From IMG/VR virus record IMGVR_UViG_3300030012_002828, positions 1 through 64,000 of that record: DNA of 64,000 nucleotides. The stretch is one strand, 5' to 3'. The translations under genes and the position numbers were made by a program. Within the stretch, counting starts at the first letter, position 1, and every line of letters begins with the position of its first letter. The notes under the pieces are model-generated. The model was not told the DNA's origin and searched no databases. It saw only the letters and a program-made list of their open reading frames with translations. The DNA is from a virus. This document shows positions 1 through 64,000 of this stretch, one piece after another.

Positions 1-2613
1 AAATGGCAAAAAATGGATTTTGATGTTAGAACCAACAATAAATGGTATCTGGGTGGAACAATAGGTGATATTTTTAAATCAAATTTAAAGACAGGACTCA
101 GGCAAAGTATTAGGACAAGTAAAAAACCTTTACCTGAAAAAACAAGAGAGATTTGTAAACCTAAAGTTTTAAAATTAGGTGAATTTATAGACGATTATAA
201 AATAATAGTAAAGGAAAAAATTAAAAGATTTATCAAAGATAAAGATGTTAATGACCCACCTATTTACCGTTCTAATCACAGGTTTCCTGAACTTAGTGAT
301 ACAGTAGGAGAAATGTATTTCCGAGAAATGACAGGTTGGCATGACGGAATAATAACATATGTAGTTGGAGTTAAAGGTACTTATTCATTTAAATTTACTA
401 TAAAAGTTGTAGATTTAGAAAATGTAGAAGAATGGTCTGCTTGTAAAGCAATAGAATGTTGGAATGAAGCACCTGAAGATAGATGGAATGGGGTAAGTAA
501 ATATTTTGATAGTAAAACTAAGGCTGAGGGTGGCGATAAAAGTTTAGGAATTCGTGCAGGAAAAACTAATCCAAAAAGTCAGAATTTGGGCGGTTATTAT
601 ATTGTAGGAGAAGAAGTAAGAGGTCGTAGATGGGAAATAGAATTGAGTTGGGGATATGGTTTTGCAAATACAAATGAAACATATTTACAACAGGAAGAGC
701 ATGTTGCTGAACTTTTAAACATAATAAATACTGATAAAATGAAAAAAGAGTTTGATGCAATATTGGGTTCTCCTATTAAGAAAAGTCAGATTAGTATACC
801 TAAACAAAAAATAAAAACTAAAAGAAGGCCGCTTCCTGAGAAAACACCACCTGATTGTTATAAAATTATAGATGATATATTTCAAGCATGGGCTGATTGT
901 AATAAAGTACAAAGACCAAAAGTTTTACACGCAAGAGATAGTGGTACTCTTTCTCAATTCACAAATGAAGATTGGTGTGAAATGGTTAAGGATAGAAATA
1001 ATAATTTAATAATTCATCCTGCTAATCAAGATGACCCTGATTTATTTAGTGTTAGGTATTATATTTATTTAACCGATAAAAAAACTGATAATGTACAACT
1101 TTTTCTACATTGGGCTATGTCTAAAAGGTTTAATAAATGGAGAGTTTGGCAGTATGCAGAAATAGATTTTTTAGGTTATTCTTCACATATTATGGGTTCA
1201 GTAATGATAGATTGGGAAGAAGAACCTAATGTTTTTACTTCGGCTTATATTACAAAATTACTTGATACATGTAAAAACTGTCTAAATTTTGCTGATAAAT
1301 TAGAACAAATGAAACCCTTTGTTAATAAACTAAGACACGGTACTGGGGATTATAGTCAGGCACAAAGATTAATTTTTGATATGGCAGGGGATGGTGATAT
1401 ATCAAAGAATCAAATTACAGTACCAAAACAAAGCGTAAGAACGAGAAGATTACCCTTGCCTGAAAAATCGCAACCTGAAGATTGCTATCCTAAAATACAT
1501 AATATAGTCCAAGAATTTTTTAATGCGGGGAAACCGCTACATATACCTGTTCAAGCAATAAATGGTCGAGATAGTTTAAAACAAGGCGATTGGTGTACAC
1601 ATTATTATAATAAAAGTAAAATGAAAGCCCCCTATGCAGACCTTCAAGAAAGATTATTTAGAAAATTATCGTATGTTCCATTTTCTTTTGGGATAAAACT
1701 TGGTTCTCATTTATTATCTGTAAGTGTACGAGTTGAAGAACAATATTATAATAAAAAACTTGTATTAGTATATTTTGGATATTTACAAGATTATGGAGGT
1801 AATAGTAGGATGATACATAAATTTAATGACAGGCTCAGAAGAGATGTTTTTAGAGTAAATGAAAACACTACCTATTCAAATTGGCAGGATTTCTTTTTTA
1901 ACTTAAGAGAAATGGGTTACAGTATTAGAGATTGGGTAAGAAAAGTAAATAAAGATTTAAATGCAAACTACGATGTAAGTTTAGTCCACCAACAATATAA
2001 CGAATTAGAACAGGTAGTCAAAGATACACAATTGTATAAAGAATTTATGGATGATATAAAGAAAAATCAAATTACCATACCCAAACAAGGAATAAAAACA
2101 TCGAAAAGACCTTTACCTGAAAAAACAAAAAGAGAATGTATAGATGAGGTAGCAGGGTGGAAAAATAGTGCTTTTAGGAAAGCAGTATTACTTAAGAAAA
2201 TATTGATAGATGCTAATGTTGCTAATTCTTCTACTATTATTGATTTAAAATATGAAGATTTTAAAATAATAGATGGGGAATTAAAAGAATATTGTTGTTG
2301 TAAAATGATAGAGGCCATTAATCAAGTAGTATCAGGTGAGCAAAATTTTAAACAAAATGTAAGAACAGGTTCAACTATATCAAATTATCTTGATAAACAA
2401 TATCCATTTGAATTTAAAGGGGAAGAATATGTACTTGCTTGTCAATTTACAAGTGCTTCTATGAGAAAACAAAAAAGTATGATAGGTTTTGTTGCAACAT
2501 TATATGATAATTTTTATGAAGGTAGTATAAAAGATAAATATACATGCGACATAGTAGTAGAAAGTATGCTGGATAATTATGAAATTATACCTGCGGAAAT
2601 AAAATGGTGGTAA
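1..2613 (+). CDS. Polyprotein of four PLPEK-leader cassettes with unrelated variable domains; probably 5'-truncated by the window
   Basis: Frame is open from base 1 (AAA TGG CAA AAA ATG). Leader copies at ~67 (DIFKSNLKTGLRQSIRTSKKPLPEKT..C), ~772, ~1396 and ~2053. Confidence 0.8.
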   Translation, partial: KWQKMDFDVRTNNKWYLGGTIGDIFKSNLKTGLRQSIRTSKKPLPEKTREICKPKVLKLGEFIDDYKIIVKEKIKRFIKDKDVNDPPIYRSNHRFPELSDTVGEMYFREMTGWHDGIITYVVGVKGTYSFKFTIKVVDLENVEEWSACKAIECWNEAPEDRWNGVSKYFDSKTKAEGGDKSLGIRAGKTNPKSQNLGGYYIVGEEVRGRRWEIELSWGYGFANTNETYLQQEEHVAELLNIINTDKMKKEFDAILGSPIKKSQISIPKQKIKTKRRPLPEKTPPDCYKIIDDIFQAWADCNKVQRPKVLHARDSGTLSQFTNEDWCEMVKDRNNNLIIHPANQDDPDLFSVRYYIYLTDKKTDNVQLFLHWAMSKRFNKWRVWQYAEIDFLGYSSHIMGSVMIDWEEEPNVFTSAYITKLLDTCKNCLNFADKLEQMKPFVNKLRHGTGDYSQAQRLIFDMAGDGDISKNQITVPKQSVRTRRLPLPEKSQPEDCYPKIHNIVQEFFNAGKPLHIPVQAINGRDSLKQGDWCTHYYNKSKMKAPYADLQERLFRKLSYVPFSFGIKLGSHLLSVSVRVEEQYYNKKLVLVYFGYLQDYGGNSRMIHKFNDRLRRDVFRVNENTTYSNWQDFFFNLREMGYSIRDWVRKVNKDLNANYDVSLVHQQYNELEQVVKDTQLYKEFMDDIKKNQITIPKQGIKTSKRPLPEKTKRECIDEVAGWKNSAFRKAVLLKKILIDANVANSSTIIDLKYEDFKIIDGELKEYCCCKMIEAINQVVSGEQNFKQNVRTGSTISNYLDKQYPFEFKGEEYVLACQFTSASMRKQKSMIGFVATLYDNFYEGSIKDKYTCDIVVESMLDNYEIIPAEIKWW

Positions 2614-2614
2614 A

Positions 2615-3928
2615 ATGTGGGAAGATATAATTAAAAATCAAATTAGCATTGGAAGACAAAGTGTTAGAACAAGAAGAAGACCTTTACCTGAAAAATCTCC
2701 CCCTAAAGAATGTTGGCCTTTTTTTGAAAAACTAATTATAGATTTTGTCGAATTAAATAAAATCTATGACCCCGAAAGTACCTCGCTTATGCCTTCTACT
2801 TTAGAAAAGATTAGAGTTGAATTCCCTAATGAAGAATATTGGTGTGAATTTAAAGAAACTATGGAAGTATACATTGATGGTGACCTACCAAAAGGAAAAA
2901 ATGAAACTAATGCTACTTATATAACAATTTACGGGTATGTAAATGGTGGTAAAGAAAAGGTCATTTTAACTTTTCAATTTAGTTTAATTTTTGCTAATAG
3001 TCTTAGAAAAACTATTTGGACTATGAGTTGTAACTTTTTTTATCAGGCTGGTTTAATTCAAATTTATGATAAGGAAATAAATGCTTACGATTGGCAATAT
3101 AAAGAATTAGAGCGAATTGCAGGTATGTCAGGTATTAGATTTTTCTGTAAAGTATTTTACAGTTGGAAATCTGCTGTAACTGAATGGTTAAAAAGAATAG
3201 GAGTTGATAGTATAAAGTATTATGGTTGGCCTGAGTTTATAATAAATGATTGCGATAAACTTGTTGGGGATATTCAAAAATCTCAAATACAAACTGGAAG
3301 ACAGGAAATTAAAACTTCAAGGTTGCCCCTACCTGAAAAAACTAAAACAAACTGTAAAGAAACCGTACTTCAAATATTTTACGAATTTGATAAAATGAAT
3401 CAATGGATTTATGGAAGAAATCATACAGAAATATCCGATTGGTTTAAATCAAGCGAATACTATAAATTAACAGAAAAAGAGTATTGTCATTTTTTAGAAA
3501 CTGTTAGAATTATATATCAGCGAGCAGGTTCTGGTTTCGACCACCAAAACGAATTATTACAATTAATTGGATATTTTTCAGTAGGTATTCCTTTTATTAT
3601 CGAATATACTATACTACAAACTTCGAGTATAATAAATGGTGTTCCTACACATTGGGTTCCTGATTTTCAAATAGTATTAAATTCTACAACAAGAGGTCTA
3701 CGACCTTTAGAAAAGTGGATAGAAAATGACGATATGGGAGAAATGATTATGTATATAAATGAAATGGATGAAGAAAGATGGGAAGAATTTAAAGGTGGAT
3801 TAAAATTAATGTACCAAGAACGAATAAATAAAATAAAATCATTATGTAATAATCCAGAAGTATATATGGAAATAGAACCCACTTCTACTTTTCCAGAAAA
3901 TTTAAATCCTCCAATTAAATTTAAATAG
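2615..3928 (+). CDS. Two-cassette PLPEK-leader protein with N-terminal MWEDIIK tag
   Basis: Starts MWEDIIKNQISIGRQSVRTRRRPLPEK; second leader DIQKSQIQTGRQEIKTSRLPLPEK at ~3269. Confidence 0.85.
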   Translation: MWEDIIKNQISIGRQSVRTRRRPLPEKSPPKECWPFFEKLIIDFVELNKIYDPESTSLMPSTLEKIRVEFPNEEYWCEFKETMEVYIDGDLPKGKNETNATYITIYGYVNGGKEKVILTFQFSLIFANSLRKTIWTMSCNFFYQAGLIQIYDKEINAYDWQYKELERIAGMSGIRFFCKVFYSWKSAVTEWLKRIGVDSIKYYGWPEFIINDCDKLVGDIQKSQIQTGRQEIKTSRLPLPEKTKTNCKETVLQIFYEFDKMNQWIYGRNHTEISDWFKSSEYYKLTEKEYCHFLETVRIIYQRAGSGFDHQNELLQLIGYFSVGIPFIIEYTILQTSSIINGVPTHWVPDFQIVLNSTTRGLRPLEKWIENDDMGEMIMYINEMDEERWEEFKGGLKLMYQERINKIKSLCNNPEVYMEIEPTSTFPENLNPPIKFK

Positions 3929-3929
3929 T
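3920..3929 (+). promoter_or_regulatory. Possible archaeal TATA box (TTTAAATAGT)
   Basis: About 35 nt upstream of ATG 3961 and similar to TTTATATAGT at 30718. The AT-rich background weakens it. Confidence 0.3.
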
Positions 3930-3960
3930 CTTTCTATTTTAATTTCTTTTAGGGAATCTT

Positions 3961-4683
3961 ATGTCTTGGGAATCTTTGATAAAAGCAAGAGGCAATTCAC
4001 CAAGAAAATTGGATTTTGTTGAAAGGTATGGACTTGATACTGAAAATTTTTATTCAATACATCAAGTTTTGGCTAATATGAAACAAAGAAAAGGCGGATT
4101 TATGGCAGGTCAATTTAATACTGTACAATTAAGAGGCGTATTAGATAAATTAGTTAGACAAGGGAGGGCTGAAGGTAGACCAATAACAATAAAAAGACCA
4201 ACATCAGGTAATGCAAAAAGACCTTCAATGGAATATAGACAAATTGTTAAAGAAATATCTAAATCTGATTGGAGGGCAACGGTAGATAATCTTGTTACTA
4301 AAGATACACCTTTTGAGATAATATATGATAATATTAGACAGTCTATGAAATTTGATTCACCAAGTAGAGGTGATGTTTTAAAATATTTAAATGAAAATTA
4401 TGACCGACATAAACTTTGGTCTAATTTATGGAGTGTAAGAAAAATACTAAAGGCAAAGGTAAAAGCAGTTAGAAATAAAAGATATTATGACTATGTAAAA
4501 TTTATTAAAAAAATTCTAAAAGATGAAGGTGGTGCCGCAGGTATGAAGAATTTTATAGATGCCGGTAACAAAATAGATGGCTTTGATGAAAAATATTTAA
4601 AATATGTTATAGGTGATGCAATAGACCATGATGATTGGTTATCTGAACATGAACATGGAGATTATTATTTAACGGAGGATTAA
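3961..4683 (+). CDS. Tagged (MSWESLIK|A) multi-module protein, probably small helix-turn-helix-like DNA-binding units
   Basis: Three segments separated by EISK|S and KILK|A; the first has a wHTH-like pattern (LRGVLDKLVRQG). Confidence 0.6.
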   Translation: MSWESLIKARGNSPRKLDFVERYGLDTENFYSIHQVLANMKQRKGGFMAGQFNTVQLRGVLDKLVRQGRAEGRPITIKRPTSGNAKRPSMEYRQIVKEISKSDWRATVDNLVTKDTPFEIIYDNIRQSMKFDSPSRGDVLKYLNENYDRHKLWSNLWSVRKILKAKVKAVRNKRYYDYVKFIKKILKDEGGAAGMKNFIDAGNKIDGFDEKYLKYVIGDAIDHDDWLSEHEHGDYYLTED

Positions 4684-4685
4684 TT

Positions 4686-5006
4686 ATGTCTTGGGAAGAT
4701 ATTTTAAAAAGAAAAAAGAGCAAAACAAAAAAGCGCAAGCCTAAGAAAAAAGAGGATATGAGAGTAGGTCGAGTTTATCCTTCTGATAGAGCAGGTAAAA
4801 AAATTATGATGCTAACGCATGAAGGTAAAAAAATTCATGCGGGTGCTAAAGGGTATGGTAATTACAAAGGTAAAGGAAAAAATAGAGGCGGAGGAACACA
4901 CACTAACAAAAAGCGTAGGGCTAATTTTAAAGCAAGGCATAATTGCGACCAATGTAAAGGTAGAATTACAACTCCTAAATGTTTAGCGTGTAAAAAATTG
5001 TGGTGA
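4686..5006 (+). CDS. Tagged (MSWEDILK) small basic protein with Cys/His-rich C-terminus
   Basis: KKIHAGAKGYGNY..RRANFKARHNC..CLACKKLW; very Lys/Arg-rich; GGAGG RBS upstream. Confidence 0.8.
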   Translation: MSWEDILKRKKSKTKKRKPKKKEDMRVGRVYPSDRAGKKIMMLTHEGKKIHAGAKGYGNYKGKGKNRGGGTHTNKKRRANFKARHNCDQCKGRITTPKCLACKKLW

Positions 5007-5011
5007 TTATT

Positions 5012-5167
5012 ATGTGGGAAGATATATTAAAAAAGAAAAAAGATGCTTGTTATCATAAAGTAAGAAGTCGTTATAAAAAGTGGCCTTCTGCTTATGCTTC
5101 AGGTGCATTAGTACAATGTAGAAAAAAGGGTGCTAAAAATTGGGGCAATTCTAAGAAGAAGAAGTGA
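5012..5167 (+). CDS. Tagged 51-aa basic protein missing from the ORF track
   Basis: Hand translation MWEDILKKKKDACYHKVRSRYKKWPSAYASGALVQCRKKGAKNWGNSKKKK*; GGTGA RBS; fills the intergenic gap. Confidence 0.85.
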   Translation: MWEDILKKKKDACYHKVRSRYKKWPSAYASGALVQCRKKGAKNWGNSKKKK

Positions 5168-5171
5168 TATA

Positions 5172-6008
5172 ATGTGGCAACTTATTCTTAAGAAAGAATC
5201 TAAATGGGTTAATAATCTTTCTGAGAGTAAGCAAAAATTACTAAATACTAAACCTTCTTTTAATGTAAAATTTCCCGAACTTTCATTTCCCGATAATGAA
5301 AGTGAATTGTCTGAAGTTATGAATATAATGGAAAAATATGAAATGAGTAAAGATGTCGAAAAGGATTTAGACCAAAATAATAATAAAATGATGTTAGATA
5401 TTGTTGGAGAAAATGCAGTAGATTGGGCAGACTTCGTTAAAGATGTAGATATTTATACCATGCAATTAAAAATGAAATACAAAAGACCAAGACCCTATGA
5501 AGTTTCAGATAAAATTAAATCTATAACAGATACTGATGATACACCATCTTTTCCAAGCGGCCACGCTATTGAAGCATATGCTTTAGCAAAAGTCCTCGCA
5601 GAAGAACACCCTGAAAAGGAAGAAGAATTATTTAATATGGCTGAAGCAATTGCTTTATCGAGGGTATTAATGGGTAATCATTTTCCAAGTGATATAGAAG
5701 CAGGTGAAAAAATAGGATTATTAATTGCTGATGCTTATTTAGATACCGATGTTAAAAAATCATGGGAAGACCAATTATCTAAAGGTTGGGTTGATTGTTC
5801 TTCATGTGGTAAAGGGAAAAAGAGAAGACCTTGTGGTAGAAAGGATGCTTCTAAAGGGCAAAAAAGAAGATGCCGACCAACTTGTTCAGCCTGTAAAGAT
5901 TACAAAAGACGAGCAGGTAAAAGAGGAAAGAAAAAGAAAAGAAGAAAAGGCACTTTTAGTTTAGAAGATAAATATGGACTTCACGGTTGGTTCAAAAGGA
6001 GGGGTTGA
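5172..6008 (+). CDS. PAP2-family (acid phosphatase/haloperoxidase superfamily) phosphatase with tag and basic Cys-rich C-terminal module
   Basis: PAP2 motifs KMKYKRPRP, PSFPSGHA and SRVLMGNHFPSD. Start moved to ATG 5172 (MWQLILKK). Internal tag VKK|SWEDQLSK|G. Confidence 0.85.
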   Translation: MWQLILKKESKWVNNLSESKQKLLNTKPSFNVKFPELSFPDNESELSEVMNIMEKYEMSKDVEKDLDQNNNKMMLDIVGENAVDWADFVKDVDIYTMQLKMKYKRPRPYEVSDKIKSITDTDDTPSFPSGHAIEAYALAKVLAEEHPEKEEELFNMAEAIALSRVLMGNHFPSDIEAGEKIGLLIADAYLDTDVKKSWEDQLSKGWVDCSSCGKGKKRRPCGRKDASKGQKRRCRPTCSACKDYKRRAGKRGKKKKRRKGTFSLEDKYGLHGWFKRRG

Positions 6009-6465
6009 TATACCAATAAGAAAGGTGAAAGGCGGCTATAAATGGGGTAAGCGTGGTAAAGTCTATAAAAATCGTAAAGATGCTGAACGGCAAGCGGCTG
6101 CTGCATATGCTTCAGGATATAAAAAATCTGAAGATGTTATTACATGGAAAGATATTCTTAAAGCAAAAAGAATCCCAAGAAAGAAAGGGCAACCTGCTAA
6201 TTCTAAAAAACATTCAGATTTATACACAGATGAAAATCCAAAAGGAACAATACATGGTTTAGGATTTAAAACTGTAAAAGATGCAAAACGCTCAGTAGCA
6301 AAAATAAAAAGAAGTAGTAGAACCCATGCACATAAAACTCAAGCGGCTATCGCTATGGAACAAAGAGCAAGAGAAATGGGTAAAAAAACTGCGGCAGGTA
6401 TTTATAGGACTTTCATTAACGCACAAAAGAGAAAGACTAAAGCAAAAAGGAAGCGTAAAAAATGA
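5974..6465 (+). CDS. Two fused basic modules separated by an internal tag (TWKDILK|A); true start uncertain, possibly ATA 6010
   Basis: Modules PIRKVKGGYKWGKRGKVY..AAYASGY and KHSDLYTDENPKGTIHGLGFK..AMEQRA. Confidence 0.75.
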   Translation: MDFTVGSKGGVDIPIRKVKGGYKWGKRGKVYKNRKDAERQAAAAYASGYKKSEDVITWKDILKAKRIPRKKGQPANSKKHSDLYTDENPKGTIHGLGFKTVKDAKRSVAKIKRSSRTHAHKTQAAIAMEQRAREMGKKTAAGIYRTFINAQKRKTKAKRKRKK

Positions 6466-6587
6466 AAGAATTTACTTATTGTGGTCGCTGTTATGAAACT
6501 GACGATGTTTATCCTTTTGGGTTTTGTAGAAAATGTTGGATTAAACATGGCAAACCTAAAGCGATGAATGGTGATATAGTTGCCTAA
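6462..6587 (+). CDS. 41-aa CxxC-CxxC zinc-finger microprotein (not in ORF track)
   Basis: MKEFTYCGRCYETDDVYPFGFCRKCWIKHGKPKAMNGDIVA*; ATGA overlap with the upstream stop. Confidence 0.65.
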   Translation: MKEFTYCGRCYETDDVYPFGFCRKCWIKHGKPKAMNGDIVA

Positions 6588-6690
6588 TAAAAATAAAGTT
6601 AGAAAGCCAATAAAAAGAAAAAAGGGAGAACCAAGTCAAAAATCTGAAAAGAAAAGACCCAATAAACCAAACTACCCAAGAAAGAGATGA
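6580..6690 (+). CDS. 36-aa Lys/Pro-rich basic peptide (TTG start, not in ORF track)
   Basis: GGTGAT RBS, then TTG: MPNKNKVRKPIKRKKGEPSQKSEKKRPNKPNYPRKR*; fills the gap before 6695. Confidence 0.5.
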   Translation: MPNKNKVRKPIKRKKGEPSQKSEKKRPNKPNYPRKR

Positions 6691-6694
6691 TATT

Positions 6695-7579
6695 ATGCCA
6701 AAATTTTCACCTCGAAGAAATGAATTATTTCAAGTGTCAAGGTATGAATTACCAGATGGTTTAAAAAAACATATTGCTGTTGGTGTACAAAAAATAAAAA
6801 GCGATAGAGATACAAGTTATCCTAATAGTAATTGGGGTTCTGATGAACTAATGGTTATAGAAGGAAATAATCCAATGATACAACAGGGAGGCGGAGATTA
6901 TAGTATAACTTATATTTCTTTTTTTAAACTAAGAAAAGGAGGCGGAGTTTCAATTCCAGTATTAGATAAATTAAGTGTAGATAGAAGATTAACACAAGAT
7001 GCAAAAGGTCTGCTTAAATTTTTTGGATTAACTGATAGGTGGGCATTACCACCAGAAGATGATGAATCTAAATTAGCAGCAGGGCATTTTAGAGTTAATT
7101 TAGAAAGAAATGAAGTAATGGTACAATATGTTACAACATACAATTCATCGTTTATTGTTTTATATATAGGTTTTGAAAGTCCTTTAAAAATTTACGAAGG
7201 GTATAATATGTATAGTGACTTAACGGTTCGTGAATATATTGGTTTAAGATTGCTTTACAAGTCTTTTAAGAATCGCAGAAGAGAATGGAAATTATCAGAT
7301 GCTTGGCGACATTTTTTTAATGAATGGTCAAAAAGCGAAGTTACTGTTAAATTATTAGAAGGGAAGGGTTATTTACGATTTAAAAAAGAAGGTTTTCCAA
7401 GCATTACATCTAAAGGAAAAGCACATTTAGAAAATTTAATAGATAATGTAAATTTTGTTTCATTACAATTTAATGGCCGTGTTTCAGATATATTAAAAAT
7501 GGATTTAAATATAAATTGGAATGCTGAATTAGATAGTAAATTAATGGATGTATTGGAGGAATATTATGGATTGGACTGA
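6695..7579 (+). CDS. Hypothetical protein with possible C-terminal winged helix
   Basis: 294-aa ORF; LLEGKGYL..ITSKGKAHL resembles a wHTH wing. Confidence 0.6.
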   Translation: MPKFSPRRNELFQVSRYELPDGLKKHIAVGVQKIKSDRDTSYPNSNWGSDELMVIEGNNPMIQQGGGDYSITYISFFKLRKGGGVSIPVLDKLSVDRRLTQDAKGLLKFFGLTDRWALPPEDDESKLAAGHFRVNLERNEVMVQYVTTYNSSFIVLYIGFESPLKIYEGYNMYSDLTVREYIGLRLLYKSFKNRRREWKLSDAWRHFFNEWSKSEVTVKLLEGKGYLRFKKEGFPSITSKGKAHLENLIDNVNFVSLQFNGRVSDILKMDLNINWNAELDSKLMDVLEEYYGLD

Positions 7580-8342
7580 GAAATTACAAAAGAATCAAAT
7601 ACAAATTGGTCGTCAAAATGTAAAAACATCAAGATTACCATTACCTGAAAAAACACCTAAAAAAGATTGTAATGAAGAATTACTAAATATACATAAAAAA
7701 ATATCTGCTAAAATGAAAACATATGTACCTAAAATATTTGATGTATTTAACAATGCCCTTCTCCCCTCTTTAAAACATCAAGACGGTTCTATTGACAAAT
7801 TAAGACCTATTGTTTTATCCGACTCATTTCTTAAAAATAATTATTTAAAATATGAAGGTTCGGGGTATGAATACGGTGTTAAAGTAATATTAACACCAGA
7901 TAATCATATGAATAAACTTTCTGAACATTTAGGTCTTACTATGTATTGTCAGTTTATACCTTTTGAAGATGAAGAAATTGCTTGTAAAGTATTAGATTGG
8001 ATTAAAAATACAAAAGATGGCGTTATAGATTCAGATATATGGTTTGGAGATAATAGAAAATATCACGGTGCAATGGATTTGGATTATGAAAGAAGTGGAA
8101 TTGCAGATATACTTATTGGTATTGGCCCAAGAAGTAACGATGGTAGCGGTGCTTTTATTGTCTATCTAAGATTTAATGAATATGTTAATTTAGCATTTAG
8201 ACAGGTATATACTTTACTTTTAGGGGTTAAGGATGACCCCAAAAAAATTGCTGAAGATTGGTTAAATGATTTTCTTAGTGCTGTTAGTGATGCAGATATA
8301 AGGGCTATGGCAGAAGAATTAATAAATATAATTAGACAGTAA
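7566..8342 (+). CDS. Single-cassette PLPEK-leader protein
   Basis: GGAGG RBS, then MDWTEKLQKNQIQIGRQNVKTSRLPLPEKTPKKDC. Confidence 0.85.
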   Translation: MDWTEKLQKNQIQIGRQNVKTSRLPLPEKTPKKDCNEELLNIHKKISAKMKTYVPKIFDVFNNALLPSLKHQDGSIDKLRPIVLSDSFLKNNYLKYEGSGYEYGVKVILTPDNHMNKLSEHLGLTMYCQFIPFEDEEIACKVLDWIKNTKDGVIDSDIWFGDNRKYHGAMDLDYERSGIADILIGIGPRSNDGSGAFIVYLRFNEYVNLAFRQVYTLLLGVKDDPKKIAEDWLNDFLSAVSDADIRAMAEELINIIRQ

Positions 8343-8386
8343 TTATTATAAAGAAGTTTAAGTTTTTAATTAATTAGGGGAAAACT

Positions 8387-8494
8387 ATGACAAGGTGCAA
8401 TTTTCTTGATTCTTGGTTTGATTCTAAATCTAAAGAATTAGATAAAAGAGAATCTAAAACTAAAAAATGTTTTGTTACAGGTAAAAAAAGGTGA
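8387..8494 (+). CDS. 35-aa hypothetical peptide (not in ORF track)
   Basis: MTRCNFLDSWFDSKSKELDKRESKTKKCFVTGKKR*; AGGGG RBS; TATA-like TTATAAA near 8346. Confidence 0.5.
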   Translation: MTRCNFLDSWFDSKSKELDKRESKTKKCFVTGKKR

Positions 8495-8498
8495 TTAA

Positions 8499-8969
8499 AT
8501 GGTAAGGATGCCAAACTTCAAACCTGATAGAGAATTAGAAACAGAAGAATTTATTTATTCTGAACATGATATGGAAGATGTATTAGAAGGTTCAGCAGGA
8601 GATTGCTGTGAATTGGCAAAAGATTCTTGGATTAAGTCAGTAGAAGACCAAATACCAAGTATAAATAATCTTAATAGAGAATATGTTGCTTATACATTAG
8701 ACCCTTCTAATTTAGATTGTAGAAATTTTTTAGATTTACTTAAAAAATTAAATCAAATGAGACCGGGAAGTTTTGCTACGGCTTCGGTAAATAAAATTAT
8801 AGGTAGATATTTTAGAATAGACCAAATGAAAACATCGTTATTAAGTAGTGTAGCAACAATAGCCAAAAAAGCAGGTGCAGAAGCGTTAAAAACTTGGATG
8901 TATTGTGCAAGTAAAAAGAATGAAATGTCTACTAATTGGCAAGATACTCTAAGGAGAGATTTTAGATGA
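8499..8969 (+). CDS. Hypothetical Cys-containing protein with tag-like C-terminus (NWQDTLRR)
   Basis: GGTGA RBS; CCE..DC..YC pattern. Confidence 0.7.
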   Translation: MVRMPNFKPDRELETEEFIYSEHDMEDVLEGSAGDCCELAKDSWIKSVEDQIPSINNLNREYVAYTLDPSNLDCRNFLDLLKKLNQMRPGSFATASVNKIIGRYFRIDQMKTSLLSSVATIAKKAGAEALKTWMYCASKKNEMSTNWQDTLRRDFR

Positions 8970-9121
8970 AATGGGAAGAATATTTAAAAAGTATAACTAA
9001 TAAGGAAATAACAGACTGGGAAGATGCTATTAAAGCATTTACTAAAAAAGGAAAAGAATTAGGTATGCCTTTGAATATTATAGATACTTTAACAAAAGCA
9101 TTAAAGAGGGAAGAAAAATGA
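8966..9121 (+). CDS. 51-aa protein with two tag copies (not in ORF track)
   Basis: MKWEEYLK|SITNKEITDWEDAIK|AFTKK..; ATGA overlaps with both neighbours. Confidence 0.75.
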   Translation: MKWEEYLKSITNKEITDWEDAIKAFTKKGKELGMPLNIIDTLTKALKREEK

Positions 9122-9387
9122 GTTGGAAAGATATACTAAAAGGTGAAGACCGCTTCGGAATACTTAAACCGAAAGGTTTCAAAAACAAGGTAAAAACAGA
9201 AGCAAAGCGAATAGTAAGAGAAAGGCATGGATTGAAATTTGATGATTTTTTAAATGCTGAACAGAAGCGTGAAGCGGCATATTTAGCAGAATTGATGTTT
9301 AGAGGAATGTCACCCGAAGAGGCTAAATTACAATCTTATAACCCGCCTCAAATGGATGATGATGATTTACCAGTAGAAGGATTTTGA
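9118..9387 (+). CDS. Tagged (MSWKDILK|G) hypothetical protein
   Basis: ORF track plus tag. Confidence 0.8.
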   Translation: MSWKDILKGEDRFGILKPKGFKNKVKTEAKRIVRERHGLKFDDFLNAEQKREAAYLAELMFRGMSPEEAKLQSYNPPQMDDDDLPVEGF

Positions 9388-9406
9388 TATTTAAAAGGTG
9401 AATAAT

Positions 9407-10726
9407 ATGTCATGGAAAGATATTCTAAAAGATGACGATGAGGATGAATACGGTAAGCGTTTTATGAAACCCGATGGTGAAGAATTCGTACAGGGATATG
9501 GTTTTATTGAAGAACCATACGGAGAAGATAGACAACCTATTACAAGAGATGAAAAAGGAAAACCATTAGAAGGCGAAGAAAGAGATAAAAGAATGGAAGA
9601 ATTTAGACAAGATAGGAAAAACCCTAAAATTTCAGAATTAGTCAATTGGTTTAAAATTAGTCTTGAAGCAACAATGGAAGATATGTTAAGTAGTATTGGG
9701 GCTGAATATACAGAAATGGATGGTAGAGGTGGAGGCTTCGCTAACATAAGAAGAAAACCAACAAAGGTAAAAACAAAAATTAGAGAATTAGGTGTAGAAA
9801 TAACTCAAGATATTATTGATAGTGTAATTGAAGGTTTTATGGATGCTATCACAAAAGACCCTAAGTTTAACGATGAAGAAACAAATCTTCTTAGAATTAC
9901 TCTTTCATCCGGTTACCAAAGGGTTTATGATTCAGGTTTAAAAATATCTGAAGAATTAATGACTGGTATTTTTGATTCAGTATATAATAATATAAGGGCA
10001 ACTAATGAAGCAGATGTTCCTGAAAAAGAATATGACAAAGAAAAACTTGACCCATTAGGAGATGTACCTAAAGAATTTACAGAAGATATGTGGGCGGCCA
10101 CATCAAATAGAATAATAAGAGATATAGAATCAATATTAAGTAATATTGATGATTATCTAACAGATGTTATTTCACAAGATAAAGCATCATTAGAATTATT
10201 TGATTTAGATTCAGATGGCACACCCGATGTTACTGCAACAGAAATTAAAAATTCTATTAAAACTAAATTACAACAATTAACTTCTTCACCTCAAATGACA
10301 AATTTAATTAAAGAATTTACAGGTGCTGTTTCTTTTGCTTTTGCTTTTAGATACCCACAAATGCAACAAAGAATGGAAATGAACCCTGATATTGCAGACC
10401 AAACAACATATGAAGAATTAGGCCAAGACCCTAATTTTGAAACAGAAATGGCTAATAGACCCGAAATACAATCAGGAGAAATGACAGATGAAGAAAGACA
10501 AAAATTTGAAGACAAGTATAAATCTAACGATACTTATACAGGAGAACTCAACTGGCAATCTATATTATCTAAAGGGCATGGTGTAGCACTAACTTCTCAA
10601 GCAGGTTTTAGTCCAGCAATACATAATTTAGCATTTGGAAATAAACCATGTTGTGATGAATGCGCTGAAGTAAAACCACCTTGTAGTAGATGTAAAGATA
10701 AAACAACTCCTTGTGGTTGTGATTAA
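9407..10726 (+). CDS. Tagged (MSWKDILK) acidic protein with a second tag and Cys-rich tail
   Basis: GGTGA RBS before ATG 9407; LNWQSILSK|G followed by CCDEC..CSRC..CGC. Confidence 0.8.
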   Translation: MSWKDILKDDDEDEYGKRFMKPDGEEFVQGYGFIEEPYGEDRQPITRDEKGKPLEGEERDKRMEEFRQDRKNPKISELVNWFKISLEATMEDMLSSIGAEYTEMDGRGGGFANIRRKPTKVKTKIRELGVEITQDIIDSVIEGFMDAITKDPKFNDEETNLLRITLSSGYQRVYDSGLKISEELMTGIFDSVYNNIRATNEADVPEKEYDKEKLDPLGDVPKEFTEDMWAATSNRIIRDIESILSNIDDYLTDVISQDKASLELFDLDSDGTPDVTATEIKNSIKTKLQQLTSSPQMTNLIKEFTGAVSFAFAFRYPQMQQRMEMNPDIADQTTYEELGQDPNFETEMANRPEIQSGEMTDEERQKFEDKYKSNDTYTGELNWQSILSKGHGVALTSQAGFSPAIHNLAFGNKPCCDECAEVKPPCSRCKDKTTPCGCD

Positions 10727-10727
10727 A

Positions 10728-12032
10728 ATGAGTAAGTTTGAAGGCACAGATTTTGATAATGTAGACCAATATTTTGATATTGGTGCAATTAAAGGAGATT
10801 ATGATGCTTGGAAAACAAAATGGAATAAAGGTTCTGAGTGGGGAATTGTAGGGGGTAAAGATGGTAATAAACCTAAAACTGTTTTAGAAACAGTATTAAA
10901 TCATGGTGACCCTACCTTTGCCCGTGACCAAGCAAGAAGTATTGAAGGTTTAGGTGCTTTATTAGAAGCATTAACAGAAATACTTGATGGCGATACAATT
11001 GAAACAGAACATAAACTACAATTACAAGAAGCAATAGATGGTATGGAAGAAACTTTAACAAGAGATAAAGGTAAATGGAATCCAAGAAATATACCTTTTA
11101 ATACTGTTGTAGAATTTAACGAAACTGATGACCCTAAAGCACCTGATATAGTAAGAGATACAGTTTATGGGCATTACAGAACAAAAGCATATAATGATTA
11201 TGTAGAATGGGCTAATGAAAATAAACCCAATAAAAATTTAAAGGTTGCTAAACACGAAGATGAATGGACTAATAAATCACAAGGTAAAGCAAGACCTCCA
11301 CTTTGGCAAGCAATTACAGGCGTGGGAGAAACTAATGAAGGAAAAGGCGGTATTTTATTTATTGCAAAAAAAGCATTAAAAGGTGTAGATAAAATTAAAA
11401 TGGGTGATGGTAATAGAATTGCTATCTTTAATAATTCAAAAGGGCCAATTCAATTAGCGCAAATAAAAAGTGTTCAAGAAAAAGTTATAGAAGTTTTACA
11501 AAATCCTAATATTTATCCCGCAGGGAAATCAAGAGCACCTATGAAAGATAGATTAAATGCTGCTTTTACTAATGAAAGTTATGCTATAAGAAATGAAGAA
11601 GAAGCCCGATTACTTAATTTTGCTAAAGGGTATGATAGGGTTGAAGGTGTTGAAAAATTAAAAACTGTTAAACTAAGATTTCCAAAAAATAATCTTGCTC
11701 TAAATAAAACCATTGTACAGGTTCTAAAAGTTTTAGGACAAGAAATGAAAAATTATCAAACTCCAAAGGCTAAAGATGGAACAGCAAAACCCGGATTAGT
11801 TTTGAAAGAAAAAAGAGAAAATAAATTTAAAGGAGAAATTACAATGAGTTGGAAAAATGTATTAAAACAAAAAAAATTAAGCCCTAAGCAAAAGAAAATT
11901 GCTGAAGCGGCTGAACCTAAACATAAAATTACAGGTGCAGATTTTAAAGCATTAGCCGAAGAAGATAAAAAAACTGTTACTCGAAAAGATAATAGAAAAA
12001 AAGGAAGAGGCGCATTTACAGATAGGGATTGA
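10728..12032 (+). CDS. Hypothetical protein with an in-frame tagged C-terminal module starting at 11844
   Basis: ATG 10728; internal AGGAG RBS plus MSWKNVLKQKKLSPKQKKIAEAAEPKHKITGADFKAL. Confidence 0.75.
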   Translation: MSKFEGTDFDNVDQYFDIGAIKGDYDAWKTKWNKGSEWGIVGGKDGNKPKTVLETVLNHGDPTFARDQARSIEGLGALLEALTEILDGDTIETEHKLQLQEAIDGMEETLTRDKGKWNPRNIPFNTVVEFNETDDPKAPDIVRDTVYGHYRTKAYNDYVEWANENKPNKNLKVAKHEDEWTNKSQGKARPPLWQAITGVGETNEGKGGILFIAKKALKGVDKIKMGDGNRIAIFNNSKGPIQLAQIKSVQEKVIEVLQNPNIYPAGKSRAPMKDRLNAAFTNESYAIRNEEEARLLNFAKGYDRVEGVEKLKTVKLRFPKNNLALNKTIVQVLKVLGQEMKNYQTPKAKDGTAKPGLVLKEKRENKFKGEITMSWKNVLKQKKLSPKQKKIAEAAEPKHKITGADFKALAEEDKKTVTRKDNRKKGRGAFTDRD

Positions 12033-12037
12033 TTTAA

Positions 12038-12700
12038 ATGACAAGGAAAGTAAGAAAGTCTTGTAAATTATGCCAACACGAAGACCGTGATGGTTTAGAA
12101 GAAGACATACTTGCTGGAAATATTACTTGTGATGAATTAGATAAGCAGAATAATTGGTGGGCAGGAACTTCTAAAAAACATATGCAAAATCATTTAGGGG
12201 ATTATCACGATAATTCTAACCCTTCTTGTCCTGTATGTACATATCCTAATAGAGCCGAAATAGAAATAGCAATTAGTGAAGGTACGATGAAAGTTTCTGA
12301 TGCGGCAGAAATAATATCTTGTTCAGAAGCACAAATACAATTACATATGAAAAAACATTTAAAGCCTATTGTACAACAACATGGTGCTTTAGAAGTTGCA
12401 AGAATGGATTTAAATGAAATAGATATGTTATCAGGTAATGTAACTGTACTACAAAATAAAGTAAATGAATTATTAGAAAATACTGAATTAGGTACAAAAC
12501 AAATAGATTCATTAACTAAATTAGCAAAAGAAATTAGAGAATCTCTTAAGTATATGTTAGAATTTAAAGGACAATTAGTTCATAAAAGAGAAGAAACTGT
12601 TGTTGTTCAACAAGTAGAAATTATCCAAAAAGTTCTTATAGAAAAATATCCTGAAGTATGGACTGAGATAAGAGATAGTGTAGCGGAGAGATTATCATGA
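12038..12700 (+). CDS. Putative terminase small subunit or DNA-binding protein with two CxxC..HxxxH HTH-like repeats
   Basis: SCKLCQHEDR..KKHMQNHL and SCPVCTYPNR..LHMKKHL, followed by a helical coiled region. Confidence 0.45.
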   Translation: MTRKVRKSCKLCQHEDRDGLEEDILAGNITCDELDKQNNWWAGTSKKHMQNHLGDYHDNSNPSCPVCTYPNRAEIEIAISEGTMKVSDAAEIISCSEAQIQLHMKKHLKPIVQQHGALEVARMDLNEIDMLSGNVTVLQNKVNELLENTELGTKQIDSLTKLAKEIRESLKYMLEFKGQLVHKREETVVVQQVEIIQKVLIEKYPEVWTEIRDSVAERLS

Positions 12701-13035
12701 GTTGGAAAAATATATTAAAGGCTCGAGGAAGTAATGTAAATAGATGGGGCGGAAGAGATTGGGATTACCCTATTTGGGTTAATAAAGAAGGAGAAATATA
12801 TGAATTATATAGCGCATACTATAACGATGCTGGAGATTATGCAGAAAATTATGCTGAATATAAAAGTATAGGTGCAGACAGAAGAGTTTTACAATTAACT
12901 AAAGATGAAGCATTAGAATTAGAAGCAGACTTAAAAGATGTTCCTGAAGAATCAAAAGATTCGTGGGATAAAGCACCGTTGGGTCATGTTTTGGTAGATG
13001 ACCTCATGCAATATGGTGATATTGAAGATGATTAG
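12697..13035 (+). CDS. Tagged (MSWKNILK|A) acidic hypothetical protein
   Basis: ORF track plus tag. Confidence 0.8.
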   Translation: MSWKNILKARGSNVNRWGGRDWDYPIWVNKEGEIYELYSAYYNDAGDYAENYAEYKSIGADRRVLQLTKDEALELEADLKDVPEESKDSWDKAPLGHVLVDDLMQYGDIEDD

Positions 13036-13047
13036 GTAGGAATTACA

Positions 13048-13569
13048 ATGAGTTGGAAAAATATATTGAAGGCTGACGAATCTTGGAGAAAGAATTTAAA
13101 GCGTGGCGGAAAAGCCAAGCCTAAACAAACAGATACTATTATGGAATTTATTAAAATGAATCCTAAAAGAACGATAGCAGATATTCAAAGACATTTACAA
13201 TATTTATACCCCGCACAAATGACAACTAAAAGACTTAGAAAATTTTTAGAAGAAAATACTAATATTGTAGTTTCTGGTAGATACCCTACAACATATAGTT
13301 ATAGAGAACCGTTATCTAAAGCAAAGAAAAAAATACCAAGAAAAGCAATTAGAGATGAAATTGACAAATATGTAAATTCTCAAGATGGTAAAGTTACAGT
13401 TAGAGAAGTTCAACAAGCCCTTATTAGAAAATTAGGAGTAATGGGTTTAACTGAAAAACCAGCATCTGTAAAAAATTATTTGTTTGGATGGCATACAGAA
13501 AAGGCTGAAGCCTTTGACCCAAATATTCATAGAAAAGATGATTTTTATTACGAGTTGGAGGATGAATAA
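13048..13569 (+). CDS. Tagged (MSWKNILK|A) protein with two putative wHTH modules
   Basis: IMEFIKMNPKRTIADIQRHL.. and IDKYVNSQDGKVTVREVQQAL.., separated by PLSK|A. Confidence 0.7.
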   Translation: MSWKNILKADESWRKNLKRGGKAKPKQTDTIMEFIKMNPKRTIADIQRHLQYLYPAQMTTKRLRKFLEENTNIVVSGRYPTTYSYREPLSKAKKKIPRKAIRDEIDKYVNSQDGKVTVREVQQALIRKLGVMGLTEKPASVKNYLFGWHTEKAEAFDPNIHRKDDFYYELEDE

Positions 13570-13810
13570 TTTGACAACAGCACAAGAAGTTAGAATGGAT
13601 AATATGGAAGATAAAATTATTAGACATGAAATGCTTTTAGAAAAATTAACTGATAATCAGTTAGAGTTAAGTACCAGACTAACCGAGTTAGCCACATCAA
13701 TAGATGCTCAAAATCATCTAATAGGTGAAGGTTTTGATTTAATGAAAAAGGTGATACTCGGTTTATTAAGTTCTTTATCAGCGATATTAATTGGTACACA
13801 GGTGATGTAA
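13562..13810 (+). CDS. Small coiled-coil protein with C-terminal transmembrane helix
   Basis: Heptad region then KKVILGLLSSLSAILIGTQVM; start uncertain. Confidence 0.65.
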   Translation: MNNLTTAQEVRMDNMEDKIIRHEMLLEKLTDNQLELSTRLTELATSIDAQNHLIGEGFDLMKKVILGLLSSLSAILIGTQVM

Positions 13811-13811
13811 A

Positions 13812-14174
13812 ATGAGTAAAAAAGAAAAATCATTTAATGATAAATTAGTAAATAAAACAGTATTACCCGCTATTTATCTTTGGTTATTGGCTTCAGGTGC
13901 TGTTGTTTATACAGGTATTGTAAAGCCCGATGTAGTACTAACTAATTTAGATGGCTTTATTGCTTTGATAGCAATTATTGGGGGAATAGCCGCACCCGCA
14001 TTTAATACTCTACTTAGAACATGGGAGGCAGAACAAGCAAATGAAATTGTAGAAGTTCCTGCTGAATATGAACATAGAAGAGGTTTAGAAGAAGCACAGC
14101 ATAAACATCAAATGTCTATGGAAGCAGAAAACAATACTCATAGCAACACTATGGAAACAATACAAGGTGAATAA
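13812..14174 (+). CDS. Two-TM membrane protein (holin-like topology)
   Basis: Hydrophobic segments VLPAIYLWLLASGAVVYTGIV and FIALIAIIGGIAAPAF; charged C-terminal tail. Confidence 0.65.
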   Translation: MSKKEKSFNDKLVNKTVLPAIYLWLLASGAVVYTGIVKPDVVLTNLDGFIALIAIIGGIAAPAFNTLLRTWEAEQANEIVEVPAEYEHRRGLEEAQHKHQMSMEAENNTHSNTMETIQGE

Positions 14175-14841
14175 AATGAAAAAATGGAAAAATCAATTAA
14201 AGAAAGCCCCTTTGGATTTTAGGGATATGGAATTTGTTACTCCCAGAAATCCAGTTAGAGATAATGATATGTACTTAGACCGATTGCGTGGCGTTAAACC
14301 TCTTGAAAATAGAAGTACTCAAGGCCCTATTCAAGGAAAGAGTCCAACTCCAAAAGAAGGATTTAGTGAATTATCCGAAGAACAACAAATGGTAGGATTA
14401 AATATAGCAAGAAGATGGGCACAACAAACAATGCAAGCGTTAGTTGATTATGAAAATGAAGTGGGTCAAAGAGGCGTTAAATATCAGGGTGAAGATGATA
14501 CGGGTATGATAAAAGCATATAACAATTTAATGGGAATAGCAAGGTCAATAGAAGAAAATTATAAACGAAAACCTTGGTACTTGAAAATATTTGGTAGAGG
14601 TAGAAGGTATAGAAAAATAGTAAAACAAATAAATGATTTAGGTGAAAAAATGAATCAGGCATTTAGAAATTACAAACTTAATTTGAACATGGCACAAACT
14701 GATGCTGAAAGACAACTTAGGTACAATAAAGTAAATCAATCTTTGAAAGCATCATTACAAACACTTCAGCAAGTTAAAAACGAATTAAACAATTTTGCAC
14801 AAGAACCTATTGAAAAAGAAGATAGAAATTGGGATTATTGA
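14167..14841 (+). CDS. Tagged (MKKWKNQLKK|A) helical hypothetical protein
   Basis: ORF track; the tag begins at the in-frame ATG 14176. Confidence 0.75.
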   Translation: MNKMKKWKNQLKKAPLDFRDMEFVTPRNPVRDNDMYLDRLRGVKPLENRSTQGPIQGKSPTPKEGFSELSEEQQMVGLNIARRWAQQTMQALVDYENEVGQRGVKYQGEDDTGMIKAYNNLMGIARSIEENYKRKPWYLKIFGRGRRYRKIVKQINDLGEKMNQAFRNYKLNLNMAQTDAERQLRYNKVNQSLKASLQTLQQVKNELNNFAQEPIEKEDRNWDY

Positions 14842-14850
14842 GGTGGTATA

Positions 14851-15060
14851 ATGACGAAAACAGAAAAGGAAATAACAGAAACAGTAGAAGATGTAGAAGA
14901 TTTAGTAGAAGATGCCCTTGATATTGCAGAAGATTTAGGACTTATTAGTGAGAAAAAGGTTGATAAGATTCTTGCTAAACTTAAACAATATAAAAAGCAA
15001 ATTCTTATTGCAGTTCCTTCTATTTTGGTAGTAGTAGGTTTGGTACAATCTCAATTGTGA
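14851..15060 (+). CDS. Small acidic protein with C-terminal TM helix
   Basis: GAGGTGG RBS; ILIAVPSILVVVGLV. Confidence 0.7.
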   Translation: MTKTEKEITETVEDVEDLVEDALDIAEDLGLISEKKVDKILAKLKQYKKQILIAVPSILVVVGLVQSQL

Positions 15061-15069
15061 GGTTGTACT

Positions 15070-17403
15070 ATGAATTGGAAACTAATTCTAAAAGAAGATA
15101 GTACACCTAATATAATTAGCGCAGGTGCTATCAAAACAAAATTTAGTAAAGGTAACTTACCTTCTAAAAAAGAAATAGATGAGATAGTAGAGGTACATGG
15201 ACAAGTCCAAATAAAAAATATTGATACAGCCCTTACACAATTAAAATCTGCATACAATAAAATTGCTCAAGGTGAAGATGCACCTAATAGTATTATTAAT
15301 AGAATGATAGAAGGTAGATTTAGTAAAGTAGGTAAAGATAGAGAAGATAGTCTTAGAATTGTAGGAGAAAGATTAAAAGAATTGCAGGCTCTTAAAGGAA
15401 CAGATGAAAACCCCCTAATAAATAAAACAATAGGAGGAATAACATTTGGGGAGTTAGTTTCACCCGATGATAAAACAAATCAAGAGTGGACTATTGAAAC
15501 TCTTAATGCTTTATATCAAAAAATGATAACAGAACCATCCGTTGAATTGTTGTACGCATTACATTATTTTATTAATACTTCAACCGATGGTAATTGGTCA
15601 AGAGCAGGAGGTTGGGTTAATAGAATGGGCAAAGATTCAATAGAAAATCCTGACACACAATTTTTAAAGAATGTTTTTGATTTAAGAGGTAAGCGTGATG
15701 TTAAAGGTAATATTGATAAAAAGGTTTTTGAGTTCTTTAATAAAGGTAATAAATTTAAATACACGACAGAAGGTATGAGAAATATTACTGTTAAAAGAGG
15801 TAAGGGTAAGTTTGTAACAAGAGAAGGTAAAGAGATTTCTCCAAGTAGAAAATACGAACAAGAAGGTGGCTTTAGAGAAGTAACAAGAGAAGTAGGAGAT
15901 TCACGAAATATTGTAATGGGTGAAAGAAAGTCTATGCAATATTTGATTACTGATGATTTAGTAAATAAAATCAAATCATTAACAGAACAACAATTTATAG
16001 AATTGGTTAATAATTTAAATAAAACAAATTCTTCAATAGATTTTATATCTTCATTAAAAGGTACTACTACTGAAATAGTCTATATGTTATTAAGTAGAGA
16101 TATGGGTATAAATGCTTTAGTTAGAAATATAGATGTTGCGAGAAAGGGTATGAGTCCTTCTTCACGAAGAAAGGATTATCTACATGATTGGGCTGTTAAG
16201 GAAGTTAATAAAAGAATGAAAAATGCAAATGATTCAGATGGAGAAGACTTTGAATTATTTAATATAGTATTACCTTCGCAAACTAAAGCAGAAGAAATTA
16301 TAGAAAATAAAGGGGATAGTTACGACGAATTTAGAAGAAATAAATCTAAGATGATAGATAATTTAAAAGGTAAAGTTAGAGGTGGGGATGAAACTTGGAA
16401 CAAATCTTTTGAAACATGGCTTAAATCAAGAAGAAGATTAGAAGATTCTTATCAAGGGGGCGATTCTAAAACTTTAGACCCATCGCAGAACCCTGTTAAT
16501 GTTGAAGGTGCTATGAATATAAATTATTCTTTTAAGACTTCAAACCAAATAAATGATTTTATAGAAAATTTAGGTGGCGATACTGTTTTCCGTTCACATA
16601 TACTTTCAAGAAATTTATTAGCATTATTTTTTGATTATTATATTGATTTTGGCCCAGAAGAAGGTAGAGATAAAGGTGAAAGACTTAGAACATTGGGCGA
16701 CTTTAAAGGCTATTTGCCTTCAGGTAGAATTTTTGCTGATTCAACGGAAACTACATTTTTTGACTCTATGAGAGCATTACTTACAGTAATAAAGAAAGTT
16801 TTAACAAATTCTGCATTAAGAAACTATAATCAAAATATTAACATGTCATTAGAAAAATTCTTTGAAGGTATAGATGAATTATTTAAAAAAGAGGGTGGAG
16901 AAATAGATTTACAGCCCGATGACGATGAAAATAGAAAGGAAATATTTAGCGATATAGATGCTATGGATTCTATTGATGATAATTTAAAATCATCATGGTT
17001 TGGTACAAAGGCATATATGTTAAATATAGAAGATGAATTATCCTTTGCTATGATGGATTTAAAAGAAGCAGTTGCAGAAAAAATTGCGGAAAATATTATT
17101 TTGATTGCTGAAGATACTACCGATAAATACAGACCTTCAGGAATAAAAATAGGTGGTAGGTCAAAAGGTATAAGAGATTACCTTGCGTTAAAGAAATTTA
17201 TAATACCACCTAAACCACCTAAACAAATCAAAGTTAATAAAACAACATACAAGTTAGACGAATCTATGTTTGATGAAACAGATTTAGATGCACAACTAAA
17301 ATATTATGCCTTTGAGAAAGAATATGACTTTTCTGAAGAACCATCTTTAAATATGGATAAGGTCAAGACACTAACACTAAGAGAGGCTATTGAGGGGTTT
17401 TAA
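15070..17403 (+). CDS. Large tagged (MNWKLILK) hypothetical protein, candidate internal virion protein
   Basis: 777-aa ORF with no motif I recognise beyond the tag. Confidence 0.7.
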   Translation: MNWKLILKEDSTPNIISAGAIKTKFSKGNLPSKKEIDEIVEVHGQVQIKNIDTALTQLKSAYNKIAQGEDAPNSIINRMIEGRFSKVGKDREDSLRIVGERLKELQALKGTDENPLINKTIGGITFGELVSPDDKTNQEWTIETLNALYQKMITEPSVELLYALHYFINTSTDGNWSRAGGWVNRMGKDSIENPDTQFLKNVFDLRGKRDVKGNIDKKVFEFFNKGNKFKYTTEGMRNITVKRGKGKFVTREGKEISPSRKYEQEGGFREVTREVGDSRNIVMGERKSMQYLITDDLVNKIKSLTEQQFIELVNNLNKTNSSIDFISSLKGTTTEIVYMLLSRDMGINALVRNIDVARKGMSPSSRRKDYLHDWAVKEVNKRMKNANDSDGEDFELFNIVLPSQTKAEEIIENKGDSYDEFRRNKSKMIDNLKGKVRGGDETWNKSFETWLKSRRRLEDSYQGGDSKTLDPSQNPVNVEGAMNINYSFKTSNQINDFIENLGGDTVFRSHILSRNLLALFFDYYIDFGPEEGRDKGERLRTLGDFKGYLPSGRIFADSTETTFFDSMRALLTVIKKVLTNSALRNYNQNINMSLEKFFEGIDELFKKEGGEIDLQPDDDENRKEIFSDIDAMDSIDDNLKSSWFGTKAYMLNIEDELSFAMMDLKEAVAEKIAENIILIAEDTTDKYRPSGIKIGGRSKGIRDYLALKKFIIPPKPPKQIKVNKTTYKLDESMFDETDLDAQLKYYAFEKEYDFSEEPSLNMDKVKTLTLREAIEGF

Positions 17404-17406
17404 TAA

Positions 17407-19983
17407 ATGATAGACATGAAAGATTTATCTGAAGAATTAAGAGAACAACTCTTAAATGCAGCATCAAGAGAAAGGATGTCTGATGCAAGAAAAGAGCGTT
17501 TCAAAGATTTATTAGAAAGCGAAGGGTTTGAATTAACAGATACACAGTTTGAAATAATAATGACTAATCTGAGAGATTACTTAGATGATGGTAAATATTT
17601 TTTTGGTACAAACCCTAATGTAGATAAGTTATTGGATTATTTTATGTTTGATAAAAGGACAATAGCACAAGCAGTACCCACTACAAATCGACAAAGGTTT
17701 AGAGCAGGTGTAATAGATGCAATAGATAATTCAAGAATTATAGAATTAACATACGAAGGCTTGCAAAACAAGGATGAGATTATTGAAAGATTAAGCGAAG
17801 GTTTAAACGCTGAAAAAAATCCAAGAACAGGATTAGTATTATTAACAGATAAAGAAAAACAATCTTTTAAAAAATTGTTAAAAGTATTAGAAAAAGGAGA
17901 TACTGATACCAAACTAACAAGAGCAGAAGTACCATCTTTTGAAACTTTAGATTTGTTAGAAGAATCTTTAGTGAATGTTTCAGTAATGCCAGTTGAATCA
18001 AGATTAAAAATATATAATTATTGGGAAGGTATAGAAAATAAATTTGATGAGTTTAGTGATGCGGTTAATGCGGTGGATGGTCTACAAGATGATTTATTAG
18101 CAGCCTTTAGAGAAAGGGGAGTTAATGTTATTGAACAGGCGGAAGAAAGTAATCCTTACGAAGATGCATTTGCTAATCTAACATCAAATAGTATTTTTCC
18201 TTCTTACATAGTTAAATTTAGTTCTGTTAAAATAGAAGATGAGTCTGACGAAAGAATGGCATTGAAATTATTTAAGAAATTTTTTAATATGTTAGGGAAA
18301 GAAATACCTGAAGAAATAAAAGAAAAATTAAAAGATGCTTCGAGTGATGCAGATGCAAGAGAACAAAGTGCTTCCGGTACTTTTGCTGATTATGATACGG
18401 GTGTTCCGATAGGTTATATTGATACTACTGTTAGTGATGACTTGACAGAAGAAATAGAACAAGCACAAGAAATGATTGATAGGACTATGGTTGAAAAATT
18501 TGTAGACCCATTATTTAGCATTCTAATTAATAATAATAATATTTCAGGAGAATATACTGATGAAATTATAAGTCGAGCAAAGGAGTTAATAGAAAGTAAA
18601 CTTAATTTGGGTAAATTAGGTAAATTTACAAAAGATTTAAAGAAAATTGTTGATAATCAATTAGATGAGTTTTTGGATAATTATAAAAGTTCAAGAGCAG
18701 TTAATTCAATGATAGAAAGAAATGAATTTTATTTACCTTTAATGAATAATAATGAAACCATAGAATATTTTGATTCTTTAAGTGTAGCCATTACAATTTT
18801 TTATTATGAAAATGGTGCTGGCCCAAAACAAAAAACATTTAATAAATATTCTGAGGCTTCTAAATTTGTTAATGATAATATTAAAAATTTCTTTAGTAAT
18901 GTTGGTTCGTTTATTGAATTGCAATCAGAAGTAGAAAAATTGTTAGAACGCCCCTATCAACCTAAATTTGGTGGTAAAAAGGGTAAAGGTACAGGTACAC
19001 AATATCAATTTTTAGGCGGTATCACAAGACCAACAATAACAAGATTAGCAGAAGCAAATATAGAAAGAATGAAAGAAATAGAACCTTTAATAAAATTGAT
19101 AGAAGAATATATTATTAAACCTCTAACAAGTAAAAATGTATTGTTTGATGATTTACCTGAATTCTATACATCTAAAGAATTTAAAGATTTTCCTAAGATA
19201 TTACAAAGTAGTAATGTAAGTATGGCAAGAAGGGCTATTACGGCAGGGTCTGAACCTATTGTAGAACTTGATGATTACATTAAAATAAATTCATTTTTAT
19301 ATAAACTATCTGTAAAAGAACAATTATATTACAGCGATAGTTTGAATACACAATTTGAAGATGCTGTTGATGCTTATACAAAATTTTTCTCTCATGTAGA
19401 TTCTATTGTTGATGAAGATGATAATGTTAGAATGCCGGATATTATAGATAATACAACAATTATGTTTGGTGATACTTTATACGAAATTGCTAAGGCAACT
19501 GAAAGTGATAGCGAATTGAATGAAATAGAATTTATGGGAGAACCTTTACCTTATTGGAATAAAAAACAAGAAGAAACAGGGGCTTCTGTTGAAAGCCTAA
19601 TTAGATTAGTAGATTCACCAGAATGGGAAAGATTTGTTGCCGAATCAACAATTAAAGGTATAAAAACACAAAACGAAAGATTAATTAAAAGATTAAAAAG
19701 TAGTGATTTAAAATTAACAGGGCCGATAACCCATGCTATGCTTCAAGCAACAGATATGATTAGAAAAATGAATGGGGAACAAATATACTATGCAAGATAT
19801 GATATTTCAGAAATAGACGATATAGAATATGTTGTTAATCTAATAGAAAAAGAAAATAATGTTGATTTATATGGTATAGATATTTATAATATAGTTAAAA
19901 GTCAATCTTCCTTTAATGATATAGCAAATAATTTAGGTTTATCAACCGAAATAGTGTATAAAGTTAAGGGGTTATTTAGATGA
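17407..19983 (+). CDS. Large acidic helical hypothetical protein with C-terminal HTH-like segment
   Basis: 858 aa; ends SFNDIANNLGLSTEIVYKVKGLFR. Confidence 0.7.
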   Translation: MIDMKDLSEELREQLLNAASRERMSDARKERFKDLLESEGFELTDTQFEIIMTNLRDYLDDGKYFFGTNPNVDKLLDYFMFDKRTIAQAVPTTNRQRFRAGVIDAIDNSRIIELTYEGLQNKDEIIERLSEGLNAEKNPRTGLVLLTDKEKQSFKKLLKVLEKGDTDTKLTRAEVPSFETLDLLEESLVNVSVMPVESRLKIYNYWEGIENKFDEFSDAVNAVDGLQDDLLAAFRERGVNVIEQAEESNPYEDAFANLTSNSIFPSYIVKFSSVKIEDESDERMALKLFKKFFNMLGKEIPEEIKEKLKDASSDADAREQSASGTFADYDTGVPIGYIDTTVSDDLTEEIEQAQEMIDRTMVEKFVDPLFSILINNNNISGEYTDEIISRAKELIESKLNLGKLGKFTKDLKKIVDNQLDEFLDNYKSSRAVNSMIERNEFYLPLMNNNETIEYFDSLSVAITIFYYENGAGPKQKTFNKYSEASKFVNDNIKNFFSNVGSFIELQSEVEKLLERPYQPKFGGKKGKGTGTQYQFLGGITRPTITRLAEANIERMKEIEPLIKLIEEYIIKPLTSKNVLFDDLPEFYTSKEFKDFPKILQSSNVSMARRAITAGSEPIVELDDYIKINSFLYKLSVKEQLYYSDSLNTQFEDAVDAYTKFFSHVDSIVDEDDNVRMPDIIDNTTIMFGDTLYEIAKATESDSELNEIEFMGEPLPYWNKKQEETGASVESLIRLVDSPEWERFVAESTIKGIKTQNERLIKRLKSSDLKLTGPITHAMLQATDMIRKMNGEQIYYARYDISEIDDIEYVVNLIEKENNVDLYGIDIYNIVKSQSSFNDIANNLGLSTEIVYKVKGLFR

Positions 19984-20540
19984 AAATAACATTTAAGATT
20001 GAACCCGCAACTGTTAGTGAATCAGTTTATATTTCTAAGTTCAAAGAAGATTGGAATTATGAAAGAAAGTCAAGAGGTGATATGAGTGCAATTACATTTA
20101 CTTCACCAAATAGGGTATTTTTTATTGCTACGATATTAACCCCTAAAGAATATGAAGGTAAATTAGCAGGCTATTGTGGTTATGGTATACATTCCGATGT
20201 TATTATAGAACAAGGTTCTTATGTTTTAGGTGGCCTTGCTGTAACAAAAGAAGGTAGTAATGCTATAAATTTAAGAGGAAATGGTGTTTATTCTGCTTTA
20301 AGAAATAAAAGAAATAATGTTGTAGAAAAACTCGCTAAAGAAAAGGGTGTACCATTTTTAGTTTTATTAGGATTAAAATCAACAGCACATGAATATTATA
20401 GAAATAGAGGATATGTAGAAAATTCTGAAAATATCCCAGAATGGTGTTTAAATAAAATAAAAGGAACAGGTAAAACTTGGTTTGTTTATAATGAAAATAT
20501 TGCTATGAAGAAAGCATGGGATATAATAAAAGGTAGGTGA
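19980..20540 (+). CDS. Putative GNAT-fold acetyltransferase with C-terminal tag
   Basis: GKLAGYCGY strand, motif A-like LRGNGVYSAL, motif B-like YYRNRGY; ends MKK|AWDIIK|GR. Confidence 0.6.
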   Translation: MKITFKIEPATVSESVYISKFKEDWNYERKSRGDMSAITFTSPNRVFFIATILTPKEYEGKLAGYCGYGIHSDVIIEQGSYVLGGLAVTKEGSNAINLRGNGVYSALRNKRNNVVEKLAKEKGVPFLVLLGLKSTAHEYYRNRGYVENSENIPEWCLNKIKGTGKTWFVYNENIAMKKAWDIIKGR

Positions 20541-21961
20541 AGGTAATGGATTTACTTACAGAAATGGATTTAGAAATGTCTAAAGACAATTTTCCTTATT
20601 TTTTTGAAAAGGTATTAGGTTATGAGTTAGCAGATTTTCATCAGGAATGGTTAGACCTTGTAAATAATACTTCACGCACAGTAATTATTTGTAGTCGTGA
20701 CCACGGAAAATCAGTTTTTTTCCATTCATGGTGTGTTTATCAATTATGTTTTCAAGAACCGCCATATCAAATGCTTTACATTTCTTCTAACCATAAACAG
20801 ACAATGGTACATATGAAAGACATAGATAGAATGTTCACTAATATTCCACAATTAAAGAAGTTTAAACCGAGAGGTGGTTGGGCTGTTGGGGCTATGCGAT
20901 TAACTAATGGTAATGAAATATTAGAGCGTTCAGTAGGTTCTCAGATTCGTGGTCTACACCCTCAAGAAATTATTATTGATGACCCTCTAAAAGAATTTAG
21001 TATGACGGCTATTCAAAGAGTTACGGATTGGTTTTGGGGAGATATGATTCCTACACTTCACCATACTGCTTCTCTAAGAATGGTTGGAACTCCATTTACC
21101 TATACAGACATATTTGTACAATTGGAAGAAAACCCCGCATACAATGTCGAGAGATACCCTGCAATTAAACAAGATGGTTCAGCACTTTGGCCTAATCGTT
21201 GGAGTTTAGAAATGCTCGAAGAAAGAAAAGTAGAAATAGGTTCATCTAAATTTACAAGAGAATATCTTTGTGTTCCTATCAGTACAAATACTATGCTTTT
21301 TGCCCCCGATGCTATCAAAGCCTGTAAAAATCCCTATGCTTCGCTTGAGGGAGTTGCGAGAGATGATTATAGATATTACATAGGATATGACCCTGCTATT
21401 TCTGCAAATGGTGACTATACTGTAATGATGGTCTTAGAGGTTGATGATAATATGAATAAGCAGGTAGTACATATGTTTAGAGCAAAGGGTCTTGACTTTC
21501 GAGAACATATTAATCATATAATGGAATTGTGTAGAAGATATAAACCTGAAATTGTTATGATAGAAACTAATACCTTTGCTAAGGCTTTTGCTATGGAATT
21601 AAAAAACATATCAGATTTTCCTGTTAAAGAATTTACTATGAGTAGAAAGAAAAAGGAAGAGATTATTTTAAATTTACAGATGAATATTGACAATGGAAAA
21701 CTTATTTTACCTACACAAAATGAAAAATCAAGAGCAGTTACAGATATGATAGTACAGGAATTAGGTGCTTTTGGTATTAATGCACATGGTAAAATTGAAG
21801 GTGTAGGCGCACATGATGATATAGTTATTGCTCTCGCATTAGCCAATTATGCAACAAAAACATTTAGCGATGCATTTATAGACATTGACAGTAGTGGACT
21901 ATTTAATTCTCCTACTGTTACACCGAGTAAGGGAGGTGGCTTTTTTGGTATTAATACTTAA
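20537..21961 (+). CDS. terL: Terminase large subunit
   Basis: Walker A SRDHGKS, Walker B IIIDDP, coupling motif VGTP, nuclease motifs IGYDPA and HDDIVIALALA. Confidence 0.95.
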   Translation: MKVMDLLTEMDLEMSKDNFPYFFEKVLGYELADFHQEWLDLVNNTSRTVIICSRDHGKSVFFHSWCVYQLCFQEPPYQMLYISSNHKQTMVHMKDIDRMFTNIPQLKKFKPRGGWAVGAMRLTNGNEILERSVGSQIRGLHPQEIIIDDPLKEFSMTAIQRVTDWFWGDMIPTLHHTASLRMVGTPFTYTDIFVQLEENPAYNVERYPAIKQDGSALWPNRWSLEMLEERKVEIGSSKFTREYLCVPISTNTMLFAPDAIKACKNPYASLEGVARDDYRYYIGYDPAISANGDYTVMMVLEVDDNMNKQVVHMFRAKGLDFREHINHIMELCRRYKPEIVMIETNTFAKAFAMELKNISDFPVKEFTMSRKKKEEIILNLQMNIDNGKLILPTQNEKSRAVTDMIVQELGAFGINAHGKIEGVGAHDDIVIALALANYATKTFSDAFIDIDSSGLFNSPTVTPSKGGGFFGINT

Positions 21962-23342
21962 ACAAGATGAAATTGATGTTGAAGAATTAGAACGAAATGT
22001 TGAAGAAATCAAAAGGGTTAAACAACAACAAGATATGTTAGAAGAATCTGTTAAACCTATTAAGGAAAAACTTAAACAAACATTTGGTAAATCAAATGTA
22101 TCTAAATGGATTACTACACAATATGGAGATGAAGTGGAGATATTAAAAGAAATTTCTAAAACACTAAAAATTAATTTATCTGAAGCAACGAGTTATATTA
22201 CACAACTACCCGTAGAACCAATTGTCGCTGAAAAGAATATTCCTGATTTAGTTAAAGAATTAAGAGGTATGAGAAGAAAATTAAAAGGAGATTCTAAAGA
22301 TAAATTATCTAAAGGGATAGATTATTTAATTACAGCATATGAAAATTATGTTCAGAAAAGTTTAGATTCAATTTATTGGTTAAAGCCGTATCAATCAGGA
22401 TTTAGTAGATTGGGGTATAGCCCATCACATATTCAAAAATTGCATAATATAAAAGACGGAGAAACAAGAACTAAAATTATAGAACTTTGTTGTAAAATGT
22501 GGGAAAGTGATTTAGAAAAGAAAAGTTTGGATTATGGTACAGAATACTCAAAGCATTGTGTTATTTTAAATGAAAGTAAAAAAGAACTAAGAAAAATACT
22601 TAAAGATATTCCGCATCAATCTATTAGAAAGGGTAAAAAAGAAATGATAGAAAAAAGTGTTAAAGAAATTTTATGTAATAATCAAGGCTTATCTTCCAAT
22701 GAAATACATTCAAGGTTATCAGATGGTCATTCTAAAATATCAACACCACAGTCTATTTCTAAAATGTTAATGAAGATAGATGCCACTAAAGTAGATAATG
22801 AATATTATTTAGTTAAACCCTTAATTAAAAAAGATTTATATTCTTATGTAGCAGGTTTTATTGATTCAGATGGTTTTATTACTATGGATTCATCAACAGC
22901 ACCGAGAGTAGGTATGATTGCTACGGGTCAAAGAGGTAAAGCATTTTTTCAAGAATTAGAACAAGAATTAAAATGTGGTAGACTTCACTTAGACCAAAAG
23001 GTAGGAGATAATAATAGAAGCCAACATAGACTAAATTTTTACAGTCAAAATGATATTAGTGCTATATTAGAAAAATGCTTACCACATTTAAGAATGAAGA
23101 AGGCTCAAGGTAAATTAATACAAGAGGCGATTAGAATCAAAAAATATCATAAGAAAACAGATTGGGCAAAACCAAGACTTCAAGAAATATTTAAACTAAT
23201 TAAGTATGAAAATTGGAAAGATTCAAGAGGTCAAGGTGCTAAAGAATTTGAGAAATATGATATAGACCCCGAAGTAGTAGTTAAATACCATGATAATTGT
23301 AAGATGCAATTGATGGATAGTCTTGAAAGTGGGGTGGTTTGA
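21945..23342 (+). CDS. LAGLIDADG endonuclease-family protein with long N-terminal helical/wHTH extension
   Basis: YVAGFIDSDGFI motif and PHLRMKKAQ. Probable start TTG 21945 after GGAGGTG (MVLILKQ..). Confidence 0.85.
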   Translation: MVLILKQDEIDVEELERNVEEIKRVKQQQDMLEESVKPIKEKLKQTFGKSNVSKWITTQYGDEVEILKEISKTLKINLSEATSYITQLPVEPIVAEKNIPDLVKELRGMRRKLKGDSKDKLSKGIDYLITAYENYVQKSLDSIYWLKPYQSGFSRLGYSPSHIQKLHNIKDGETRTKIIELCCKMWESDLEKKSLDYGTEYSKHCVILNESKKELRKILKDIPHQSIRKGKKEMIEKSVKEILCNNQGLSSNEIHSRLSDGHSKISTPQSISKMLMKIDATKVDNEYYLVKPLIKKDLYSYVAGFIDSDGFITMDSSTAPRVGMIATGQRGKAFFQELEQELKCGRLHLDQKVGDNNRSQHRLNFYSQNDISAILEKCLPHLRMKKAQGKLIQEAIRIKKYHKKTDWAKPRLQEIFKLIKYENWKDSRGQGAKEFEKYDIDPEVVVKYHDNCKMQLMDSLESGVV

Positions 23343-24979
23343 TGGGTTTAAGAGATTACTTGGGTAAATTTGTCAGAAGAAGAACACCGACCCCACTTGC
23401 TAAAGAAGTATACAATTTAGGAATACAAGAAAAAAGAAATGTTCAACATATTATTGGGCCTGTTTTATATGATGTTGCTAATCAATCAACAATAGTTAGG
23501 ACTTGTATTACTCAACTAAAGACAGAAATATTTAGAAGAGGTTATGAATGGGAAAAATCGTTTTATAAAATATGTGAAGAATGCGGTACAACACATGAAA
23601 AAGAAACTGATGTTTGTAGAAATTGTAATAGTAATAAATTAAGAAGCCCATCTAACGCACAAATAGAATATGCAAAAAAATTCTTTGAAGGGTATGTTAA
23701 TCGTTCTGAGCAAAAATTTATTGATGTATTAAAAGAATTAGAATCAGATTTAAATATTGCTGATGATGCTTACCTAATATTAGTTAAAGAATATTATTTA
23801 GATAATCAAGGTAATGTAGCATTACATAAAATAAAAGAAATTTATAGAGGCGACCCTTTAACAATGTATATTGATGTTGATGAAGAAGGAGATAGAGGTG
23901 AAGCGCATTACACTTGTGTAACACATAGAGATATTTATGCTGACAATAATGATAGTCCTTGTCCTCATTGTGGTAGTAAATTACAACCTGTTTATTATAT
24001 TAATAGAGTACATGGTAAAGACCAATACTTTGTAGAAGGAGAAGTTATGCATTTAAGTAAGTATAACCCTTCAAGGCTTTATGGCTTTTCACCTATTCTA
24101 ACTCTATGGAGTCATATTACAACATTAATTGCTATGGAAAATTATATCAATACATCTTATACAAAAGCAAGAGCACCAAGAGGTATTCTTGCTGTACAAA
24201 CTAATAACATGGAATCACTTGTAAAATATTGGAAAGGTGTCAAAGAAAAGTTAGAAAAAGACCCACACTATATTCCTATTATGGGTATTGAAACAGATGG
24301 CGGTAGTAAAGGTAGTATTGAATGGGTACAATTTATGAATACTCTAAAAGAAATGGATTACATAAATGTTAAAGATGACCTAAGAGATAGAATAGGTGCT
24401 TTTTATGGTGTAAGCAAAATCTTTCAAGGTGATACTTCAACAAGTGGTGGATTAAATAATGAAGGTATGCAGATTCTTGTAACTAATCGTTCAGTAGAAT
24501 TAGCACAAAATGTATATAATCAATACCTATTTCCATTTTTACTAAAACAGTTTGGTATTACTGACTGGTCACTTAAACTATTGCGTTCAGAAGAAGAAGA
24601 TAATGTAGCCGATTTGAGAAGAAGAGAAATTGAAATTAATCTTGCTACACAAATTAAAAATTTAGGTTTTGAAGTAGATATGGATGAAGACGGTAATTTC
24701 ATATATTCTAAACCACCACCTAAAGAAAAAGATAAACCTATGGATGGCAAATCAGATACTAAATTAGAAACAGACCCATATGCAGGAACAGATATAGATG
24801 CAAGTCAATTAGGACAATTACAAGAACAACAATTATTAGGACAACAGGGCGGTTCTATTGCACCAGAAACAAGAAATAAACCTTCTATGAGTGTTGGGCC
24901 ACCTAAAAGAAATACAGGATTACCAAAAGAAGCAGCAAATAATAATGTTGATAGAAGAACAGAAAGGAGAGTTGGTTAA
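23339..24979 (+). CDS. Portal protein with two Cys-rich (Zn-ribbon-like) insertions
   Basis: Follows terL; portal motifs DLNIADDAY, LYGFSPI, APRGIL, IGAFYGV; CEEC..CRNC and C..H..CPHC. Confidence 0.9.
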   Translation: MMGLRDYLGKFVRRRTPTPLAKEVYNLGIQEKRNVQHIIGPVLYDVANQSTIVRTCITQLKTEIFRRGYEWEKSFYKICEECGTTHEKETDVCRNCNSNKLRSPSNAQIEYAKKFFEGYVNRSEQKFIDVLKELESDLNIADDAYLILVKEYYLDNQGNVALHKIKEIYRGDPLTMYIDVDEEGDRGEAHYTCVTHRDIYADNNDSPCPHCGSKLQPVYYINRVHGKDQYFVEGEVMHLSKYNPSRLYGFSPILTLWSHITTLIAMENYINTSYTKARAPRGILAVQTNNMESLVKYWKGVKEKLEKDPHYIPIMGIETDGGSKGSIEWVQFMNTLKEMDYINVKDDLRDRIGAFYGVSKIFQGDTSTSGGLNNEGMQILVTNRSVELAQNVYNQYLFPFLLKQFGITDWSLKLLRSEEEDNVADLRRREIEINLATQIKNLGFEVDMDEDGNFIYSKPPPKEKDKPMDGKSDTKLETDPYAGTDIDASQLGQLQEQQLLGQQGGSIAPETRNKPSMSVGPPKRNTGLPKEAANNNVDRRTERRVG

Positions 24980-24980
24980 A

Positions 24981-25205
24981 ATGAATAACGATATAATTAA
25001 TAGAAAATTAGAACAAGCAAGAGCAAAAATAGATGCACTAAGAAAAAAAGTAAATACTGAACCAAAGGCAGCAAAAAAAACTGTTAATACAGTACCTGCT
25101 GGAGTTCAAGAACACCCACCTGTAAATAAAGGGCAGAATGAACAAACAATTCCGGGTTTTATTACAGGAGGCCCAAAAATAAATAAGAAGATGAAGGAAG
25201 TTTAA
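24981..25205 (+). CDS. Small hypothetical head-module protein
   Basis: ATG 24981 directly after the portal stop. Confidence 0.65.
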   Translation: MNNDIINRKLEQARAKIDALRKKVNTEPKAAKKTVNTVPAGVQEHPPVNKGQNEQTIPGFITGGPKINKKMKEV

Positions 25206-25207
25206 AT

Positions 25208-27439
25208 ATGCAATCTTTATTCTTAATAGATAATTTACGAAAGAGTCTTTATACAAGACTTTACTATATTTTAGTAGATAGTGATTATATTATTAAGGCT
25301 TTGTCTGACAAAGAAATAAAAGAAATGATGGACTTTGTTTCTGCTAAAAGAAATGCGATAGAAAACGCTATTCGTCAATCAAGATATGCAGATAAAAAAA
25401 TTAATTATCCAAATAGTCTATATAAGAAAAGATATGAAGAAATAGAAGAAAAATATGCAAAGTTGGATGACTCTACAAGAGGTTATGGTGCAGTAAAGCG
25501 AAGAGAACAAATGGAAGCGGAGATAAAATCATTAAATAAAAGACTTGGTGAAGATATTGCTAAAAAATATCCTTTAGAAAATTTAGAAACACAATTAATT
25601 ACTCAATATATTGAAGACAATCACAGTAATGAAACTGTAAAGGATGTTAAAAATCAATTAGAGGATTATAGACTATCAGAATTTGATAAAAGAATGGAAC
25701 AACAAAGGCAAATAAATACCGAAAGAGAACCTCAAAGATTAGAAAGACAAAGAATAAAAGATAGAAATAAAAGAATTTTTGATGAAAAATGGAAAAAGGC
25801 ACAAGAAAAATTTAAAAAACTTATGGGTAGTAGGGACAAAAAAAGTAAAATAGATATTCTTATAGAAGATTGGATGAAAAGTACCGTAAATACAAGACCT
25901 GAAGATTACAGAAACATGACTAAATTACTCGATTTTGTAGGAAGTTTGAAATATACTGATAGTAAAACTATTCCAAGACTAAAGAAATTTTTAAGCGAAG
26001 AAGAATTATCTTCTGAAGATAAAAATAAATTAAATAAAATTTTAGAAGAATTAGAAAAAGAACAAAAACAAAGAGAAAAGAAAATTGGTCGTTCTTCAAA
26101 AATAACTCCTAATGCTGCTGAAGCAAAATCTGAAGGTATTAAAGTAGGAAGAAAATCAAAAATATTTAGGAAGCATATTTCTATTAAATACGCAGGTACA
26201 GAAAGTTTAAAAATAAAAAATACTGATTATTTTTTGGGTTTTGAAAAATTAGATTTAAGAATTCCCACTTGGTACAATAGTACTATTCTTAGAGATATTC
26301 CTATGTATTGGATTGAAAAATCAGGATTTACAAAAGGTTTAGATAAATGGGAAGATTTACCAGAAGATGAAAAAACCAAATATATTAAAAAAATTGTGGG
26401 ACAATTACCAGAATATCCTAAAGTAAAACCTTTGGGTACTCTTGAATCTCTTTATAGAAATGTATGGGAAAGGCATTACAAATTAGATAACAAAGAAGAC
26501 CCCGAAAATTTTGCTTATTTTGTGCAAGGTATAAGAGATGGTCTTATGGAAACAAAGGGTGATTCAGCCGCTTCTGATTTTTTAAGTTTAAAAATGTTTA
26601 AAGAAGACACTCTACCTAAATTAGTTAAGGCTATTAAATCAAACATTGTTGTAAATACTGAAACAGGCACTATTGATTTTAGATTAGGGCCTGCTTTTGG
26701 CAAACTTATGAGAAAATATAAAACTATGGAAGAAAGAACTGATATTATTGAAGATTTAATAGATATTGTTAGAGGTAAATCTCTAAGTACAAAATATGCA
26801 GGAAGAAATGCTCAAGAATTAAAATCCATAGAAAATGACATTATTGAAATGGTTAGTGAAAAAATAGAAGGTGAAACTGTTTTATCTTATATTATTAGTA
26901 CTTTTATAAGTATGTACCCTTCAACTAAAATATTATCAAGATTATTTAAAGAAGAAAAACCCGTAGTAGAAGTAAAATATCTGACACCTATGGTTTCAAA
27001 GCCAACTTTACCTAAAAGAGAACAAAAGAAGACAGGCGTAAAACTCTTACTTAGAAGAAACTTAGATGAAACTAAAAAGTCACTTGATAATTTGTTGGTA
27101 GTAATGGGTGAAGAGGATGACATCATTATTAAAGAAGATGTAGGTATTATTTTAGAATCCTTAAACAATAAACAAAAGAAAAAGGTTAAGGCAATTTTAA
27201 ATATAGCAGACCCCACAGAATACTTCGGGCACGATTTCCTTAAGTTATCGGAACTTGTTAGAGTATTGAAAACTTTAGGTGTTGTTAAGGGAGATAAAAA
27301 ACTAAATAAAAAGATTCTTAGGTTAGAAGATGAGAATATTAAGGTAGTAAAATTAGCAGCAAGATTAAGAAAAGACTACGAAAGATTATACAAGCAATTA
27401 AGAGAAATGATATATCCAAAATTAGGTGATAAAAAATGA
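25208..27439 (+). CDS. Large basic helical hypothetical protein in head module
   Basis: 743 aa; K|S/A-type sites near both ends (NLRK|S, YIIK|A, ETKK|S). Confidence 0.7.
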   Translation: MQSLFLIDNLRKSLYTRLYYILVDSDYIIKALSDKEIKEMMDFVSAKRNAIENAIRQSRYADKKINYPNSLYKKRYEEIEEKYAKLDDSTRGYGAVKRREQMEAEIKSLNKRLGEDIAKKYPLENLETQLITQYIEDNHSNETVKDVKNQLEDYRLSEFDKRMEQQRQINTEREPQRLERQRIKDRNKRIFDEKWKKAQEKFKKLMGSRDKKSKIDILIEDWMKSTVNTRPEDYRNMTKLLDFVGSLKYTDSKTIPRLKKFLSEEELSSEDKNKLNKILEELEKEQKQREKKIGRSSKITPNAAEAKSEGIKVGRKSKIFRKHISIKYAGTESLKIKNTDYFLGFEKLDLRIPTWYNSTILRDIPMYWIEKSGFTKGLDKWEDLPEDEKTKYIKKIVGQLPEYPKVKPLGTLESLYRNVWERHYKLDNKEDPENFAYFVQGIRDGLMETKGDSAASDFLSLKMFKEDTLPKLVKAIKSNIVVNTETGTIDFRLGPAFGKLMRKYKTMEERTDIIEDLIDIVRGKSLSTKYAGRNAQELKSIENDIIEMVSEKIEGETVLSYIISTFISMYPSTKILSRLFKEEKPVVEVKYLTPMVSKPTLPKREQKKTGVKLLLRRNLDETKKSLDNLLVVMGEEDDIIIKEDVGIILESLNNKQKKKVKAILNIADPTEYFGHDFLKLSELVRVLKTLGVVKGDKKLNKKILRLEDENIKVVKLAARLRKDYERLYKQLREMIYPKLGDKK

Positions 27440-27666
27440 GCGAAGAATTAACACTATTATTAAAAGAATTAGTAGAAAGAATAAAGACTTTAGAAACAAC
27501 CGTATACAATGCAGATAATGTATTGCTTAAATCCGGTCTTGTTAAAGTAGACGGAATAAAACCATCAATACAAAGTGCAAGTAGAGTACCAAGTGCTGAT
27601 ACAATAGCAAAAATGGATTGGTCGGAAATAGATGAATTAGTAGTAAGAATGGCAGGTGAACAATAA
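27436..27666 (+). CDS. Small scaffold-like protein
   Basis: Coiled N-terminus; C-terminus MDWSEIDELV resembles the protease C-terminus MSWEEINDLV. Confidence 0.65.
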   Translation: MSEELTLLLKELVERIKTLETTVYNADNVLLKSGLVKVDGIKPSIQSASRVPSADTIAKMDWSEIDELVVRMAGEQ

Positions 27667-28190
27667 TGGAATGGGATGCAAAACAAGAAGTAACTTTTGA
27701 CTATTCAGTACATAGTCATGGGGATGATAGAACAACCGCAGTATTAACACAATTAGTAGAATTAGCAAATTTGCTTTCTAATCATTTAGGAAGTAATATT
27801 GACCCTAATACAAAACCTACAACTCCAAGTCAAAAGAAAGCAGAAAAGGTTGATGTTGTTAGATTAGCAACTGCTAAACCTATTGAACAAACTATTTCTA
27901 AAGGATTTGTTAAAACAAGAAACACCTCAAGAGATTTTACAGGTCGTTCTATTTCTAAAGAAGATGAAGAAGAAATTGAAAATATTTTACCACAAGTAGC
28001 ATTAGTAGCAGGTGGTATGGCTGCAAGTAAAGTAAAAGATGATATAACAAATAAAGCAGACCCTATGAGTACATCTGAAGGAAAGGCTCTATTAGCATCA
28101 TTACAAGAAGCAGCAAATAAACTTAGAAAGTATTTAATGACTACAAGAGTTTCTGCTTCCCAAGCACAAAAGCCTTCTGATATGAGATAG
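27666..28190 (+). CDS. Hypothetical head-module protein
   Basis: Repeated TISK|G, SISK|E and ITNK|A. Confidence 0.65.
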   Translation: MEWDAKQEVTFDYSVHSHGDDRTTAVLTQLVELANLLSNHLGSNIDPNTKPTTPSQKKAEKVDVVRLATAKPIEQTISKGFVKTRNTSRDFTGRSISKEDEEEIENILPQVALVAGGMAASKVKDDITNKADPMSTSEGKALLASLQEAANKLRKYLMTTRVSASQAQKPSDMR

Positions 28191-28194
28191 GTGA

Positions 28195-30708
28195 TTGATA
28201 TTGCCTGTTACGGGAAGAATTGACCCACTATCAAGGGAAATTAGAATACTTTATGATAAAGTTAGAATTGCATATCTTAGTGCAAGAGAAAGACCTAAAG
28301 ATTATAAAGATGAATGGGAAACTGTTATTGAAAGATTACAAGAAAAATGGGATAGTCCTAAACCTATTGGGGATTTACTAAGGGAAAAACTATCTGAATC
28401 TTTACTATATAGTGAAGAAGCAAAAGACCCGCAAGGTGCTAAAGCAAAAAGAATACATGAAAATTTAAAAAATATTCAAGAGCAATCTTCGTTTTCTAAA
28501 GACCCTTTTAGGAAAAAATTTGGTGCTGAATTACCTAAAAAATTATTAGAAAATAAAGAAATTTATGCTATGTTTTTACATTGGGCGTATAGAGAGGGTA
28601 GAGGTTCTTTAGATACTTGGCAAAATTTTGGTAAATTAGAAGATAATTTTACTGAAGGTTTTGTAGGATTAGATTTAACAGACAAAGAAATTTTTGAATG
28701 GTTAGAAAAAAATTACGGTGAAGAAGTTAATATTAAAAGATTAAAATCTAAAATGCAAGCGGCAAGAGAACATTTGTATGAAGTTTATACAAGTGAGCAT
28801 AGTCCTGCTGAATGGCAAGAATTAACAGATACAAAAAGAATACTTAAAATGTTGAAAGAAGAAAAAGATACACTAAATAATTTTATTATACCTAATAAAC
28901 CAATGTACCGTATTTTTGAAATAGACGATATGAAAGAATTAAAAGGTTTTACAGGTGAGTATGTAGTACAAGAAAAATATGATGGTATGAGAATTCAAAT
29001 CCATAAAACAGATACAATAAAAGTATATTCTTATAATAATAGAGATATTACAAATAAATTTGATAGACAAATTAAGATAATGAAAAATGAAGATTTTCCT
29101 GAATGTGTATTAGATGCTGAGGTAGTTCTTTATGAAAATGACGAACCGTTACATAGAGCAGACACTATTTCTTATATTAATTCAAAAAAAGATGATTCAG
29201 CATTTGAATTAAAAGTACATGTTTTTGATATAATGAGATTGAGGGGAGAACATATTTGGAAAAATAAACTTGAAGAAAGATTAAGATTATTAATGGGTGA
29301 ATTTACAAAACTATCTGATAGTTATTTACAATTCCCAACTAAATCTAATACAAGATTCGCTGATTCTTTAGAAGAGATTGAAGAATATGCTAAGATTATT
29401 ATGGAAAATCCTACTTCAGAAGGTGTAATGATAAAAGATTCTAAATCTTCATATATAGTAGGTAAAAAGAAAAATCCTAAATGGGTAAAATGGAAAAAGT
29501 TTGTAGATTTAGATTTACTTGTATTAGATATTAGAAAGAATAAAAATGGAACATTTAGTTATACATTAGGTGCTGGCCCATTAGGTGATGAAGAATTTAA
29601 ACCTATTAAACAATATAATAATAGAGATTATCTTGTAGTAGGTAAAGCACTTAATACTAAAATTAAATCTGAAATAGGTAAAATTATTAGAGTTAAAGTT
29701 GATGAAGTAAAGAAAACTAAAACAGGTTTTTCTGTTTATAGTGCTAAAGTTATAGAAAAGCCTGAAGTTACCGAACCTGAAAAAATTATTACTCTTGAGT
29801 TTTTATCTAAAGATAATAAAAAATCAGCATCAGATTATAATTTAGAAGCACTAAAAAAATCATATACAATAACAGATAATATACATGGTATTGTAGAATT
29901 AAATACAAGTATTGATACTGACGGTTTTGTTTTATCGGGATTCTATCAAGATAATTTAATGGCTAAAAATGCTATTATAGATATTGATTTATGGAAACAC
30001 GAATTAGGAATGCTTTACAAAAAAGATAGTGGTAAATTAATGACAGTAGTTTCTCAAATAGTTAATGAGCAAGATAGGTCTAAAAAAGAATTAATACAAG
30101 AAATAAATAAAAGAGCACCTGATATTGTTAAAAGAATGTTTAGTGAAAAAGATGATAAGGATTTAATTAAGTGGGTTAATGAAAGAGCGAAGGCTTTTGG
30201 TATTTTGTATAATGAAAAAACTAAAGTTTATTATTATGATGAAAAAACATTAGTTAAATTACCAGAATCAGATTTTAATAAAATAGGAAAGGCCGAAGAT
30301 AGATACGAAGTTTGGAAAAGAGAAGATGGTGATTTAAATTTTATTTATGATACAAAGGGTGTAACATTTGCTTGGAGAATAGAGCAAGATAATACAAAAG
30401 ATATTTATGAATTATTTGGTAAAGCCACTAAATTTTTAGCAGAAATAGATGAAAAGCCTGATAAAGATAAATTATTAGATGAAGGAGAAATAAAATTAGG
30501 TGCTCAAAGAGATGGTTATCATGAATATTTATTAGAAGGTAAAATGTATAAAGGTAAATTTCATATTAGAGTAGTTCCGATATTAGGAGAAAATAGATGG
30601 ATAGCATGGACAGGTTATGAAACTAAACCAACCGATAAAGATAGTGATGAAGGAATGTGGAATTTAGATAAAGATAAATATAAAACTATTACATATTCTA
30701 ACGATTAA
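28195..30708 (+). CDS. lig: ATP-dependent DNA ligase with N-terminal extension and C-terminal LigD-phosphoesterase-like region
   Basis: Motif I QEKYDGMR, III VLDAEV, IIIa HVFDIM, IV EGVMIK, V WVKWKK, then an OB fold. Confidence 0.92.
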   Translation: MILPVTGRIDPLSREIRILYDKVRIAYLSARERPKDYKDEWETVIERLQEKWDSPKPIGDLLREKLSESLLYSEEAKDPQGAKAKRIHENLKNIQEQSSFSKDPFRKKFGAELPKKLLENKEIYAMFLHWAYREGRGSLDTWQNFGKLEDNFTEGFVGLDLTDKEIFEWLEKNYGEEVNIKRLKSKMQAAREHLYEVYTSEHSPAEWQELTDTKRILKMLKEEKDTLNNFIIPNKPMYRIFEIDDMKELKGFTGEYVVQEKYDGMRIQIHKTDTIKVYSYNNRDITNKFDRQIKIMKNEDFPECVLDAEVVLYENDEPLHRADTISYINSKKDDSAFELKVHVFDIMRLRGEHIWKNKLEERLRLLMGEFTKLSDSYLQFPTKSNTRFADSLEEIEEYAKIIMENPTSEGVMIKDSKSSYIVGKKKNPKWVKWKKFVDLDLLVLDIRKNKNGTFSYTLGAGPLGDEEFKPIKQYNNRDYLVVGKALNTKIKSEIGKIIRVKVDEVKKTKTGFSVYSAKVIEKPEVTEPEKIITLEFLSKDNKKSASDYNLEALKKSYTITDNIHGIVELNTSIDTDGFVLSGFYQDNLMAKNAIIDIDLWKHELGMLYKKDSGKLMTVVSQIVNEQDRSKKELIQEINKRAPDIVKRMFSEKDDKDLIKWVNERAKAFGILYNEKTKVYYYDEKTLVKLPESDFNKIGKAEDRYEVWKREDGDLNFIYDTKGVTFAWRIEQDNTKDIYELFGKATKFLAEIDEKPDKDKLLDEGEIKLGAQRDGYHEYLLEGKMYKGKFHIRVVPILGENRWIAWTGYETKPTDKDSDEGMWNLDKDKYKTITYSND

Positions 30709-30717
30709 GGGTTATCC

Positions 30718-30727
30718 TTTATATAGT
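30718..30727 (+). promoter_or_regulatory. Archaeal TATA box for the protease/capsid operon, probably a leaderless transcript
   Basis: TTTATATA about 25 nt upstream of ATG 30750, which lacks a GGTGA RBS. Confidence 0.55.
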
Positions 30728-30749
30728 TGAAAAAACAAATATACTACCA

Positions 30750-32033
30750 ATGAGTTCTCTTAAGGTTAAACCTATGAGATTAGGTAATCATTATTCAAGT
30801 GGTTCTGAATTTGCCGTACTAAAAGGTACAGGGAAAGATTTAGTTATCGCTGGTTATGCATCTGTTGATGTAGTAGACAAACAAAATGATTTAATTACAT
30901 TGGAAGCATTAAATGATGCGGCTGATAAATTTATGAAGAGTGATTATAAAAATGTAATGATTACTCATTCAAATGTACAAGTAGGAGAAGTAATTGATTC
31001 TTATACAGATACAAAAGGTAACTTGTTAAAAACAGGTTGCGACGATACAGGATTCTTTGTAGTTATAAAAATGAGGAACGATATTGAAAAAGCGAAAGAA
31101 GTAGCAAGAGATATTAAGAGAGGCAAACTTCGTTCATTTAGTATCGGTGGACAGGCTATTAATAAGCATAATGTTCACGACCCCGATATAGGAACATACA
31201 AAGAAATAGATAAATTAGAACTCCATGAGATTACAATTTGTGAAGAAGGAATAAACCCTGAAGCCAAATTTGAAATTGTGAAGGAAAACAAAAATAAAGG
31301 AAGTGAAAAAATGACCGACGAAATTAGTAAAGCATTAAGCGAGTTTGAAGACATTGTAGGCCAACTAAGAAATCAAATTGACAACTCAGTAGTTAAGGAA
31401 GATTTTGATGATGAGCAATCTATGGCAGAACCCGAAATGATGAGTGAAGAAGAAATGATGCCCGAAAAAGTAGATGATGAAGAAGATTTGTCATATAAGG
31501 CTGAATCAGTTGATGATGAAGAAGATATGGATGAAACAAAAGAAAAGAAAGCAGCAGATTCTATTGTTTATGGGCACAATGCAACAGGACAAAAAATGGG
31601 CGAAAGTAATCTAACAGGAAGATTTGATTCTGAATTTAGTGAATTTATTGCTCGTAAATCAGCAACACTTGATACACTTGACCTAAGTGAAGAAAATGTA
31701 GCAAAGGCATATGCACAATTTAAGGCTGAACAAGAAGAAGCAAGAGCATATGATTTGATTAAGAATGAATTTGAAGCAAGATACAATGCTGAACTAAAGA
31801 TGGAAGCAGACATGATTGCTAAAGAAAACTATGACGCAAGTGCTGAAGTTGCTGCTCTAAAAAATGAGTTTGCACAACTTCGCAAATCTCTTGAATCAAA
31901 TAATGAAGTAATTGCAAAGCAAGTTACTCAAGCAACCTCAAGACTATCTGATGATGTAATTTCAAAGATGGACAATATTGGTGAAATGTCTTGGGAAGAA
32001 ATTAATGACCTTGTTAATGAGGTACAAGGCTAA
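30750..32033 (+). CDS. HK97-type prohead protease fused to an acidic scaffolding domain
   Basis: IAGYAS..VDKQND, catalytic-type H (THSNVQVG) and S (SFSIGG), LHEITI..NPEA; acidic coiled C-terminal half. Confidence 0.93.
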   Translation: MSSLKVKPMRLGNHYSSGSEFAVLKGTGKDLVIAGYASVDVVDKQNDLITLEALNDAADKFMKSDYKNVMITHSNVQVGEVIDSYTDTKGNLLKTGCDDTGFFVVIKMRNDIEKAKEVARDIKRGKLRSFSIGGQAINKHNVHDPDIGTYKEIDKLELHEITICEEGINPEAKFEIVKENKNKGSEKMTDEISKALSEFEDIVGQLRNQIDNSVVKEDFDDEQSMAEPEMMSEEEMMPEKVDDEEDLSYKAESVDDEEDMDETKEKKAADSIVYGHNATGQKMGESNLTGRFDSEFSEFIARKSATLDTLDLSEENVAKAYAQFKAEQEEARAYDLIKNEFEARYNAELKMEADMIAKENYDASAEVAALKNEFAQLRKSLESNNEVIAKQVTQATSRLSDDVISKMDNIGEMSWEEINDLVNEVQG

Positions 32034-32068
32034 TCCTAATAAGGATTAAAAAAAAGGAAGTGAAAAAT

Positions 32069-33370
32069 ATGAGTTTAAAAATTAGAACAATAGCAGATTT
32101 AGAAAGAGCAACATACGGTTCTTTTGGTGGAAACAGTCTTATTAAGGCAAGTACAGGACAAACAGGTGGAGTAGGAGTTACAAGAGGTATTCATTCGGAT
32201 TCTAACTCAGGTGCTTTTAGCCCTAATGCTCTATACAATTTGGTTTATGGTCAAAAAGTTTGGTCTATGCTAAACCGTGAAATTAATGCATTCGCTATGC
32301 TACCTAAAAAGCCATATCAGTCAAGCGGCTGGAGAGTCATGATTGAAAGAGCAATTGGTGGTCAAGGTGATATTCTTAATATTGCAGGTGGAACAAATCA
32401 AGGTTCTCTAACAGAAGATTTGATTGGTGGTGTTGAAGAAAACGCTTCATTTACTACTAATGATGCAACAGCATTTGCCCCAATTGCACCAAAGTATGAA
32501 ACACTTTATGTTTCTCCTAAAACAATAGCACATCAATTTGAAGTTTCTGAATTGGCTGCTGCTATGGCAAAGATTGATGATGGAATTGGTGATATTATGG
32601 CCGCTTATAGAGAAGAAGTTGGTGTAACCCACGCTGAAATGATGAATCATATGCTTCTAACTCCATTGGAATCTAAGACTAATGGTTCAGGTACTTATGT
32701 AGGTGCAAATAATATTAAATCTCTTTATGAAATTGTAACAAGTAAGGCAGAATTGGAAGCGGCTGATGGTGGAAATCTATTTGCAGGTGCGCTACCAACA
32801 GAAATGAAGACTCTATATGGAAAAGATAGAACAAATGCTGCTAATAATACTTGGATGGATGCTTTTGTAGATTCTTCTGCTGATGCAACAACAAGAAGAC
32901 CACTAACTCTTAACTTGCTAAATACTGCTCTAAGAGAATTGCAAATTCGTGGTGCTTCACCAAAGGTTATTCTAACAGGATATGATACAATTCAAGCATT
33001 GGGAGAACTTCTACAATCTCAAGAAAGATTCATGGGAAGAACCGAAGTACTACCAACAGTAAATGGTATTAAAGGTGTAAAGGGTAGAGAAGTTGGATTT
33101 AAGGTTGCTACTTATCATGACATTCCTATTATTCCTTGTAAGGAAATGGGAAGCACAGGAACAGGTGCTGGATTGAGTGATATTTTCATTCTTGATACTG
33201 ACCATTTGCACTTTGCTACTTTGAAGCCAACAGAATATTTTGAAACCGGTATTGATTCGGGTGACCCATTTTCAGTAAATGGTCTACGAAACAAGGGTAT
33301 GTATCGTACCATTGGTGAAGTTGTTTGTACATATTTGAAAGCACAAGGAAAGATTACTAACCTATCTTGA
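32069..33370 (+). CDS. Major capsid protein (HK97 fold)
   Basis: Follows the protease; motifs SGWRV, PKTIAHQFEVS, VATYHDIPII, IFILDTDHL and QGKITNL typical of archaeal tailed-virus MCPs. Confidence 0.9.
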   Translation: MSLKIRTIADLERATYGSFGGNSLIKASTGQTGGVGVTRGIHSDSNSGAFSPNALYNLVYGQKVWSMLNREINAFAMLPKKPYQSSGWRVMIERAIGGQGDILNIAGGTNQGSLTEDLIGGVEENASFTTNDATAFAPIAPKYETLYVSPKTIAHQFEVSELAAAMAKIDDGIGDIMAAYREEVGVTHAEMMNHMLLTPLESKTNGSGTYVGANNIKSLYEIVTSKAELEAADGGNLFAGALPTEMKTLYGKDRTNAANNTWMDAFVDSSADATTRRPLTLNLLNTALRELQIRGASPKVILTGYDTIQALGELLQSQERFMGRTEVLPTVNGIKGVKGREVGFKVATYHDIPIIPCKEMGSTGTGAGLSDIFILDTDHLHFATLKPTEYFETGIDSGDPFSVNGLRNKGMYRTIGEVVCTYLKAQGKITNLS

Positions 33371-33400
33371 GGTTTTTAATTAAACAATAGGTGATTAAAA

Positions 33401-33763
33401 ATGGCACATACAGTAGGATTATTTGCAGACCATTTGGGTTCTGATGCACCGAGAGTTGTAGGAACAGAATATGTTGTAGATGGATATATTAATGTAACAA
33501 CCGCAACAGCAGGTGGAGAAGTAATACAAGCAAGTTCTTTTGGACTAAGTACAATAAGCCATGTATCAATAGGTGGACAAAGCACTCATTCTTCATTACA
33601 AGTTAGTGTTGAAGTTGGTGGTCATCCAGTAAATAATACAGGTGAATATGAAAGTAATGATTCTTTTGCACTAATTTTTGTAGCAAATGATGGAACAAAT
33701 GCAGCAGCAGATGGCGACATTACAGATATTGTTGTTAAAGTAAGAGTACACGGACAAATTTAA
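33401..33763 (+). CDS. Putative capsid decoration or minor head protein
   Basis: Small beta-rich protein right after the MCP; GGTGA RBS. Confidence 0.55.
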   Translation: MAHTVGLFADHLGSDAPRVVGTEYVVDGYINVTTATAGGEVIQASSFGLSTISHVSIGGQSTHSSLQVSVEVGGHPVNNTGEYESNDSFALIFVANDGTNAAADGDITDIVVKVRVHGQI

Positions 33764-33773
33764 GGTGGTTTAA

Positions 33774-34112
33774 TTGGTTAAAATTAGATACACTTTAGGT
33801 TTTGCCCGCCTTTATGGTAAAGAATTTTATCAAGGTGTTTGGACAGAAGCAAATCCACAGACCGTACTTAAAGTTACAGGTGCTGAAGGATGGGAAATAG
33901 AGGGTGAAACAATTCCTGAAACAGTAGAAGTTGTAGAAGAAACAATTGAAGAAGTTGTAGAAGAAACAATAGAAGTTGTTGATGAAGTGGTTGATTTATC
34001 CAAACTAACAAAGAAAGAATTACAGGCTCTTTGTGATGAAAAAGGTCTTGAATACAAGGCTTTTGATAACAAATCTGTACTGATTTCTTTGCTTGCTGAC
34101 GAAGAAGAGTAA
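33774..34112 (+). CDS. Acidic protein with C-terminal HeH/SAP (Rho-N-like) motif
   Basis: DLSKLTKKELQALCDEKGLEY..KSVLISLL; EVVEETI repeats. Confidence 0.7.
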   Translation: MVKIRYTLGFARLYGKEFYQGVWTEANPQTVLKVTGAEGWEIEGETIPETVEVVEETIEEVVEETIEVVDEVVDLSKLTKKELQALCDEKGLEYKAFDNKSVLISLLADEEE

Positions 34113-34136
34113 ATAAATAACAATATAAATTGAATT

Positions 34137-34183
34137 GAGGGTTGTCGCTACTTTTATTAGTGGCGACTCCCTCCTTTCTTTTT
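34137..34183 (+). terminator. Hairpin plus U-tract after the capsid operon
   Basis: GAGGG-TT-GTCGCTACT / AGTGGCGAC-T-CCCTC stem followed by CTTTCTTTTT. Confidence 0.7.
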
Positions 34184-34201
34184 AACGAAAGGTGTTTAAC
34201 T

Positions 34202-34495
34202 ATGGGAAGAATTCAAAGTACAAGAATAACAGGCGATACTAATGTTCAATCAGCAAGTCCTTGTGTATACAATGGATATACTTTAAGTCCAACAGGTACA
34301 GTTAGTGATTCAAGAACAGTATCTGTTTATGCAGATAATACAGGAACAGGAACAACTAATTTAATAGCAAGATATGTAATTACTCCATCATCGACAATTC
34401 AATATCATTATACTGATGGTATTCTTTGTACAAGTGGTTTGAGAATTGAATGTTCAGATTGGTCTGATTTAGAAATGTTTGTTTTACACTCTTGA
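34202..34495 (+). CDS. Small beta-rich virion protein
   Basis: AGGTG RBS, then ATG 34202 (MGRIQS..); the longer ORF call runs through the hairpin. Confidence 0.7.
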   Translation: MGRIQSTRITGDTNVQSASPCVYNGYTLSPTGTVSDSRTVSVYADNTGTGTTNLIARYVITPSSTIQYHYTDGILCTSGLRIECSDWSDLEMFVLHS

Positions 34496-34508
34496 GGGGG
34501 TGTAAAGT

Positions 34509-37500
34509 ATGACAGAATCAACAGAAGTACCTCCTTTTAGGGGAGTTTTTGATGAAATGGGTACATTGTGGAATGTAGAATCTGCTTTGAATTTCTTTTA
34601 TCAATTTCTAATTCCTCAAGGAGATATGCATACTAATAAACAAAAAAGAGTTAGAGCAGGTTTATTAAGATGGATGCTAACAAGTAGAAATTGGGAAGAA
34701 AGATATAAAGAAGATATTGATTTTAATAAGGCTACCTTTGATAGAATTAATAAACAGGCAATAGAAATATTACTTGATACATCTTTAGGGGAACTAAACC
34801 AAAATAGATATTATGCTTCAGTAGAGGATGGTGTTTATACACCTAAAACATTTACAGATAAAACTCATACACAAACCAACAAAGACGGTAGTACAGTTAA
34901 AATAACATTTAATTATGGTAAAAATTTAGGTGCTAATCCTTCAGGGTTAGAAACCTATGATAAAGAAGAATATACAAAATACCGTAATATGTTAATTACT
35001 TCTAAAAATGAATTAAATGCTTTAAAGGTTGATAGAGATTTTACTAAAGGTGCTACAAAGGCAGCATTTACTGTAAAAATTAACAATCAAAAAGAAGCAA
35101 TTGAAGAAGTAGAAAGAATGTTAGAAGGTGTTAAAAAACCAAGTTATGATGACAATATTAAATTAAAAGAGGTTTTAAATAATTCTCCTTCGGTAGAAAA
35201 ATTTTATTCGCTATATAGTATGAACCCTGAAACATATGAACAAAAAGTAGCATTAGGTTTACTAATAGAATCAGTACATAAAAATATAAATGCTGAAGAA
35301 TTTAAACAATACGAAAAAACCTTTGGTTCTTATCAAGACTTTGTTCAATTGATAGAAGACAAAGAAGCAGAATATCTTAAAATAACACAAATACCATTTG
35401 CTATTTCGCAAACAATGACAGGCATTTTAAAACAAGAAGAAGAAACAAACATAAAAGCAGACATAAAAAAATTAATTAATACAGAAAAAAGGGAAAAAGG
35501 TAAAGTTATTACACCGAGTTTAATTCAATTATTAGACTCAATTAAATATCCTATAAAGGTAGGAGAAGATGTTTCTTTAGAAGATAAAAGTGCCGTTACA
35601 AATTATATTACTGACAATTTAAAAAATGATACAAGTGGTGCAATAAGGTTAATAGAAAGAATTACTACTAACTGGTTTAAAACTAATATTGACCCTTTAT
35701 TAAACATACAATCTAAAGTTACATTTGAAACTGTATCAAGTCGCCCTGCTGAAAGAGAAGATGTATCTCGACAACCTGTTAAAATGAGCAAAGATACAAT
35801 TGAAGAATTTTTATTAGATAATGTAGTAGACCCTGAAAATGTATATATTTCAGGTAATAGAATAACAGCAAAGAAAAGAAAGGGTGAAGATAGAGCAAGA
35901 ATTGATGAAGTAAATTTAGGTTATACTGATACTACTAAAACTAAATTTAAAATGCAAATTAGATTTGAAAATCAAGAAATGGATTTTGAATCAGGATATG
36001 CTAAAACTATTGGTGCCGCTTCAAGGAATGTGATTTCAAGTGAATTAAATTATCTTAGAAAATTTAATACAAAAGGTACAGTAGTAATTAATTATAGTGG
36101 TAATATTAATCAAAATTTAGTAAAAAAATTGCCGGGTTTAAATGCTGACTATCAATGGAAAATTATTAGAGATATAATGAATAGTTATATAACTACTAAA
36201 AAATCTTCTTTTGAAGAAAAAGTAGAAGCAGCAATTAAGAAAAATGTTACAAGGGGAATGTTGGCAGATTTAGAAGTAGTAATAGAATTAATAGACGAAG
36301 TAGATAAAATTCAAAAAGAAAGTATAGGACAAGATTTAATAAATTTAGAAAATCATTCAACAACATATTTTCTTAATGATGGTTTATTTAAATTTAATTT
36401 AAATGAATTTAGAGATAAAATAAGAGAAGATTCAAAAAAACAATCAAAAAATTTAACAAAGCAACTTAGTTATGTTTCTAAAAATCTTAATAAAATTTTA
36501 GAATTTGCTGAAGATAATGAACAAGAAATACAAGAAGCATTTGAAATGTTAGAAGAAGACGATTCAAAAGAAGCAGCAAAAGAAAGAGCAAGAATAGAAT
36601 TAGAAAGAATATCTGAATCGCAAGAATTACAAGAAGCAAGAGAACTTGCTGAAAGAGAAAAAGAAGAAGAAGCAGCAGGAGAAGAAGGAGAAGGGTTGCT
36701 TGCACAAGCCCTAACTGAAGAAACATTTGATGAGTATGAAGATGAAGAAACAGGTCTTACTATTAAAGAAATTAAAAATTTACAATTACTAAATACTATT
36801 AAAGAAGTAAATGATAATAGTAGAAGGTTTGTTGCACTATATGAAAATATTAGATTATTAGTTAGAAGTATTAATAGAATAAATAAAGTTAAGGAATCTA
36901 ATATTGTTACAGAAGAATTTAAAAGATTATTAGATGAATGGGCTGAACTTGTTTCTTTTGATTCAGGCAAAATACAACGATTAAAAGAATTACTTGGTAC
37001 AATTGATGAAGAAAAAGATGATAAAGGTAATTTTAAAAATCCTCAACAAGACATTAAAAATAAAGTTAGAGATTATAAATTACAAATGGAAGAACATTGG
37101 AATAGTGTAAAAACAATGGAAGAGTTTCAAAAGTTATCAGCAGGAGATATGGTTAGATTAGTAAATGAATTAGATTTAAGAAAGGCTTTATCAGAAGATT
37201 TACATAAAGATAAATCTTTTAATAATGCAAGACTTGGACAGGTTAAAGCGTCAAGTAGAAATTTAGAAATACAAATTGATTATGCTAAAAAGAAATTATT
37301 ATTAAAAGGTAAAATTGATTGGCAATCTGATGCTGAATCTTATGTGGGTTATAGAACAGCAGGTACAGAAAGTTATAACCCTTTAAAAAATACTCAAGGT
37401 ATGGCAGTAGACCAAGCAAGAAAACTTAGAGGCAGGAAAGTTACAGGTACAGGTAGAATACAAAGTAGAGGACTTACAGGTACAAACTTTAATGATTTAA

Positions 37501-37565
37501 GGTATGAATTTTTTAAAGAAATTAAAAATAGAATAAATGTATTAGTGGGGGCAGTTAGACAATGA
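34509..37565 (+). CDS. Large hypothetical protein (1018 aa) in the head-neck region
   Basis: Helical, with an acidic coiled stretch; no motif recognised. Confidence 0.7.
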   Translation: MTESTEVPPFRGVFDEMGTLWNVESALNFFYQFLIPQGDMHTNKQKRVRAGLLRWMLTSRNWEERYKEDIDFNKATFDRINKQAIEILLDTSLGELNQNRYYASVEDGVYTPKTFTDKTHTQTNKDGSTVKITFNYGKNLGANPSGLETYDKEEYTKYRNMLITSKNELNALKVDRDFTKGATKAAFTVKINNQKEAIEEVERMLEGVKKPSYDDNIKLKEVLNNSPSVEKFYSLYSMNPETYEQKVALGLLIESVHKNINAEEFKQYEKTFGSYQDFVQLIEDKEAEYLKITQIPFAISQTMTGILKQEEETNIKADIKKLINTEKREKGKVITPSLIQLLDSIKYPIKVGEDVSLEDKSAVTNYITDNLKNDTSGAIRLIERITTNWFKTNIDPLLNIQSKVTFETVSSRPAEREDVSRQPVKMSKDTIEEFLLDNVVDPENVYISGNRITAKKRKGEDRARIDEVNLGYTDTTKTKFKMQIRFENQEMDFESGYAKTIGAASRNVISSELNYLRKFNTKGTVVINYSGNINQNLVKKLPGLNADYQWKIIRDIMNSYITTKKSSFEEKVEAAIKKNVTRGMLADLEVVIELIDEVDKIQKESIGQDLINLENHSTTYFLNDGLFKFNLNEFRDKIREDSKKQSKNLTKQLSYVSKNLNKILEFAEDNEQEIQEAFEMLEEDDSKEAAKERARIELERISESQELQEARELAEREKEEEAAGEEGEGLLAQALTEETFDEYEDEETGLTIKEIKNLQLLNTIKEVNDNSRRFVALYENIRLLVRSINRINKVKESNIVTEEFKRLLDEWAELVSFDSGKIQRLKELLGTIDEEKDDKGNFKNPQQDIKNKVRDYKLQMEEHWNSVKTMEEFQKLSAGDMVRLVNELDLRKALSEDLHKDKSFNNARLGQVKASSRNLEIQIDYAKKKLLLKGKIDWQSDAESYVGYRTAGTESYNPLKNTQGMAVDQARKLRGRKVTGTGRIQSRGLTGTNFNDLRYEFFKEIKNRINVLVGAVRQ

Positions 37566-38653
37566 GTATTATAAGACCATCAGATACAGCAATAAATTCA
37601 CTTAGTTATGATTCGGGTGTAGGTCATTATACTGATATGACAAAAATTTGTGATTTATTAGGTATTGCACCATTTACAATAGATACTATTCCTACACTTG
37701 CTAATATTGGTGAATTAATAAGATATGCAGAAGATTATATTGATGAATATACAAAACAATCTTGGCGACCATCTATCGTAGAAAATGAAATGAAAGACTT
37801 TGATTTAGATTTTCATAGAATGTATAGATATACTAATCATAGATATACCGATTATGTTGGTGCTATTAGATTAAATAGAGAAGATGTGAGAAAGGTTGTA
37901 AGACTATGTGCTTGGAAGGGTGATATTTGGGAAGAGTTAGCGGGTGCTACTTGTAAAATTAATATTACTGATTATACTAATATTACTAATATTGTACTAA
38001 GGTTACCCAATAATGGTGAAATATTTACATTAGAACCACATACAACAAATAATACTTTTAACAATACATATGGAAATGTAACTACTGCTCAAGAAATTGT
38101 TTATTTAATTAATGAACAAGTTCCATCTAATACAAGAGATTTTACAGGACAGGATGGAAAGAAAACATTTACAGGTACAGCAGGTAATGGTATTAGTAAG
38201 TTTTTTTATGCTTCTTTAGAAGATGATAATTCAATTGTAGTTTCATCTTTATTACCTTCAGATGATGGTAAGGACTGTACCATTACAGTTAGTGGAACAG
38301 GTATTACAAAAGAAGATTTCAAAGACAATGAAAATGTTGGAAGAGATAATGATTGGTGGATAGATAATCAAACAGGTACTGTTTTCTTTAAGAGTACTTA
38401 TCCTCTTCAAGTTAAACATTCTTTAAAGTGTACATATAAAACAGGTAAGCAAACTGTTCCGGCACTAATTACAGAAGCCGCTACAAAATTAGTTTGTTGT
38501 GAATTAATGTCTTCAGATGATAATACTATTCTATTAGGTGAAAATAATAATTCAGGTTTAGATATTAAAACTAAGTTTGATACATATAGAGCCGATGTTG
38601 AAAAGATTTTAAAGATGAAAAAGCGTTTAATATATTTAATAGATAGTGATTGA
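37562..38653 (+). CDS. Head-tail adaptor/neck protein with an inserted domain
   Basis: LIRYAEDYIDEYT..W near the N-terminus and Y..G..VPALITEAATKLV near the C-terminus, as in gp6/gp15-like adaptors. Confidence 0.7.
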   Translation: MSIIRPSDTAINSLSYDSGVGHYTDMTKICDLLGIAPFTIDTIPTLANIGELIRYAEDYIDEYTKQSWRPSIVENEMKDFDLDFHRMYRYTNHRYTDYVGAIRLNREDVRKVVRLCAWKGDIWEELAGATCKINITDYTNITNIVLRLPNNGEIFTLEPHTTNNTFNNTYGNVTTAQEIVYLINEQVPSNTRDFTGQDGKKTFTGTAGNGISKFFYASLEDDNSIVVSSLLPSDDGKDCTITVSGTGITKEDFKDNENVGRDNDWWIDNQTGTVFFKSTYPLQVKHSLKCTYKTGKQTVPALITEAATKLVCCELMSSDDNTILLGENNNSGLDIKTKFDTYRADVEKILKMKKRLIYLIDSD

Positions 38654-38873
38654 TATGGTGTTTACAAAAGAGCAGGCAAGAAAGGTTCAATTAGTAATTG
38701 ATTCTATACCTACTCAAGTAAATAAAATAATACAAGATAATATGAATCTTCAAGAAATAACTAAAGAGTATTTAGGAGAATCAATGTCTGATGAAATTCT
38801 TAAAAAAATAATAAAAGAACAAATTGAAAAAGAAGTTTTTGAAAAAGTAGTAGGTGTTATGTTTGGTGAGTGA
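38646..38873 (+). CDS. Small hypothetical neck-region protein
   Basis: ORF track; overlaps both neighbours. Confidence 0.55.
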   Translation: MIDMVFTKEQARKVQLVIDSIPTQVNKIIQDNMNLQEITKEYLGESMSDEILKKIIKEQIEKEVFEKVVGVMFGE

Positions 38874-39486
38874 ATCTGGTTACCTTGTAGATTTATTAGA
38901 TTCTAATTGGAACGATGCTATTACAGCATTAAATACTTCTAATGGTAATGGAACACTATTAGATGTTCATGCAGTACACCCTATTATTATGTCTATGTCA
39001 GATTTTTCAACAGGAAGAACAGTAGATGCACAAGGTAGGTCAAGAGGTGGTAATAGAATTAATACTGCAAGTAAAAAAGAATCTACAAATGCTGATGGTT
39101 TTATTTATTCAAAAGATATTATAGTTATATCTACAACAAGTACTTCTATTGAATATCCTACATATGCTTATGATATTAGAAATGAAACATTTACAATGTC
39201 TGTTAGTATTAGAACAAGACAAGACGATAGAATACTAAATGATAATACAAGAGTTAATCCTACAAGTAATTTTGGTAAGGAAAGAATCCGTAGCCTTTAT
39301 TTACTTGTACGATATATACTCGAACAAAGGAGAAGAGGTTGGTTTAAAACAGGTTCTGAAATTTATGAAAATATTAGTTTGATAACTGTACAAGATAGAA
39401 CGGACTCAAATGATAAAAAGAATAGAATTTTTGGTTATAAAATAAATGTTGTTATGAAAAAATTAGCAATCCCCGTAGGTTGTTAA
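38854..39486 (+). CDS. Putative tail terminator/completion protein
   Basis: Directly before the tail tube gene; alpha/beta pattern. Confidence 0.5.
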   Translation: MLCLVSESGYLVDLLDSNWNDAITALNTSNGNGTLLDVHAVHPIIMSMSDFSTGRTVDAQGRSRGGNRINTASKKESTNADGFIYSKDIIVISTTSTSIEYPTYAYDIRNETFTMSVSIRTRQDDRILNDNTRVNPTSNFGKERIRSLYLLVRYILEQRRRGWFKTGSEIYENISLITVQDRTDSNDKKNRIFGYKINVVMKKLAIPVGC

Positions 39487-39514
39487 AAAGTAAGTAAATA
39501 AACGGTGAAGAAAA

Positions 39515-42025
39515 ATGAACAATACAGAAACATGGATGGGGTCAGGACAATCGGTAACTTTAGCACCCGAAAGCGAATTATTTTTAGGATATTCGCCTTA
39601 TGGCCCGACTTTTGGTAGATATGGAACGAGCAAAGCACATTTAATTAAATATTCTTTAGGATATGGAACAGAACAAGATAATACAGAAGTTGGCGCAAAT
39701 CATGGAATGACGCTTTCTGTACAAATAAATGGTGCAACTCCTGATGATGGAGATACTACACTTACTATTTTTAATGCAGGGCATAATTTACAAGTAGGAA
39801 TGTCAATATCAGGTACTAATATTCCAGCAGGTACAACAATAACAGCAATTAATAGTACAACTGAAATTGTCATAAGTCAAGCACCGACTACTAATTTAGC
39901 AAATGCCGAAACTTTGCAGGTTGCTCAAAATACACATTTTACAGATTACTATCATTTAGTACCGGATTTGTATACAGGTTGTACTGCTAAATTTTTCTAT
40001 ACCGATACAAGTACTGCTGAACCAACATATAGATTTTCAGCAGTAGTAGCAGGTAATGATGCTGATGCAATTTATTTTTCAGGTAATTTATTAGATTATC
40101 CTGTATTAAATAGTGATTTTAGTGGCGATTTAAAAAGAGGATATATTATATTAGAGGCTAATGGTTCTACTATCCCTGCACCAATATCTTTAGAAAATAG
40201 AGGTGCTTGTACTGCAATTACTGTTGGGCCGAGTGTTGGAGATAATGATGAATCTATTGTTGGTGCAGAAGGTATTTTTAGTTCATTAAAATTAGATGAT
40301 ATAATTACTTCTTCAACGGGAATACAAATTGGTAAGGTTTGGACTTATAGAAATGATGATACGGCTTCTGTATTTAGACAAGATGGTACTGGTGATGGAA
40401 CACATATTCATACAATGTCAGCAAAATTAGCAACAGTTAAAAGTATTTCAGGTTCATCAACTTTTAGAACTATTGTTCTTGAAAATATAGTAAATACATC
40501 TTCTACCACAACAAAAACTGATTTATCAGGTATTTTTACTGCTGGGGATATAATTTCTTCAATAAATACAGATAATCAAGATATTGCTATTGCAAGAGGA
40601 ATTATTGTTGGTCAAGCCTCAGATGGATTAACATGGTTAATAAGACCAATTGTTGCACCATTAGCAAATGACCATGTTTATTGGGGAAGAGAGGTAAGTG
40701 AATTAGTTGGAGGTGTTACTTCAGTACATACTGTTTCACCAAGAGTATTATCTAACAATTGGATAGGTTTAACAAATTCAGTAGGAATACCTCAAGTTGA
40801 ACAAGAAACAAAGCAAATGAATATGTCTTTAGCAGGTAGTAGAAATTACTCATATCAATATAGAGGAATGGAAACAGCAGGGTCAGCAAGTATAGATGTT
40901 AATCTAAATCATGGTTCATGGTTGTTTTATGCTTTTGGTGGATTAAATTCAGTATCTTTTACCCATACAGATAAAACTCAAACCAATGCTTTTGAATGTG
41001 TTGATGCTTCATCATCTGCTCATAAAACTTATGCAGGTTTTAGTACTGATGCTGATAGAAATACAACAGGTCATACTTCTAACGGTAAATTTCATAGAGT
41101 TTTAGCAGGTTCTAAATCTCTTTGTCCACCACTATTACCAAATACAGGTGCAGGTTTATTGACTCTTCCAAGTGAATCAGGTGGTACTTTACAACATGGA
41201 ATTACTTATACTTTTAATGAAAGAAATGATAACAAACTACCTTCTTTTAGTTTAGAGTTATTAGTGCAGAAAGGTTCTGTGCTTGATGGAACAAACCGTT
41301 CTTTAATGGTTGATAGAAATACATATAGTGAAAATGTATATGCACAAATTTATCCCGGCTGTGTAGTAAGTGATATGCAATTAACAGCAAATGAAAATGA
41401 AGAAGTTAAGTCTACTTTAAATCTTAATGTTAAGAGAGTGTTTGAAGCAGAAGGTGGATATGTAGGTAAGTGTTATGATTCAACAAATAACGATACTACG
41501 GAATTTAAAAATCTACTAAACTTTGGACAACAAACAGGAAATAATACAAATATTGTACAGTCTTTCGTAGACCCATTCTTTTTCTCTAATGGTAGCATAA
41601 GTCTATTTGGTCAAGAATTTTTGAAGGTTACATCATTTACAATGAACTTGCAAAATGGTCTTCAAGATAAAAGATATATAGGACAGTATAACAAACAAAT
41701 TAAATCCTATGTTACAGGTCAAAGAACATATGAAATTAGCATACAAGCATTAGTATCAGATAGAAGAATATTTGATGAATTAAGAAGGCAAAGTCCTCAT
41801 AGATTTGTGCTAAACGAAACAGCAGATGGTTCAAATGCTAAAATTGTATTGCAGTTTGTGAAACCAAATGGAGAACAAATAACATTAGAATTTGATGATT
41901 ATCTTATTAGTGCCGCAACATGGCCTATACAAGATGATAGAGGCCCAGTTCAAGTTGATTTTACTATTATGCCTCTTAGAGTAGGAACATTGAATGCTAC
42001 TACCCATTGGGTTATGCAATCTTGA
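39515..42025 (+). CDS. Major tail tube protein with large inserted beta-rich domains
   Basis: C-terminal tube-like motifs LPSFSLE, YPGCVVS, PFFFSNGSI..VTSFTMNLQN, GQRTYEI; precedes chaperone and TMP. Confidence 0.75.
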   Translation: MNNTETWMGSGQSVTLAPESELFLGYSPYGPTFGRYGTSKAHLIKYSLGYGTEQDNTEVGANHGMTLSVQINGATPDDGDTTLTIFNAGHNLQVGMSISGTNIPAGTTITAINSTTEIVISQAPTTNLANAETLQVAQNTHFTDYYHLVPDLYTGCTAKFFYTDTSTAEPTYRFSAVVAGNDADAIYFSGNLLDYPVLNSDFSGDLKRGYIILEANGSTIPAPISLENRGACTAITVGPSVGDNDESIVGAEGIFSSLKLDDIITSSTGIQIGKVWTYRNDDTASVFRQDGTGDGTHIHTMSAKLATVKSISGSSTFRTIVLENIVNTSSTTTKTDLSGIFTAGDIISSINTDNQDIAIARGIIVGQASDGLTWLIRPIVAPLANDHVYWGREVSELVGGVTSVHTVSPRVLSNNWIGLTNSVGIPQVEQETKQMNMSLAGSRNYSYQYRGMETAGSASIDVNLNHGSWLFYAFGGLNSVSFTHTDKTQTNAFECVDASSSAHKTYAGFSTDADRNTTGHTSNGKFHRVLAGSKSLCPPLLPNTGAGLLTLPSESGGTLQHGITYTFNERNDNKLPSFSLELLVQKGSVLDGTNRSLMVDRNTYSENVYAQIYPGCVVSDMQLTANENEEVKSTLNLNVKRVFEAEGGYVGKCYDSTNNDTTEFKNLLNFGQQTGNNTNIVQSFVDPFFFSNGSISLFGQEFLKVTSFTMNLQNGLQDKRYIGQYNKQIKSYVTGQRTYEISIQALVSDRRIFDELRRQSPHRFVLNETADGSNAKIVLQFVKPNGEQITLEFDDYLISAATWPIQDDRGPVQVDFTIMPLRVGTLNATTHWVMQS

Positions 42026-42061
42026 TTCGAGTAAAATTGACGGTGAAAATTATGAAAAAAG

Positions 42062-42451
42062 GTGAATATTATGGAACAAAAGAAAATTATAACAGAAAAA
42101 GGTAAATTATTAACAAGAATAGAAAGCGTATTACATTATGTAAGAATAGACCCTGATGAAGAAGAATATATGAAAGTGTGGGTAAAAGAGCCTACATTCT
42201 TCCAATTAGAGCAAGCGCAAATGAAACTATTTAATGTTAATATGCAACAACAAGATGTATCATTTGATATGACTGAAGTTTATAGATACTTATTTGAAGC
42301 ATTTGTAGAAAAGACTGAACCCTCTCTAAGTCCTATTGATTTATTGAGAATTAATCCTTATGTTGGACAGCAAATTAAGGCTATCCTACCCGACCCTTTT
42401 AGTGTCGTAGAGGTTGATGGTAATTTAAAAGCGAATTCAGAAGGGCAGTAA
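42062..42451 (+). CDS. Tail assembly chaperone (gpG-like)
   Basis: Between tube and TMP; slippery site near the 3' end. Confidence 0.75.
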   Translation: MNIMEQKKIITEKGKLLTRIESVLHYVRIDPDEEEYMKVWVKEPTFFQLEQAQMKLFNVNMQQQDVSFDMTEVYRYLFEAFVEKTEPSLSPIDLLRINPYVGQQIKAILPDPFSVVEVDGNLKANSEGQ

Positions 42452-42645
42452 GAACAGGCAAAATAGATAATCCAAGAATAGCACACGCATTAACATATTA
42501 TACTTTATCTAAAGAATTAAATATAACTCCTGATGTTGCTATGAATTTACCTATGAGTATAATTACTGACCTTTTAATGGTACACGGAGAAATTGAACAA
42601 TTAAAAATGGATGAATTAAATAAACATAAAGGTGGTCTAAAGTAA
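42424..42645 (+). CDS. -1 frameshift extension of the tail chaperone (gpGT-like)
   Basis: T TTA AAA at 42424-42430. The -1 frame is open for 73 codons (..KSEFRRAVRTGKIDNPRIAHALTYYTLSKELNITPDVAMNLP..) to a TAA overlapping the TMP ATG. Confidence 0.8.
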   Translation, partial: FKSEFRRAVRTGKIDNPRIAHALTYYTLSKELNITPDVAMNLPMSIITDLLMVHGEIEQLKMDELNKHKGGLK

Positions 42646-44606
42646 TGGCAGAAAGGTATGTTAAGGTTACAGAAGATATGGCTTCTAACCTTGACAAAGT
42701 TTCACAGTCATTAAAAGATATTGGTAAATTAGAAACATCCGTACTTCAAGGCTTTGTTGAAATAACTAAAAGTAGTACAGCAACAGGACAAGCGTGGACA
42801 GGTATTGCTCGTTTCTTTTCAGGTACAGGATTTTGGCAGGTACAAAATAAAGTAAAAGCAATTGCTAATCTCTTACAATTTCAACAAAAACTTACAGAAA
42901 AAAAGATACAGCAAGAAGAAGAACTAACTTCTCAAGTTGCAAAAACTGATAAAAATCTTCAAACTGTATTAGAAACACAAACAGCACTTCAGGGTATTTT
43001 AGATAGAACAACATCTTTAGAAGATAGAAAAGCAATATTAAATTCTAAATATTTTAAAGTATTACAGAAAAGATACGGAACAAGACAGGCAGTTTTTAAA
43101 TTATTAGAAAGAACAAATAAAGCAGAAAAAAAGGCTAAAGAATTTAATGATGCTTTGAATAAAGGTAAAGCAAAAGAAATTAGAAGTCAGTTTAGAAAAT
43201 TAGAACTGATGGAAGATGAAATAGGTTATTTAAATTCAAGAAGTGTTTTAAGTAAAGAAGAAGAAGAAAGAAGAGATAACTTAGTAAAATTAGTAAAGGA
43301 TTATAATTCAGGTCTTGTACTTTCAAAAGATAATATAATACAAATGAATAACGAACAATTAACTTTGGCTTCACAAATGCAAGATTACCAACAGGAATAT
43401 TTTATAGCAAATGATAGGTATAGAGAATTGGTAGCCTCGATTGCTTCAGAAACAGATGAAAAAGAAAAAGAAAGATTATTAAAAGTTAAAAAAGAATTAG
43501 ATGAAGAAAAGCAAAGAATACGAAAAGAGCAAAAAGACTTAGAAGATAAGTTGGGTGCAGAAGGAATTACAGTAAATAAAATAGGAAAAGATGTAAAAGG
43601 TTTTGATTCATCAGGTGCTAAAAAACCAAAAGGTATGTTAGGATATTTAGAAAAAATGGCTGAAGGTACAGTAATAGAAAAATTATTTAACGCTTGGCAT
43701 AAAAAACATTTGATAACATTATTTTTGTGGAGAAAGAAAAATAGTTTTTTAAGTTTGTTTAGAAATCCCGCACGATTAGGAAGGCAAATAGGAATGTTTT
43801 TAGGAAAAGCAATTACTTTCTTTATATCCTTTATGGTAATAGGTTTTCTTTTAATAGCATTTTTAGTAACACTAAAAAGTTTAGGAATTTTTGATTATAT
43901 AGTTTTTATAGCCAAAGAAATATTTAGAATAGGAAAAGTAGTAATGAGTGTTTTAGGAAAGGTATTTGCTGTATTTGCTGTATTTATTACAGACTTAGTT
44001 CAATTTATTTCTGATTTATTTTCATCTGATGGTAATTTTGTAAAATCTGGTGGGAAATTAATTATGTCGGGATTGGCAGTAGTCGGAACTATTCTTATGG
44101 GTGTTTTAGAAATTCTTGGGGCTACAATTTGGTCATTATTAAAACTTACATTTGGTATTTTCTATGCAGGTTTTAAAGAACAAGGAGGCAAATTTGTTCT
44201 TAAATTAATTGGATTTGGTTTAGTATTATTTGGTATGTGGAAAGTTACATCATTTTTAATTGCGGCCGCAACTTCAAACGGATTTGTTATAGCAATAGGT
44301 ATATTATTAGCAGGTATTATGAGTTTATTTTCTAATATTCCGGGAATGGCTGAGGGAGGAATTGCAACAGGCGGTTTAACAATGGTGGGAGAAAAAGGCC
44401 CAGAATTAGTTAATTTGCCAAGTGGTTCAAGAGTTTATAGTAACCAAGAATCAAGAGGAATTGCGGGTACAACAAATAATATTACTGTAAATGTACAAGG
44501 TAGAGTAGGTGCATCAGACGCAGAATTAAGAGATATAGCAAATAAGGTTGGAAGGCTTATATCATTAGAAGTTAATAGAACAACATCATCGGGTACAAGG
44601 ATTTGA
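42645..44606 (+). CDS. Tape measure protein
   Basis: Coiled-coil N-half, hydrophobic helices, C-terminal MAEGG..VGEKGPELV motif. Confidence 0.88.
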   Translation: MAERYVKVTEDMASNLDKVSQSLKDIGKLETSVLQGFVEITKSSTATGQAWTGIARFFSGTGFWQVQNKVKAIANLLQFQQKLTEKKIQQEEELTSQVAKTDKNLQTVLETQTALQGILDRTTSLEDRKAILNSKYFKVLQKRYGTRQAVFKLLERTNKAEKKAKEFNDALNKGKAKEIRSQFRKLELMEDEIGYLNSRSVLSKEEEERRDNLVKLVKDYNSGLVLSKDNIIQMNNEQLTLASQMQDYQQEYFIANDRYRELVASIASETDEKEKERLLKVKKELDEEKQRIRKEQKDLEDKLGAEGITVNKIGKDVKGFDSSGAKKPKGMLGYLEKMAEGTVIEKLFNAWHKKHLITLFLWRKKNSFLSLFRNPARLGRQIGMFLGKAITFFISFMVIGFLLIAFLVTLKSLGIFDYIVFIAKEIFRIGKVVMSVLGKVFAVFAVFITDLVQFISDLFSSDGNFVKSGGKLIMSGLAVVGTILMGVLEILGATIWSLLKLTFGIFYAGFKEQGGKFVLKLIGFGLVLFGMWKVTSFLIAAATSNGFVIAIGILLAGIMSLFSNIPGMAEGGIATGGLTMVGEKGPELVNLPSGSRVYSNQESRGIAGTTNNITVNVQGRVGASDAELRDIANKVGRLISLEVNRTTSSGTRI

Positions 44607-44610
44607 TATT

Positions 44611-45621
44611 ATGACACAGACAGGGAGTATTAGTTTAACAATAAATAATAATGTAATTACAAGAGCCACAGGTAGTTTTATTTCTGATGGTTTTCAGGTT
44701 GGTGATACTATTACTTTATTTCAATCAAGTAATAATACAGGAACATACTCTATTAGATTAATTGATGCTACTACTATAACTACTGTTGAAAATATAACAG
44801 ACGAATCTTCTTTTACAGGTGTAGTATTAACAAGCGGAGAAAAACTATGGAATAATAGTGCTATAAATTATAATATTACAAGTGATAACACATCAAGTAT
44901 TCAACATTTTGTTTTTCTAAATTTAGGCGCAAGAGATGGTAAAGGTTTAACTGAAGAGTTTTTTGCAACTAATAGAATAGGATTAAAAGCAGATTCGGTT
45001 GGAATTACCACTTCTAAAACTGTGCCTACTGTTCCAATTCCGGGTGTTGCTGCTATTACAGGAGAAGCACAAAGTTTAGCATTAGACTTAGGTATGGCTT
45101 CAAAATCAATAAATATATCGGGTACTATAACAGACCAATTTATTACTAAGGAATTTAAGAAAACAACAGGTTTAGAAAAGAATCCTTCTGTATATATGAC
45201 AGCCTTTGAAATAGCACAATTAATTCATTCACATGCAGATTCTTCCGGCCTACAAAAATATCAAACAATGAATGAAATAGTTATTCTTATGCCTTCAAGA
45301 GTAGATGGTAGATATAATTATCATAGTTCACTTGCTGAAGCACAAGTAAGTAATCCAACAGAATTTACAAGTATAGAAGATTTACCCCTAATACCTTTTA
45401 ATTATAAAGTTAGGTCACAAGATAATAGGGGTAGTATCTATCAATTTTATCCTGATACTGAAGATGGAAAACCATTTACTAACTTTCCTTCTCCTATTCA
45501 TGCCGGTTCAAAAATAAAAGGCGTTAAAGGATTTATAAGAAGTTTTAATAGTTCTATTACTGCGGGTTTGCCTTACATTACTTTTACTCTTGATTTTGAG
45601 GTAGCAGCAATTATAGGGTGA
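44611..45621 (+). CDS. Putative distal tail protein
   Basis: Directly after the TMP; beta-rich, ending GFIRSF..FTLDFEV. Confidence 0.55.
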   Translation: MTQTGSISLTINNNVITRATGSFISDGFQVGDTITLFQSSNNTGTYSIRLIDATTITTVENITDESSFTGVVLTSGEKLWNNSAINYNITSDNTSSIQHFVFLNLGARDGKGLTEEFFATNRIGLKADSVGITTSKTVPTVPIPGVAAITGEAQSLALDLGMASKSINISGTITDQFITKEFKKTTGLEKNPSVYMTAFEIAQLIHSHADSSGLQKYQTMNEIVILMPSRVDGRYNYHSSLAEAQVSNPTEFTSIEDLPLIPFNYKVRSQDNRGSIYQFYPDTEDGKPFTNFPSPIHAGSKIKGVKGFIRSFNSSITAGLPYITFTLDFEVAAIIG

Positions 45622-45627
45622 TAATAT

Positions 45628-46707
45628 ATGGTTAATTATAATACATACATTGGTAATAAGAAATCTTTAAAATTTCCTGTTATGTCTGATGGTTATGTAT
45701 CAATTCCTTATAATAAAAATGTAGCAACTACACCCTATGGTATTTGGGAAATTTCTGATTCCTTTACAATACAGGCAATTATAACACCATATGATTGTAA
45801 TGGAAATATAAGAGATACTGTTTTAGACTCAGAAAAAACTATATCTGCTTCACCAACTTCAAGCAATCAAAGTAATCATTACTTAAATAATAATCTTAGA
45901 CTTAAACATAAAATGGTTTTATTTCAATCAGAAAATGTAGAGTTGTTTTTACAGAATAATACTGTGAATAATGCCAATAACCCTGCTCATTATAGTCTTG
46001 GTATGAGGGTTAAAATTACAAACGACGATACTATATTTACAAATAATTTAATTATACCTATTAGTAATCATACTAATTTAGATGACACCGATGATATGTA
46101 TGACGGATTTCAAAAAATTAGAAGTAGAAGATTTGGGGGTTCAGGTTTAGCAACTTCAAGTAATTCTTATGATACCTTTTTACCTGTCAGTAGCACTTTA
46201 GCCCTTAATCAATTTATAATAGGTGATTTATTATATGATATTAATAATACATTAATAGGAGAAATTAAGCAAATAGATACATCAGGTACAAAAGGATTAC
46301 ATCTTAGTGGTGTTTATGATGTAACTCCTTATAATAATAGTAACTTTGAAATTTATGTAGACCCTGATAAAGAACCTGTATATGTATTAGGGAATTATCA
46401 TATTGCTGCTTCATTTAATAACGCATCGGGTACAATGAGTTTATATTTGAACGGTGTTTTAGTTAATTCAAAACAACACATTGATAGAAAAAATAATATA
46501 ATAACTGACTTTAATTTTGCAGACGGTGATATTTATATTGGGCAAAACCCTGATGCTACTGTACCAAGACAAACACAATTTATGGGAGAAATACATGAGT
46601 TATCAGTTAATGACGATTTAATCACAGACTTTCCATCTCTCTATACACTATTTCCACAAAGAAGAACACTTAAACTATATTTAACATTTGAAGAAGGTGA
46701 TAATTAA
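45628..46707 (+). CDS. Tail protein with LamG/concanavalin A-like domain
   Basis: YHIAASFN..MSLYLNGVLV..IYIGQ..FMGEIHEL. Confidence 0.75.
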   Translation: MVNYNTYIGNKKSLKFPVMSDGYVSIPYNKNVATTPYGIWEISDSFTIQAIITPYDCNGNIRDTVLDSEKTISASPTSSNQSNHYLNNNLRLKHKMVLFQSENVELFLQNNTVNNANNPAHYSLGMRVKITNDDTIFTNNLIIPISNHTNLDDTDDMYDGFQKIRSRRFGGSGLATSSNSYDTFLPVSSTLALNQFIIGDLLYDINNTLIGEIKQIDTSGTKGLHLSGVYDVTPYNNSNFEIYVDPDKEPVYVLGNYHIAASFNNASGTMSLYLNGVLVNSKQHIDRKNNIITDFNFADGDIYIGQNPDATVPRQTQFMGEIHELSVNDDLITDFPSLYTLFPQRRTLKLYLTFEEGDN

Positions 46708-49700
46708 TGAGTTTATATGTTCTAAATAAGGGTAAAACTTCCTATAATAACCCTTCTGATGCTTCATATGCTGTTTCTTCTAATGGTATTATTGTTGATA
46801 CAAGAAGTTCTACTAATTGGTCTTTATCTTCTTACAGTATTAGCAAAGCAGATAACTTAACTTCTCCAACAGGTACAGGTATTATTAATAGACATTTACC
46901 TTCAACTCAAACACTTACAGATGTTTTAGAAAATCCAGTAACTACTAAATCTTTCCAACTAAAATTACCGGTAGGACAGGCATTAACTTTAGACCCTCTT
47001 TATGATTATTTTGTAGTAATATATTCTACCGAAACATTTGATACAAATAATTTTGAAACTCACAAAAATAAAATACATGTAGCAAAAATTACAGAACAAA
47101 TACAGTTTGATTCTCCTAACGATGCCTTTGAATTTAGTCCTAAAACAAAAGTAGATAATGTAAAGGGCATAAAGTATGCCATATATAAAGGACATTTAAA
47201 AACAGATACAAATGTAGTAGCCGTAGGATTTGGTTTATTAGGTAATAGTGTTACTGGTAGATATTTTGGTAAATTGACAATTAGCACTCCTGCTGTTTAT
47301 TTTTATAATGATAGACTTAAAATTAAAAATCAATTAGATTATTCTACTAAATATGCACTTAAAAAAATAAATAGTACAGAATCAGAATTAACAACTCATT
47401 TTGTTACTGAATCGAATAGTAGTGCAAGGGTGGTAGATAAATCTCCTTTTACTTATTATGTAAATTTAGTAGATAATTTGAAACAAAAAGATTTTATTAG
47501 TAATACTGGTATAAGTACTGAATCAGATTTAACTGCTATGGGTACTGATGCAACTTATACAGTAGATTTAACTACATGGAATACTTGTTTTAAAAATATA
47601 AGAAGAGGTCTATCAGACACCTTTGCTTCATATACAGGCCCAAGTAGATATATTACTTATGCTAATTCTTCTGAAATTAATAACTTTATGCCTTTTGTAT
47701 TAGATTTAGATTTAAGTAAAACCATAAATAAAGTAGGTTCTTTTGGTCAAATAAAATTAGTAGATACAAGTAAAATATTAGATGAAAAAATAAACTTGTA
47801 TGATGATTTAAAGGTAAGACAAGTAATGTTTGAAGATGATATATCTAATAGTCATAGTGCTTTGCTATTTGGTTTAGCATCTATTACATCTGGTTCTAAT
47901 ACAATTAACATTACTAATTTAGAAAATGATACAAGTTTATCTTTTATTAATGGTTGTGAATTAATAGAAAATAGTAATGGTAAAGTTAATATTAGAATAG
48001 GTAATTATTTATTTAAATTAGATACAAATCCAATTGCTATACCAACTTTAAACTCTACAACTAATGAATTCGAGGGAGTTTTAAATTTTACCCATTGGAG
48101 AAGATTAACAGACAAATTTTGGTCAAATACTACTTTCCCAGAAGATATAACTTTACAACCTTATTTTAGAAAAGAATGGTCTACTATCCTTTCTAATTTA
48201 AAAATAGATTTTGATATAGATGAAAATTTATTTAATAGATTACAGTTACAACTAAAAGGCGGTCAATTTTCAGGTATGAGATTGAATATAAATACTGTTG
48301 ATAGTAATAATAAAATTATAACATTAGGTAACATTCCTTCATTTTCATATCATGGTACATACGATAATATAAATTTGTTAGATTATTTTACAGGTACAGG
48401 TATATATGATAAAATTTTGTTTGATGGTTCTGTTGAAGTTATAGAAGATGAACTAAATGCAGGGGGTCAATTAGTATACAATATAAGTGGAAGAGATGAT
48501 ATTCATAAACTATTAGGGCCAATTATTAATAAATCATTTTTACATGCAAGTGATTATATTTATTCAACAGAACATCCAATACAGGATATTAAAGAAACTG
48601 GTACTCAACTTGTTTCAAGTACGAGTTTTGGTGCAAACGGTATTTTTGCCGGAGATACTTCTGCAAGACCCTTTAATGGAACTGAATATTTATCTTGGAC
48701 TTATGGTACTAAATTATATACATCAGATGGAAGATTTATTGCCGCTTTTAAAGATATAACAAATGTAGGCTTTGTACAAATTAATTTTATTGAACCGGCA
48801 AGATGCTATTATCCTAAAACTGAAAATATTTATGTAGCAACCTCAGATTATATTATTTCCGGTACAGGCATTTCTACCTATAAAGACAGCCCTAATTATG
48901 CAAATAATATTAAACACGCTGCTAATAAAGGAATTTATTTTACTGCCGGACAAACGCATCCTTCATATGGTAATGTTGAACAACTTGTTGAAAAAGCAGG
49001 TACGACAGGTTCATTATCATTAGGTTTTGATATTAATAGTCCTACAAATATAAATTCCGATAACGAATTCTTATTCAGATTATCTTCAGAAGGCTTAACT
49101 AATACTTATCACAATTTAAAAACTATATCCTCATTAACAAATTATGATATTGTTTCTATATCAGGAGAAAATAATAATAATAAAGTAATATCAATAGCAC
49201 CCGTATCTCCGTTTATTTTAGGAAGAATTGATGAAAATTCTTTAGATACAAGATATACAAATAGTCAAGGTATGTATTTAATTAATTCACAAAGTTTAAC
49301 AAATGGTGGTTTAATAAATTATGTACATAATAAAACGCATGATTCTATAAATTCAAAAAAATCTTTCAGTATAAATAAATATGATAATATGATATATGGT
49401 AGTCCTTTATATAAATACATTGATTTACAAAACAAAACTTCATTATTTATAAAAGATACAATTACTCAGACTACTGAATTGGGTTCTACTAATACTTACA
49501 ATAATCATTACTCTATAATTAAACCTAATTATATTAAATATGCTACATCTTTTAAGTTTAAAGAAGCATTAACTATTAGAAATTCTAATGATGTAGTTAC
49601 AAGTGGAACTCCTACAATATATAATGAAGAACAATATTCTGATATTTTAAACAATACTCTAAGAAATAGTTTAACAGATGGTACTCAAACTATGTTAATA

Positions 49701-52700
49701 AAAAATCCTTTGTCGAGAGGATTTAAAACATACTTAGGAAGTCTAATGGCTGATTTTGAATATTATGATTCAACTAAAACAGGTACTATGCCAATATTGC
49801 CTAATATACAATATCAACTACCAAACGGTTCAGGAATAACATTTACAGAAGTATTACCAAAATATAAAATAGAAGATTTTGAAACTACCACAGGATTTTT
49901 CTTTTCAAATAATGTAACGGGTACAGGGCAAACAGATAGTAGAACTTGGACTAAAATAGGAGATATGAAATGGCAATATGAAATAATAGACCCTAAAGCA
50001 GTTATCTATCATATACTTGCCCCATGCGATATTTACAATGATAGTTTAAATAATGAAAACCATATAGGGTATGATGGACATAATTTTAAATTTAGTGATT
50101 TTGGTTTAACATTAATAGGCGAAGGTACTGATACTAATTCTAATATTACTCATTCTAATTATGAAGGTTCGGGTATTTCTAATAATAAATCTACTAATGA
50201 TTTTACATATTCTCCTATTTTAGATTCTGATATTGCCCCACAAAATATGAAAAGAGCATCATTGGGTAGATTAGTAGAAATAGGTTTTGATTTACATTTT
50301 AATATGATTGATTTAGAAAATGTAAATCCAGAACCTTTTAATTATGGAAATAAAAATGGGCACTATAAAAAATATGAAAAACTTAGAATGGCTGAAAAAA
50401 CACCAATTAAATTTACAGAAAATACCCCAATAGGTAGCGGTACAGTAAATGTTTCAGTAGGAGATTGGTTTTTAAATTATGCTGACGGGGGAACAAATTC
50501 AAAAGATTTAGCCTATGATATACTATTTACTGACGCAGGAGATTTTGTAGGTATAGTTAATGAACAATATAGTGGTGTTGGTGTACCAACTTCTAATTTT
50601 TTCAATGGTATATTTACTGCTACTACTGCTAATAATGGTTCTTATACTAATGTATCTACTTTATCTGATGGTGTAGGTACAGGAATGGGGTTTGATATAA
50701 CAGTAACAGGTGGTGTTATAAGTTCTCTCGAACTTAATTTAAACAATAGAGGTTCAGGTTATCAAATATTAGATACAGTAATTATACCTGCAAATTCGGT
50801 AATAGGTAATCCCAATGATATTTCTTTGATTTTATTTGATGCAAATTTAGTTAATTATGTTTCATTATTAACGCATAGTACTCTAACTCCTGTATCTACT
50901 CAATTACTTGGCTTAAATCATACATTAGGTGGTGACGGTAACCCTTATGCTTATACAATAAATGATTTTACTGACCCTCCAAATTATACTTTTGCTAATG
51001 CTTTAAGATTTAAATCAGACCTTAATTATGCTGGTTCAAGAGCAACAATTGTTGCGGGTACTCATGTATATGCTATGAGAGTTAAATATAAAGATTCTAC
51101 TACCAGTACAGAAAGAGATAGAGATAGTGCTTCTAACTTTACTCCACCTAATATACAATTTGATATTACACATTTTACTGAATCTTGGGTTCCAACAATT
51201 ATAAAAAACCAAAGCGGTCTTATGGGTCTTTCAAGAGATAATAGATATATGCAATTACATTATAATACAAGATTTTTAAGATGGACTTTAGGAGATGGAG
51301 ATACTTCTTTTTCAGAAAAAGGACAAGAATGGGGTACGACCAATGAATATTTATTTGGTTTAGTTTCTCAGTATTCGGATGAATGGAGTGGTCAATCATC
51401 TGCATTTGATGGTGTACAAGAGCAATCTTTTGTTAATTGGGGTACATTAAATCCTCACTATCAATCTCCTAAAGTTTATTTGCCGTTTGTGTTTGTAGGT
51501 CATTATTTGTGGTCTAATACAAATAATCATGATTTAGGTTTAATTGCTGAAGGTGGTGAGGGTGCAAGAAGATTACACCCCTTTGCTAATACATTTAGAT
51601 TCAGAACGGTAGATGATGATGCCGTTGGTGCTACTGCATCTAACGATAAAGAAAAAGGTCACCGTTCTTTTGTTGGAGGTATTATAAGAGGGGTTAATAA
51701 TATGACTTTAACTGCATTTTTAAATAATGGTGATACTACCGTTAATATAAATTCTAATGATTATAATGTTAAAGATGAACTTTATTATTATGAAAATAAT
51801 GATGTTAGCAAACCAAGATTTATTGGTCAAGTAGCATCAATACCTAACTCTACAAGTCTTACTTTAACTACTGCTTATGCAGGAAGACAATTATCTACTG
51901 GTAGAGAAATCCGTATTTTTGAGCCTCATCTAAAATCTTATTATCACCCCTCAAGAGTAATGCAAAATTTTGAAGAAACTTCTACGGGTTCAATTCCTAA
52001 TGGACATACGGGCTTTGTTAAATATGGTTTAAAAAGTGATACTCAAACCAATACCTTAAATCACGGTGGTATGTATTCATCCGGTTATTTTACTTTATTA
52101 AATAAAAGACCATTATCAGGTTCTTTTAAAGATAATAATTTAGAAGCGGGTGCTTCTATAACTTTAAATTTAAAGGTAGATACAACAACAATTCCAAATA
52201 ATATTATGGAATGGAGATTTCCTCATACAAAATCTGGTGGTGCTGGTTCTGGTGGGGCTGTATATCAATCAGATAAATTTGCTGAACATGCAACTCAAAA
52301 TAACAATGCATTTACTGACCAAGTACACTCATGGCATATGCCTATTCTTTCAGGTTCATATTTCTTTTCACCTCATAGATATAATGCAGAATTTGTAAGT
52401 AATACAGGTATTTATGGAGTAAATGATAATGTATTAGCAGGGATATTTGGATTCAAACCTCATTTACTAATACATAGTGCTGAGACTGGTATAACAGTAA
52501 GTTCACAAGGAGATGATATTACACATTACGGGGTAACAGAAGATAAATTTAGAGTTATAGATGGTACTGATGTTAGAAAAATAACTATTGATTTTAGTAC
52601 AGGTCTGTTAAAAAATAATTGGTTACAGTTTTCACCTAATCTAACCGGTTTATATTTAGTTAGTAACGCTGTAAGTAATGTTGAAGAAACAACTTTAGAA

Positions 52701-54395
52701 GAAGAATTCCAAGCACCGTCAGTAGTAAATCCAAGATATATTGGTACATTTGATAATTCAACAAATGTATATACACCTTCACCCAGTAAACCATTTTTGA
52801 AAGGTTCACATACAATACCATATCATATACATCAAATACTAAGACATGAAATTATTTTTAGTGCTGAGGGAGAACAAATACATCATATCTTTATTGATAA
52901 TGCTTCAGATGTAGATATAAGTATGCAAGGTTACAGGGTAATGAAATTATCAGATAATTGTATGTATGATTTTTCTCCTGATGAAATATTTTTAAATTCT
53001 TTGTCTACAAGGTACTCTAAGCACCCTACTAAAAAAGAAATGTTAAGTAAAATAAAAAAGATAAATGTAAGTGGTAAATTGCAAATTGATGCTCTTGATT
53101 TACAAGGTAGTGATGAATTCACAATAGATGAAGGTTTAAGCGGTGGGTCAGATGGTATTTTATCTATGTATGTATTATTAGACCCTGAACCTACAAATTC
53201 TAATTATGTTCTTTTAAGAAATAAAACACATATATTAGAAAAGTTTCCTATTGGTTCTTATAATTTATTTATAAATGATGGTAAAAATAAATATGAAACT
53301 GTTGTTAGAGTTGATGAGGAAGATATAGATAATAATAAAGATGAACAGCAAGTAAAATTATATTTTAATGAAGTGCAAAATATGAAGGGTTTAGTATCTT
53401 TAGGTGAAATATTTAATATTACAATACCTGCTTATGTAAATACAGAAAATATAAATGTCGCAAAAATAGGTTCTACATATAATATAGGGGAAGAAGTTGA
53501 AAATATTATTAATAGTTTATTTGAAGAAAATAATATTCCATATACTAAAAAACAAATTACTGAAAAATACTTTGCTTCACCAACATATAATGGTTCTGAT
53601 TTATATAATGCTCTAACTTATATAGCAAGATATAAAAATTTAGAACCAATTATTATTAATAAAAATATTAAGATTAGAAAATTAAATGATGAAGATGATA
53701 TTACTGGTATAGAATTAGTAGAAGGAATATCCGAAATAACTTCAACAAACAGAAATCAAACTATGTTTGATGTATTTAATAATATAGTTGTTTACGGAAA
53801 CGGTGTTAAAGGTTTAAAGTTTGATAGTAAAAGTATTGATGAAGTAGGTATTAAAACTCTCGAAGAAACAGATTTAAATTTAACTACACAACAACAGGTA
53901 GATGAAAGAGCATCTGATTTGTTAAATCTACATAGTCGTAATAATAATCAAATTGATATTACTGTTGGAGATACAGGAATAGAACATTTAGAAGTAGGAG
54001 ATATAATTAAAGTAGACTATCCGAGTTTAAATATTAGAGTAGGAAGATATATGATATTAGCAATAAGACATAGAATAGGTAAATTACCTGTATATTCATT
54101 AGGTTATTATAATAAAAATTTATCATACAGAATTGCTGAAGTTATTGCTTCCGGTAAAAATGTTTCTTCACAAATTAGAGGTTCTACATTTATTGAAACG
54201 GCAGATGATTTTACCGCATCTGTATCTCTAAATATTAAAGAATTAGAAATCCAAATAGATGAAGTGACGGGTGTATCTTCGACACAAAATGTATTAGGTT
54301 TTAATACTACATTAGGTTTTAATACCAATATAGGCTTCATAGGTACTGTTGGAAGTGAAACTTTAACTACTTTGTATAGAGAGGATTTATCATGA
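46707..54395 (+). CDS. Giant (2562 aa) tail-tip/hub protein
   Basis: Hub-like segments FDGSVE..ISGRD and C-terminal NNIVVYG..SIDEVG..LEVGDIIKV..YMILAI; Asn/Thr/Ser-rich. Confidence 0.75.
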   Translation: MSLYVLNKGKTSYNNPSDASYAVSSNGIIVDTRSSTNWSLSSYSISKADNLTSPTGTGIINRHLPSTQTLTDVLENPVTTKSFQLKLPVGQALTLDPLYDYFVVIYSTETFDTNNFETHKNKIHVAKITEQIQFDSPNDAFEFSPKTKVDNVKGIKYAIYKGHLKTDTNVVAVGFGLLGNSVTGRYFGKLTISTPAVYFYNDRLKIKNQLDYSTKYALKKINSTESELTTHFVTESNSSARVVDKSPFTYYVNLVDNLKQKDFISNTGISTESDLTAMGTDATYTVDLTTWNTCFKNIRRGLSDTFASYTGPSRYITYANSSEINNFMPFVLDLDLSKTINKVGSFGQIKLVDTSKILDEKINLYDDLKVRQVMFEDDISNSHSALLFGLASITSGSNTINITNLENDTSLSFINGCELIENSNGKVNIRIGNYLFKLDTNPIAIPTLNSTTNEFEGVLNFTHWRRLTDKFWSNTTFPEDITLQPYFRKEWSTILSNLKIDFDIDENLFNRLQLQLKGGQFSGMRLNINTVDSNNKIITLGNIPSFSYHGTYDNINLLDYFTGTGIYDKILFDGSVEVIEDELNAGGQLVYNISGRDDIHKLLGPIINKSFLHASDYIYSTEHPIQDIKETGTQLVSSTSFGANGIFAGDTSARPFNGTEYLSWTYGTKLYTSDGRFIAAFKDITNVGFVQINFIEPARCYYPKTENIYVATSDYIISGTGISTYKDSPNYANNIKHAANKGIYFTAGQTHPSYGNVEQLVEKAGTTGSLSLGFDINSPTNINSDNEFLFRLSSEGLTNTYHNLKTISSLTNYDIVSISGENNNNKVISIAPVSPFILGRIDENSLDTRYTNSQGMYLINSQSLTNGGLINYVHNKTHDSINSKKSFSINKYDNMIYGSPLYKYIDLQNKTSLFIKDTITQTTELGSTNTYNNHYSIIKPNYIKYATSFKFKEALTIRNSNDVVTSGTPTIYNEEQYSDILNNTLRNSLTDGTQTMLIKNPLSRGFKTYLGSLMADFEYYDSTKTGTMPILPNIQYQLPNGSGITFTEVLPKYKIEDFETTTGFFFSNNVTGTGQTDSRTWTKIGDMKWQYEIIDPKAVIYHILAPCDIYNDSLNNENHIGYDGHNFKFSDFGLTLIGEGTDTNSNITHSNYEGSGISNNKSTNDFTYSPILDSDIAPQNMKRASLGRLVEIGFDLHFNMIDLENVNPEPFNYGNKNGHYKKYEKLRMAEKTPIKFTENTPIGSGTVNVSVGDWFLNYADGGTNSKDLAYDILFTDAGDFVGIVNEQYSGVGVPTSNFFNGIFTATTANNGSYTNVSTLSDGVGTGMGFDITVTGGVISSLELNLNNRGSGYQILDTVIIPANSVIGNPNDISLILFDANLVNYVSLLTHSTLTPVSTQLLGLNHTLGGDGNPYAYTINDFTDPPNYTFANALRFKSDLNYAGSRATIVAGTHVYAMRVKYKDSTTSTERDRDSASNFTPPNIQFDITHFTESWVPTIIKNQSGLMGLSRDNRYMQLHYNTRFLRWTLGDGDTSFSEKGQEWGTTNEYLFGLVSQYSDEWSGQSSAFDGVQEQSFVNWGTLNPHYQSPKVYLPFVFVGHYLWSNTNNHDLGLIAEGGEGARRLHPFANTFRFRTVDDDAVGATASNDKEKGHRSFVGGIIRGVNNMTLTAFLNNGDTTVNINSNDYNVKDELYYYENNDVSKPRFIGQVASIPNSTSLTLTTAYAGRQLSTGREIRIFEPHLKSYYHPSRVMQNFEETSTGSIPNGHTGFVKYGLKSDTQTNTLNHGGMYSSGYFTLLNKRPLSGSFKDNNLEAGASITLNLKVDTTTIPNNIMEWRFPHTKSGGAGSGGAVYQSDKFAEHATQNNNAFTDQVHSWHMPILSGSYFFSPHRYNAEFVSNTGIYGVNDNVLAGIFGFKPHLLIHSAETGITVSSQGDDITHYGVTEDKFRVIDGTDVRKITIDFSTGLLKNNWLQFSPNLTGLYLVSNAVSNVEETTLEEEFQAPSVVNPRYIGTFDNSTNVYTPSPSKPFLKGSHTIPYHIHQILRHEIIFSAEGEQIHHIFIDNASDVDISMQGYRVMKLSDNCMYDFSPDEIFLNSLSTRYSKHPTKKEMLSKIKKINVSGKLQIDALDLQGSDEFTIDEGLSGGSDGILSMYVLLDPEPTNSNYVLLRNKTHILEKFPIGSYNLFINDGKNKYETVVRVDEEDIDNNKDEQQVKLYFNEVQNMKGLVSLGEIFNITIPAYVNTENINVAKIGSTYNIGEEVENIINSLFEENNIPYTKKQITEKYFASPTYNGSDLYNALTYIARYKNLEPIIINKNIKIRKLNDEDDITGIELVEGISEITSTNRNQTMFDVFNNIVVYGNGVKGLKFDSKSIDEVGIKTLEETDLNLTTQQQVDERASDLLNLHSRNNNQIDITVGDTGIEHLEVGDIIKVDYPSLNIRVGRYMILAIRHRIGKLPVYSLGYYNKNLSYRIAEVIASGKNVSSQIRGSTFIETADDFTASVSLNIKELEIQIDEVTGVSSTQNVLGFNTTLGFNTNIGFIGTVGSETLTTLYREDLS

Positions 54396-54766
54396 CAATA
54401 ACAGATAGCGGCAGAAATTTATTAGCGCAAGCAATTAGAGGTGACTTAACTCAAGGTTTCAATGCTTTTAATAAAATGGATATTGGTGAAGCAGGAGGAA
54501 GTACAGACCCAACATTAAATGCTCTTGATGTTTCAATAACAGGTAATAACCCATTTGCATTAAATTCAGTTACAAGGTCAATAGAAAATCAAGTAGAGTT
54601 TTATTCAAGAATTTCAGGTACAACATATTCAGGTTATGTGATTAGAGAAGTAGGAATATTTGATTCTTTAGGTACTACAATGTTGTTAAGAGTACCAATA
54701 GACCCGATTGGGCCACTTGAAACAGGAAAACAATATGACATAAGAATTATTATAGAGGTAGAGTAA
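54392..54766 (+). CDS. Tail-tip/fibre attachment protein
   Basis: MTITDSGRNLLA..IREVGIFD pattern typical of fibre N-terminal or baseplate domains. Confidence 0.65.
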   Translation: MTITDSGRNLLAQAIRGDLTQGFNAFNKMDIGEAGGSTDPTLNALDVSITGNNPFALNSVTRSIENQVEFYSRISGTTYSGYVIREVGIFDSLGTTMLLRVPIDPIGPLETGKQYDIRIIIEVE

Positions 54767-54767
54767 A

Positions 54768-57029
54768 ATGGTAGATTATACAAATAGAGATTATATTACA
54801 AACTTAAGTGCAACAGATACAACTGATGGATTAACAGATGGAGTAGACCATCTACATTCGGGTTTAATTAAAGTTTTATCAAAAATAAATAAAGGTAATT
54901 ATATTGCTGAATATGGTTCTTCTGTATTTCAGCAAATAGCAGGTAATAGCAGAACCAAATTTAAATTTAATGGGAATATAAAATATGTTAGAGATGGTAG
55001 AATATATGTTGGTACACCGACTGAGGTTGAATTAACATCTAACCCTAATGGAACAAATGATAGATATGATTTAATTGTAATATCGGGTTCAGCCTTAGCG
55101 GTTAGAACGGGTAATGATTCTACGACACCTATTGTACCAGAATTAGAAAGTGATGATATACCAGTAGCGATGGTAAAAGTTGTTGGTGGTTCAGGTGCAA
55201 ATATAATAACAAGACCCATACAACTTTATGGCTATGATAAATCTACATTTGCAGAATCTATTGAGAAGTTATATAACAATGTGGGTACAGAATCTGTAAC
55301 ATTAGAAGCAAACGGAGATGTATCATTAACAGGTAGTTTAATCGTAGGAAGTAATATTATCAAAGCATCAGACTCAGGAAGCACAATTACGATGGACACC
55401 AACGATAATGTAACCATTGGGAACAACTTAACAGTAGGAAATGACTTAACTTTAGGAAATAATACAATTAGAGCATCCGATGGGGGAACAGTAATTACAA
55501 CAGATACAAGTAGTAATGCAACCATCATTAATAACTTAACAGTAGGTGGCGATTTACTTGGGCCGGTTAATGGTACATTTAATATTGCTTCAATGCGAAG
55601 TATAGTGTTTAAAGTAGATACTCAAGATAATAGTAATGAAACTTGGTCTTTTATGAATGGGGCAGGTTCTACGGTTGTTACAATTGATGAATTAGGTAAT
55701 GTAAGTATGAACAATTTAGATGTCAAGGGAGGTAGTATTGATTCGTCAGTAGCAGGAACAATAACTATGCAACAACATACATTATTTGGTAAAGGTCTTA
55801 CTAATTTACCAAATAGAGCAATTACAAATCGAGGTTATAGAGAAACCGTAGAAACTAAATATATGGCTTTAACGGCTAATGCTAATCAAACATCGGGTAC
55901 TGTTGTTCCTGATGGTAATCCAAATGCTCTTGCTCAAAATAGTACGGATTATGTTATAAGACAAAATATTATGGAAGCAATAACATATCCTTTAGATTGC
56001 TTAAAAGAAGTATATTATTTAGGTACAAATGAAGATGACCAAATTTCTTTTGATAATACTATATTTAGTGGTTCATATTCAGGGGGTTCGAGTGACCCGC
56101 TTTTTGAAATGAATATAGGTTTAACAGGAACAAATTTTCAAAATAATAATGGGTTATATGGTAGTGGTGGATTTGTATGTTTAGCAGCAGATACATTTAG
56201 TGGCGGTATAACAGATTTTGAAAATAGAAAAATTACATTAGTAAATACCAGTAATATACCTATTTATATATTTAGTTTTTTAGGTTCAGGAGAAGAAGGT
56301 TTTCAAAAAATGGTTGCACCGCTTTTTGGTAAAGGTATTTTTACACAAAATAGGTTGGGTGGTTTTACAGCCATGAATTGTGTTAATTTACAATCTGTAC
56401 TACATACTCAAACATTAAACACAATAACAGCAAATCCACATAATATATTATTTTATACAGGTGGCGGTGGCAGTACGCTTAAAGTGCTTGATGCTTATGT
56501 GTTAAAACCAACAGAAAGTGTCACATTACAAAACTTTAGTGTTGGTACTGAACATCCTGAAGATGAAATGATGGAACATCATGGTTTTATGAATAATCAA
56601 GTAATTTCTCAATTTTATAATCCACCACAATTAGGTAATAGTGGGCCTCTTCATTATTGGATGCCTATTGCTAATGCAACAAATAGTATAACAAGTAGAG
56701 TATTAACTAATTATTTTGAAGATACTGTACTTCCTCATGTTGGACAATCAGGTTATACACTACATATGGCAAAAATAGGCGGCAGTTCAGTTCTTTTACC
56801 GCCTCATGCACCTCAAGGAACACAATATTTTGTTTATGCTGAAACATCAACTAATATATTATGTGCTAATCCAAGTGGGGGTCATATATTAGAAACTGCT
56901 GGTATTATTGCACAAGATGTTTTTACTAATGCTTCTTCAACAACAACTTCAACATCAGATACTTTATCGGCAGGTGAAATGGCAACTTATGTTAAGTTAT
57001 TTATTGGTAATTGGTTAAAGGTGGGTTGA
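54768..57029 (+). CDS. Tail fibre protein
   Basis: N-terminal DRYDLIV..PVAMVKV anchor; beta-helix-like G/N/T repeats. Confidence 0.7.
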   Translation: MVDYTNRDYITNLSATDTTDGLTDGVDHLHSGLIKVLSKINKGNYIAEYGSSVFQQIAGNSRTKFKFNGNIKYVRDGRIYVGTPTEVELTSNPNGTNDRYDLIVISGSALAVRTGNDSTTPIVPELESDDIPVAMVKVVGGSGANIITRPIQLYGYDKSTFAESIEKLYNNVGTESVTLEANGDVSLTGSLIVGSNIIKASDSGSTITMDTNDNVTIGNNLTVGNDLTLGNNTIRASDGGTVITTDTSSNATIINNLTVGGDLLGPVNGTFNIASMRSIVFKVDTQDNSNETWSFMNGAGSTVVTIDELGNVSMNNLDVKGGSIDSSVAGTITMQQHTLFGKGLTNLPNRAITNRGYRETVETKYMALTANANQTSGTVVPDGNPNALAQNSTDYVIRQNIMEAITYPLDCLKEVYYLGTNEDDQISFDNTIFSGSYSGGSSDPLFEMNIGLTGTNFQNNNGLYGSGGFVCLAADTFSGGITDFENRKITLVNTSNIPIYIFSFLGSGEEGFQKMVAPLFGKGIFTQNRLGGFTAMNCVNLQSVLHTQTLNTITANPHNILFYTGGGGSTLKVLDAYVLKPTESVTLQNFSVGTEHPEDEMMEHHGFMNNQVISQFYNPPQLGNSGPLHYWMPIANATNSITSRVLTNYFEDTVLPHVGQSGYTLHMAKIGGSSVLLPPHAPQGTQYFVYAETSTNILCANPSGGHILETAGIIAQDVFTNASSTTTSTSDTLSAGEMATYVKLFIGNWLKVG
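55330..55560 (+). repeat. Imperfect tandem ~108-nt (36-aa) repeat in the tail fibre
   Basis: LIVGSNIIKASDSGSTITMDTNDNVTIGNNLTVGND / LTLGNNTIRASDGGTVITTDTSSNATIINNLTVGGD; shared DNA aacttaacagtagg. Confidence 0.75.
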
Positions 57030-57030
57030 T

Positions 57031-57879
57031 ATGGATTTTCTTTTTACTAATTTAAAAAAGGGTACTAAGATTCGTAAAAAAAGATTAGCAGGTGGTTCAA
57101 GTCCACCGCAAAACCCATCTACTAAATTACCTGTTCCTACTAATAGCATTTATCAGTTATATTTAGGAACACCCGGTTCTAATGTTTATCCCGCAATTCA
57201 TTTTACTTTTGTTAGTTTTAACTCAAATACTGTTTCAACAAGTACAGAAAACTTTGATACTTATACAGATATTACTTCTATGTCAGTAAATCCACCAACA
57301 TCAAATCCTAATAATACACAAACTCTTTTACCAGAAACAACATATCAACAAGAAATATCAGTACCTGCTGCAACTGCTAATATGAATATAGGTCAATCGG
57401 CAGGTATACCAATAATAATTGGTGCTTTATATAAGTTTAATACACAATATATTCCTTCGCATTTTTACGATTATGAATTGACAATAGTTTCTTCATCTTT
57501 AGCAAACGGTGCTCAACTTACTCCTTTTGCAAATAATAATGTACAAGGGCCAGCATCTTCTGTTCCTAATATTAGTAATTGGCCTGCCGGTGGTAAAAGT
57601 GGTTGGCATATAGACCCATTTTTTACAAATCCAAACCCAGATACAGGTATTTACGGACAAAATTATAGTTTTTCATTTGCTAATCCACCTGCTGTAACTA
57701 ATCTTAATTGTCCAAGATTAGTAATTCAATATGGTGGTGGTAAAGGCTCTCAAATACCATTACAAGCAGGAGATACATTTACTTTAAACTTAAAAGCCGG
57801 ATTAGATTTTAATGCTAATTACCCAAGCGCAACAACACCGATTTTTTATAATCATAGGATAGTGGTTACTTTAGTATAG
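57031..57879 (+). CDS. Putative receptor-binding or fibre-associated protein
   Basis: Pro/Asn/Thr-rich beta protein after the fibre; basic N-terminus. Confidence 0.5.
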   Translation: MDFLFTNLKKGTKIRKKRLAGGSSPPQNPSTKLPVPTNSIYQLYLGTPGSNVYPAIHFTFVSFNSNTVSTSTENFDTYTDITSMSVNPPTSNPNNTQTLLPETTYQQEISVPAATANMNIGQSAGIPIIIGALYKFNTQYIPSHFYDYELTIVSSSLANGAQLTPFANNNVQGPASSVPNISNWPAGGKSGWHIDPFFTNPNPDTGIYGQNYSFSFANPPAVTNLNCPRLVIQYGGGKGSQIPLQAGDTFTLNLKAGLDFNANYPSATTPIFYNHRIVVTLV

Positions 57880-57887
57880 GTGATATT

Positions 57888-58040
57888 ATGGACTATTGTA
57901 TAGCGAATTATTGTTTCACAGGATATGAAATAGCAATATTAATAGTATTAGAAATATTATTTTGGACAGGATTAGGATTTTTCGGTTATAGAAAATATAA
58001 AAAGGCTAAAATCAAAAATAAGAAAAAATGGAAAATTTAA
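57888..58040 (+). CDS. 50-aa single-pass membrane peptide (not in ORF track)
   Basis: GGTGAT RBS; MDYCIANYCFTGYEIAILIVLEILFWTGLGFFGYRKYKKAKIKNKKKWKI*. Confidence 0.75.
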   Translation: MDYCIANYCFTGYEIAILIVLEILFWTGLGFFGYRKYKKAKIKNKKKWKI

Positions 58041-58049
58041 AAATTTTGC

Positions 58050-58090
58050 AAAAAAAGCGGGGCATAGCCGTTTTTACACGACTACACCCC
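58050..58090 (-). terminator. 13-bp hairpin plus U-tract ending the replication operon
   Basis: Minus strand GGGGUGUAGUCGU-GUAAAA-ACGGCUAUGCCCC pairs fully using 3 G-U pairs, then GC-UUUUUUU. Confidence 0.8.
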
Positions 58091-58110
58091 AAATTTTTAT
58101 TACTCAAACC

Positions 58111-58716
58111 TTACCAATTAACTTGCAACTCACCAAATTCATTTTCTACTTCATCGAAGTATTTTACTATACCATTTTCTTGCCCATATTTCCACAAATC
58201 ATATGTTAATTGTGAATCTTTTAAACAATAATCTACCACTTCATCATATTCTCCTGCTTTCCATTTTACAACAGAATCAATACTACTCATATTTTTCTGG
58301 TCACCTATACTACATTTTACTAAATTATCTAAGTGAATTCTTTTACCATGCTCTTTTACTAAATACGCACTTGTATCTATACATCTATTTGATTTATCTT
58401 CCAAATATTTTCTTACAATATAAATATCCATAGAATCTCTAAGTACAGGTAAATCAAAAGCATTAATATTATGCCCTAATAAAATACCACCTTTTTGAAA
58501 ATGGTCATCTAAATCAAACTTAAGTTCTCTTAATGATTTGATTTCTACATCTGTACCTTTTTTTAGTTCACTTAATGGTTCATCTACATAGATAATCCCT
58601 TTATTTCCATCCCATGTTGTTACACACGCAACTTTAAATAAATGAGTATTACCCCATCCACCAATCTCATAACTTAAATTTTTTGTTTCTATATCAAACG
58701 ATAAAATATTACTCAT
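58111..58716 (-). CDS. RNase H-like DEDD 3'-5' exonuclease
   Basis: SFDIET, GHNINAFDLPVL and YCLKDS motifs. Confidence 0.88.
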   Translation of the reverse strand: MSNILSFDIETKNLSYEIGGWGNTHLFKVACVTTWDGNKGIIYVDEPLSELKKGTDVEIKSLRELKFDLDDHFQKGGILLGHNINAFDLPVLRDSMDIYIVRKYLEDKSNRCIDTSAYLVKEHGKRIHLDNLVKCSIGDQKNMSSIDSVVKWKAGEYDEVVDYCLKDSQLTYDLWKYGQENGIVKYFDEVENEFGELQVNW

Positions 58717-60235
58717 CTTTTTCCACCTTTAATTTTACATATGTCTGCGTTTTTCGCACTTCTTCAAAAATATGTTTTACACTTTGCCAATGACGATAAA
58801 ATTTATTTCTTCCACATTGTTCATTCTTTCTAAAAGACTCAATCATTAACTTCTTATCTACCCAACCATTAGTGCCATTAACTTTAACTTTGGGGTTTGT
58901 TGAGTTATAAGCAGCGATATACATTTTTTCATTATTTTTATCCGAGAATCTTTTTGGTCTCTTTTTTAGTTTTTCTGTAAACCAACTTGTTATTGAGTCA
59001 AAAGATTCGTCTGTTAATTGCCTCCCTTGTTTAATATGTTTAGCAGTTATCTTTGGACTTCTTTCTGAAATTGCACATAAAGCGGCCGCAATACATATGT
59101 TATTAATCATGTTCATAAGGAAGGTATTTAACGCTTCGTATATGGAATCATCAAAAGTATTCATATATTTTTTCATTCCACGCCATACATTCTTTAATGC
59201 TTTTTGACCATCTTCAGTCCATACTACAACTTTTCTTTTATCACCATCAACTGTATCTAATCTTTCTTGAACCCATCTATAAGTATTATAAAGCATCTCA
59301 GAAAATTCTTCATGATAAACTGCCGAGCCATCTTCGTCTTCTAAAATTTCTCCAACCATATCAATATAGTCTTCTTCCATTTGTGCTCTTAAAGATTCAG
59401 GAACATCTCTAACATAAAGCCACATTCTTTGAAATACACCTTTTGTTAGAATAACTTTTTCTAATCCTTCAGGTGGTAATGTTGTAGCCCATAAACTTCT
59501 TTGTGAATCAACAATTAAATCTTTACCCCATTCAGTTAGTCTTTTCTTAATTAGATGACTCTTAGAATCTAAACGATTCATAAACTTTTGAAATAACATA
59601 ACGGTTTCTTGCTTGTGTTGTGACTCCTTAAAAATACCAGAATGTTCAAACTCATCAAAGGCAATAATACCACTTCCGTATAAACTACCATAAATTGTTT
59701 TATCTTCAAACTCAGGTATATCGTAATCATCATCTTCTCTTGCATCTTGTCTATTATAGTCAGGATTAGGAACATTCATTTTCATAGTGCCTAATAGTGC
59801 TTGGTCAGTAAAACTATCAGGGTTATTCAATGTAAATTGTTTAACACCCGATAGTGGTAAATTATTTCTTGTTGTTGGGTAAGAATTAATTAATTCAAAG
59901 GTTCTTTCCCATACAGGTTGCAAGAAATCAAACATTGTTGTTTTACCACTTCTTGAAGTTTGAATCCAACAATAGTGTATTCTTGGGTCTAACGCTAATC
60001 TACCAATTGGAACTCTTACTATATCTTTTAATATCTGCCCTAAAGATACAAAATAAGACATCTTTGCCGAATAATCATTGTATAGTGAAAACTCACCTAC
60101 TACATTTTTCCATCTTATAACATCTTTAGGTAATTCAATTTTCTTTGAGCGTATAACTTCTAAACTACTATCATCAGTAACCTTAATCATCGCTTCATAT
60201 AATTCCCATTCATCTACATTTAAATCTTCTGCCAT
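58709..60235 (-). CDS. P-loop AAA+ ATPase, probable divergent MCM-like replicative helicase
   Basis: Walker A TSRSGKTT, Walker B IAFDEFE, arginine-finger-like GVFQR, C-terminal wHTH-like region. Confidence 0.65.
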   Translation of the reverse strand: MAEDLNVDEWELYEAMIKVTDDSSLEVIRSKKIELPKDVIRWKNVVGEFSLYNDYSAKMSYFVSLGQILKDIVRVPIGRLALDPRIHYCWIQTSRSGKTTMFDFLQPVWERTFELINSYPTTRNNLPLSGVKQFTLNNPDSFTDQALLGTMKMNVPNPDYNRQDAREDDDYDIPEFEDKTIYGSLYGSGIIAFDEFEHSGIFKESQHKQETVMLFQKFMNRLDSKSHLIKKRLTEWGKDLIVDSQRSLWATTLPPEGLEKVILTKGVFQRMWLYVRDVPESLRAQMEEDYIDMVGEILEDEDGSAVYHEEFSEMLYNTYRWVQERLDTVDGDKRKVVVWTEDGQKALKNVWRGMKKYMNTFDDSIYEALNTFLMNMINNICIAAALCAISERSPKITAKHIKQGRQLTDESFDSITSWFTEKLKKRPKRFSDKNNEKMYIAAYNSTNPKVKVNGTNGWVDKKLMIESFRKNEQCGRNKFYRHWQSVKHIFEEVRKTQTYVKLKVEKDE

Positions 60236-60918
60236 TAATAACTCACCTCTTTTTCCGAATTTAATGCCTTTAGAATATGGTATGCGGTTTTATTACCAAT
60301 TCCTTTTATCTTAGTTATATCTTGAATATCGGCCATTGATATTTCTGCAATACTTCCAAAGGACTTTAATAGGGCTTTTGCTTTTTCTACTGAAACACCC
60401 TTTATTTCAGATAGCACATCTACTCTTACATCGTCTGTTCTTATTTTTTTTGGTAATTCTTTGTGTATAATTAATTCTTTATCTATATGTTCTGTTGTTG
60501 CTAATATTAAATGAGCCGCAGTTCTATAACTATCTACCCATATAGGTTTAACATCTGTATGTAGGGCAATAGAAGTTATAGCACCTACAAACATTTTCTT
60601 TAGTTTAGTTCTCCAACTCATTGAATTATAATTTGTTCTATGTAAATATTCTAATGCATCGTCTAATGTTCCGTATATTAATATTATATTTTTATTATAT
60701 GTCCTATCCATATTATCTAATTGATTAAATAATCTTTTATTTCTTACAGATTGTAAAAAGTCTGCGGCTGACTTTGCTTCTATACAACAATCACCTACAA
60801 TATAATCTCCAATCTCTAACCATTTCTTTTCTGTTTTAATTTTTGCTTTATTTGCTATTGTTTCTAATGTTCTACTTAGTTGTGAATCTTCTCTACTATC
60901 AATAATTATCATGACCAT
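60235..60918 (-). CDS. ERCC4/XPF (Hef-like) structure-specific nuclease with HhH motifs
   Basis: IIDSRE, GDY, IEAKSAADF, RLFNQ; C-terminal IKGVS and IKGIG HhH motifs. Confidence 0.9.
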   Translation of the reverse strand: MVMIIIDSREDSQLSRTLETIANKAKIKTEKKWLEIGDYIVGDCCIEAKSAADFLQSVRNKRLFNQLDNMDRTYNKNIILIYGTLDDALEYLHRTNYNSMSWRTKLKKMFVGAITSIALHTDVKPIWVDSYRTAAHLILATTEHIDKELIIHKELPKKIRTDDVRVDVLSEIKGVSVEKAKALLKSFGSIAEISMADIQDITKIKGIGNKTAYHILKALNSEKEVSY

Positions 60919-61954
60919 ACCTCCAACATTTTCCTATACAAAGTCCTTCTTCAATTAAAGTATTACAATTAGGTGACATATATCTTCCATCTACAATAAA
61001 CCTTACATGTTTTCTTGTTTCATTTGGATTATAATCTATCCATGTATCTTCATTAGATGCTATTGTTTTGATTTCATTTTCAATAATTGCTTTAATATCT
61101 TCCAAAGCATTACCTGTAATATCTCTTGGCTTACAATCTAAATTATCTTTTACTACTGTTAGTTCGGATAAAAACTCATTATACCATTGTACTAATAACA
61201 CTCTTGCTCTATGATTAGGATTTTCAGACATAACAGCATTTTTTAAACAAGGTAATATTGGTAAATCACCCGGACTATCAACACTATCAATTTCTATATC
61301 TGCTGTTTCCATTCTTTTAACTTCAGGCCATTTAACTAATGTCTTACCATAATAAACAGGTTTTATTTTTCTTTTGCCTTCTTTTGACAGTTTATATATT
61401 GTGGGCAACCCCGCAAGTAAATCTTCATGAGTAATGGGAATACACCAACGATTCGCTTTTAGGTGAAAGGTATTTTGTATTCTTCTGAGTCTACTCGTAT
61501 TAATAACAACTGTATCAAGATAAGGACTTCTATTTACAACATCATAACAGATATTAAAAAATGCTTTAACTTGTCTAAATGTTCTTGCTACATTACCATA
61601 TACAAATATGTGAAAACCTCTACCAGAAAAAGATATATTGTGTTTATAGTCTTTTTCTAATAACCAATTATGCATTCTCAATACATCTTGATATAACTTA
61701 GGCATAGATTCTTCATCACCATGAGCATCAAAGTCAAGAAATATTCTGTCAATAATAATAGAATACTCTAATCCCCTATTAGGAGTAAAGTGTTTATAAT
61801 CATACACCGATGTAAAAAGATTCATCTTACCATTATACATTTGTATAAAGTTTCTATATTCTTCTTCGTTTTTTACAACTATTCTTGAGGCTTCTCTTGC
61901 TTTATTTCTTAAACTACCTGCCCACATTTCTCTCGGAAAATACATTTTTATCAC
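60899..61954 (-). CDS. priS: Archaeo-eukaryotic primase catalytic subunit fused to a PriL-like Cys-rich C-terminal domain
   Basis: FLDFD, FSGRGFH, RLRR; C-terminal LPC..H.AR..YMSPNC..LC..KC. Confidence 0.88.
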   Translation of the reverse strand: MIKMYFPREMWAGSLRNKAREASRIVVKNEEEYRNFIQMYNGKMNLFTSVYDYKHFTPNRGLEYSIIIDRIFLDFDAHGDEESMPKLYQDVLRMHNWLLEKDYKHNISFSGRGFHIFVYGNVARTFRQVKAFFNICYDVVNRSPYLDTVVINTSRLRRIQNTFHLKANRWCIPITHEDLLAGLPTIYKLSKEGKRKIKPVYYGKTLVKWPEVKRMETADIEIDSVDSPGDLPILPCLKNAVMSENPNHRARVLLVQWYNEFLSELTVVKDNLDCKPRDITGNALEDIKAIIENEIKTIASNEDTWIDYNPNETRKHVRFIVDGRYMSPNCNTLIEEGLCIGKCWRYGHDNY

Positions 61955-61961
61955 CTTTCAT

Positions 61962-62441
61962 TTATCTCATTCCTCTTTTACGCATTTCTTCGTCTGTTAA
62001 TTGTTTAGTATCTAATTTTATTCTATCTTTTAAAGTAACTATCTTCTCATTTTCGTCAGAACCGTCTTCAAGTCTTTCCAACTCTCCTTCCAATTCTTCT
62101 TCCATTTCTTTATTAATTTCTTCAATTGGTTCATCATTAAAATTCACCGTTGCTGTTTTTAAATACTTTGCTAATTTAGCAGTAATCCATTCTTCTAATT
62201 TATCAAATGTTCTATTATATATTGCTTTAGCAAAAGACATTTCACCTTTTGGTAAATCTGTATCACAAATAATAAAATACTTAGTTTCTATATCCATACC
62301 AGATATTAATTCTTTTGCTAATTCTGAAACAATATCTTCTTTGTTAATAATATCAGTTAGAGTCCATTGTCTTTCCATTATTTTATCTTCTATAACACCA
62401 CTTTTATAAAAATCTTCACCTGCATTAGAACCAATCGTCAT
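61962..62441 (-). CDS. Acidic hypothetical protein
   Basis: Likely start ATG 62441 (MTIGSNAG) after a GGAGG RBS. Confidence 0.65.
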   Translation of the reverse strand: MTIGSNAGEDFYKSGVIEDKIMERQWTLTDIINKEDIVSELAKELISGMDIETKYFIICDTDLPKGEMSFAKAIYNRTFDKLEEWITAKLAKYLKTATVNFNDEPIEEINKEMEEELEGELERLEDGSDENEKIVTLKDRIKLDTKQLTDEEMRKRGMR

Positions 62442-63303
62442 TTTGAGAACCTCCATCTGCCGCTTCACAATGGTCATAATGACCACAATGAATACACTTC
62501 TTATAGAAATATGAAGCCTTAAACTCTTCTTCTAAATATGAGTTAATTAATTTTTCAAAGGATGCTTTAACTGCGGTTTCTGAACGCTTAGAAACTTTTT
62601 CAGCATATACATAATTACTTGCTGGATAATACCAAGCCCAATGTGTAAAAGGAATTTCAGGGTCTAAACCAAAACTTCTAATTTGTTCGGGGTCAGCATT
62701 CTCAAATAGTATTTTATAAAAAGCCATTTCTTTACGCATTGTTGTTTTCTTAGAATCCTTCCATGCGCCTGTTTTTAATTCCATAGGAATATAACCATCA
62801 TCCTCAAAAAATAATCTATCTATTATTCCTTGTAAATGTACTTCAATACCTGATTCTGTTGTATATCTTGCATCTAACATTATTTCATTTCCTACCGGAA
62901 TAAATGTATCAAGTGTTTCTTCATGATGACATTCGATAAATCTTTCAGTATTATAGGCAGACATGGCTGTGTATAATTCCTCATAATCTTCTTTGTCTGT
63001 TTCGGGATATAAACTACGAAAATGTTTCTGTAATTTCATGGGTTCTTCTATATATTTTAAAGCATCCTCTATCTTTACTATTTTCCAAAAATCTTCTTGG
63101 GCATTGTGTACAATTGTTCCTTTAATCATAGCAGGACTTGTTTTTTGTTTTATATCGTCAATATATCCATACTTATAATTAAGATTACAAAACCCATAAC
63201 TACCAATAGAAGATTTAGTAATCTTCAGTATAGGAGGTTTTCCATCTGTATTTGCTTCCCACTTATATGTGTATTCTCCATTTTCTTTTCTCATTCTAAA
63301 CAC
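62425..63303 (-). CDS. Cas4-like PD-(D/E)xK exonuclease
   Basis: GTIVH, LQGIIDR, ELKTG; N-terminal Cys plus C-terminal CxxC..C Fe-S ligands. Confidence 0.88.
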   Translation of the reverse strand: MFRMRKENGEYTYKWEANTDGKPPILKITKSSIGSYGFCNLNYKYGYIDDIKQKTSPAMIKGTIVHNAQEDFWKIVKIEDALKYIEEPMKLQKHFRSLYPETDKEDYEELYTAMSAYNTERFIECHHEETLDTFIPVGNEIMLDARYTTESGIEVHLQGIIDRLFFEDDGYIPMELKTGAWKDSKKTTMRKEMAFYKILFENADPEQIRSFGLDPEIPFTHWAWYYPASNYVYAEKVSKRSETAVKASFEKLINSYLEEEFKASYFYKKCIHCGHYDHCEAADGGSQNDDWF

Positions 63304-63332
63304 CTTTTCTACATTTTTATTTGGGAGGATTT

Positions 63333-63806
63333 TTATTTCACTTTTTTTAGTTCGTCAATTAATTGACTTGCCCCCTGTCGGGTAAGTCCTTCAGGTATAT
63401 CTCCACCCAATTTTTTGATATACTTGACTTGATTTTCTGTCGGTTCTTTATCTGCATTTTCTTTAGATACTCTTGATGTAGAGTTTTCTAAATTAGTTCT
63501 TAGCATAGAAGCCGTAGTTAAGTCGTGACACGCTTTACATAATTCAACAACATTAGACCTTGCACTAATTAAGTGTATTAGTCCTTCTTTTTTACATTTA
63601 TGTTGTGAAATAATATGATGCCATTCGGTATAACCATCTGGTGCAGGTTCTAAACAAATACTACAAATGCCTGTTTTAACCCAAAGACTTTCTTCTTCGG
63701 CTTGTAACTTGGCAATTTTTTCTTCAGCCTTGTTATATTTTTCTTCCAACTTTTCCATTTCATTTTTCAATTTCTTTATTTCCTTAATATTACTTTGTTC
63801 TCTCAA
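63333..63806 (-). CDS. HNH endonuclease-like protein with N-terminal coiled coil
   Basis: CSIC..EWHHII..NVVELCKACH; C-terminal PTENQVKYIKKLG..ASQLIDEL module. Confidence 0.8.
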   Translation of the reverse strand: MREQSNIKEIKKLKNEMEKLEEKYNKAEEKIAKLQAEEESLWVKTGICSICLEPAPDGYTEWHHIISQHKCKKEGLIHLISARSNVVELCKACHDLTTASMLRTNLENSTSRVSKENADKEPTENQVKYIKKLGGDIPEGLTRQGASQLIDELKKVK

Positions 63807-63807
63807 A

Positions 63808-63999
63808 TTACCACCAACTATCTAATGTTGTTTGTCTACCATCATTGGCTATCGCTGATAAATCCCACCTTAGAGATTCATATATTAGACTAACCTTTTT
63901 GCTTATTTCTGATTCGGCAAGTCTAACCCAATTAATCGGAAAGTTATCTATAACTTCGTCTAATTTTTTAAATGCAATATAATCTACATTTCTTATTCT
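63808..63999 (-). CDS. polB: C-terminal fragment of a probable family B DNA polymerase (continues beyond the window)
   Basis: Hand translation ..INWVRLAESEISKKVSLIYESLRWDLSAIANDGRQTTLDSWW*; terminal PIP box as in archaeal PolB. Catalytic motifs are not visible. Confidence 0.65.
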   Translation of the reverse strand, partial: RIRNVDYIAFKKLDEVIDNFPINWVRLAESEISKKVSLIYESLRWDLSAIANDGRQTTLDSWW

Positions 64000-64000
64000 T

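Follow-up and report, generated by a model that had tools for sequence, protein, structure and literature searches.

The array opens the window (i.e. the whole 64,000-nt stretch of viral DNA analysed here) and consists of eight units that each pair a conserved leader with a variable domain (Table 1). Five of these, in the order U0-U1-U2-U3-U4, form a protein of 1088 aa, U5-U6 form a second protein of 437 aa, and U7 is encoded as a single-unit gene. The contig ends overlap by 101 bp with one mismatch, which makes the assembly circular, and the reading frame that is open at window base 1 begins at genome position 93089 (L002:9246) with U0, a W-tagged unit starting MWEDVLKNQ.... The 1088-aa protein is thus specified by a continuous ORF of 1088 codons and is on record as P0003. 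The original prediction, made from the window sequence, described seven units chained into polyproteins; the chaining stands, while the count rises to eight once U0 is followed across the circular junction. Unit lengths of 189-258 aa match the expected ~190-260 aa, each of the seven second-Cys motifs that had been listed is found, and the leader is present at all seven positions given for it, which mark the D-I-x-K motif ~9 nt inside the unit starts. The earlier observation is thereby confirmed, and was slightly understated.

Table 1. Positions of the array units, the shared DNA core and the protease-scaffold gene in the window
Feature	Position	Strand	Leader	In-frame PLPEK	Second-Cys motif	Remarks
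U0, C-terminal end	1..57	+				rest of unit and gene start beyond the window; circular overlap, continuous ORF
U1, 236 aa	58..765	+	58-156	127	WSAC	most divergent leader copy; late-second-Cys class
U2, 207 aa	766..1386	+	766-858	829	EDWC	
U3, 219 aa	1387..2043	+	1387-1485	1453	GDWC	nearest paralog is U0
U4, 189 aa + stop	2044..2613	+	2044-2139	2110	EYCC	C-terminus I-K-W-W
U5, 215 aa	2615..3259	+	2615-2713	2681	EYWC	W-tagged; opens second gene
U6, 222 aa + stop	3260..3928	+	3260-3355	3326	EYC	internal leader
U7, 258 aa	7566..8342	+	7566-7670	7638	EIAC	single-unit gene; W-tag MDWTEKLQK
Exact 15-nt DNA core of PLPEK codons	127..141, 2110-2124, 2681-2695	+				near-exact (1-2 mismatches) at 1453, 3326, 7638
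Prohead serine protease (S78) + acidic linker + coiled-coil scaffold	30750..32033	+				candidate packaging/processing partner, by context

The leader is ~32 residues long and has two parts. The first is an N-terminal W-tag (M-x-W-x-D-I-L-K) that occurs virus-wide and is retained only in units that begin a polypeptide; the second, an extension specific to this family (N-Q-I-x-I-x-K/R-Q-x-I-K/R-T-x-K/R-x-P-L-P-E-K, followed by 3-5 residues and a Cys), is present in every unit. As had been proposed, gene-initial units carry the W-tag (MWEDIIK, MDWTEKLQK) and fused units keep only D/G-I-x-K-S/N. Among the eight units, K, Q, T, L-P-E-K and C are invariant, and across 30 family members K7, Q15, P25, C33 and C77. 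AlphaFold2 predicts the leader to be disordered in all three copies modelled, with pLDDT values below 50 at residues 1-24 and 217-243 (the internal U6 leader) of the two-unit protein and at residues 1-23 of U7, and the internal leaders would therefore be accessible.

At the DNA level, the leaders share a mean identity of 68% and their codon differences are synonymous, indicating that the leader is conserved as a peptide. The DNA core CCTTTACCTGAAAAA recurs exactly at the three positions at which it was first noticed, and the window holds ten matches to it, against 0.5 expected (0 of 100 shuffles reached ten). All leaders of one genome change in concert at the peptide level: here, PLPEK is followed by S/T in 8/8 units, written with five different codons, and in the relative G003 by D/E in 7/7 units, while other genomes have the variants KRKKKPLPDFEP or RQKLR..PLPDDD. 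Such a genome-wide flavour, encoded by differing codons, suggests that all leaders share one partner. The differing codons also led to the rejection of recent gene conversion as the source of the similarity, and of selection acting on the DNA or RNA of the leader. A lipoprotein or secretion signal was also rejected, as there is no hydrophobic stretch before the Cys, and so was a separate internal translation start for each unit, as no Met or start codon lies near the U6 leader.

Behind the leader, the units diverge strongly, as the original prediction held, yet they are not wholly unrelated, since a helix after the first Cys and an acidic-aromatic motif around the second are common to the whole family. 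Comparing payload-only profiles, only this second motif aligns (19 columns, E 0.028). The structure models are of moderate confidence and rest on shallow alignments. In them, U5 starts with disordered residues 1-24, followed by helices, a five-strand sheet and a long C-terminal helix; U6 has the same order of secondary-structure elements, and U7 (pLDDT 71.8, pTM 0.70) has extra strands ahead of the helix bearing the second Cys. Scans of all units and neighbours against Pfam and PHROG returned no family for any unit, tblastn of the two-unit protein against 50,697 phage records gave no match, and a profile search of PDB sequences gave 0 matches at E up to 1. Foldseek found nothing significant for the two-unit model (best E 6.5e-3 in PDB and 2.6e-3 in BFVD) or for U7 (best E 3.2e-2 in PDB), and the best VIA fold scores (Z 5.2, to an NTF2-like protein at an rmsd of 4.2 over 108 residues, and Z 4.6) count as noise by the tool's own guidance. 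In the ESM Atlas, U7 has only a poor model (pLDDT 0.34), and single-protein locus searches, which required exact 8-mers, found no relatives. The family is rare, forming 38 clusters among 1.84 billion representatives, and nearly all of its members begin with tag and leader. Alignment of the units together with the 30-member comparison supports a paralog family with a constant leader and a variable payload. From its sequences and models, this is a lineage-specific, fast-diversifying family of predicted small alpha/beta domains in a magrovirus-type archaeal tailed virus.

The number and order of units were compared in related genomes, and both differ among the three: the order given above for this virus corresponds to U2-(U3/U0 hybrid)-U1-U4 followed by U5-U6 in G003, and to ...U0-U1-U4 followed by U5-U5'-U6 in L112. 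At both junctions tested, similarity switches partner inside a leader. These two breakpoints show that leaders do act as recombination anchors, a role that had been proposed for them, although the exact shared DNA between leaders amounts to only ~15 nt and their mean DNA identity to 68%. Orthologs of individual units are retained to different degrees: U1 is 41% identical in L003 and 60% in L112, and U2 (the first unit of its gene in L003) and U4 are both 72% identical in L003. A fusion of two units is stably retained in three related contigs. In the viruses L093-L095, most units are encoded individually, by overlapping genes that have W-tags of their own. Elsewhere in the cluster, W-tags also mark points of gene fusion and fission. 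Comparison of these genomes shows that related viruses duplicate, lose, reorder, fuse and unfuse units by recombination inside leaders, and it supports the reading of the locus as a shuffled array of constant leaders and variable payloads.

The units also change much faster than the rest of the genome, by identity and by dN/dS, in agreement with their earlier description as hypervariable. They are 27-72% identical to their counterparts in G003, compared with 85-97% for the backbone terminase, portal, protease and capsid protein. Estimates of dN/dS are 0.32-0.80 for payloads, 0.05-0.23 for the backbone and 0.74 for a fibre-like gene, with most leaders below the payload values and with dS near saturation in several of the pairs compared. 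By these estimates, the payloads and the tail-fibre-like gene diverge at about the same rate; a high dN/dS may come from relaxed constraint just as it may from an arms race.

The array opens a same-strand block of genes that leads into the terminase, portal, S78 protease-scaffold and capsid protein. At least 11 proteins in this block are W-tagged, including very basic, Zn-ribbon-like proteins and a PAP2 phosphatase. Gene starts matching M-x(0-2)-W-x-x-[ILV]-[ILV]-K number at least 11 here, 16 in G001 and 8 in G003, with 0 in a shuffled control of 80 loci. The 80 loci were sampled around a conserved basic protein, and W-tags occur in only 5 of them (5/80), too few to judge how patchily the family is distributed. 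Apart from the separate S78 gene, no protease was found. A candidate cleavage site (N-S-L-I-K|A) in the capsid protein (gene at 32060-33370), close to its N-terminus, is conserved in G001 and G003, and its P2 residue (S-L-I-K) is hydrophobic, as it is in the N-terminal tags (D-I-L-K). In the internal leaders, P2 is polar (I-K-K, I-S-K, I-Q-K), so that recognition identical to that of the N-terminal tags is not favoured and the same protease site may be absent.

Taking context and analogy together, we infer that the array proteins are probably cargo inside the virus head. The leader would be a common handle recognised by a single partner that the virus encodes, with the protease-scaffold or the capsid interior as the likeliest candidates, and by this handle the proteins would be loaded into the procapsid together with the other W-tagged proteins of the cluster. 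Cleavage at the disordered internal leaders by the S78 prohead protease may then follow, leaving the head with a mixture of variable domains that, like T4 internal proteins, would pass into the host together with the DNA. We hold this full sequence of events, in which a leader-tagged, leader-recombining family is packaged in the procapsid, possibly cut by the protease and delivered to the host, only tentatively, at somewhat less than an even chance. A stronger version, in which the head is packed with a recombining cocktail of effector domains and the leader is at once a handle for packaging, a site of release by the protease and an anchor for recombination, co-evolving with a viral reader in every genome, is possible but doubtful. 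Cleavage of the polyproteins and packaging in the head are thus putative, and an anti-defence or takeover role is suggested purely by analogy; the original interpretation as a whole is partly supported. The 25 conserved residues of the leader exceed the needs of a cleavage linker, which counts against the packaging and cleavage reading.

That all units conserve the extension, to a degree well above the demands of a cleavage site, would instead fit chains that stay uncut, i.e. beads-on-a-string virion proteins, internal or decorating, in which the leader is a flexible tether and its conserved motif attaches to a recurring site, for example on the capsid lattice, the scaffold or DNA. The missing hydrophobic P2 in internal leaders and the stable two-unit fusion point the same way. 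The separately encoded, W-tagged units of other lineages speak against it, as physical linkage is therefore not required, and so does leader charge, which ranges from basic to strongly acidic between genomes and argues against simple DNA binding; on balance we regard uncut chains as unlikely. We give much the same low probability to intracellular takeover or counter-defence proteins, in which the leader would serve as a short linear motif for docking all units on one hub (perhaps a host factor, perhaps the ubiquitin-like tagging enzymes of the virus itself) while the variable domain picks the targets. A disordered motif that is conserved as a peptide and co-varies within each genome is typical of docking motifs, and the invariant Lys and Gln of the leader and the fast evolution of the payloads also agree with this, but the genes stand first in the block that is co-oriented with the structural genes, and their N-terminal tag also occurs on very basic proteins of DNA-condensing appearance.

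Many phage receptor-binding proteins combine a constant anchor with a variable tip. The array has the same layout, and its divergence and dN/dS resemble those of the fibre-like gene at 42645, so that the units could be host-recognition modules whose constant N-terminal anchor plugs variable binding domains into the tail or head surface. This is improbable: some 30 kb separate the array from the tail and fibre genes, basic proteins and a phosphatase that are unlikely tail parts bear the tag as well, and the anchor is predicted to be disordered rather than a folded adaptor. Autoproteolysis by an N-S acyl shift, as in inteins and Ntn hydrolases, would exploit the invariant Cys that opens each folded domain exactly at its boundary with the disordered leader in every unit, but it is scarcely credible, as no other catalytic-type residue (His, Asn, Asp or Thr) is invariant in the family, no Hint or Ntn match was found by sequence, and the fold searches gave nothing significant.

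To our knowledge, no magrovirus has been cultured, and nothing is known of their dealings with their hosts. The papers searched contained no proteomic data on the virus. Abundance estimates in the literature suggest that magroviruses are the dominant part of the archaeal virome in ocean surface waters (PMC5434244). For this array, the mode of change can be read from the sequences as cassette exchange at a constant leader, and the concerted change of leaders within a genome offers a clear handle for a search for the partner by co-variation or pull-down. If the leader is indeed a packaging and release signal, archaeal tailed viruses would gain their first described cargo-loading system, and foreign proteins could be loaded into such capsids with a tag that already exists. 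The stronger version given above, if true, would also place modular effector shuffling in a virus whose abundance, by published estimates, ranks with the highest for archaeal viruses in the surface ocean.

Three known systems invite comparison. Polymorphic toxin and effector loci likewise have a constant part ahead of variable cassettes and recombination at that constant part, so that the likeness to polymorphic effectors that was drawn originally holds for the organisation. It does not extend to their components: no toxin, immunity gene, or trafficking or secretion-system domain was found at the array with Pfam and PHROG (the neighbours being other W-tagged proteins), and silent downstream cassettes are absent here, all units lying in expressed reading frames. 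Polyvalent proteins of phages and conjugative elements carry several conflict-related modules per polypeptide (2 to 15 different known conflict domains) and are believed to travel in the head and to be delivered along with the DNA; proteolysis processes some of them, many embed a processing peptidase (e.g. MPTase), and their mosaicism is extensive (Iyer, Burroughs, Anand, de Souza, Aravind 2017; PMC5512222). The array resembles them in its multi-module polypeptides and mosaicism, and in its inferred packaging, but its modules are paralogs of one family that has no known domain, each with the same leader, and neither polyprotein matched an embedded peptidase in Pfam or PHROG.

The internal proteins of phage T4 (IPI, IPII, IPIII and Alt) offer a further parallel. 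There, divergent, poorly conserved proteins carry a capsid-targeting sequence that brings them to the scaffold core and that the prohead protease then takes off, and IPI blocks a host restriction enzyme (PMC9026906). Both systems place a short N-terminal tag on otherwise unrelated proteins that are encoded beside head genes and show little conservation among related viruses. By sequence the two are unrelated, as the units have no Pfam or PHROG family and the two-unit protein no tblastn match in the 50,697 phage records. The virus described here differs further in being archaeal and in having an HK97/S78-type protease rather than gp21, and its leader, which includes a second conserved part, has three times the length. 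Finally, its units are tandem paralogs that recombine inside their leaders, with putative packaging and cleavage.

The window makes up the first 64 kb of a 93,843-bp contig that carries the same 101 bp, apart from one mismatch, at both ends; the assembly is therefore circular (~93.7 kb) or terminally redundant. Its G+C content is ~30%. Among its genes are those for a large terminase, a portal and an SU10/HK97-type capsid protein, and one whose product combines an S78 prohead protease with an acidic linker and a coiled-coil scaffold in a single chain. A DNA ligase gene lies inside the structural block, a placement known as a magrovirus trait (PMC5434244). In the phage collection, the closest portals are those of the haloarchaeal tailed viruses HCTV-5 and HVTV-1 (~30% identity) and of a Methanomassiliicoccales virus. 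The original prediction of seven cassette units holds for the window, as do its leader positions, second-Cys motifs and 15-nt DNA core, but an eighth unit (U0) lies upstream of base 1. The ORF open at base 1 continues, across the contig-end junction, a gene that starts at genome position 93089 behind a 170-bp intergenic region and opens with the W-tagged U0 (MWEDVLKNQ...). This first cassette gene thus holds five units (1088 aa), giving an array of 5 + 2 + 1 units by gene. The 1088-aa protein is identical to a public-collection entry (P0003) and to a protein encoded by a Tara Oceans scaffold (L111). In several chains the terminal unit ends in hydrophobic-x-W-W(-K) (I-K-W-W, V-M-W-W-N-K, V-E-W-W-K), which may be a conserved C-terminal signal.

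The leader consists of two parts: the W-tag (M-x-W-x-D-I-L-K), which also starts at least 11 further genes in the 2.6-15.1 kb region, and an extension specific to the cassette family (N-Q-I-x-I-x-K/R-Q-x-I-K/R-T-x-K/R-x-P-L-P-E-K, 3-5 residues, Cys). Chain-internal units have lost the Trp and Leu of the tag and fully retain the extension. Across the eight units, K7, Q15, T19, L24, P25, E26, K27 and C32 are invariant; after adding 22 single-unit relatives, K7, Q15, P25, C33 and the second Cys (C77) are. Since mean leader DNA identity is only 68% and the invariant residues use differing codons, leader conservation is evidently peptide-level. An eight-unit profile matched 38 clusters among 1.84 billion representative proteins, nearly all starting with a W-tag and a leader variant. 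On another viral contig (L097), four tandem genes begin W-x-S-I-I-K-N-Q-I-A-S-T-K-G-K-T-F-Q-L-D-F, sharing the W-tag and N-Q-I start of the cassettes, with another continuation in place of P-L-P-E-K. Relatives also encode W-tagged proteins with another N-terminal domain that carry a basic P-L-P-E/D motif mid-protein, followed by a linker, Cys and helix; this genome has no counterpart between 6465 and 6695.

The cassette genes head a long same-strand block in which all W-tagged genes are followed by the head genes; among the other W-tagged products are a PAP2 phosphatase and small proteins that are extremely basic and rich in Cys. Genes in this block fuse and split at W-tags. A small KWPSAYASG-motif protein and the phosphatase form one gene in two related viral genomes, G001 and G003, and two genes here, where the downstream split-off gene has gained a W-tag-like start (MWQLILKK). 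That such fusion and fission is general in the block follows from a 163-aa basic protein, whose internal I-T-W-K-D-I-L-K opens a gene of its own in G001; further internal tags are present. A 777-aa protein of unassigned family also has a W-tag start (MNWKLILK); it shares 36% identity with the corresponding protein of G001 and 75% with that of G003.

Coordinates of features and order of cassette units (window positions unless a locus is named; L003, G003 locus; L004, G001 locus)
Feature	This genome	G003	G001	Other contigs or proteins
Contig-end overlap	1-101; genome 93743-93843 (L002:9900-10000)			
KWPSAYASG/PAP2 genes	5012-6008	L003 14481-15494	L004 2687-3742	
163-aa basic protein	5974-6465; internal tag 6145		L004 3708-4801	
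Further internal W-tags	5763 (PAP2 tail); 10553			
777-aa protein	15070-17403			
Hydrophobic-x-W-W(-K) C-terminus	2599-2613	L003 ~10990-11009		P0016, P0032, P0037
Mid-protein P-L-P-E/D		L003 16181-17797	L004 5339-6478	L085 429-1499
Tandem N-Q-I genes				L097 6061-9196
Capsid protein; candidate site	32060-33370; near 32138-32149			
Tail-fibre-like genes	42645-54395			
Unit order	U0-U1-U2-U3-U4 / U5-U6	U2-(U3/U0 hybrid)-U1-U4 / U5-U6		L112: ...U0-U1-U4 / U5-U5'-U6

Unit number and order differ among relatives. The terminase, portal, protease and capsid protein of G003 (an IMG/VR contig of 95,975 bp) are 85-97% identical to those of this genome at the protein level, its cassette proteins only 27-72%. 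G001 (94,364 bp), although similar in its backbone, has a different set at the cassette locus: one protein of two units and two further proteins that contain an internal leader of the form G-G-K-T-K-R-K-K-K-P-L-P-D-F-E-P. Contig Ga0181420_1000889 (L112) has three units in its second gene, and more distant contigs (L093-L095) carry 5-6 units as separate, slightly overlapping genes, each W-tagged, together with one stable two-unit fusion. The first unit of G003 shares at least 90% DNA identity with this genome over the promoter region, gene start and W-tag and then, ~25-90 nt into the coding sequence and within the leader, switches to 80-100% identity with U2. Its last junction equals the U1-U2 junction of this genome (I-L-G-S-P-I-K-K-S-Q) before continuing as U4 (77-100% identity), again with the switch inside the leader. 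As both junctions change partner there, the leaders are the sites of the crossovers, even though any two leaders of the same genome have little DNA in common (15 nt exact, up to 28 nt at 75-89%).

Pairwise Nei-Gojobori dN/dS between this genome and G003 is 0.05 for the terminase, 0.07 for the portal, 0.11 for the protease and 0.23 for the capsid protein; it reaches 0.32-0.80 in cassette payloads and 0.13-0.53 in leaders (five of six pairs). Synonymous divergence, to be read qualitatively because several values are near saturation, is uneven: the U2 and U4 payloads have a dS of 0.23 and the backbone one of ~0.5, against 0.8-1.1 in U1, U5, U6 and U7. This suggests separate histories for single cassettes. 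The products of the tail-fibre-like genes, one of them 2562 aa long, share only 26-31% identity with those of G001 and G003, and the gene at 42645 has a dN/dS of 0.74 against G003; nothing else in the genome but the cassette loci varies as much.

The residues after P-L-P-E-K have a flavour common to all units of a genome. Here, the first of them is Ser or Thr in all eight units (codons AGT, TCG, TCT, ACA, ACT), and all seven G003 units have Asp or Glu there; the residues up to the Cys are likewise neutral to basic here and acidic in G003, and other genomes have their own flavour. Because the units diverged long ago as paralogs and their one-to-one orthologs can still be recognised, seven ortholog pairs have shifted in the same direction, by different codons. 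The simplest reading is that the flavour would be selected by a single trans-acting factor that reads all leaders, rather than result from recent gene conversion, against which the different codons speak.

AlphaFold2 models of the two-unit protein (9-row alignment, mean pLDDT 62.6) and of U7 (7 rows, pLDDT 71.8, pTM 0.70) leave the leader disordered in all three copies, including the internal one (residues 217-243). After the first Cys, U5 and U6 are modelled with the same order of elements: 2-4 helices, a five-stranded antiparallel sheet and a long C-terminal helix, with the second Cys on the last helix before the sheet. U7, and U1 by alignment, have extra strands inserted before that helix. 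Payload-to-payload sequence similarity was not detectable beyond the first helix and second-Cys motif: pairwise BLAST matched only U0/U3 and U0/U2 (~40 residues), and payload-only profiles aligned over just 19 columns. Sequence-family, PDB-sequence and fold searches gave no match to a known fold or family.

What the cassette proteins do, we infer. In T4, internal proteins that are divergent and poorly conserved reach the scaffold core by means of a capsid-targeting sequence, which is then removed (PMC9026906). The W-tag resembles this sequence in being needed once per polypeptide and adjoining the protease-scaffold gene; on this analogy, the best-ranked explanation, held at a little under even chances, is that the cassette proteins would be variable cargo packed in the head and possibly ejected. 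Cleavage between units, which the original prediction placed after the leader's Lys, is a weaker sub-claim that we consider rather doubtful: internal leaders are accessible by prediction, yet have a polar residue where the tags (I-L-K) and the candidate capsid site (L-I-K|A) are hydrophobic. That site, N-S-L-I-K|A ~27 residues into the capsid protein, is conserved in G001 and G003 (N-N-L-L-K|A in G003). It is similar to the I-L-K with which the W-tag ends, and maturation may involve a Lys-specific cut there.

The leader motifs were not found in the searched literature, and the original magrovirus description (PMC5434244) does not mention the cassette family. Tagged, polymorphic head cargo has a precedent in T4, and phages have packaged polyvalent proteins (PMC5512222); new here are the long two-part leader, tandem paralog chains, recombination within leaders, genome-wide concerted leader change and the archaeal-virus setting.

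Follow-up and report, generated by a model that had tools for sequence, protein, structure and literature searches.

An eight-residue N-terminus common to unrelated proteins beside the head genes of a marine archaeal virus, and its possible role as a capsid-loading signal

Beside the head-assembly genes of this tailed, magrovirus-like archaeal virus from the ocean lie about 15 otherwise unrelated genes whose products have an eight-residue N-terminus in common, M-S-W-x-x-I-L-K (hereafter the tag; Table 1). In the window, i.e. the whole stretch of 64,000 nucleotides that was analysed, the strict form M-(S/K/N)-W-x-x-[ILVY]-[IL]-K was found at 12 plus-strand ORF starts from 2615 to 15070, and two looser variants start at 7566 and 14176. 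All tag starts listed in an earlier sequence-only reading of this DNA were recovered at their positions. Searched in six frames, the 64 kb gave 20 matches to W..[ILVMY][ILVMQ]K, 12 of which lie one or two residues past an ATG with a Shine-Dalgarno sequence, all of them on the plus strand between 2618 and 15076. Since the two ends of the contig share an overlap of about 101 nt, the start of the first polyprotein is placed outside the window. The tagged block opens the rightward gene set, a place in which early accessory genes are often found in phages, and the gapless run starting at 15070 ends in terminase.

Table 1. Tagged genes and related head-gene features (positions in the window unless marked otherwise)
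Feature	Position	Strand	Remarks
Leader-family polyprotein, last four modules	1..2613	+	true start ~G000:93089 (MWEDVLKNQISIPKQ), outside the window
Junctions in this polyprotein	64-78; 769-783; 1393-1407; 2050-2064	+	GDIFK; SPIKK; GDISK; DDIKK
Two-module leader-family protein, tag MWEDIIK	2615..3928	+	junction GDIQK 3266-3280 without Trp
Tagged protein MSWESLIK, two-unit fusion	3961..4683	+	junction tag WSVRKILK 4429-4452
Tagged protein MSWEDILK	4686..5006	+	tag, basic linker, DUF5754-like domain from invariant Met25
Tagged basic peptide MWEDILK, 51 aa	5012..5167	+	
PAP2-family phosphatase with Cys-rich basic tail, tag MWQLILK	5172..6008	+	junction tag SWEDQLSK 5760-5783
Untagged basic N-part with internally tagged unit	5974..6465	+	internal tag TWKDILK 6142-6162
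Leader-family protein, loose tag MDWTEKLQK	7566..8342	+	
Tagged protein MKWEEYLK, 51 aa	8966..9121	+	second tag-like motif DWEDAIK 9014-9034; family kept in relatives
Tagged protein MSWKDILK, 89 aa	9118..9387	+	
Tagged acidic protein MSWKDILK, 439 aa	9407..10726	+	internal NWQSILSK 10550-10573 before Cys-rich tail
Untagged 434-aa protein with nested in-frame tagged unit MSWKNVLK	10728..12032	+	tag 11844-11867, own Shine-Dalgarno
Tagged acidic protein MSWKNILK, 112 aa	12697..13035	+	
Tagged protein MSWKNILK, 173 aa	13048..13569	+	weak DEK_C-like match
Loose-tag protein MKKWKNQLKK, 221 aa	14176..14841	+	
Tagged protein MNWKLILK, 777 aa	15070..17403	+	heads tightly stacked genes 15070, 17407, 19980, 20537
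Mini-scaffold, 76 aa, head module	27436..27666	+	site D-N-V-L-L-K-S-G 27514-27531; tail MDWSEIDELV 27613-27642
Peptidase_S78 prohead protease, acidic linker and coiled scaffold-like half	30750..32033	+	tail MSWEEINDLV 31986-32015
Major capsid protein, HK97-like, SU10_MCP	32069..33370	+	conserved N-terminal 26 residues ending G-N-S-L-I-K 32129-32146

The tagged genes are mostly small, fast-evolving orphans, some of them reaching 400–800 aa, and between close relatives the set is replaced very quickly. The description of the tag as portable between unrelated proteins holds: it was seen on PAP2, GNAT and a DUF5754-like domain as well as on many orphans (hundreds in the lineage), and for most of the cargo no family match was found. 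With regard to the earlier cargo labels, the phosphatase is borne out (PAP2, 5e-15), whereas "wHTH" rests on the weak DEK_C match. The cargo carries no structural-protein signatures, and tagged proteins were not more basic than untagged ones. In the AlphaFold2 model of the 4686 protein (mean pLDDT 69), the tag is a helix at residues 3–8, followed by a coil at 9–21 and a small beta domain.

Fusion and fission of cargo genes are frequent and take place exactly at the tags. Both units of the 3961..4683 fusion are separate tagged genes in relatives, as are the phosphatase part of 5172..6008 (its tail having matches within other tagged genes), the TWKDILK unit of 5974..6465 (L004:4475 and L024:417), the nested unit at 11844 (54 aa, in a close relative) and the second half of 13048..13569 (in L120). 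In the latter, Trp is gone from the junction REPLSK (13303-13320), where L-x-K remains; similarly, the internal junctions of the first polyprotein keep D/P-I-x-K and are devoid of Trp. In the leader family, Trp is present in 3/3 N-terminal modules and 0/5 internal junction modules, and Lys in 8/8; at other fusion junctions L/I and K are retained and W is often gone. A few homologs of the DUF5754-like protein begin directly at the domain's own Met.

The consensus of the lineage is M-[STN]-W-x-[DNE]-[IV]-[LI]-K, and 89% of tags have W as their third residue. In the window it is encoded by varying synonymous codons (Ser TCT/AGT/TCA; Leu TTA/CTA/CTT/TTG; Ile ATA/ATT; Lys AAA/AAG), and among 427 tags the wobble positions are variable and the Shine-Dalgarno sequence is the sole conserved element upstream of the start, which indicates selection at the level of the peptide. 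For Ser at position 2, AGT is nevertheless used in 89% of tags versus 24% genome-wide, so that the peptide signal is overlaid by a constraint on the nucleotide at +4; A occupies +4 in 88% of tags versus 50% of untagged genes. The residue following the Lys, marked as A or S at some starts in the sequence-only reading, showed no restriction to A/S/G and may be K, E, N, A, R, S or Q.

To follow the tag beyond the window, a position-specific scoring matrix built from the tags was run over the 683 predicted proteins of five related genomes of about 93–96 kb, with shuffled proteins as control. It matched 82 N-termini and 6 internal sites, compared with 0–3 matches in shuffled proteins (about 1 expected), and a chance origin of the tag is excluded. 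Tagged genes made up 76 of the 359 genes on the head-gene strand and 0 of the 324 on the replication strand. Among 40 further IMG/VR loci with head genes, 179 tagged ORFs were found on the head-gene strand and 0 on the opposite one. The tag is confined to the head-gene strand and its neighbourhood, and its claimed absence from tail, membrane and replication genes is true across the whole 93.8-kb genome. Each genome has 11–25 tagged genes, with arrays of up to 10–14 at single loci, and IMG/VR holds more than 118 tag-bearing stretches with about 500 distinct tagged ORFs. In relatives, tagged genes are present between portal and protease too; the gene at 25208 in the window is untagged and its homolog in the related genome G003 is tagged. 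No mention of the tag was found in the magrovirus papers searched.

The head genes themselves contain related motifs. The virus encodes a prohead protease of the HK97 family (Peptidase_S78, Pfam PF04586; 41.8 bits against a cut-off of 21). A C-terminal [ML]-[STDEN]-W-x-[DEQ]-[IVL] was found in exactly two proteins per genome in 5/5 genomes, the protease-scaffold and the mini-scaffold, and in no other protein of these genomes at the C-terminus or internally, while the N-terminal tags fit the pattern. These tails, M-x-W-x-[DE]-I, match the first six residues of the tag. It should be noted that the match is a post hoc observation on a pattern of modest information content, for which we estimate about 0.2 chance C-terminal matches over the 683 proteins. 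The protease-scaffold tail is conserved in 115 homologs, and the two tails show concerted changes between two clades. The tag does not track these clade-specific changes, and after the Ile it has L-K versus N/H-x-L-V in the scaffold tails. Moreover, K26 of the capsid protein is invariant in 35 homologs, inside N-x-L-[LI]-K and ahead of a variable Gly/Ala-rich stretch, and the mini-scaffold has D-N-x-L-[LM]-K-S-G in 5/5 genomes; at both sites small residues come after the Lys. An I-L-K at the N-terminus of the protease was also considered as a cleavage site and discounted: it probably just forms beta strand 1 of the S78 fold, since profile position 13 is where the Pfam match begins.

The tag is thus real, selected as a peptide, portable, limited to the head-gene strand and neighbourhood, and has a motif in common with the scaffold tails; we infer that tagged cargo docks, is cleaved, stays in the mature head and is delivered into the host. 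As judged from the sequences, the most likely function of the tag is to mark proteins for loading into the capsid. In the specific form of this reading, to which we give a probability of roughly 0.5, it would be a portable prohead-targeting signal consisting of a scaffold-tail-like docking helix and a Lys cleavage site. Its first half, M-x-W-x-[DE]-I, would form a short amphipathic helix copying the C-terminal tails of the protease-scaffold and mini-scaffold, so that cargo would dock where these tails do within the assembling capsid. The N-x-L-L-K of the capsid protein and mini-scaffold is similar to the second half, [IV]-L-K, after whose Lys the S78 protease would probably cut. Cleavage would release the cargo and split the modules of fused cargo and polyproteins, and the released cargo would be kept in the mature head and then delivered into the host. 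With 11–25 cargo proteins per genome, some of 400–800 aa, the load is large for one capsid. The unrestricted residue after the Lys also counts against cleavage; HK97 cuts before Ser.

The tag could also be a short linear motif for a partner outside the capsid, for instance viral ubiquitin-like conjugation or a host hub such as a chaperone or the proteasome, which we regard as unlikely. In the former case the invariant Lys would be the acceptor, or an E2/E3 would dock on the helix; in either case the shared fate would be timed degradation or activation of accessory proteins. The tagged genes could still form an accessory block of early type that shares a different partner. Ubl, E1, E2-like and JAB genes are kept in 5/5 tag-bearing genomes, but those for Ubl belong to the replication module, on the opposite strand. 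Lys alone is retained at every junction, yet an acceptor Lys needs no fixed spacing from Met1 such as the W at position 3 reflects. D/E two residues past the Lys, loosely like a hydrophobic-K-x-E acceptor site, occurs in 35% of tags and is far from conserved. The cargo's want of structural-protein signatures agrees with such a partner, which however leaves unexplained the match to two scaffold tails, the conserved hydrophobic-L-K in the capsid protein and mini-scaffold, and the strict link to the head-gene strand with locations within head modules. An early host-takeover or accessory block, in which the tag would mainly aid expression or stability (as an optimised initiation region for translation and an N-terminal helix cap) and not sorting, agrees with the small, fast-evolving, mostly orphan genes at the upstream end of the rightward set, the second-codon bias described above and the A/U-rich codons. 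It seems improbable, as Trp (TGG), Ile/Leu and Lys survive synonymous change (Leu switching between TTR and CTN), tail genes and replication-strand genes manage without a tag, in-frame internal copies at fusion junctions still carry I/L-K where they have no initiation role, and the scaffold-tail match is left unexplained.

The abundant fusion and fission exactly at tags, the approximately 22 identical bases across the ATG at 11844 and 13048 and the long single-locus arrays might instead point to a recombination handle, an RBS-plus-tag DNA cassette for homologous module shuffling with peptide function secondary. However, upstream conservation is limited to the Shine-Dalgarno sequence, wobble bases vary, 24 degenerate bases are a poor substrate for homologous recombination and the amino-acid pattern is conserved far better than the DNA, which makes this very improbable. 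A small chance is left to the tagged proteins being extra scaffold or core parts, degraded and expelled before DNA packaging, with nothing delivered to the host. All evidence for a link between head assembly and the tag holds for this reading as well. Many of the tagged products are small, and either helical or of low complexity, and T4 loses core proteins by digestion, namely gp22, gp67 and gp68 (PMC9958956). There would nevertheless be little point in throwaway scaffold made of enzymes (PAP2, GNAT) and of basic or DNA-binding-like modules, and the fast cargo turnover suits host-interaction proteins better than structural ones.

Among known systems, the tag comes closest to the capsid-targeting sequence (CTS) of phage T4, an N-terminal peptide of about 10 aa on diverse internal proteins, which is removed by gp21 (PMC3012670; PMC9958956) and directs cargo into the scaffolding core, the cargo being injected with the DNA (Mullaney & Black 1996; PMC3012670, PMC9958956). 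Both are short N-terminal peptides common to diverse, fast-evolving proteins, with a prohead protease gene nearby. In contrast to the few T4 proteins, there are 11–25 genes per genome and about 500 ORFs in the lineage here; the host is archaeal, the tag has no sequence similarity to the CTS, it resembles the scaffold's own C-terminal tail, and it also marks junctions of fused cargo and polyproteins. T4 gp21 belongs to a prohead-protease family different from Peptidase_S78, the family found here with its putative cut after Lys. In HK97, whose protease is of the same family as that described here, the capsid protein is cut at K103/S104, i.e. after Lys103 (PMC10275583). Lys is thus at P1 there, comparable to the conserved Lys site near the capsid N-terminus here, but the scaffold of HK97 is a 102-aa (delta) domain fused to the capsid protein, and a set of tagged cargo is lacking there; in this virus the protease bears the scaffold, and the capsid protein would lose only about 26 residues.

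One conserved C-terminal helix on the protease-scaffold and the small scaffold, the usual capsid-binding element, is a likeness to P22 and herpesviruses. The P22 scaffold and the herpesvirus protease-scaffold pair have a C-terminal capsid-binding tail, which the herpesvirus pair has in common. We know of no set of unrelated proteins copying the scaffold tail in those systems; here the copy forms the N-terminus of the cargo. Encapsulin cargo-loading peptides are likewise short, occur on unrelated cargo and bind the inner face of an HK97-fold shell, but their motifs are unrelated to the tag; they are mostly C-terminal and uncleaved, and the shells are not viruses. In the giant phages SPN3US and phiKZ, the prohead protease cuts many head-internal proteins at a motif that they share, before they are ejected into the host (PMC5694885, PMC10052503); these proteins carry long propeptides with a cleavage motif, unlike the single common 8-residue N-terminal tag described here, and their protease is T4 gp21-like.

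All of the tag starts that the sequence-only reading had reported for the window are present in it, although two of them represent looser variants of the tag and one is nested, in frame, within a longer ORF (see the table of features below). A six-frame search with W-x-x-[ILVMY]-[ILVMQ]-K gave 20 matches in the 64 kb; 12 of these lie one or two residues past an ATG with an upstream Shine-Dalgarno site, all on the plus strand. As the copies in the window differ synonymously in their codons (TCT, AGT or TCA for Ser; TTA, CTA, CTT or TTG for Leu), the shared element is a peptide. Upstream of 427 tags the Shine-Dalgarno site was the only conserved element, and the wobble positions varied; a DNA-level cassette or promoter was therefore ruled out as the main cause. 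Nevertheless, position +4 is an A in 88% of tags compared to 50% of untagged genes, and among 231 tags with Ser at position 2 (loci L003-L120 of the IMG/VR set) the Ser codon is AGT in 89%, compared to 24% of Ser codons genome-wide, indicating that a nucleotide-level preference is superimposed on the peptide signal. A tag-like W-x-I-I-K was also seen near a C-terminus ('...KKAWDIIKGR'), in an ORF just upstream of the terminase gene whose product looks GNAT-like by eye and has no match in Pfam.

The window covers the opening 64 kb of a viral contig of 93.8 kb (G000). Among its products are a terminase, a portal, an HK97-type capsid protein and a prohead protease of the Peptidase_S78 family to which a scaffold-like half is fused. 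In the phage collection, the capsid protein matched nothing but tailed viruses of haloarchaea (23-35% identity) and one Methanofastidiosa virus. Genes for PolB, an RFC-like and a TFB-like protein, identified by inspection of the sequence rather than by family search, occupy the opposite strand; relatives have conserved them, as they have the genes for Ubl, E1, E2-like and JAB proteins (G001-G004). Because all five genomes have it, the ubiquitin-like system is characteristic of the lineage and not an oddity of this contig. Magroviruses are tailed viruses of Poseidoniales (Marine Group II archaea) that rank among the most abundant archaeal viruses of surface oceans and whose genes are mostly orphans; to our knowledge, neither they nor their hosts have been cultured. 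In length and gene content, the genome matches the magrovirus description: about 90-100 kb with a replication module of its own (PolB, clamp loader and others), and capsid, portal and protease distantly related to those of haloarchaeal tailed viruses (PMC5434244).

Coordinates of the features discussed (window positions unless another record is named)
Feature	Coordinates	Strand	Remark
Overlapping contig ends	1-101; G000:93742-93843		about 101 nt
Polyprotein, tail part	1-2613		
Polyprotein, true start	about G000:93089		tag MWEDVLKNQ
Tag matches near ATG	2618-15076	+	12 matches
Looser tag variants	7566; 14176		starts
Nested tag start	11844		within ORF 10728-12032
Fusion ORFs	3961; 5172; 5974; 10728; 13048		starts
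Invariant domain Met	4758-4760		Met25 of the 4686 protein
Examples of Ser-2 codons	9121-9123; 12700-12702; 13051-13053		
ORF upstream of terminase	19980-20540		tag-like C-terminus at 20514-20531
Mini-scaffold	27436-27666	+	about 76 aa
ATP-dependent DNA ligase	28195-30708		PF01068
Protease-scaffold	30750-32033	+	
Proteins with aromatic tails	58111-58716; 62425-63303; 63808-66207	-	replication module
Proteins with aromatic tails	G000:70023-71270; G000:73145-73972		replication module
Ubl, E1, E2-like, JAB genes	G000:76726-86626	-	
HCTV-1 protease-scaffold fusion	KC292029.1:74951-76948		L146/W01

The tag is widespread in this lineage. The DNA pattern for M-x-W-K-[DN]-I-L-K occurred in more than 118 IMG/VR stretches among the matches listed, compared to a handful estimated to arise by chance, and 95 of 118 listed loci have other proteins in common with this virus group. 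The loci fetched contain at least 504 distinct tagged ORFs with a median length of 110 aa. Position 3 is W in 89% of them; it is preceded by S, T or N and followed by K, E, Q or F, then D, N or E, then I (81%) or V, then L (79%) or I, and finally K. Conservation ends abruptly after this Lys. In the genome and four assembled complete relatives (terminases 58-95% identical), the head-gene strand has 359 genes, of which 76 are tagged, compared to none of 324 on the replication strand. Crude gene calls gave 11, 16, 11, 25 and 13 tagged genes per genome, and a position-specific matrix of the tag found 82 N-terminal and six internal matches in the five genomes against about one in shuffled proteins. 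In forty further loci with head genes, all 179 tagged ORFs lay on the head-gene strand. A crude scan of HCTV-1, the nearest cultured relative, revealed neither the tag nor any other enriched N-terminal motif, and published halovirus virion data are consequently not transferable. Literature searches with tag strings returned nothing relevant, nor was a metaproteome relevant to magroviruses found. The magrovirus papers searched, PMC5434244 among them, do not mention a shared N-terminal motif; the word 'N-terminal' is absent, and 'motif', 'leader' and 'signal' never refer to a shared tag.

What follows the tag is highly diverse. When 82 larger tagged proteins were aligned, only M1, W3 and K8 were invariant and mean column identity was 5%; an origin of the tag as a remnant shared by paralogs was ruled out, as the cargo spans unrelated folds. 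A Pfam and PHROG census of these proteins recognised only one GNAT and one PAP2 protein. In the window, the ORF starting at 5172 encodes a PAP2 phosphatase. Apart from the head maturation protease, window proteins matched only PHROGs of unknown function, and the ESM Atlas had no match for a 777-aa tagged protein. Tagged proteins were not more basic than untagged ones, so that a role of the whole set in condensing DNA finds no support. The family of the 4686 protein (named by its start in the window) consists of the tag, a basic linker of variable length and a DUF5754-like domain that opens with an invariant Met; in the AF2 model of the 4686 protein (mean pLDDT 69), residues 3-8 form a helix, which a coil linker joins to a small beta domain. 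A few homologs (P0280, P0288 and P0292) begin at the domain Met, without a tag. Dual initiation at Met25 could yield tagged and untagged forms of one protein.

Several lines of indirect evidence connect the tag to head assembly, among them its restriction by strand and module and a match to scaffold tails. All five genomes encode exactly two proteins with a C-terminal [ML]-[STDEN]-W-x-[DEQ]-[IVL], namely the protease-scaffold and the mini-scaffold, a coiled protein encoded between the portal and protease genes. No other protein of the five genomes has this motif at its C-terminus or internally, while the N-terminal tags themselves fit it: residues 1-6 of the tail match residues 1-6 of the tag. 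The tail of the protease-scaffold is kept as [LM]-[ST]-W-x-[EQ]-[VIL]-N-x-L in 115 homologs, and the two tails co-vary between two clades (I-N/D-E/D-L-V versus I-H-K/R-M/L-V). The protease-scaffold fusion of HCTV-1 contains 'RKSWEEEDD' about 24 residues from its end, recalling M-S-W-E-E-I. Because HCTV-1 has this 'KSWEEE' near the scaffold end but no tags, the scaffold tail is probably older than the tag.

A Lys in a similar setting recurs in the capsid protein and the mini-scaffold; this and the Lys retained at fusion junctions are indirect indications that the prohead protease may remove the tag. The capsid protein has a conserved N-terminal stretch of 26 residues ending in N-x-L-[LI]-K. None of 35 homologs departs from K26, after which comes a variable stretch rich in Gly and Ala; the AF2 model of the capsid protein has a mean pLDDT of 44, too low for locating K26. 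All five genomes keep D-N-x-L-[LM]-K-S-G in the mini-scaffold. The protease, encoded directly upstream of the capsid protein, matches PF04586 (Peptidase_S78; 41.8 bits, cut-off 21), Peptidase_S78_2 (PF14550) and the PHROG 'head maturation protease' (7.7e-17). In HK97, the reference for the S78 family, cleavage of the capsid protein occurs at K103/S104 (PMC10275583). An E-L-V-I-L-K-G near the N-terminus of the protease (104 of 115 homologs) was considered as a self-cleavage site and set aside, since the first strand of the S78 fold probably accounts for its I-L-K. The head module also harbours, between mini-scaffold and protease and apart from the replication genes, the gene for an ATP-dependent DNA ligase (4.6e-27) with a long N-terminal extension.

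Some tagged units are joined into longer chains. Five ORFs of the window are fusions of units that relatives carry as separate tagged genes, and fusions of the same kind are seen in the 4686 family. At the junctions the Lys and usually a hydrophobic pair are retained and the Trp is often gone, as in REPLSK (ORF starting at 13048) and MVKEDISK (4686-family fusions). Because the contig ends overlap, through circular assembly or terminal redundancy, the first ORF of the window is the tail of a polyprotein of about 1,100 aa, which starts with a canonical tag and belongs to the 'PLPEK leader' family. In this family Trp is present in three of three N-terminal modules versus none of five internal ones, whereas all eight modules have the Lys and seven have Ile at P3. 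Such a pattern is what we would expect if one address per chain suffices and each junction needs a cut; alternatively, the sample being small, it may reflect decay after recent fusion. In one relative (G003), tagged N-termini followed by N-I-Q-I-S look similar to the 'PLPEK leader'; they occur on genes of their own, every one of them with the complete W tag.

The reading we favour, with a probability of about 0.5, is that the tag is a two-part prohead-targeting signal: its first part would be a docking helix resembling the scaffold tail, and its Lys the site cut by the S78 protease. Against this count the unrestricted residue after the Lys, the departure of the tag from the scaffold tails after Ile without their clade-specific changes, the unremarkable charge of the tagged proteins, the large cargo set and the location of the tagged block where early accessory genes could sit. 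The extended version is more tentative, namely that throughout this lineage of abundant ocean viruses the scaffold-tail mimic and Lys-specific protease site load 10-25 fast-exchanged cargo proteins per genome into the capsid for delivery into the host, multi-module polyproteins with one address being cut apart inside. The tag might instead be a motif for a different common partner such as the virus's own Ubl/E1/E2-like/JAB system, which all five genomes encode and for which the invariant Lys could be the acceptor; we regard this as unlikely. Less probable still, and about equally so, are a role in expression or stability within an early gene block and the use of tagged proteins as disposable extra scaffold proteins, while a recombination cassette seems very improbable. 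None of these four accounts for the scaffold-tail match together with the restriction to one strand and module.

Capsid-targeting tags as such are already known. In phage T4, a variety of internal proteins bear the capsid-targeting sequence (CTS), which brings them into the scaffolding core and which gp21 cleaves off (PMC3012670; PMC9958956). The likeness lies in a short N-terminal peptide that is conserved although the proteins bearing it are otherwise unrelated, here at least 504 distinct ORFs. In contrast to T4, the protease matches PF04586 and PF14550 with no gp21-type family among its matches, and the residue predicted to be cleaved is Lys. The tag system is thus a putative analog of the CTS system and not a member of it, set apart by protease family and predicted Lys. 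What would be new is that such tags occur in archaeal viruses, alongside an HK97-type protease, on a much larger set of cargo and at polyprotein junctions.

If the two-part code is true, no earlier capsid-targeting system would be known from an archaeal virus, nor a larger natural cargo repertoire for any one tag; the code would also serve as a ready index to the host-manipulating proteins of an uncultured virus-host pair. As a packaging address, the tag would mark the orphan proteins that are carried by the virion and are the first to act in the host, so that hundreds of candidate takeover or anti-defence proteins could be catalogued from sequence alone. It would also mean that, in archaeal viruses with an HK97-type protease, capsid-targeting tags had an independent origin, and would offer a minimal peptide for putting foreign proteins into HK97-fold capsids. 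Should the packaging reading be wrong, a tag on some 500 unrelated proteins would still be an undescribed sorting or regulatory signal in need of explanation.

A terminal motif is also seen in the replication module, several proteins of which end in PIP-box-like aromatic tails ('...QTTLDSWW' in PolB; '...GELQVNW', '...SQNDDWF', '...DDDLNYW' and '...NTKLGDW' in others). This suggests that they share a C-terminal motif for docking to the sliding clamp.

Follow-up and report, generated by a model that had tools for sequence, protein, structure and literature searches.

The end of the protease-scaffold gene encodes what we read, with a probability of roughly 60%, as the last helix of a C-terminal helix-turn-helix of about 27 residues that would act as a procapsid-docking tail shared by three gene products. 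The carriers would be the full-length S78 protease-scaffold (427 aa), a scaffold of 240 aa produced from the internal start Met188, and a separately encoded mini-scaffold of 76 aa. In the proposed scheme the Trp helix would pack on the inner face or the N-arm of the capsid protein, and docking through this tail would bring the protease and the scaffolds into the procapsid, as the tails of the lambda, herpesvirus, P22 and 80alpha scaffolds do. Conservation, the signals for a nested start, paralogy and predicted secondary structure are established, and from these we infer translation from Met188, the expression levels and docking on the capsid protein. The original prediction had taken the helix for the capsid-binding element of the scaffold and held that a short N-terminal tag on other proteins mimics it or derives from it. 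The first part is plausible and has gained support from a conserved tail with a predicted helix-turn-helix, from a probable nested scaffold and from a mini-scaffold paralog whose helix tracks that of the scaffold, with capsid binding as the deduced step. The second part, that the tag copies the helix, is not supported by the sequence comparisons.

The window, that is the whole stretch of DNA analyzed here, is 64 kb from a virus record of 93,843 bp and has 30% GC. Magroviruses are tailed viruses of marine Poseidoniales archaea and count among the archaeal viruses of highest abundance in the surface ocean. To our knowledge, no magrovirus has been cultured and their head assembly is known only by analogy. 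The sequence matches magrovirus groups A/B, since it has ligase and LAGLIDADG genes in the structural module, marine relatives of ~95 kb, and haloviruses as nearest cultured relatives; magrovirus groups A/B as given by Philosof et al. (2017; PMC5434244) were used for this comparison of gene content. In the magrovirus papers whose text was searched we found mention of neither a scaffold protein nor an N-terminal motif. The features discussed are collected in Table 1. The product of the capsid gene scores 43.3 bits against Pfam PF17236 (cut-off 24.1). The capsid gene is read in another frame than the protease-scaffold gene.

Table 1. Positions in the window of the head module, the putative docking tail and the tagged genes discussed in the text.
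Feature	Position	Strand	Description
PAP2-like tagged protein	5172-6008		
N-terminal tag MSWEDILK of gene 4686	4686..4709	+	
Portal	23339-24979		Head module
743-aa protein			Head module
Mini-scaffold, 76 aa	27436-27666	+	N-terminal helix, disordered linker, C-terminal helix-turn-helix (predicted)
Mini-scaffold W62 helix	27619-27651	+	Same C-terminal helix-turn-helix as scaffold (predicted)
174-aa protein			Head module
837-aa protein with ATP-dependent ligase domain			Head module
Protease-scaffold gene, 427 aa	30750..32033	+	S78 protease domain, acidic linker, helical scaffold region
Internal ribosome-binding context AAAGGAAGTGAAAAA	31296..31310	+	Directly 5' of Met188
Probable nested scaffold gene, Met188-Gly427, 240 aa	31311..32033	+	Co-terminal with protease
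First helix of the C-terminal helix-turn-helix	31950..31973	+	Residues 401-408, D-D-V-I-S-K-M-D
Interval under study	31986..32033	+	M413-S-W...G427 and stop codon
W-helix proper	31992-32027	+	Residues 415-426; Ser414 as N-cap
Major capsid protein	32069..33370	+	HK97 fold, SU10-like, no delta domain; start codon ATG 32069; putative docking partner

The protease-scaffold contains a prohead protease domain at residues 29-180, which belongs to family S78 (MEROPS) as its score of 41.8 bits against Pfam PF04586 is above the curated threshold (cut-off 21). The gene product also matches PF14550. His73 and Ser129/Ser131, candidates for the catalytic residues, are invariant in an alignment of 35 diverse protease-scaffold sequences. 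The protein has 3,859 homologs in total, of which the best 120 have at least 57% identity, and the halovirus homologs carry the annotation prohead protease. The gene ends with ...GEMSWEEINDLVNEVQG (stop codon TAA) and the protein end reads ...G-E-M-S-W-E-E-I-N-D-L-V-N-E-V-Q-G.

This protein end is strongly conserved. The motif [ED]-[LM]-[ST]-W-x-[EQ]-[IVL]-x-x-[LMF] closes 118 of the 120 closest protease-scaffold homologs, and Trp415 is invariant in the alignment of 35 diverse sequences. The consensus of the helix is [ML]-[STD]-W-x-[EDQ]-[IVL]-[NHED]-x-[LMF], in which Met/Leu at position -2 (counted from the Trp) and Ser/Thr/Asp at -1 are conserved scaffold positions. Many close relatives have a Leu codon (TTA, TTG or CTA) where the window has the Met codon. 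In other magrovirus groups the scaffold ends in ...[AE]-[KEN]-M-[DST]-W-[SGND]-[DE]-[IV]-[HN]-x-[LMF], and representatives of 50% identity clusters keep the Trp motif down to ~34-40% identity, one of them with Tyr in place of Trp. AlphaFold2 (AF2) predicts a helix at residues 401-408, a turn, and a helix at 415-426, with pLDDT 77-84 for the ~27 C-terminal residues; the model of the full-length protease-scaffold is poor (mean pLDDT 47), and we used the C-terminal secondary structure alone. In the model, Ser414-Trp-Glu-Glu417 reads as a helix N-capping box. The helix is amphipathic and mostly acidic, with Trp, Ile/Val at +3, Leu/Met at +6 and Val at +7 as its hydrophobic positions. Conservation and the predicted helix 415-426 together thus place a conserved amphipathic helix at the extreme C-terminus of the scaffold. 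The protease of HVTV-1, a halovirus and the nearest cultured relative, has the acidic extension but no Trp helix, so that there is no experimental system with the motif and HVTV-1 was rejected as an experimental anchor.

The second carrier of the tail probably arises from a gene nested within the protease-scaffold gene. Met188 lies just past the protease domain and is invariant in the 35 diverse homologs. It is an in-frame internal start with its own ribosome-binding site, AAAGGAAGTGAAAAA, and the same 15 nt also stand before the capsid gene (32053-32067). No Shine-Dalgarno sequence is visible at the start of the protease itself. In nearly all relatives checked, which span 30-54% GC, a Shine-Dalgarno sequence of the GGTGA, AGGTG or GGAGG type is found 3-9 nt 5' of Met188. 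The residues that are encoded at this internal Shine-Dalgarno sequence vary (K-G-S-E-K, K-G-D-K, T-G-D-E-K, K-V-N-N and others); its retention despite differing residues points to selection on the nucleotides themselves. In addition, the gene calls of two representatives (P0125 and P0137) start exactly at the equivalent of Met188. Initiation at Met188 would probably yield a 240-aa scaffold that shares its C-terminus with the protease. Because its Shine-Dalgarno sequence is strong and identical to that of the capsid gene, the nested scaffold is probably made in excess over the protease.

This arrangement resembles that of lambda gpC/gpNu3 and herpesvirus UL26/UL26.5, where an in-frame internal start after the protease domain gives two products with a shared C-terminus. 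The shared tail as presumed capsid contact, and the stronger internal ribosome-binding site that would lead to more scaffold than protease, are further points of likeness to lambda C/Nu3 and UL26/UL26.5. The scaffolds have no sequence similarity, however, and the magrovirus start is deduced from the Shine-Dalgarno sequence and the ATG. Furthermore, the magrovirus has an archaeal host and a protease of the S78 (HK97 gp4) type and not a herpesvirus assemblin.

The third carrier is the mini-scaffold, which is conserved in every lineage examined. When a profile of the scaffold helix (14 columns) was run over the window, the sole other match was the C-terminus of the mini-scaffold, with 10.6 bits; the next score was 4.5 bits. 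The mini-scaffold shares with the scaffold D-x-I-A-K-M (motif D-x-I-[AS]-K-M) and the Trp helix, and in one group the end of the scaffold is nearly identical to that of the mini-scaffold. In hhalign comparisons with the scaffold family the mini-scaffold gave E-values of 3e-4 and 8.8e-5 at a moderate probability of 40-60%, and it aligned to the last 52-62 residues of the scaffold with the C-termini matched. A mini-scaffold homolog was found in a distant lineage with a probability of 92.5%. The AF2 model of the mini-scaffold, which is of moderate quality (pLDDT 68), has an N-terminal helix that a disordered linker joins to the same helix-turn-helix; in scaffold and mini-scaffold alike, the last helix has the Trp in its first turn. 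A Foldseek search of this model against the PDB gave no structural match. From its sequence, the mini-scaffold appears to be a paralog of the last ~60 residues of the scaffold.

The helices of the two proteins also track each other within genomes. One genome (G029) has W-S-E-I-H-K-M-V in both the scaffold and the mini-scaffold, and His at +4 is common to both proteins in 5 of the 7 His-type genomes and in none of the 14 others. Permutation gave p = 0.002 for the tracking over 21 unique pairs and p = 0.066 over 14 scaffold types, and the co-variation is confounded by phylogeny. The tracking fits a common partner, but it could alternatively result from gene conversion or from mutual binding of the helices. 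Mutual binding is the basis of another explanation, in which the helix-turn-helix serves oligomerisation, holding scaffold, protease and mini-scaffold to one another or to the portal inside the assembling core. The tracking is what packing of the two helices together would produce, both proteins otherwise consist of coiled-coil-like helices, and the mini-scaffold gene is placed between the portal and protease genes. Against this, the co-variation is toward identical and not complementary residues. Moreover, in all well-studied systems known to us (lambda, the HK97 protease, P22, phi29, 80alpha and the herpesviruses) the scaffold or protease touches the capsid protein with its very C-terminal end, and oligomerisation uses more N-terminal helices. 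We regard an oligomerisation interface as rather unlikely.

A parallel to a scaffold and a small second protein with the same tail is found in phage 80alpha and its satellite SaPI1. In the 80alpha scaffold the 16 C-terminal residues form an amphipathic helix and hook beside the N-arm of the capsid protein, and CpmB (72 aa, encoded by SaPI1) uses the same tail to bind the capsid protein (PMC5644958). Both systems have a short C-terminal amphipathic helix, which in 80alpha docks on the capsid protein and in the magrovirus would do so, and both have a second helical protein of ~70-80 aa with an N-terminal helix and a homologous tail. CpmB, in contrast, is encoded by a satellite, competes with the scaffold of the helper and changes capsid size, whereas magroviruses have the mini-scaffold gene in their own genome and conserve it throughout the lineages examined. 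The hook of 80alpha also has a RIIK motif, which the magrovirus tail lacks; it has an acidic Trp helix instead.

With P22 gp8 the magrovirus scaffold shares a long helical protein that ends in a helix-turn-helix, which is predicted in the magrovirus case. In P22 gp8 a basic C-terminal domain binds the N-arm of the coat protein at an acidic residue, whereas the magrovirus tail is mostly acidic and has no sequence or Foldseek match to gp8. More generally, the mini-scaffold model had no Foldseek match in the PDB and the tail has no RIIK-type motif, so that neither fold nor sequence indicated homology to characterized scaffold tails. The relation to the tails of P22, 80alpha and herpesviruses is one of mechanism and not of family membership. 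The known logic of head assembly would thereby be found in abundant, uncultured archaeal viruses. For the uncultured magroviruses we propose a testable head-assembly scheme in which a protease and a nested scaffold have one tail and a conserved mini-scaffold is added to them.

The starting point for linking the tail to other proteins was the statement that the tail, MSWEEINDLV, shares 14 nt with the start of gene 4686. This is correct: the 14-mer ATGTCTTGGGAAGA occurs exactly at 4686 and at 31986, twice in the window. When up to 2 mismatches are allowed, there are 4 sites against 0.48 expected, and 0 of 100 shuffles reached 4. The DNA identity nevertheless adds nothing beyond the shared peptide M-S-W-E-[D/E]. 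In this genome 31% of Ser codons are TCT and 93% of Glu codons are GAA, and because of this codon bias alone the probability of a 14-nt identity, given M-S-W-E-[DE], is ~0.29. The other tags of the window encode the Ser with AGT or TCA, and the sequences 5' of the two ATGs (4686 and 31986) are unrelated.

The tags themselves are real and selected at the protein level. About 15 tagged genes lie between ~93.0 kb and 17.4 kb of the genome, and eight low-GC genomes contain 95-108 tags with the consensus M-[STN]-W-[EK]-[DN]-I-L-K. There are 8-25 tags per genome, with Ser from AGT, TCT or TCA and sometimes Thr instead. The tag is mostly followed by a small residue (A/N/S/G at +6). The original prediction would have been refuted by relatives with tags that lacked the Trp motif of the scaffold, but the motif is kept in 4 of 4 complete tag-bearing records searched and in 19 of 19 with a scaffold homolog. 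Of the 25 tag-bearing records, the 6 without a scaffold are fragments.

If the tag (M-S-W-x-x-I-L-K) mimicked the scaffold helix or descended from it, it would dock in the same pocket of the capsid protein, in a way similar to encapsulin cargo. Several observations are in line with this. Firstly, six residues agree in this genome (M-S-W-E-[DE]-I), Met/Leu at -2 and Ser/Thr/Asp at -1 are conserved in the scaffold, and the scaffold of one group has W-S-[DE]-I-H-K and thus shares the Lys at +5 of the tag. Secondly, the tagged genes adjoin the head module and in some groups are inside it, and all complete tag-bearing records have a scaffold with the Trp helix. Thirdly, CpmB provides a precedent for a protein that copies a scaffold tail (PMC5644958). 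Lastly, the scaffold site is mildly but consistently enriched under the tag profile in low-GC genomes (top 1-13%). We built tag profiles per dialect and ranked the scaffold site among the Trp sites outside tags. This genome places it in the top 1.3%, and seven more genomes of low GC place it in the top 3.8-12.9%; in two higher-GC genomes, which use another tag dialect, it ranks at 42% and 94%.

The likeness does not extend to the family level. Tags have a median of 19-21 bits under the tag profiles versus -11 to +4.5 bits for the scaffold Trp sites, and in the reverse direction the 14-column scaffold-helix profile scores no tag in the window. The most tag-like scaffold site of the ten genomes is that of the window, and being the extreme of ten points to a selection effect, as would be expected if the example had been chosen for its likeness. 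The agreement in this genome spans M-S-W-E-[DE]-I only. The near-fixed Leu at +4 and Lys at +5, the most conserved non-Trp positions of the tag, are Asn and Asp in the scaffold of the window and polar or variable in the helix as a whole, and Glu at +2, Leu at +6 and Val at +7 of the helix have no counterpart in the tags, which do not match it after their Lys. In about a quarter of the tags the Trp directly follows the Met (M-W...). The net charges differ as well, since tags have ~0 to +2 and most helices -1 to -4.

The two sequences also vary independently. The original prediction had asked whether, from virus to virus, changes in the tag consensus go along with changes at the scaffold terminus, and we found no co-variation in either direction in the low-GC groups and the higher-GC lineage. 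In the low-GC groups the helix varies (I-N-D-L-V, I-H-K-M-V, I-H-N-L-A, V-H-S-L-V) and the tag stays W-x-x-I-L-K. In the higher-GC lineage (that of P0129) the tag is replaced by a second dialect, [PA]-[FM]-[DE]-x-A-W-x-h-L-K, in which the Trp follows the Met at a distance of 4-8 residues and the spacing is shorter by one residue, and the scaffold and mini-scaffold keep M-S-W-[ED]-E-[VI]-H. The two spacings are exclusive: none of 18 second-dialect sites fits the low-GC spacing and none of 108 low-GC tags fits the shorter one. On the sequence evidence, the likeness of tag and tail is best read as coincidence plus a generic grammar of helix starts. Tag and tail have in common a Trp that follows a small or N-cap residue, with an acidic side chain at +2 and a hydrophobic one at +3, and any helix start with a Trp in its first turn might have these features. 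We consider mimicry or descent improbable, and give it some residual weight because of the enrichment, the W-S-[DE]-I-H-K variant, the position of the tagged genes and the presence of a Trp-helix scaffold in the complete records.

Tag and tail could also be linked without mimicry, if the tag binds the scaffold or mini-scaffold, in the way that T4 targeting sequences interact with the scaffolding core, or if the head protease recognizes both. The small residue at +6 and the tags without Met inside ORFs would fit a site of recognition or cleavage, a h-h-K-M string stands upstream of the Trp helix of the scaffold, and the tagged genes cluster with head genes. The scaffold and the mini-scaffold are alike in both tag dialects, however, and we identified no surface of a partner that differs between the dialects, which makes such a link a doubtful one. 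The partner of the tag should not be sought solely at the docking site of the scaffold, and the two tag dialects provide a natural handle for finding it through co-variation.

A more specific form of partial mimicry, to which we give only a slim chance, would have the Trp and the hydrophobic residue at +3 of the tag insert into the capsid pocket of the scaffold/mini-scaffold helix; the tagged proteins would be loaded and the tag clipped after its Lys. If true, partial mimicry of the tail would load 10-25 fast-evolving proteins per genome, which would constitute a virus-encoded, encapsulin-like cargo system. The capsid targeting sequence (CTS) on internal proteins of T4 and the cargo-loading peptides of encapsulins are likewise short terminal peptides that are shared by unrelated proteins near head genes. 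Neither of these systems needs a tag that copies a scaffold tail and the magrovirus tag does not copy one either; packaging and cleavage are putative here. The PAP2-like tagged protein was considered as an objection to a cargo role, as it might be a membrane protein, and was set aside since it has no predicted membrane helix. The sole literature match to the tag string was to frog dermaseptins (A-L-W-K-D-I-L-K...), which we regard as a coincidence of amphipathic helices and not as homology.

The gene of the protease-scaffold (prohead protease and scaffold in one polypeptide) carries, directly before Met188, a 15-nt ribosome-binding context that is identical to that of the capsid gene (Table). 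This Shine-Dalgarno sequence and the ATG of Met188 are conserved in nearly all relatives checked, and it is therefore likely, judging from the sequence, that a nested scaffold gene starts at Met188. The prohead protease gp119 (637 aa) of halovirus HVTV-1, the nearest cultured relative, resembles the magrovirus protein in its long, extremely acidic C-terminal extension. Unlike the magrovirus protein, it ends without the Trp helix, and its putative docking would therefore be solved differently.

The tag is an N-terminal Trp motif of many magrovirus proteins. The C-terminal ~95 aa (residues ~648-743) of the 743-aa post-portal protein correspond, at 44-49% identity, to a separate tagged protein of 106-118 aa in other groups. 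The fused form has lost the tag Trp and still has an I-I-K string at the junction. The 174-aa gene directly after the mini-scaffold gene possibly starts with a decayed tag; at this position in other groups the gene begins with a canonical tag. Another tagged protein has a phosphatase domain of the PAP2 superfamily (55.8 bits), and its tail is very basic and rich in Cys; no membrane helix was predicted anywhere in it. Basic or zinc-ribbon-like tails also end several other tagged proteins.

Table. Coordinates of tags, tag-like strings and related features
Feature	Genome	Position	Strand
Ribosome-binding context with the Met188 ATG	window	31296-31313	
Ribosome-binding context of capsid gene	window	32053-32067	
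gp119 (L216)	HVTV-1	5518-7431	
743-aa post-portal protein	window	25208-27439	
Free-standing tagged counterparts of its end	G023; G030; G015	36183; 15747; 15270	
174-aa gene (M-E-W-D-A-K-Q)	window	27666-28190	
PAP2-superfamily protein	window	5172-6008	
Second-dialect tags, examples	G034	3929, 4654, 6242, 6775	minus
Internal tag-like strings	window	6139 (I-T-W-K-D-I-L-K), 11844, ~5760, ~10550	
M-S-W-R-T-K-L-K-K, residue ~101 of replication-side protein	window	60235-60918	minus
Five adjacent small genes (M-I-D-T-D-K-Y-E-G-H)	G033	90862-92302	minus

The magrovirus lineage of 44-54% GC (G033, G034; loci L295-L306) uses a second tag dialect, [PA]-[FM]-[DE]-x-A-W-x-h-L-K, with 4-8 residues from Met to Trp and a Trp-to-Lys spacing shortened by one residue. 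Each genome group keeps to its own dialect, as 0/18 and 0/108 sites fit the spacing of the other.

Tag-like W-x-x-I-L-K strings without Met (e.g., T-N-W-Q-N-I-L-K and N-S-W-Q-S-I-L-K) also occur inside ORFs of the window and of three related genomes (G001, G004, G005). These suggest gene fusions, or a motif that may also be recognised at internal positions, perhaps as a cleavage site. M-S-W-R-T-K-L-K-K, which is kept in G001 and G002 and has a variant form in G004, looks like a tag-like string that arose in an unrelated protein, and is a useful caution on short-motif matches. The N-terminus of this replication-side protein has a nuclease-like appearance. The five M-I-D-T-D-K-Y-E-G-H genes, which share this N-terminal sequence, form a separate paralogous family that has no relation to the Trp tag.
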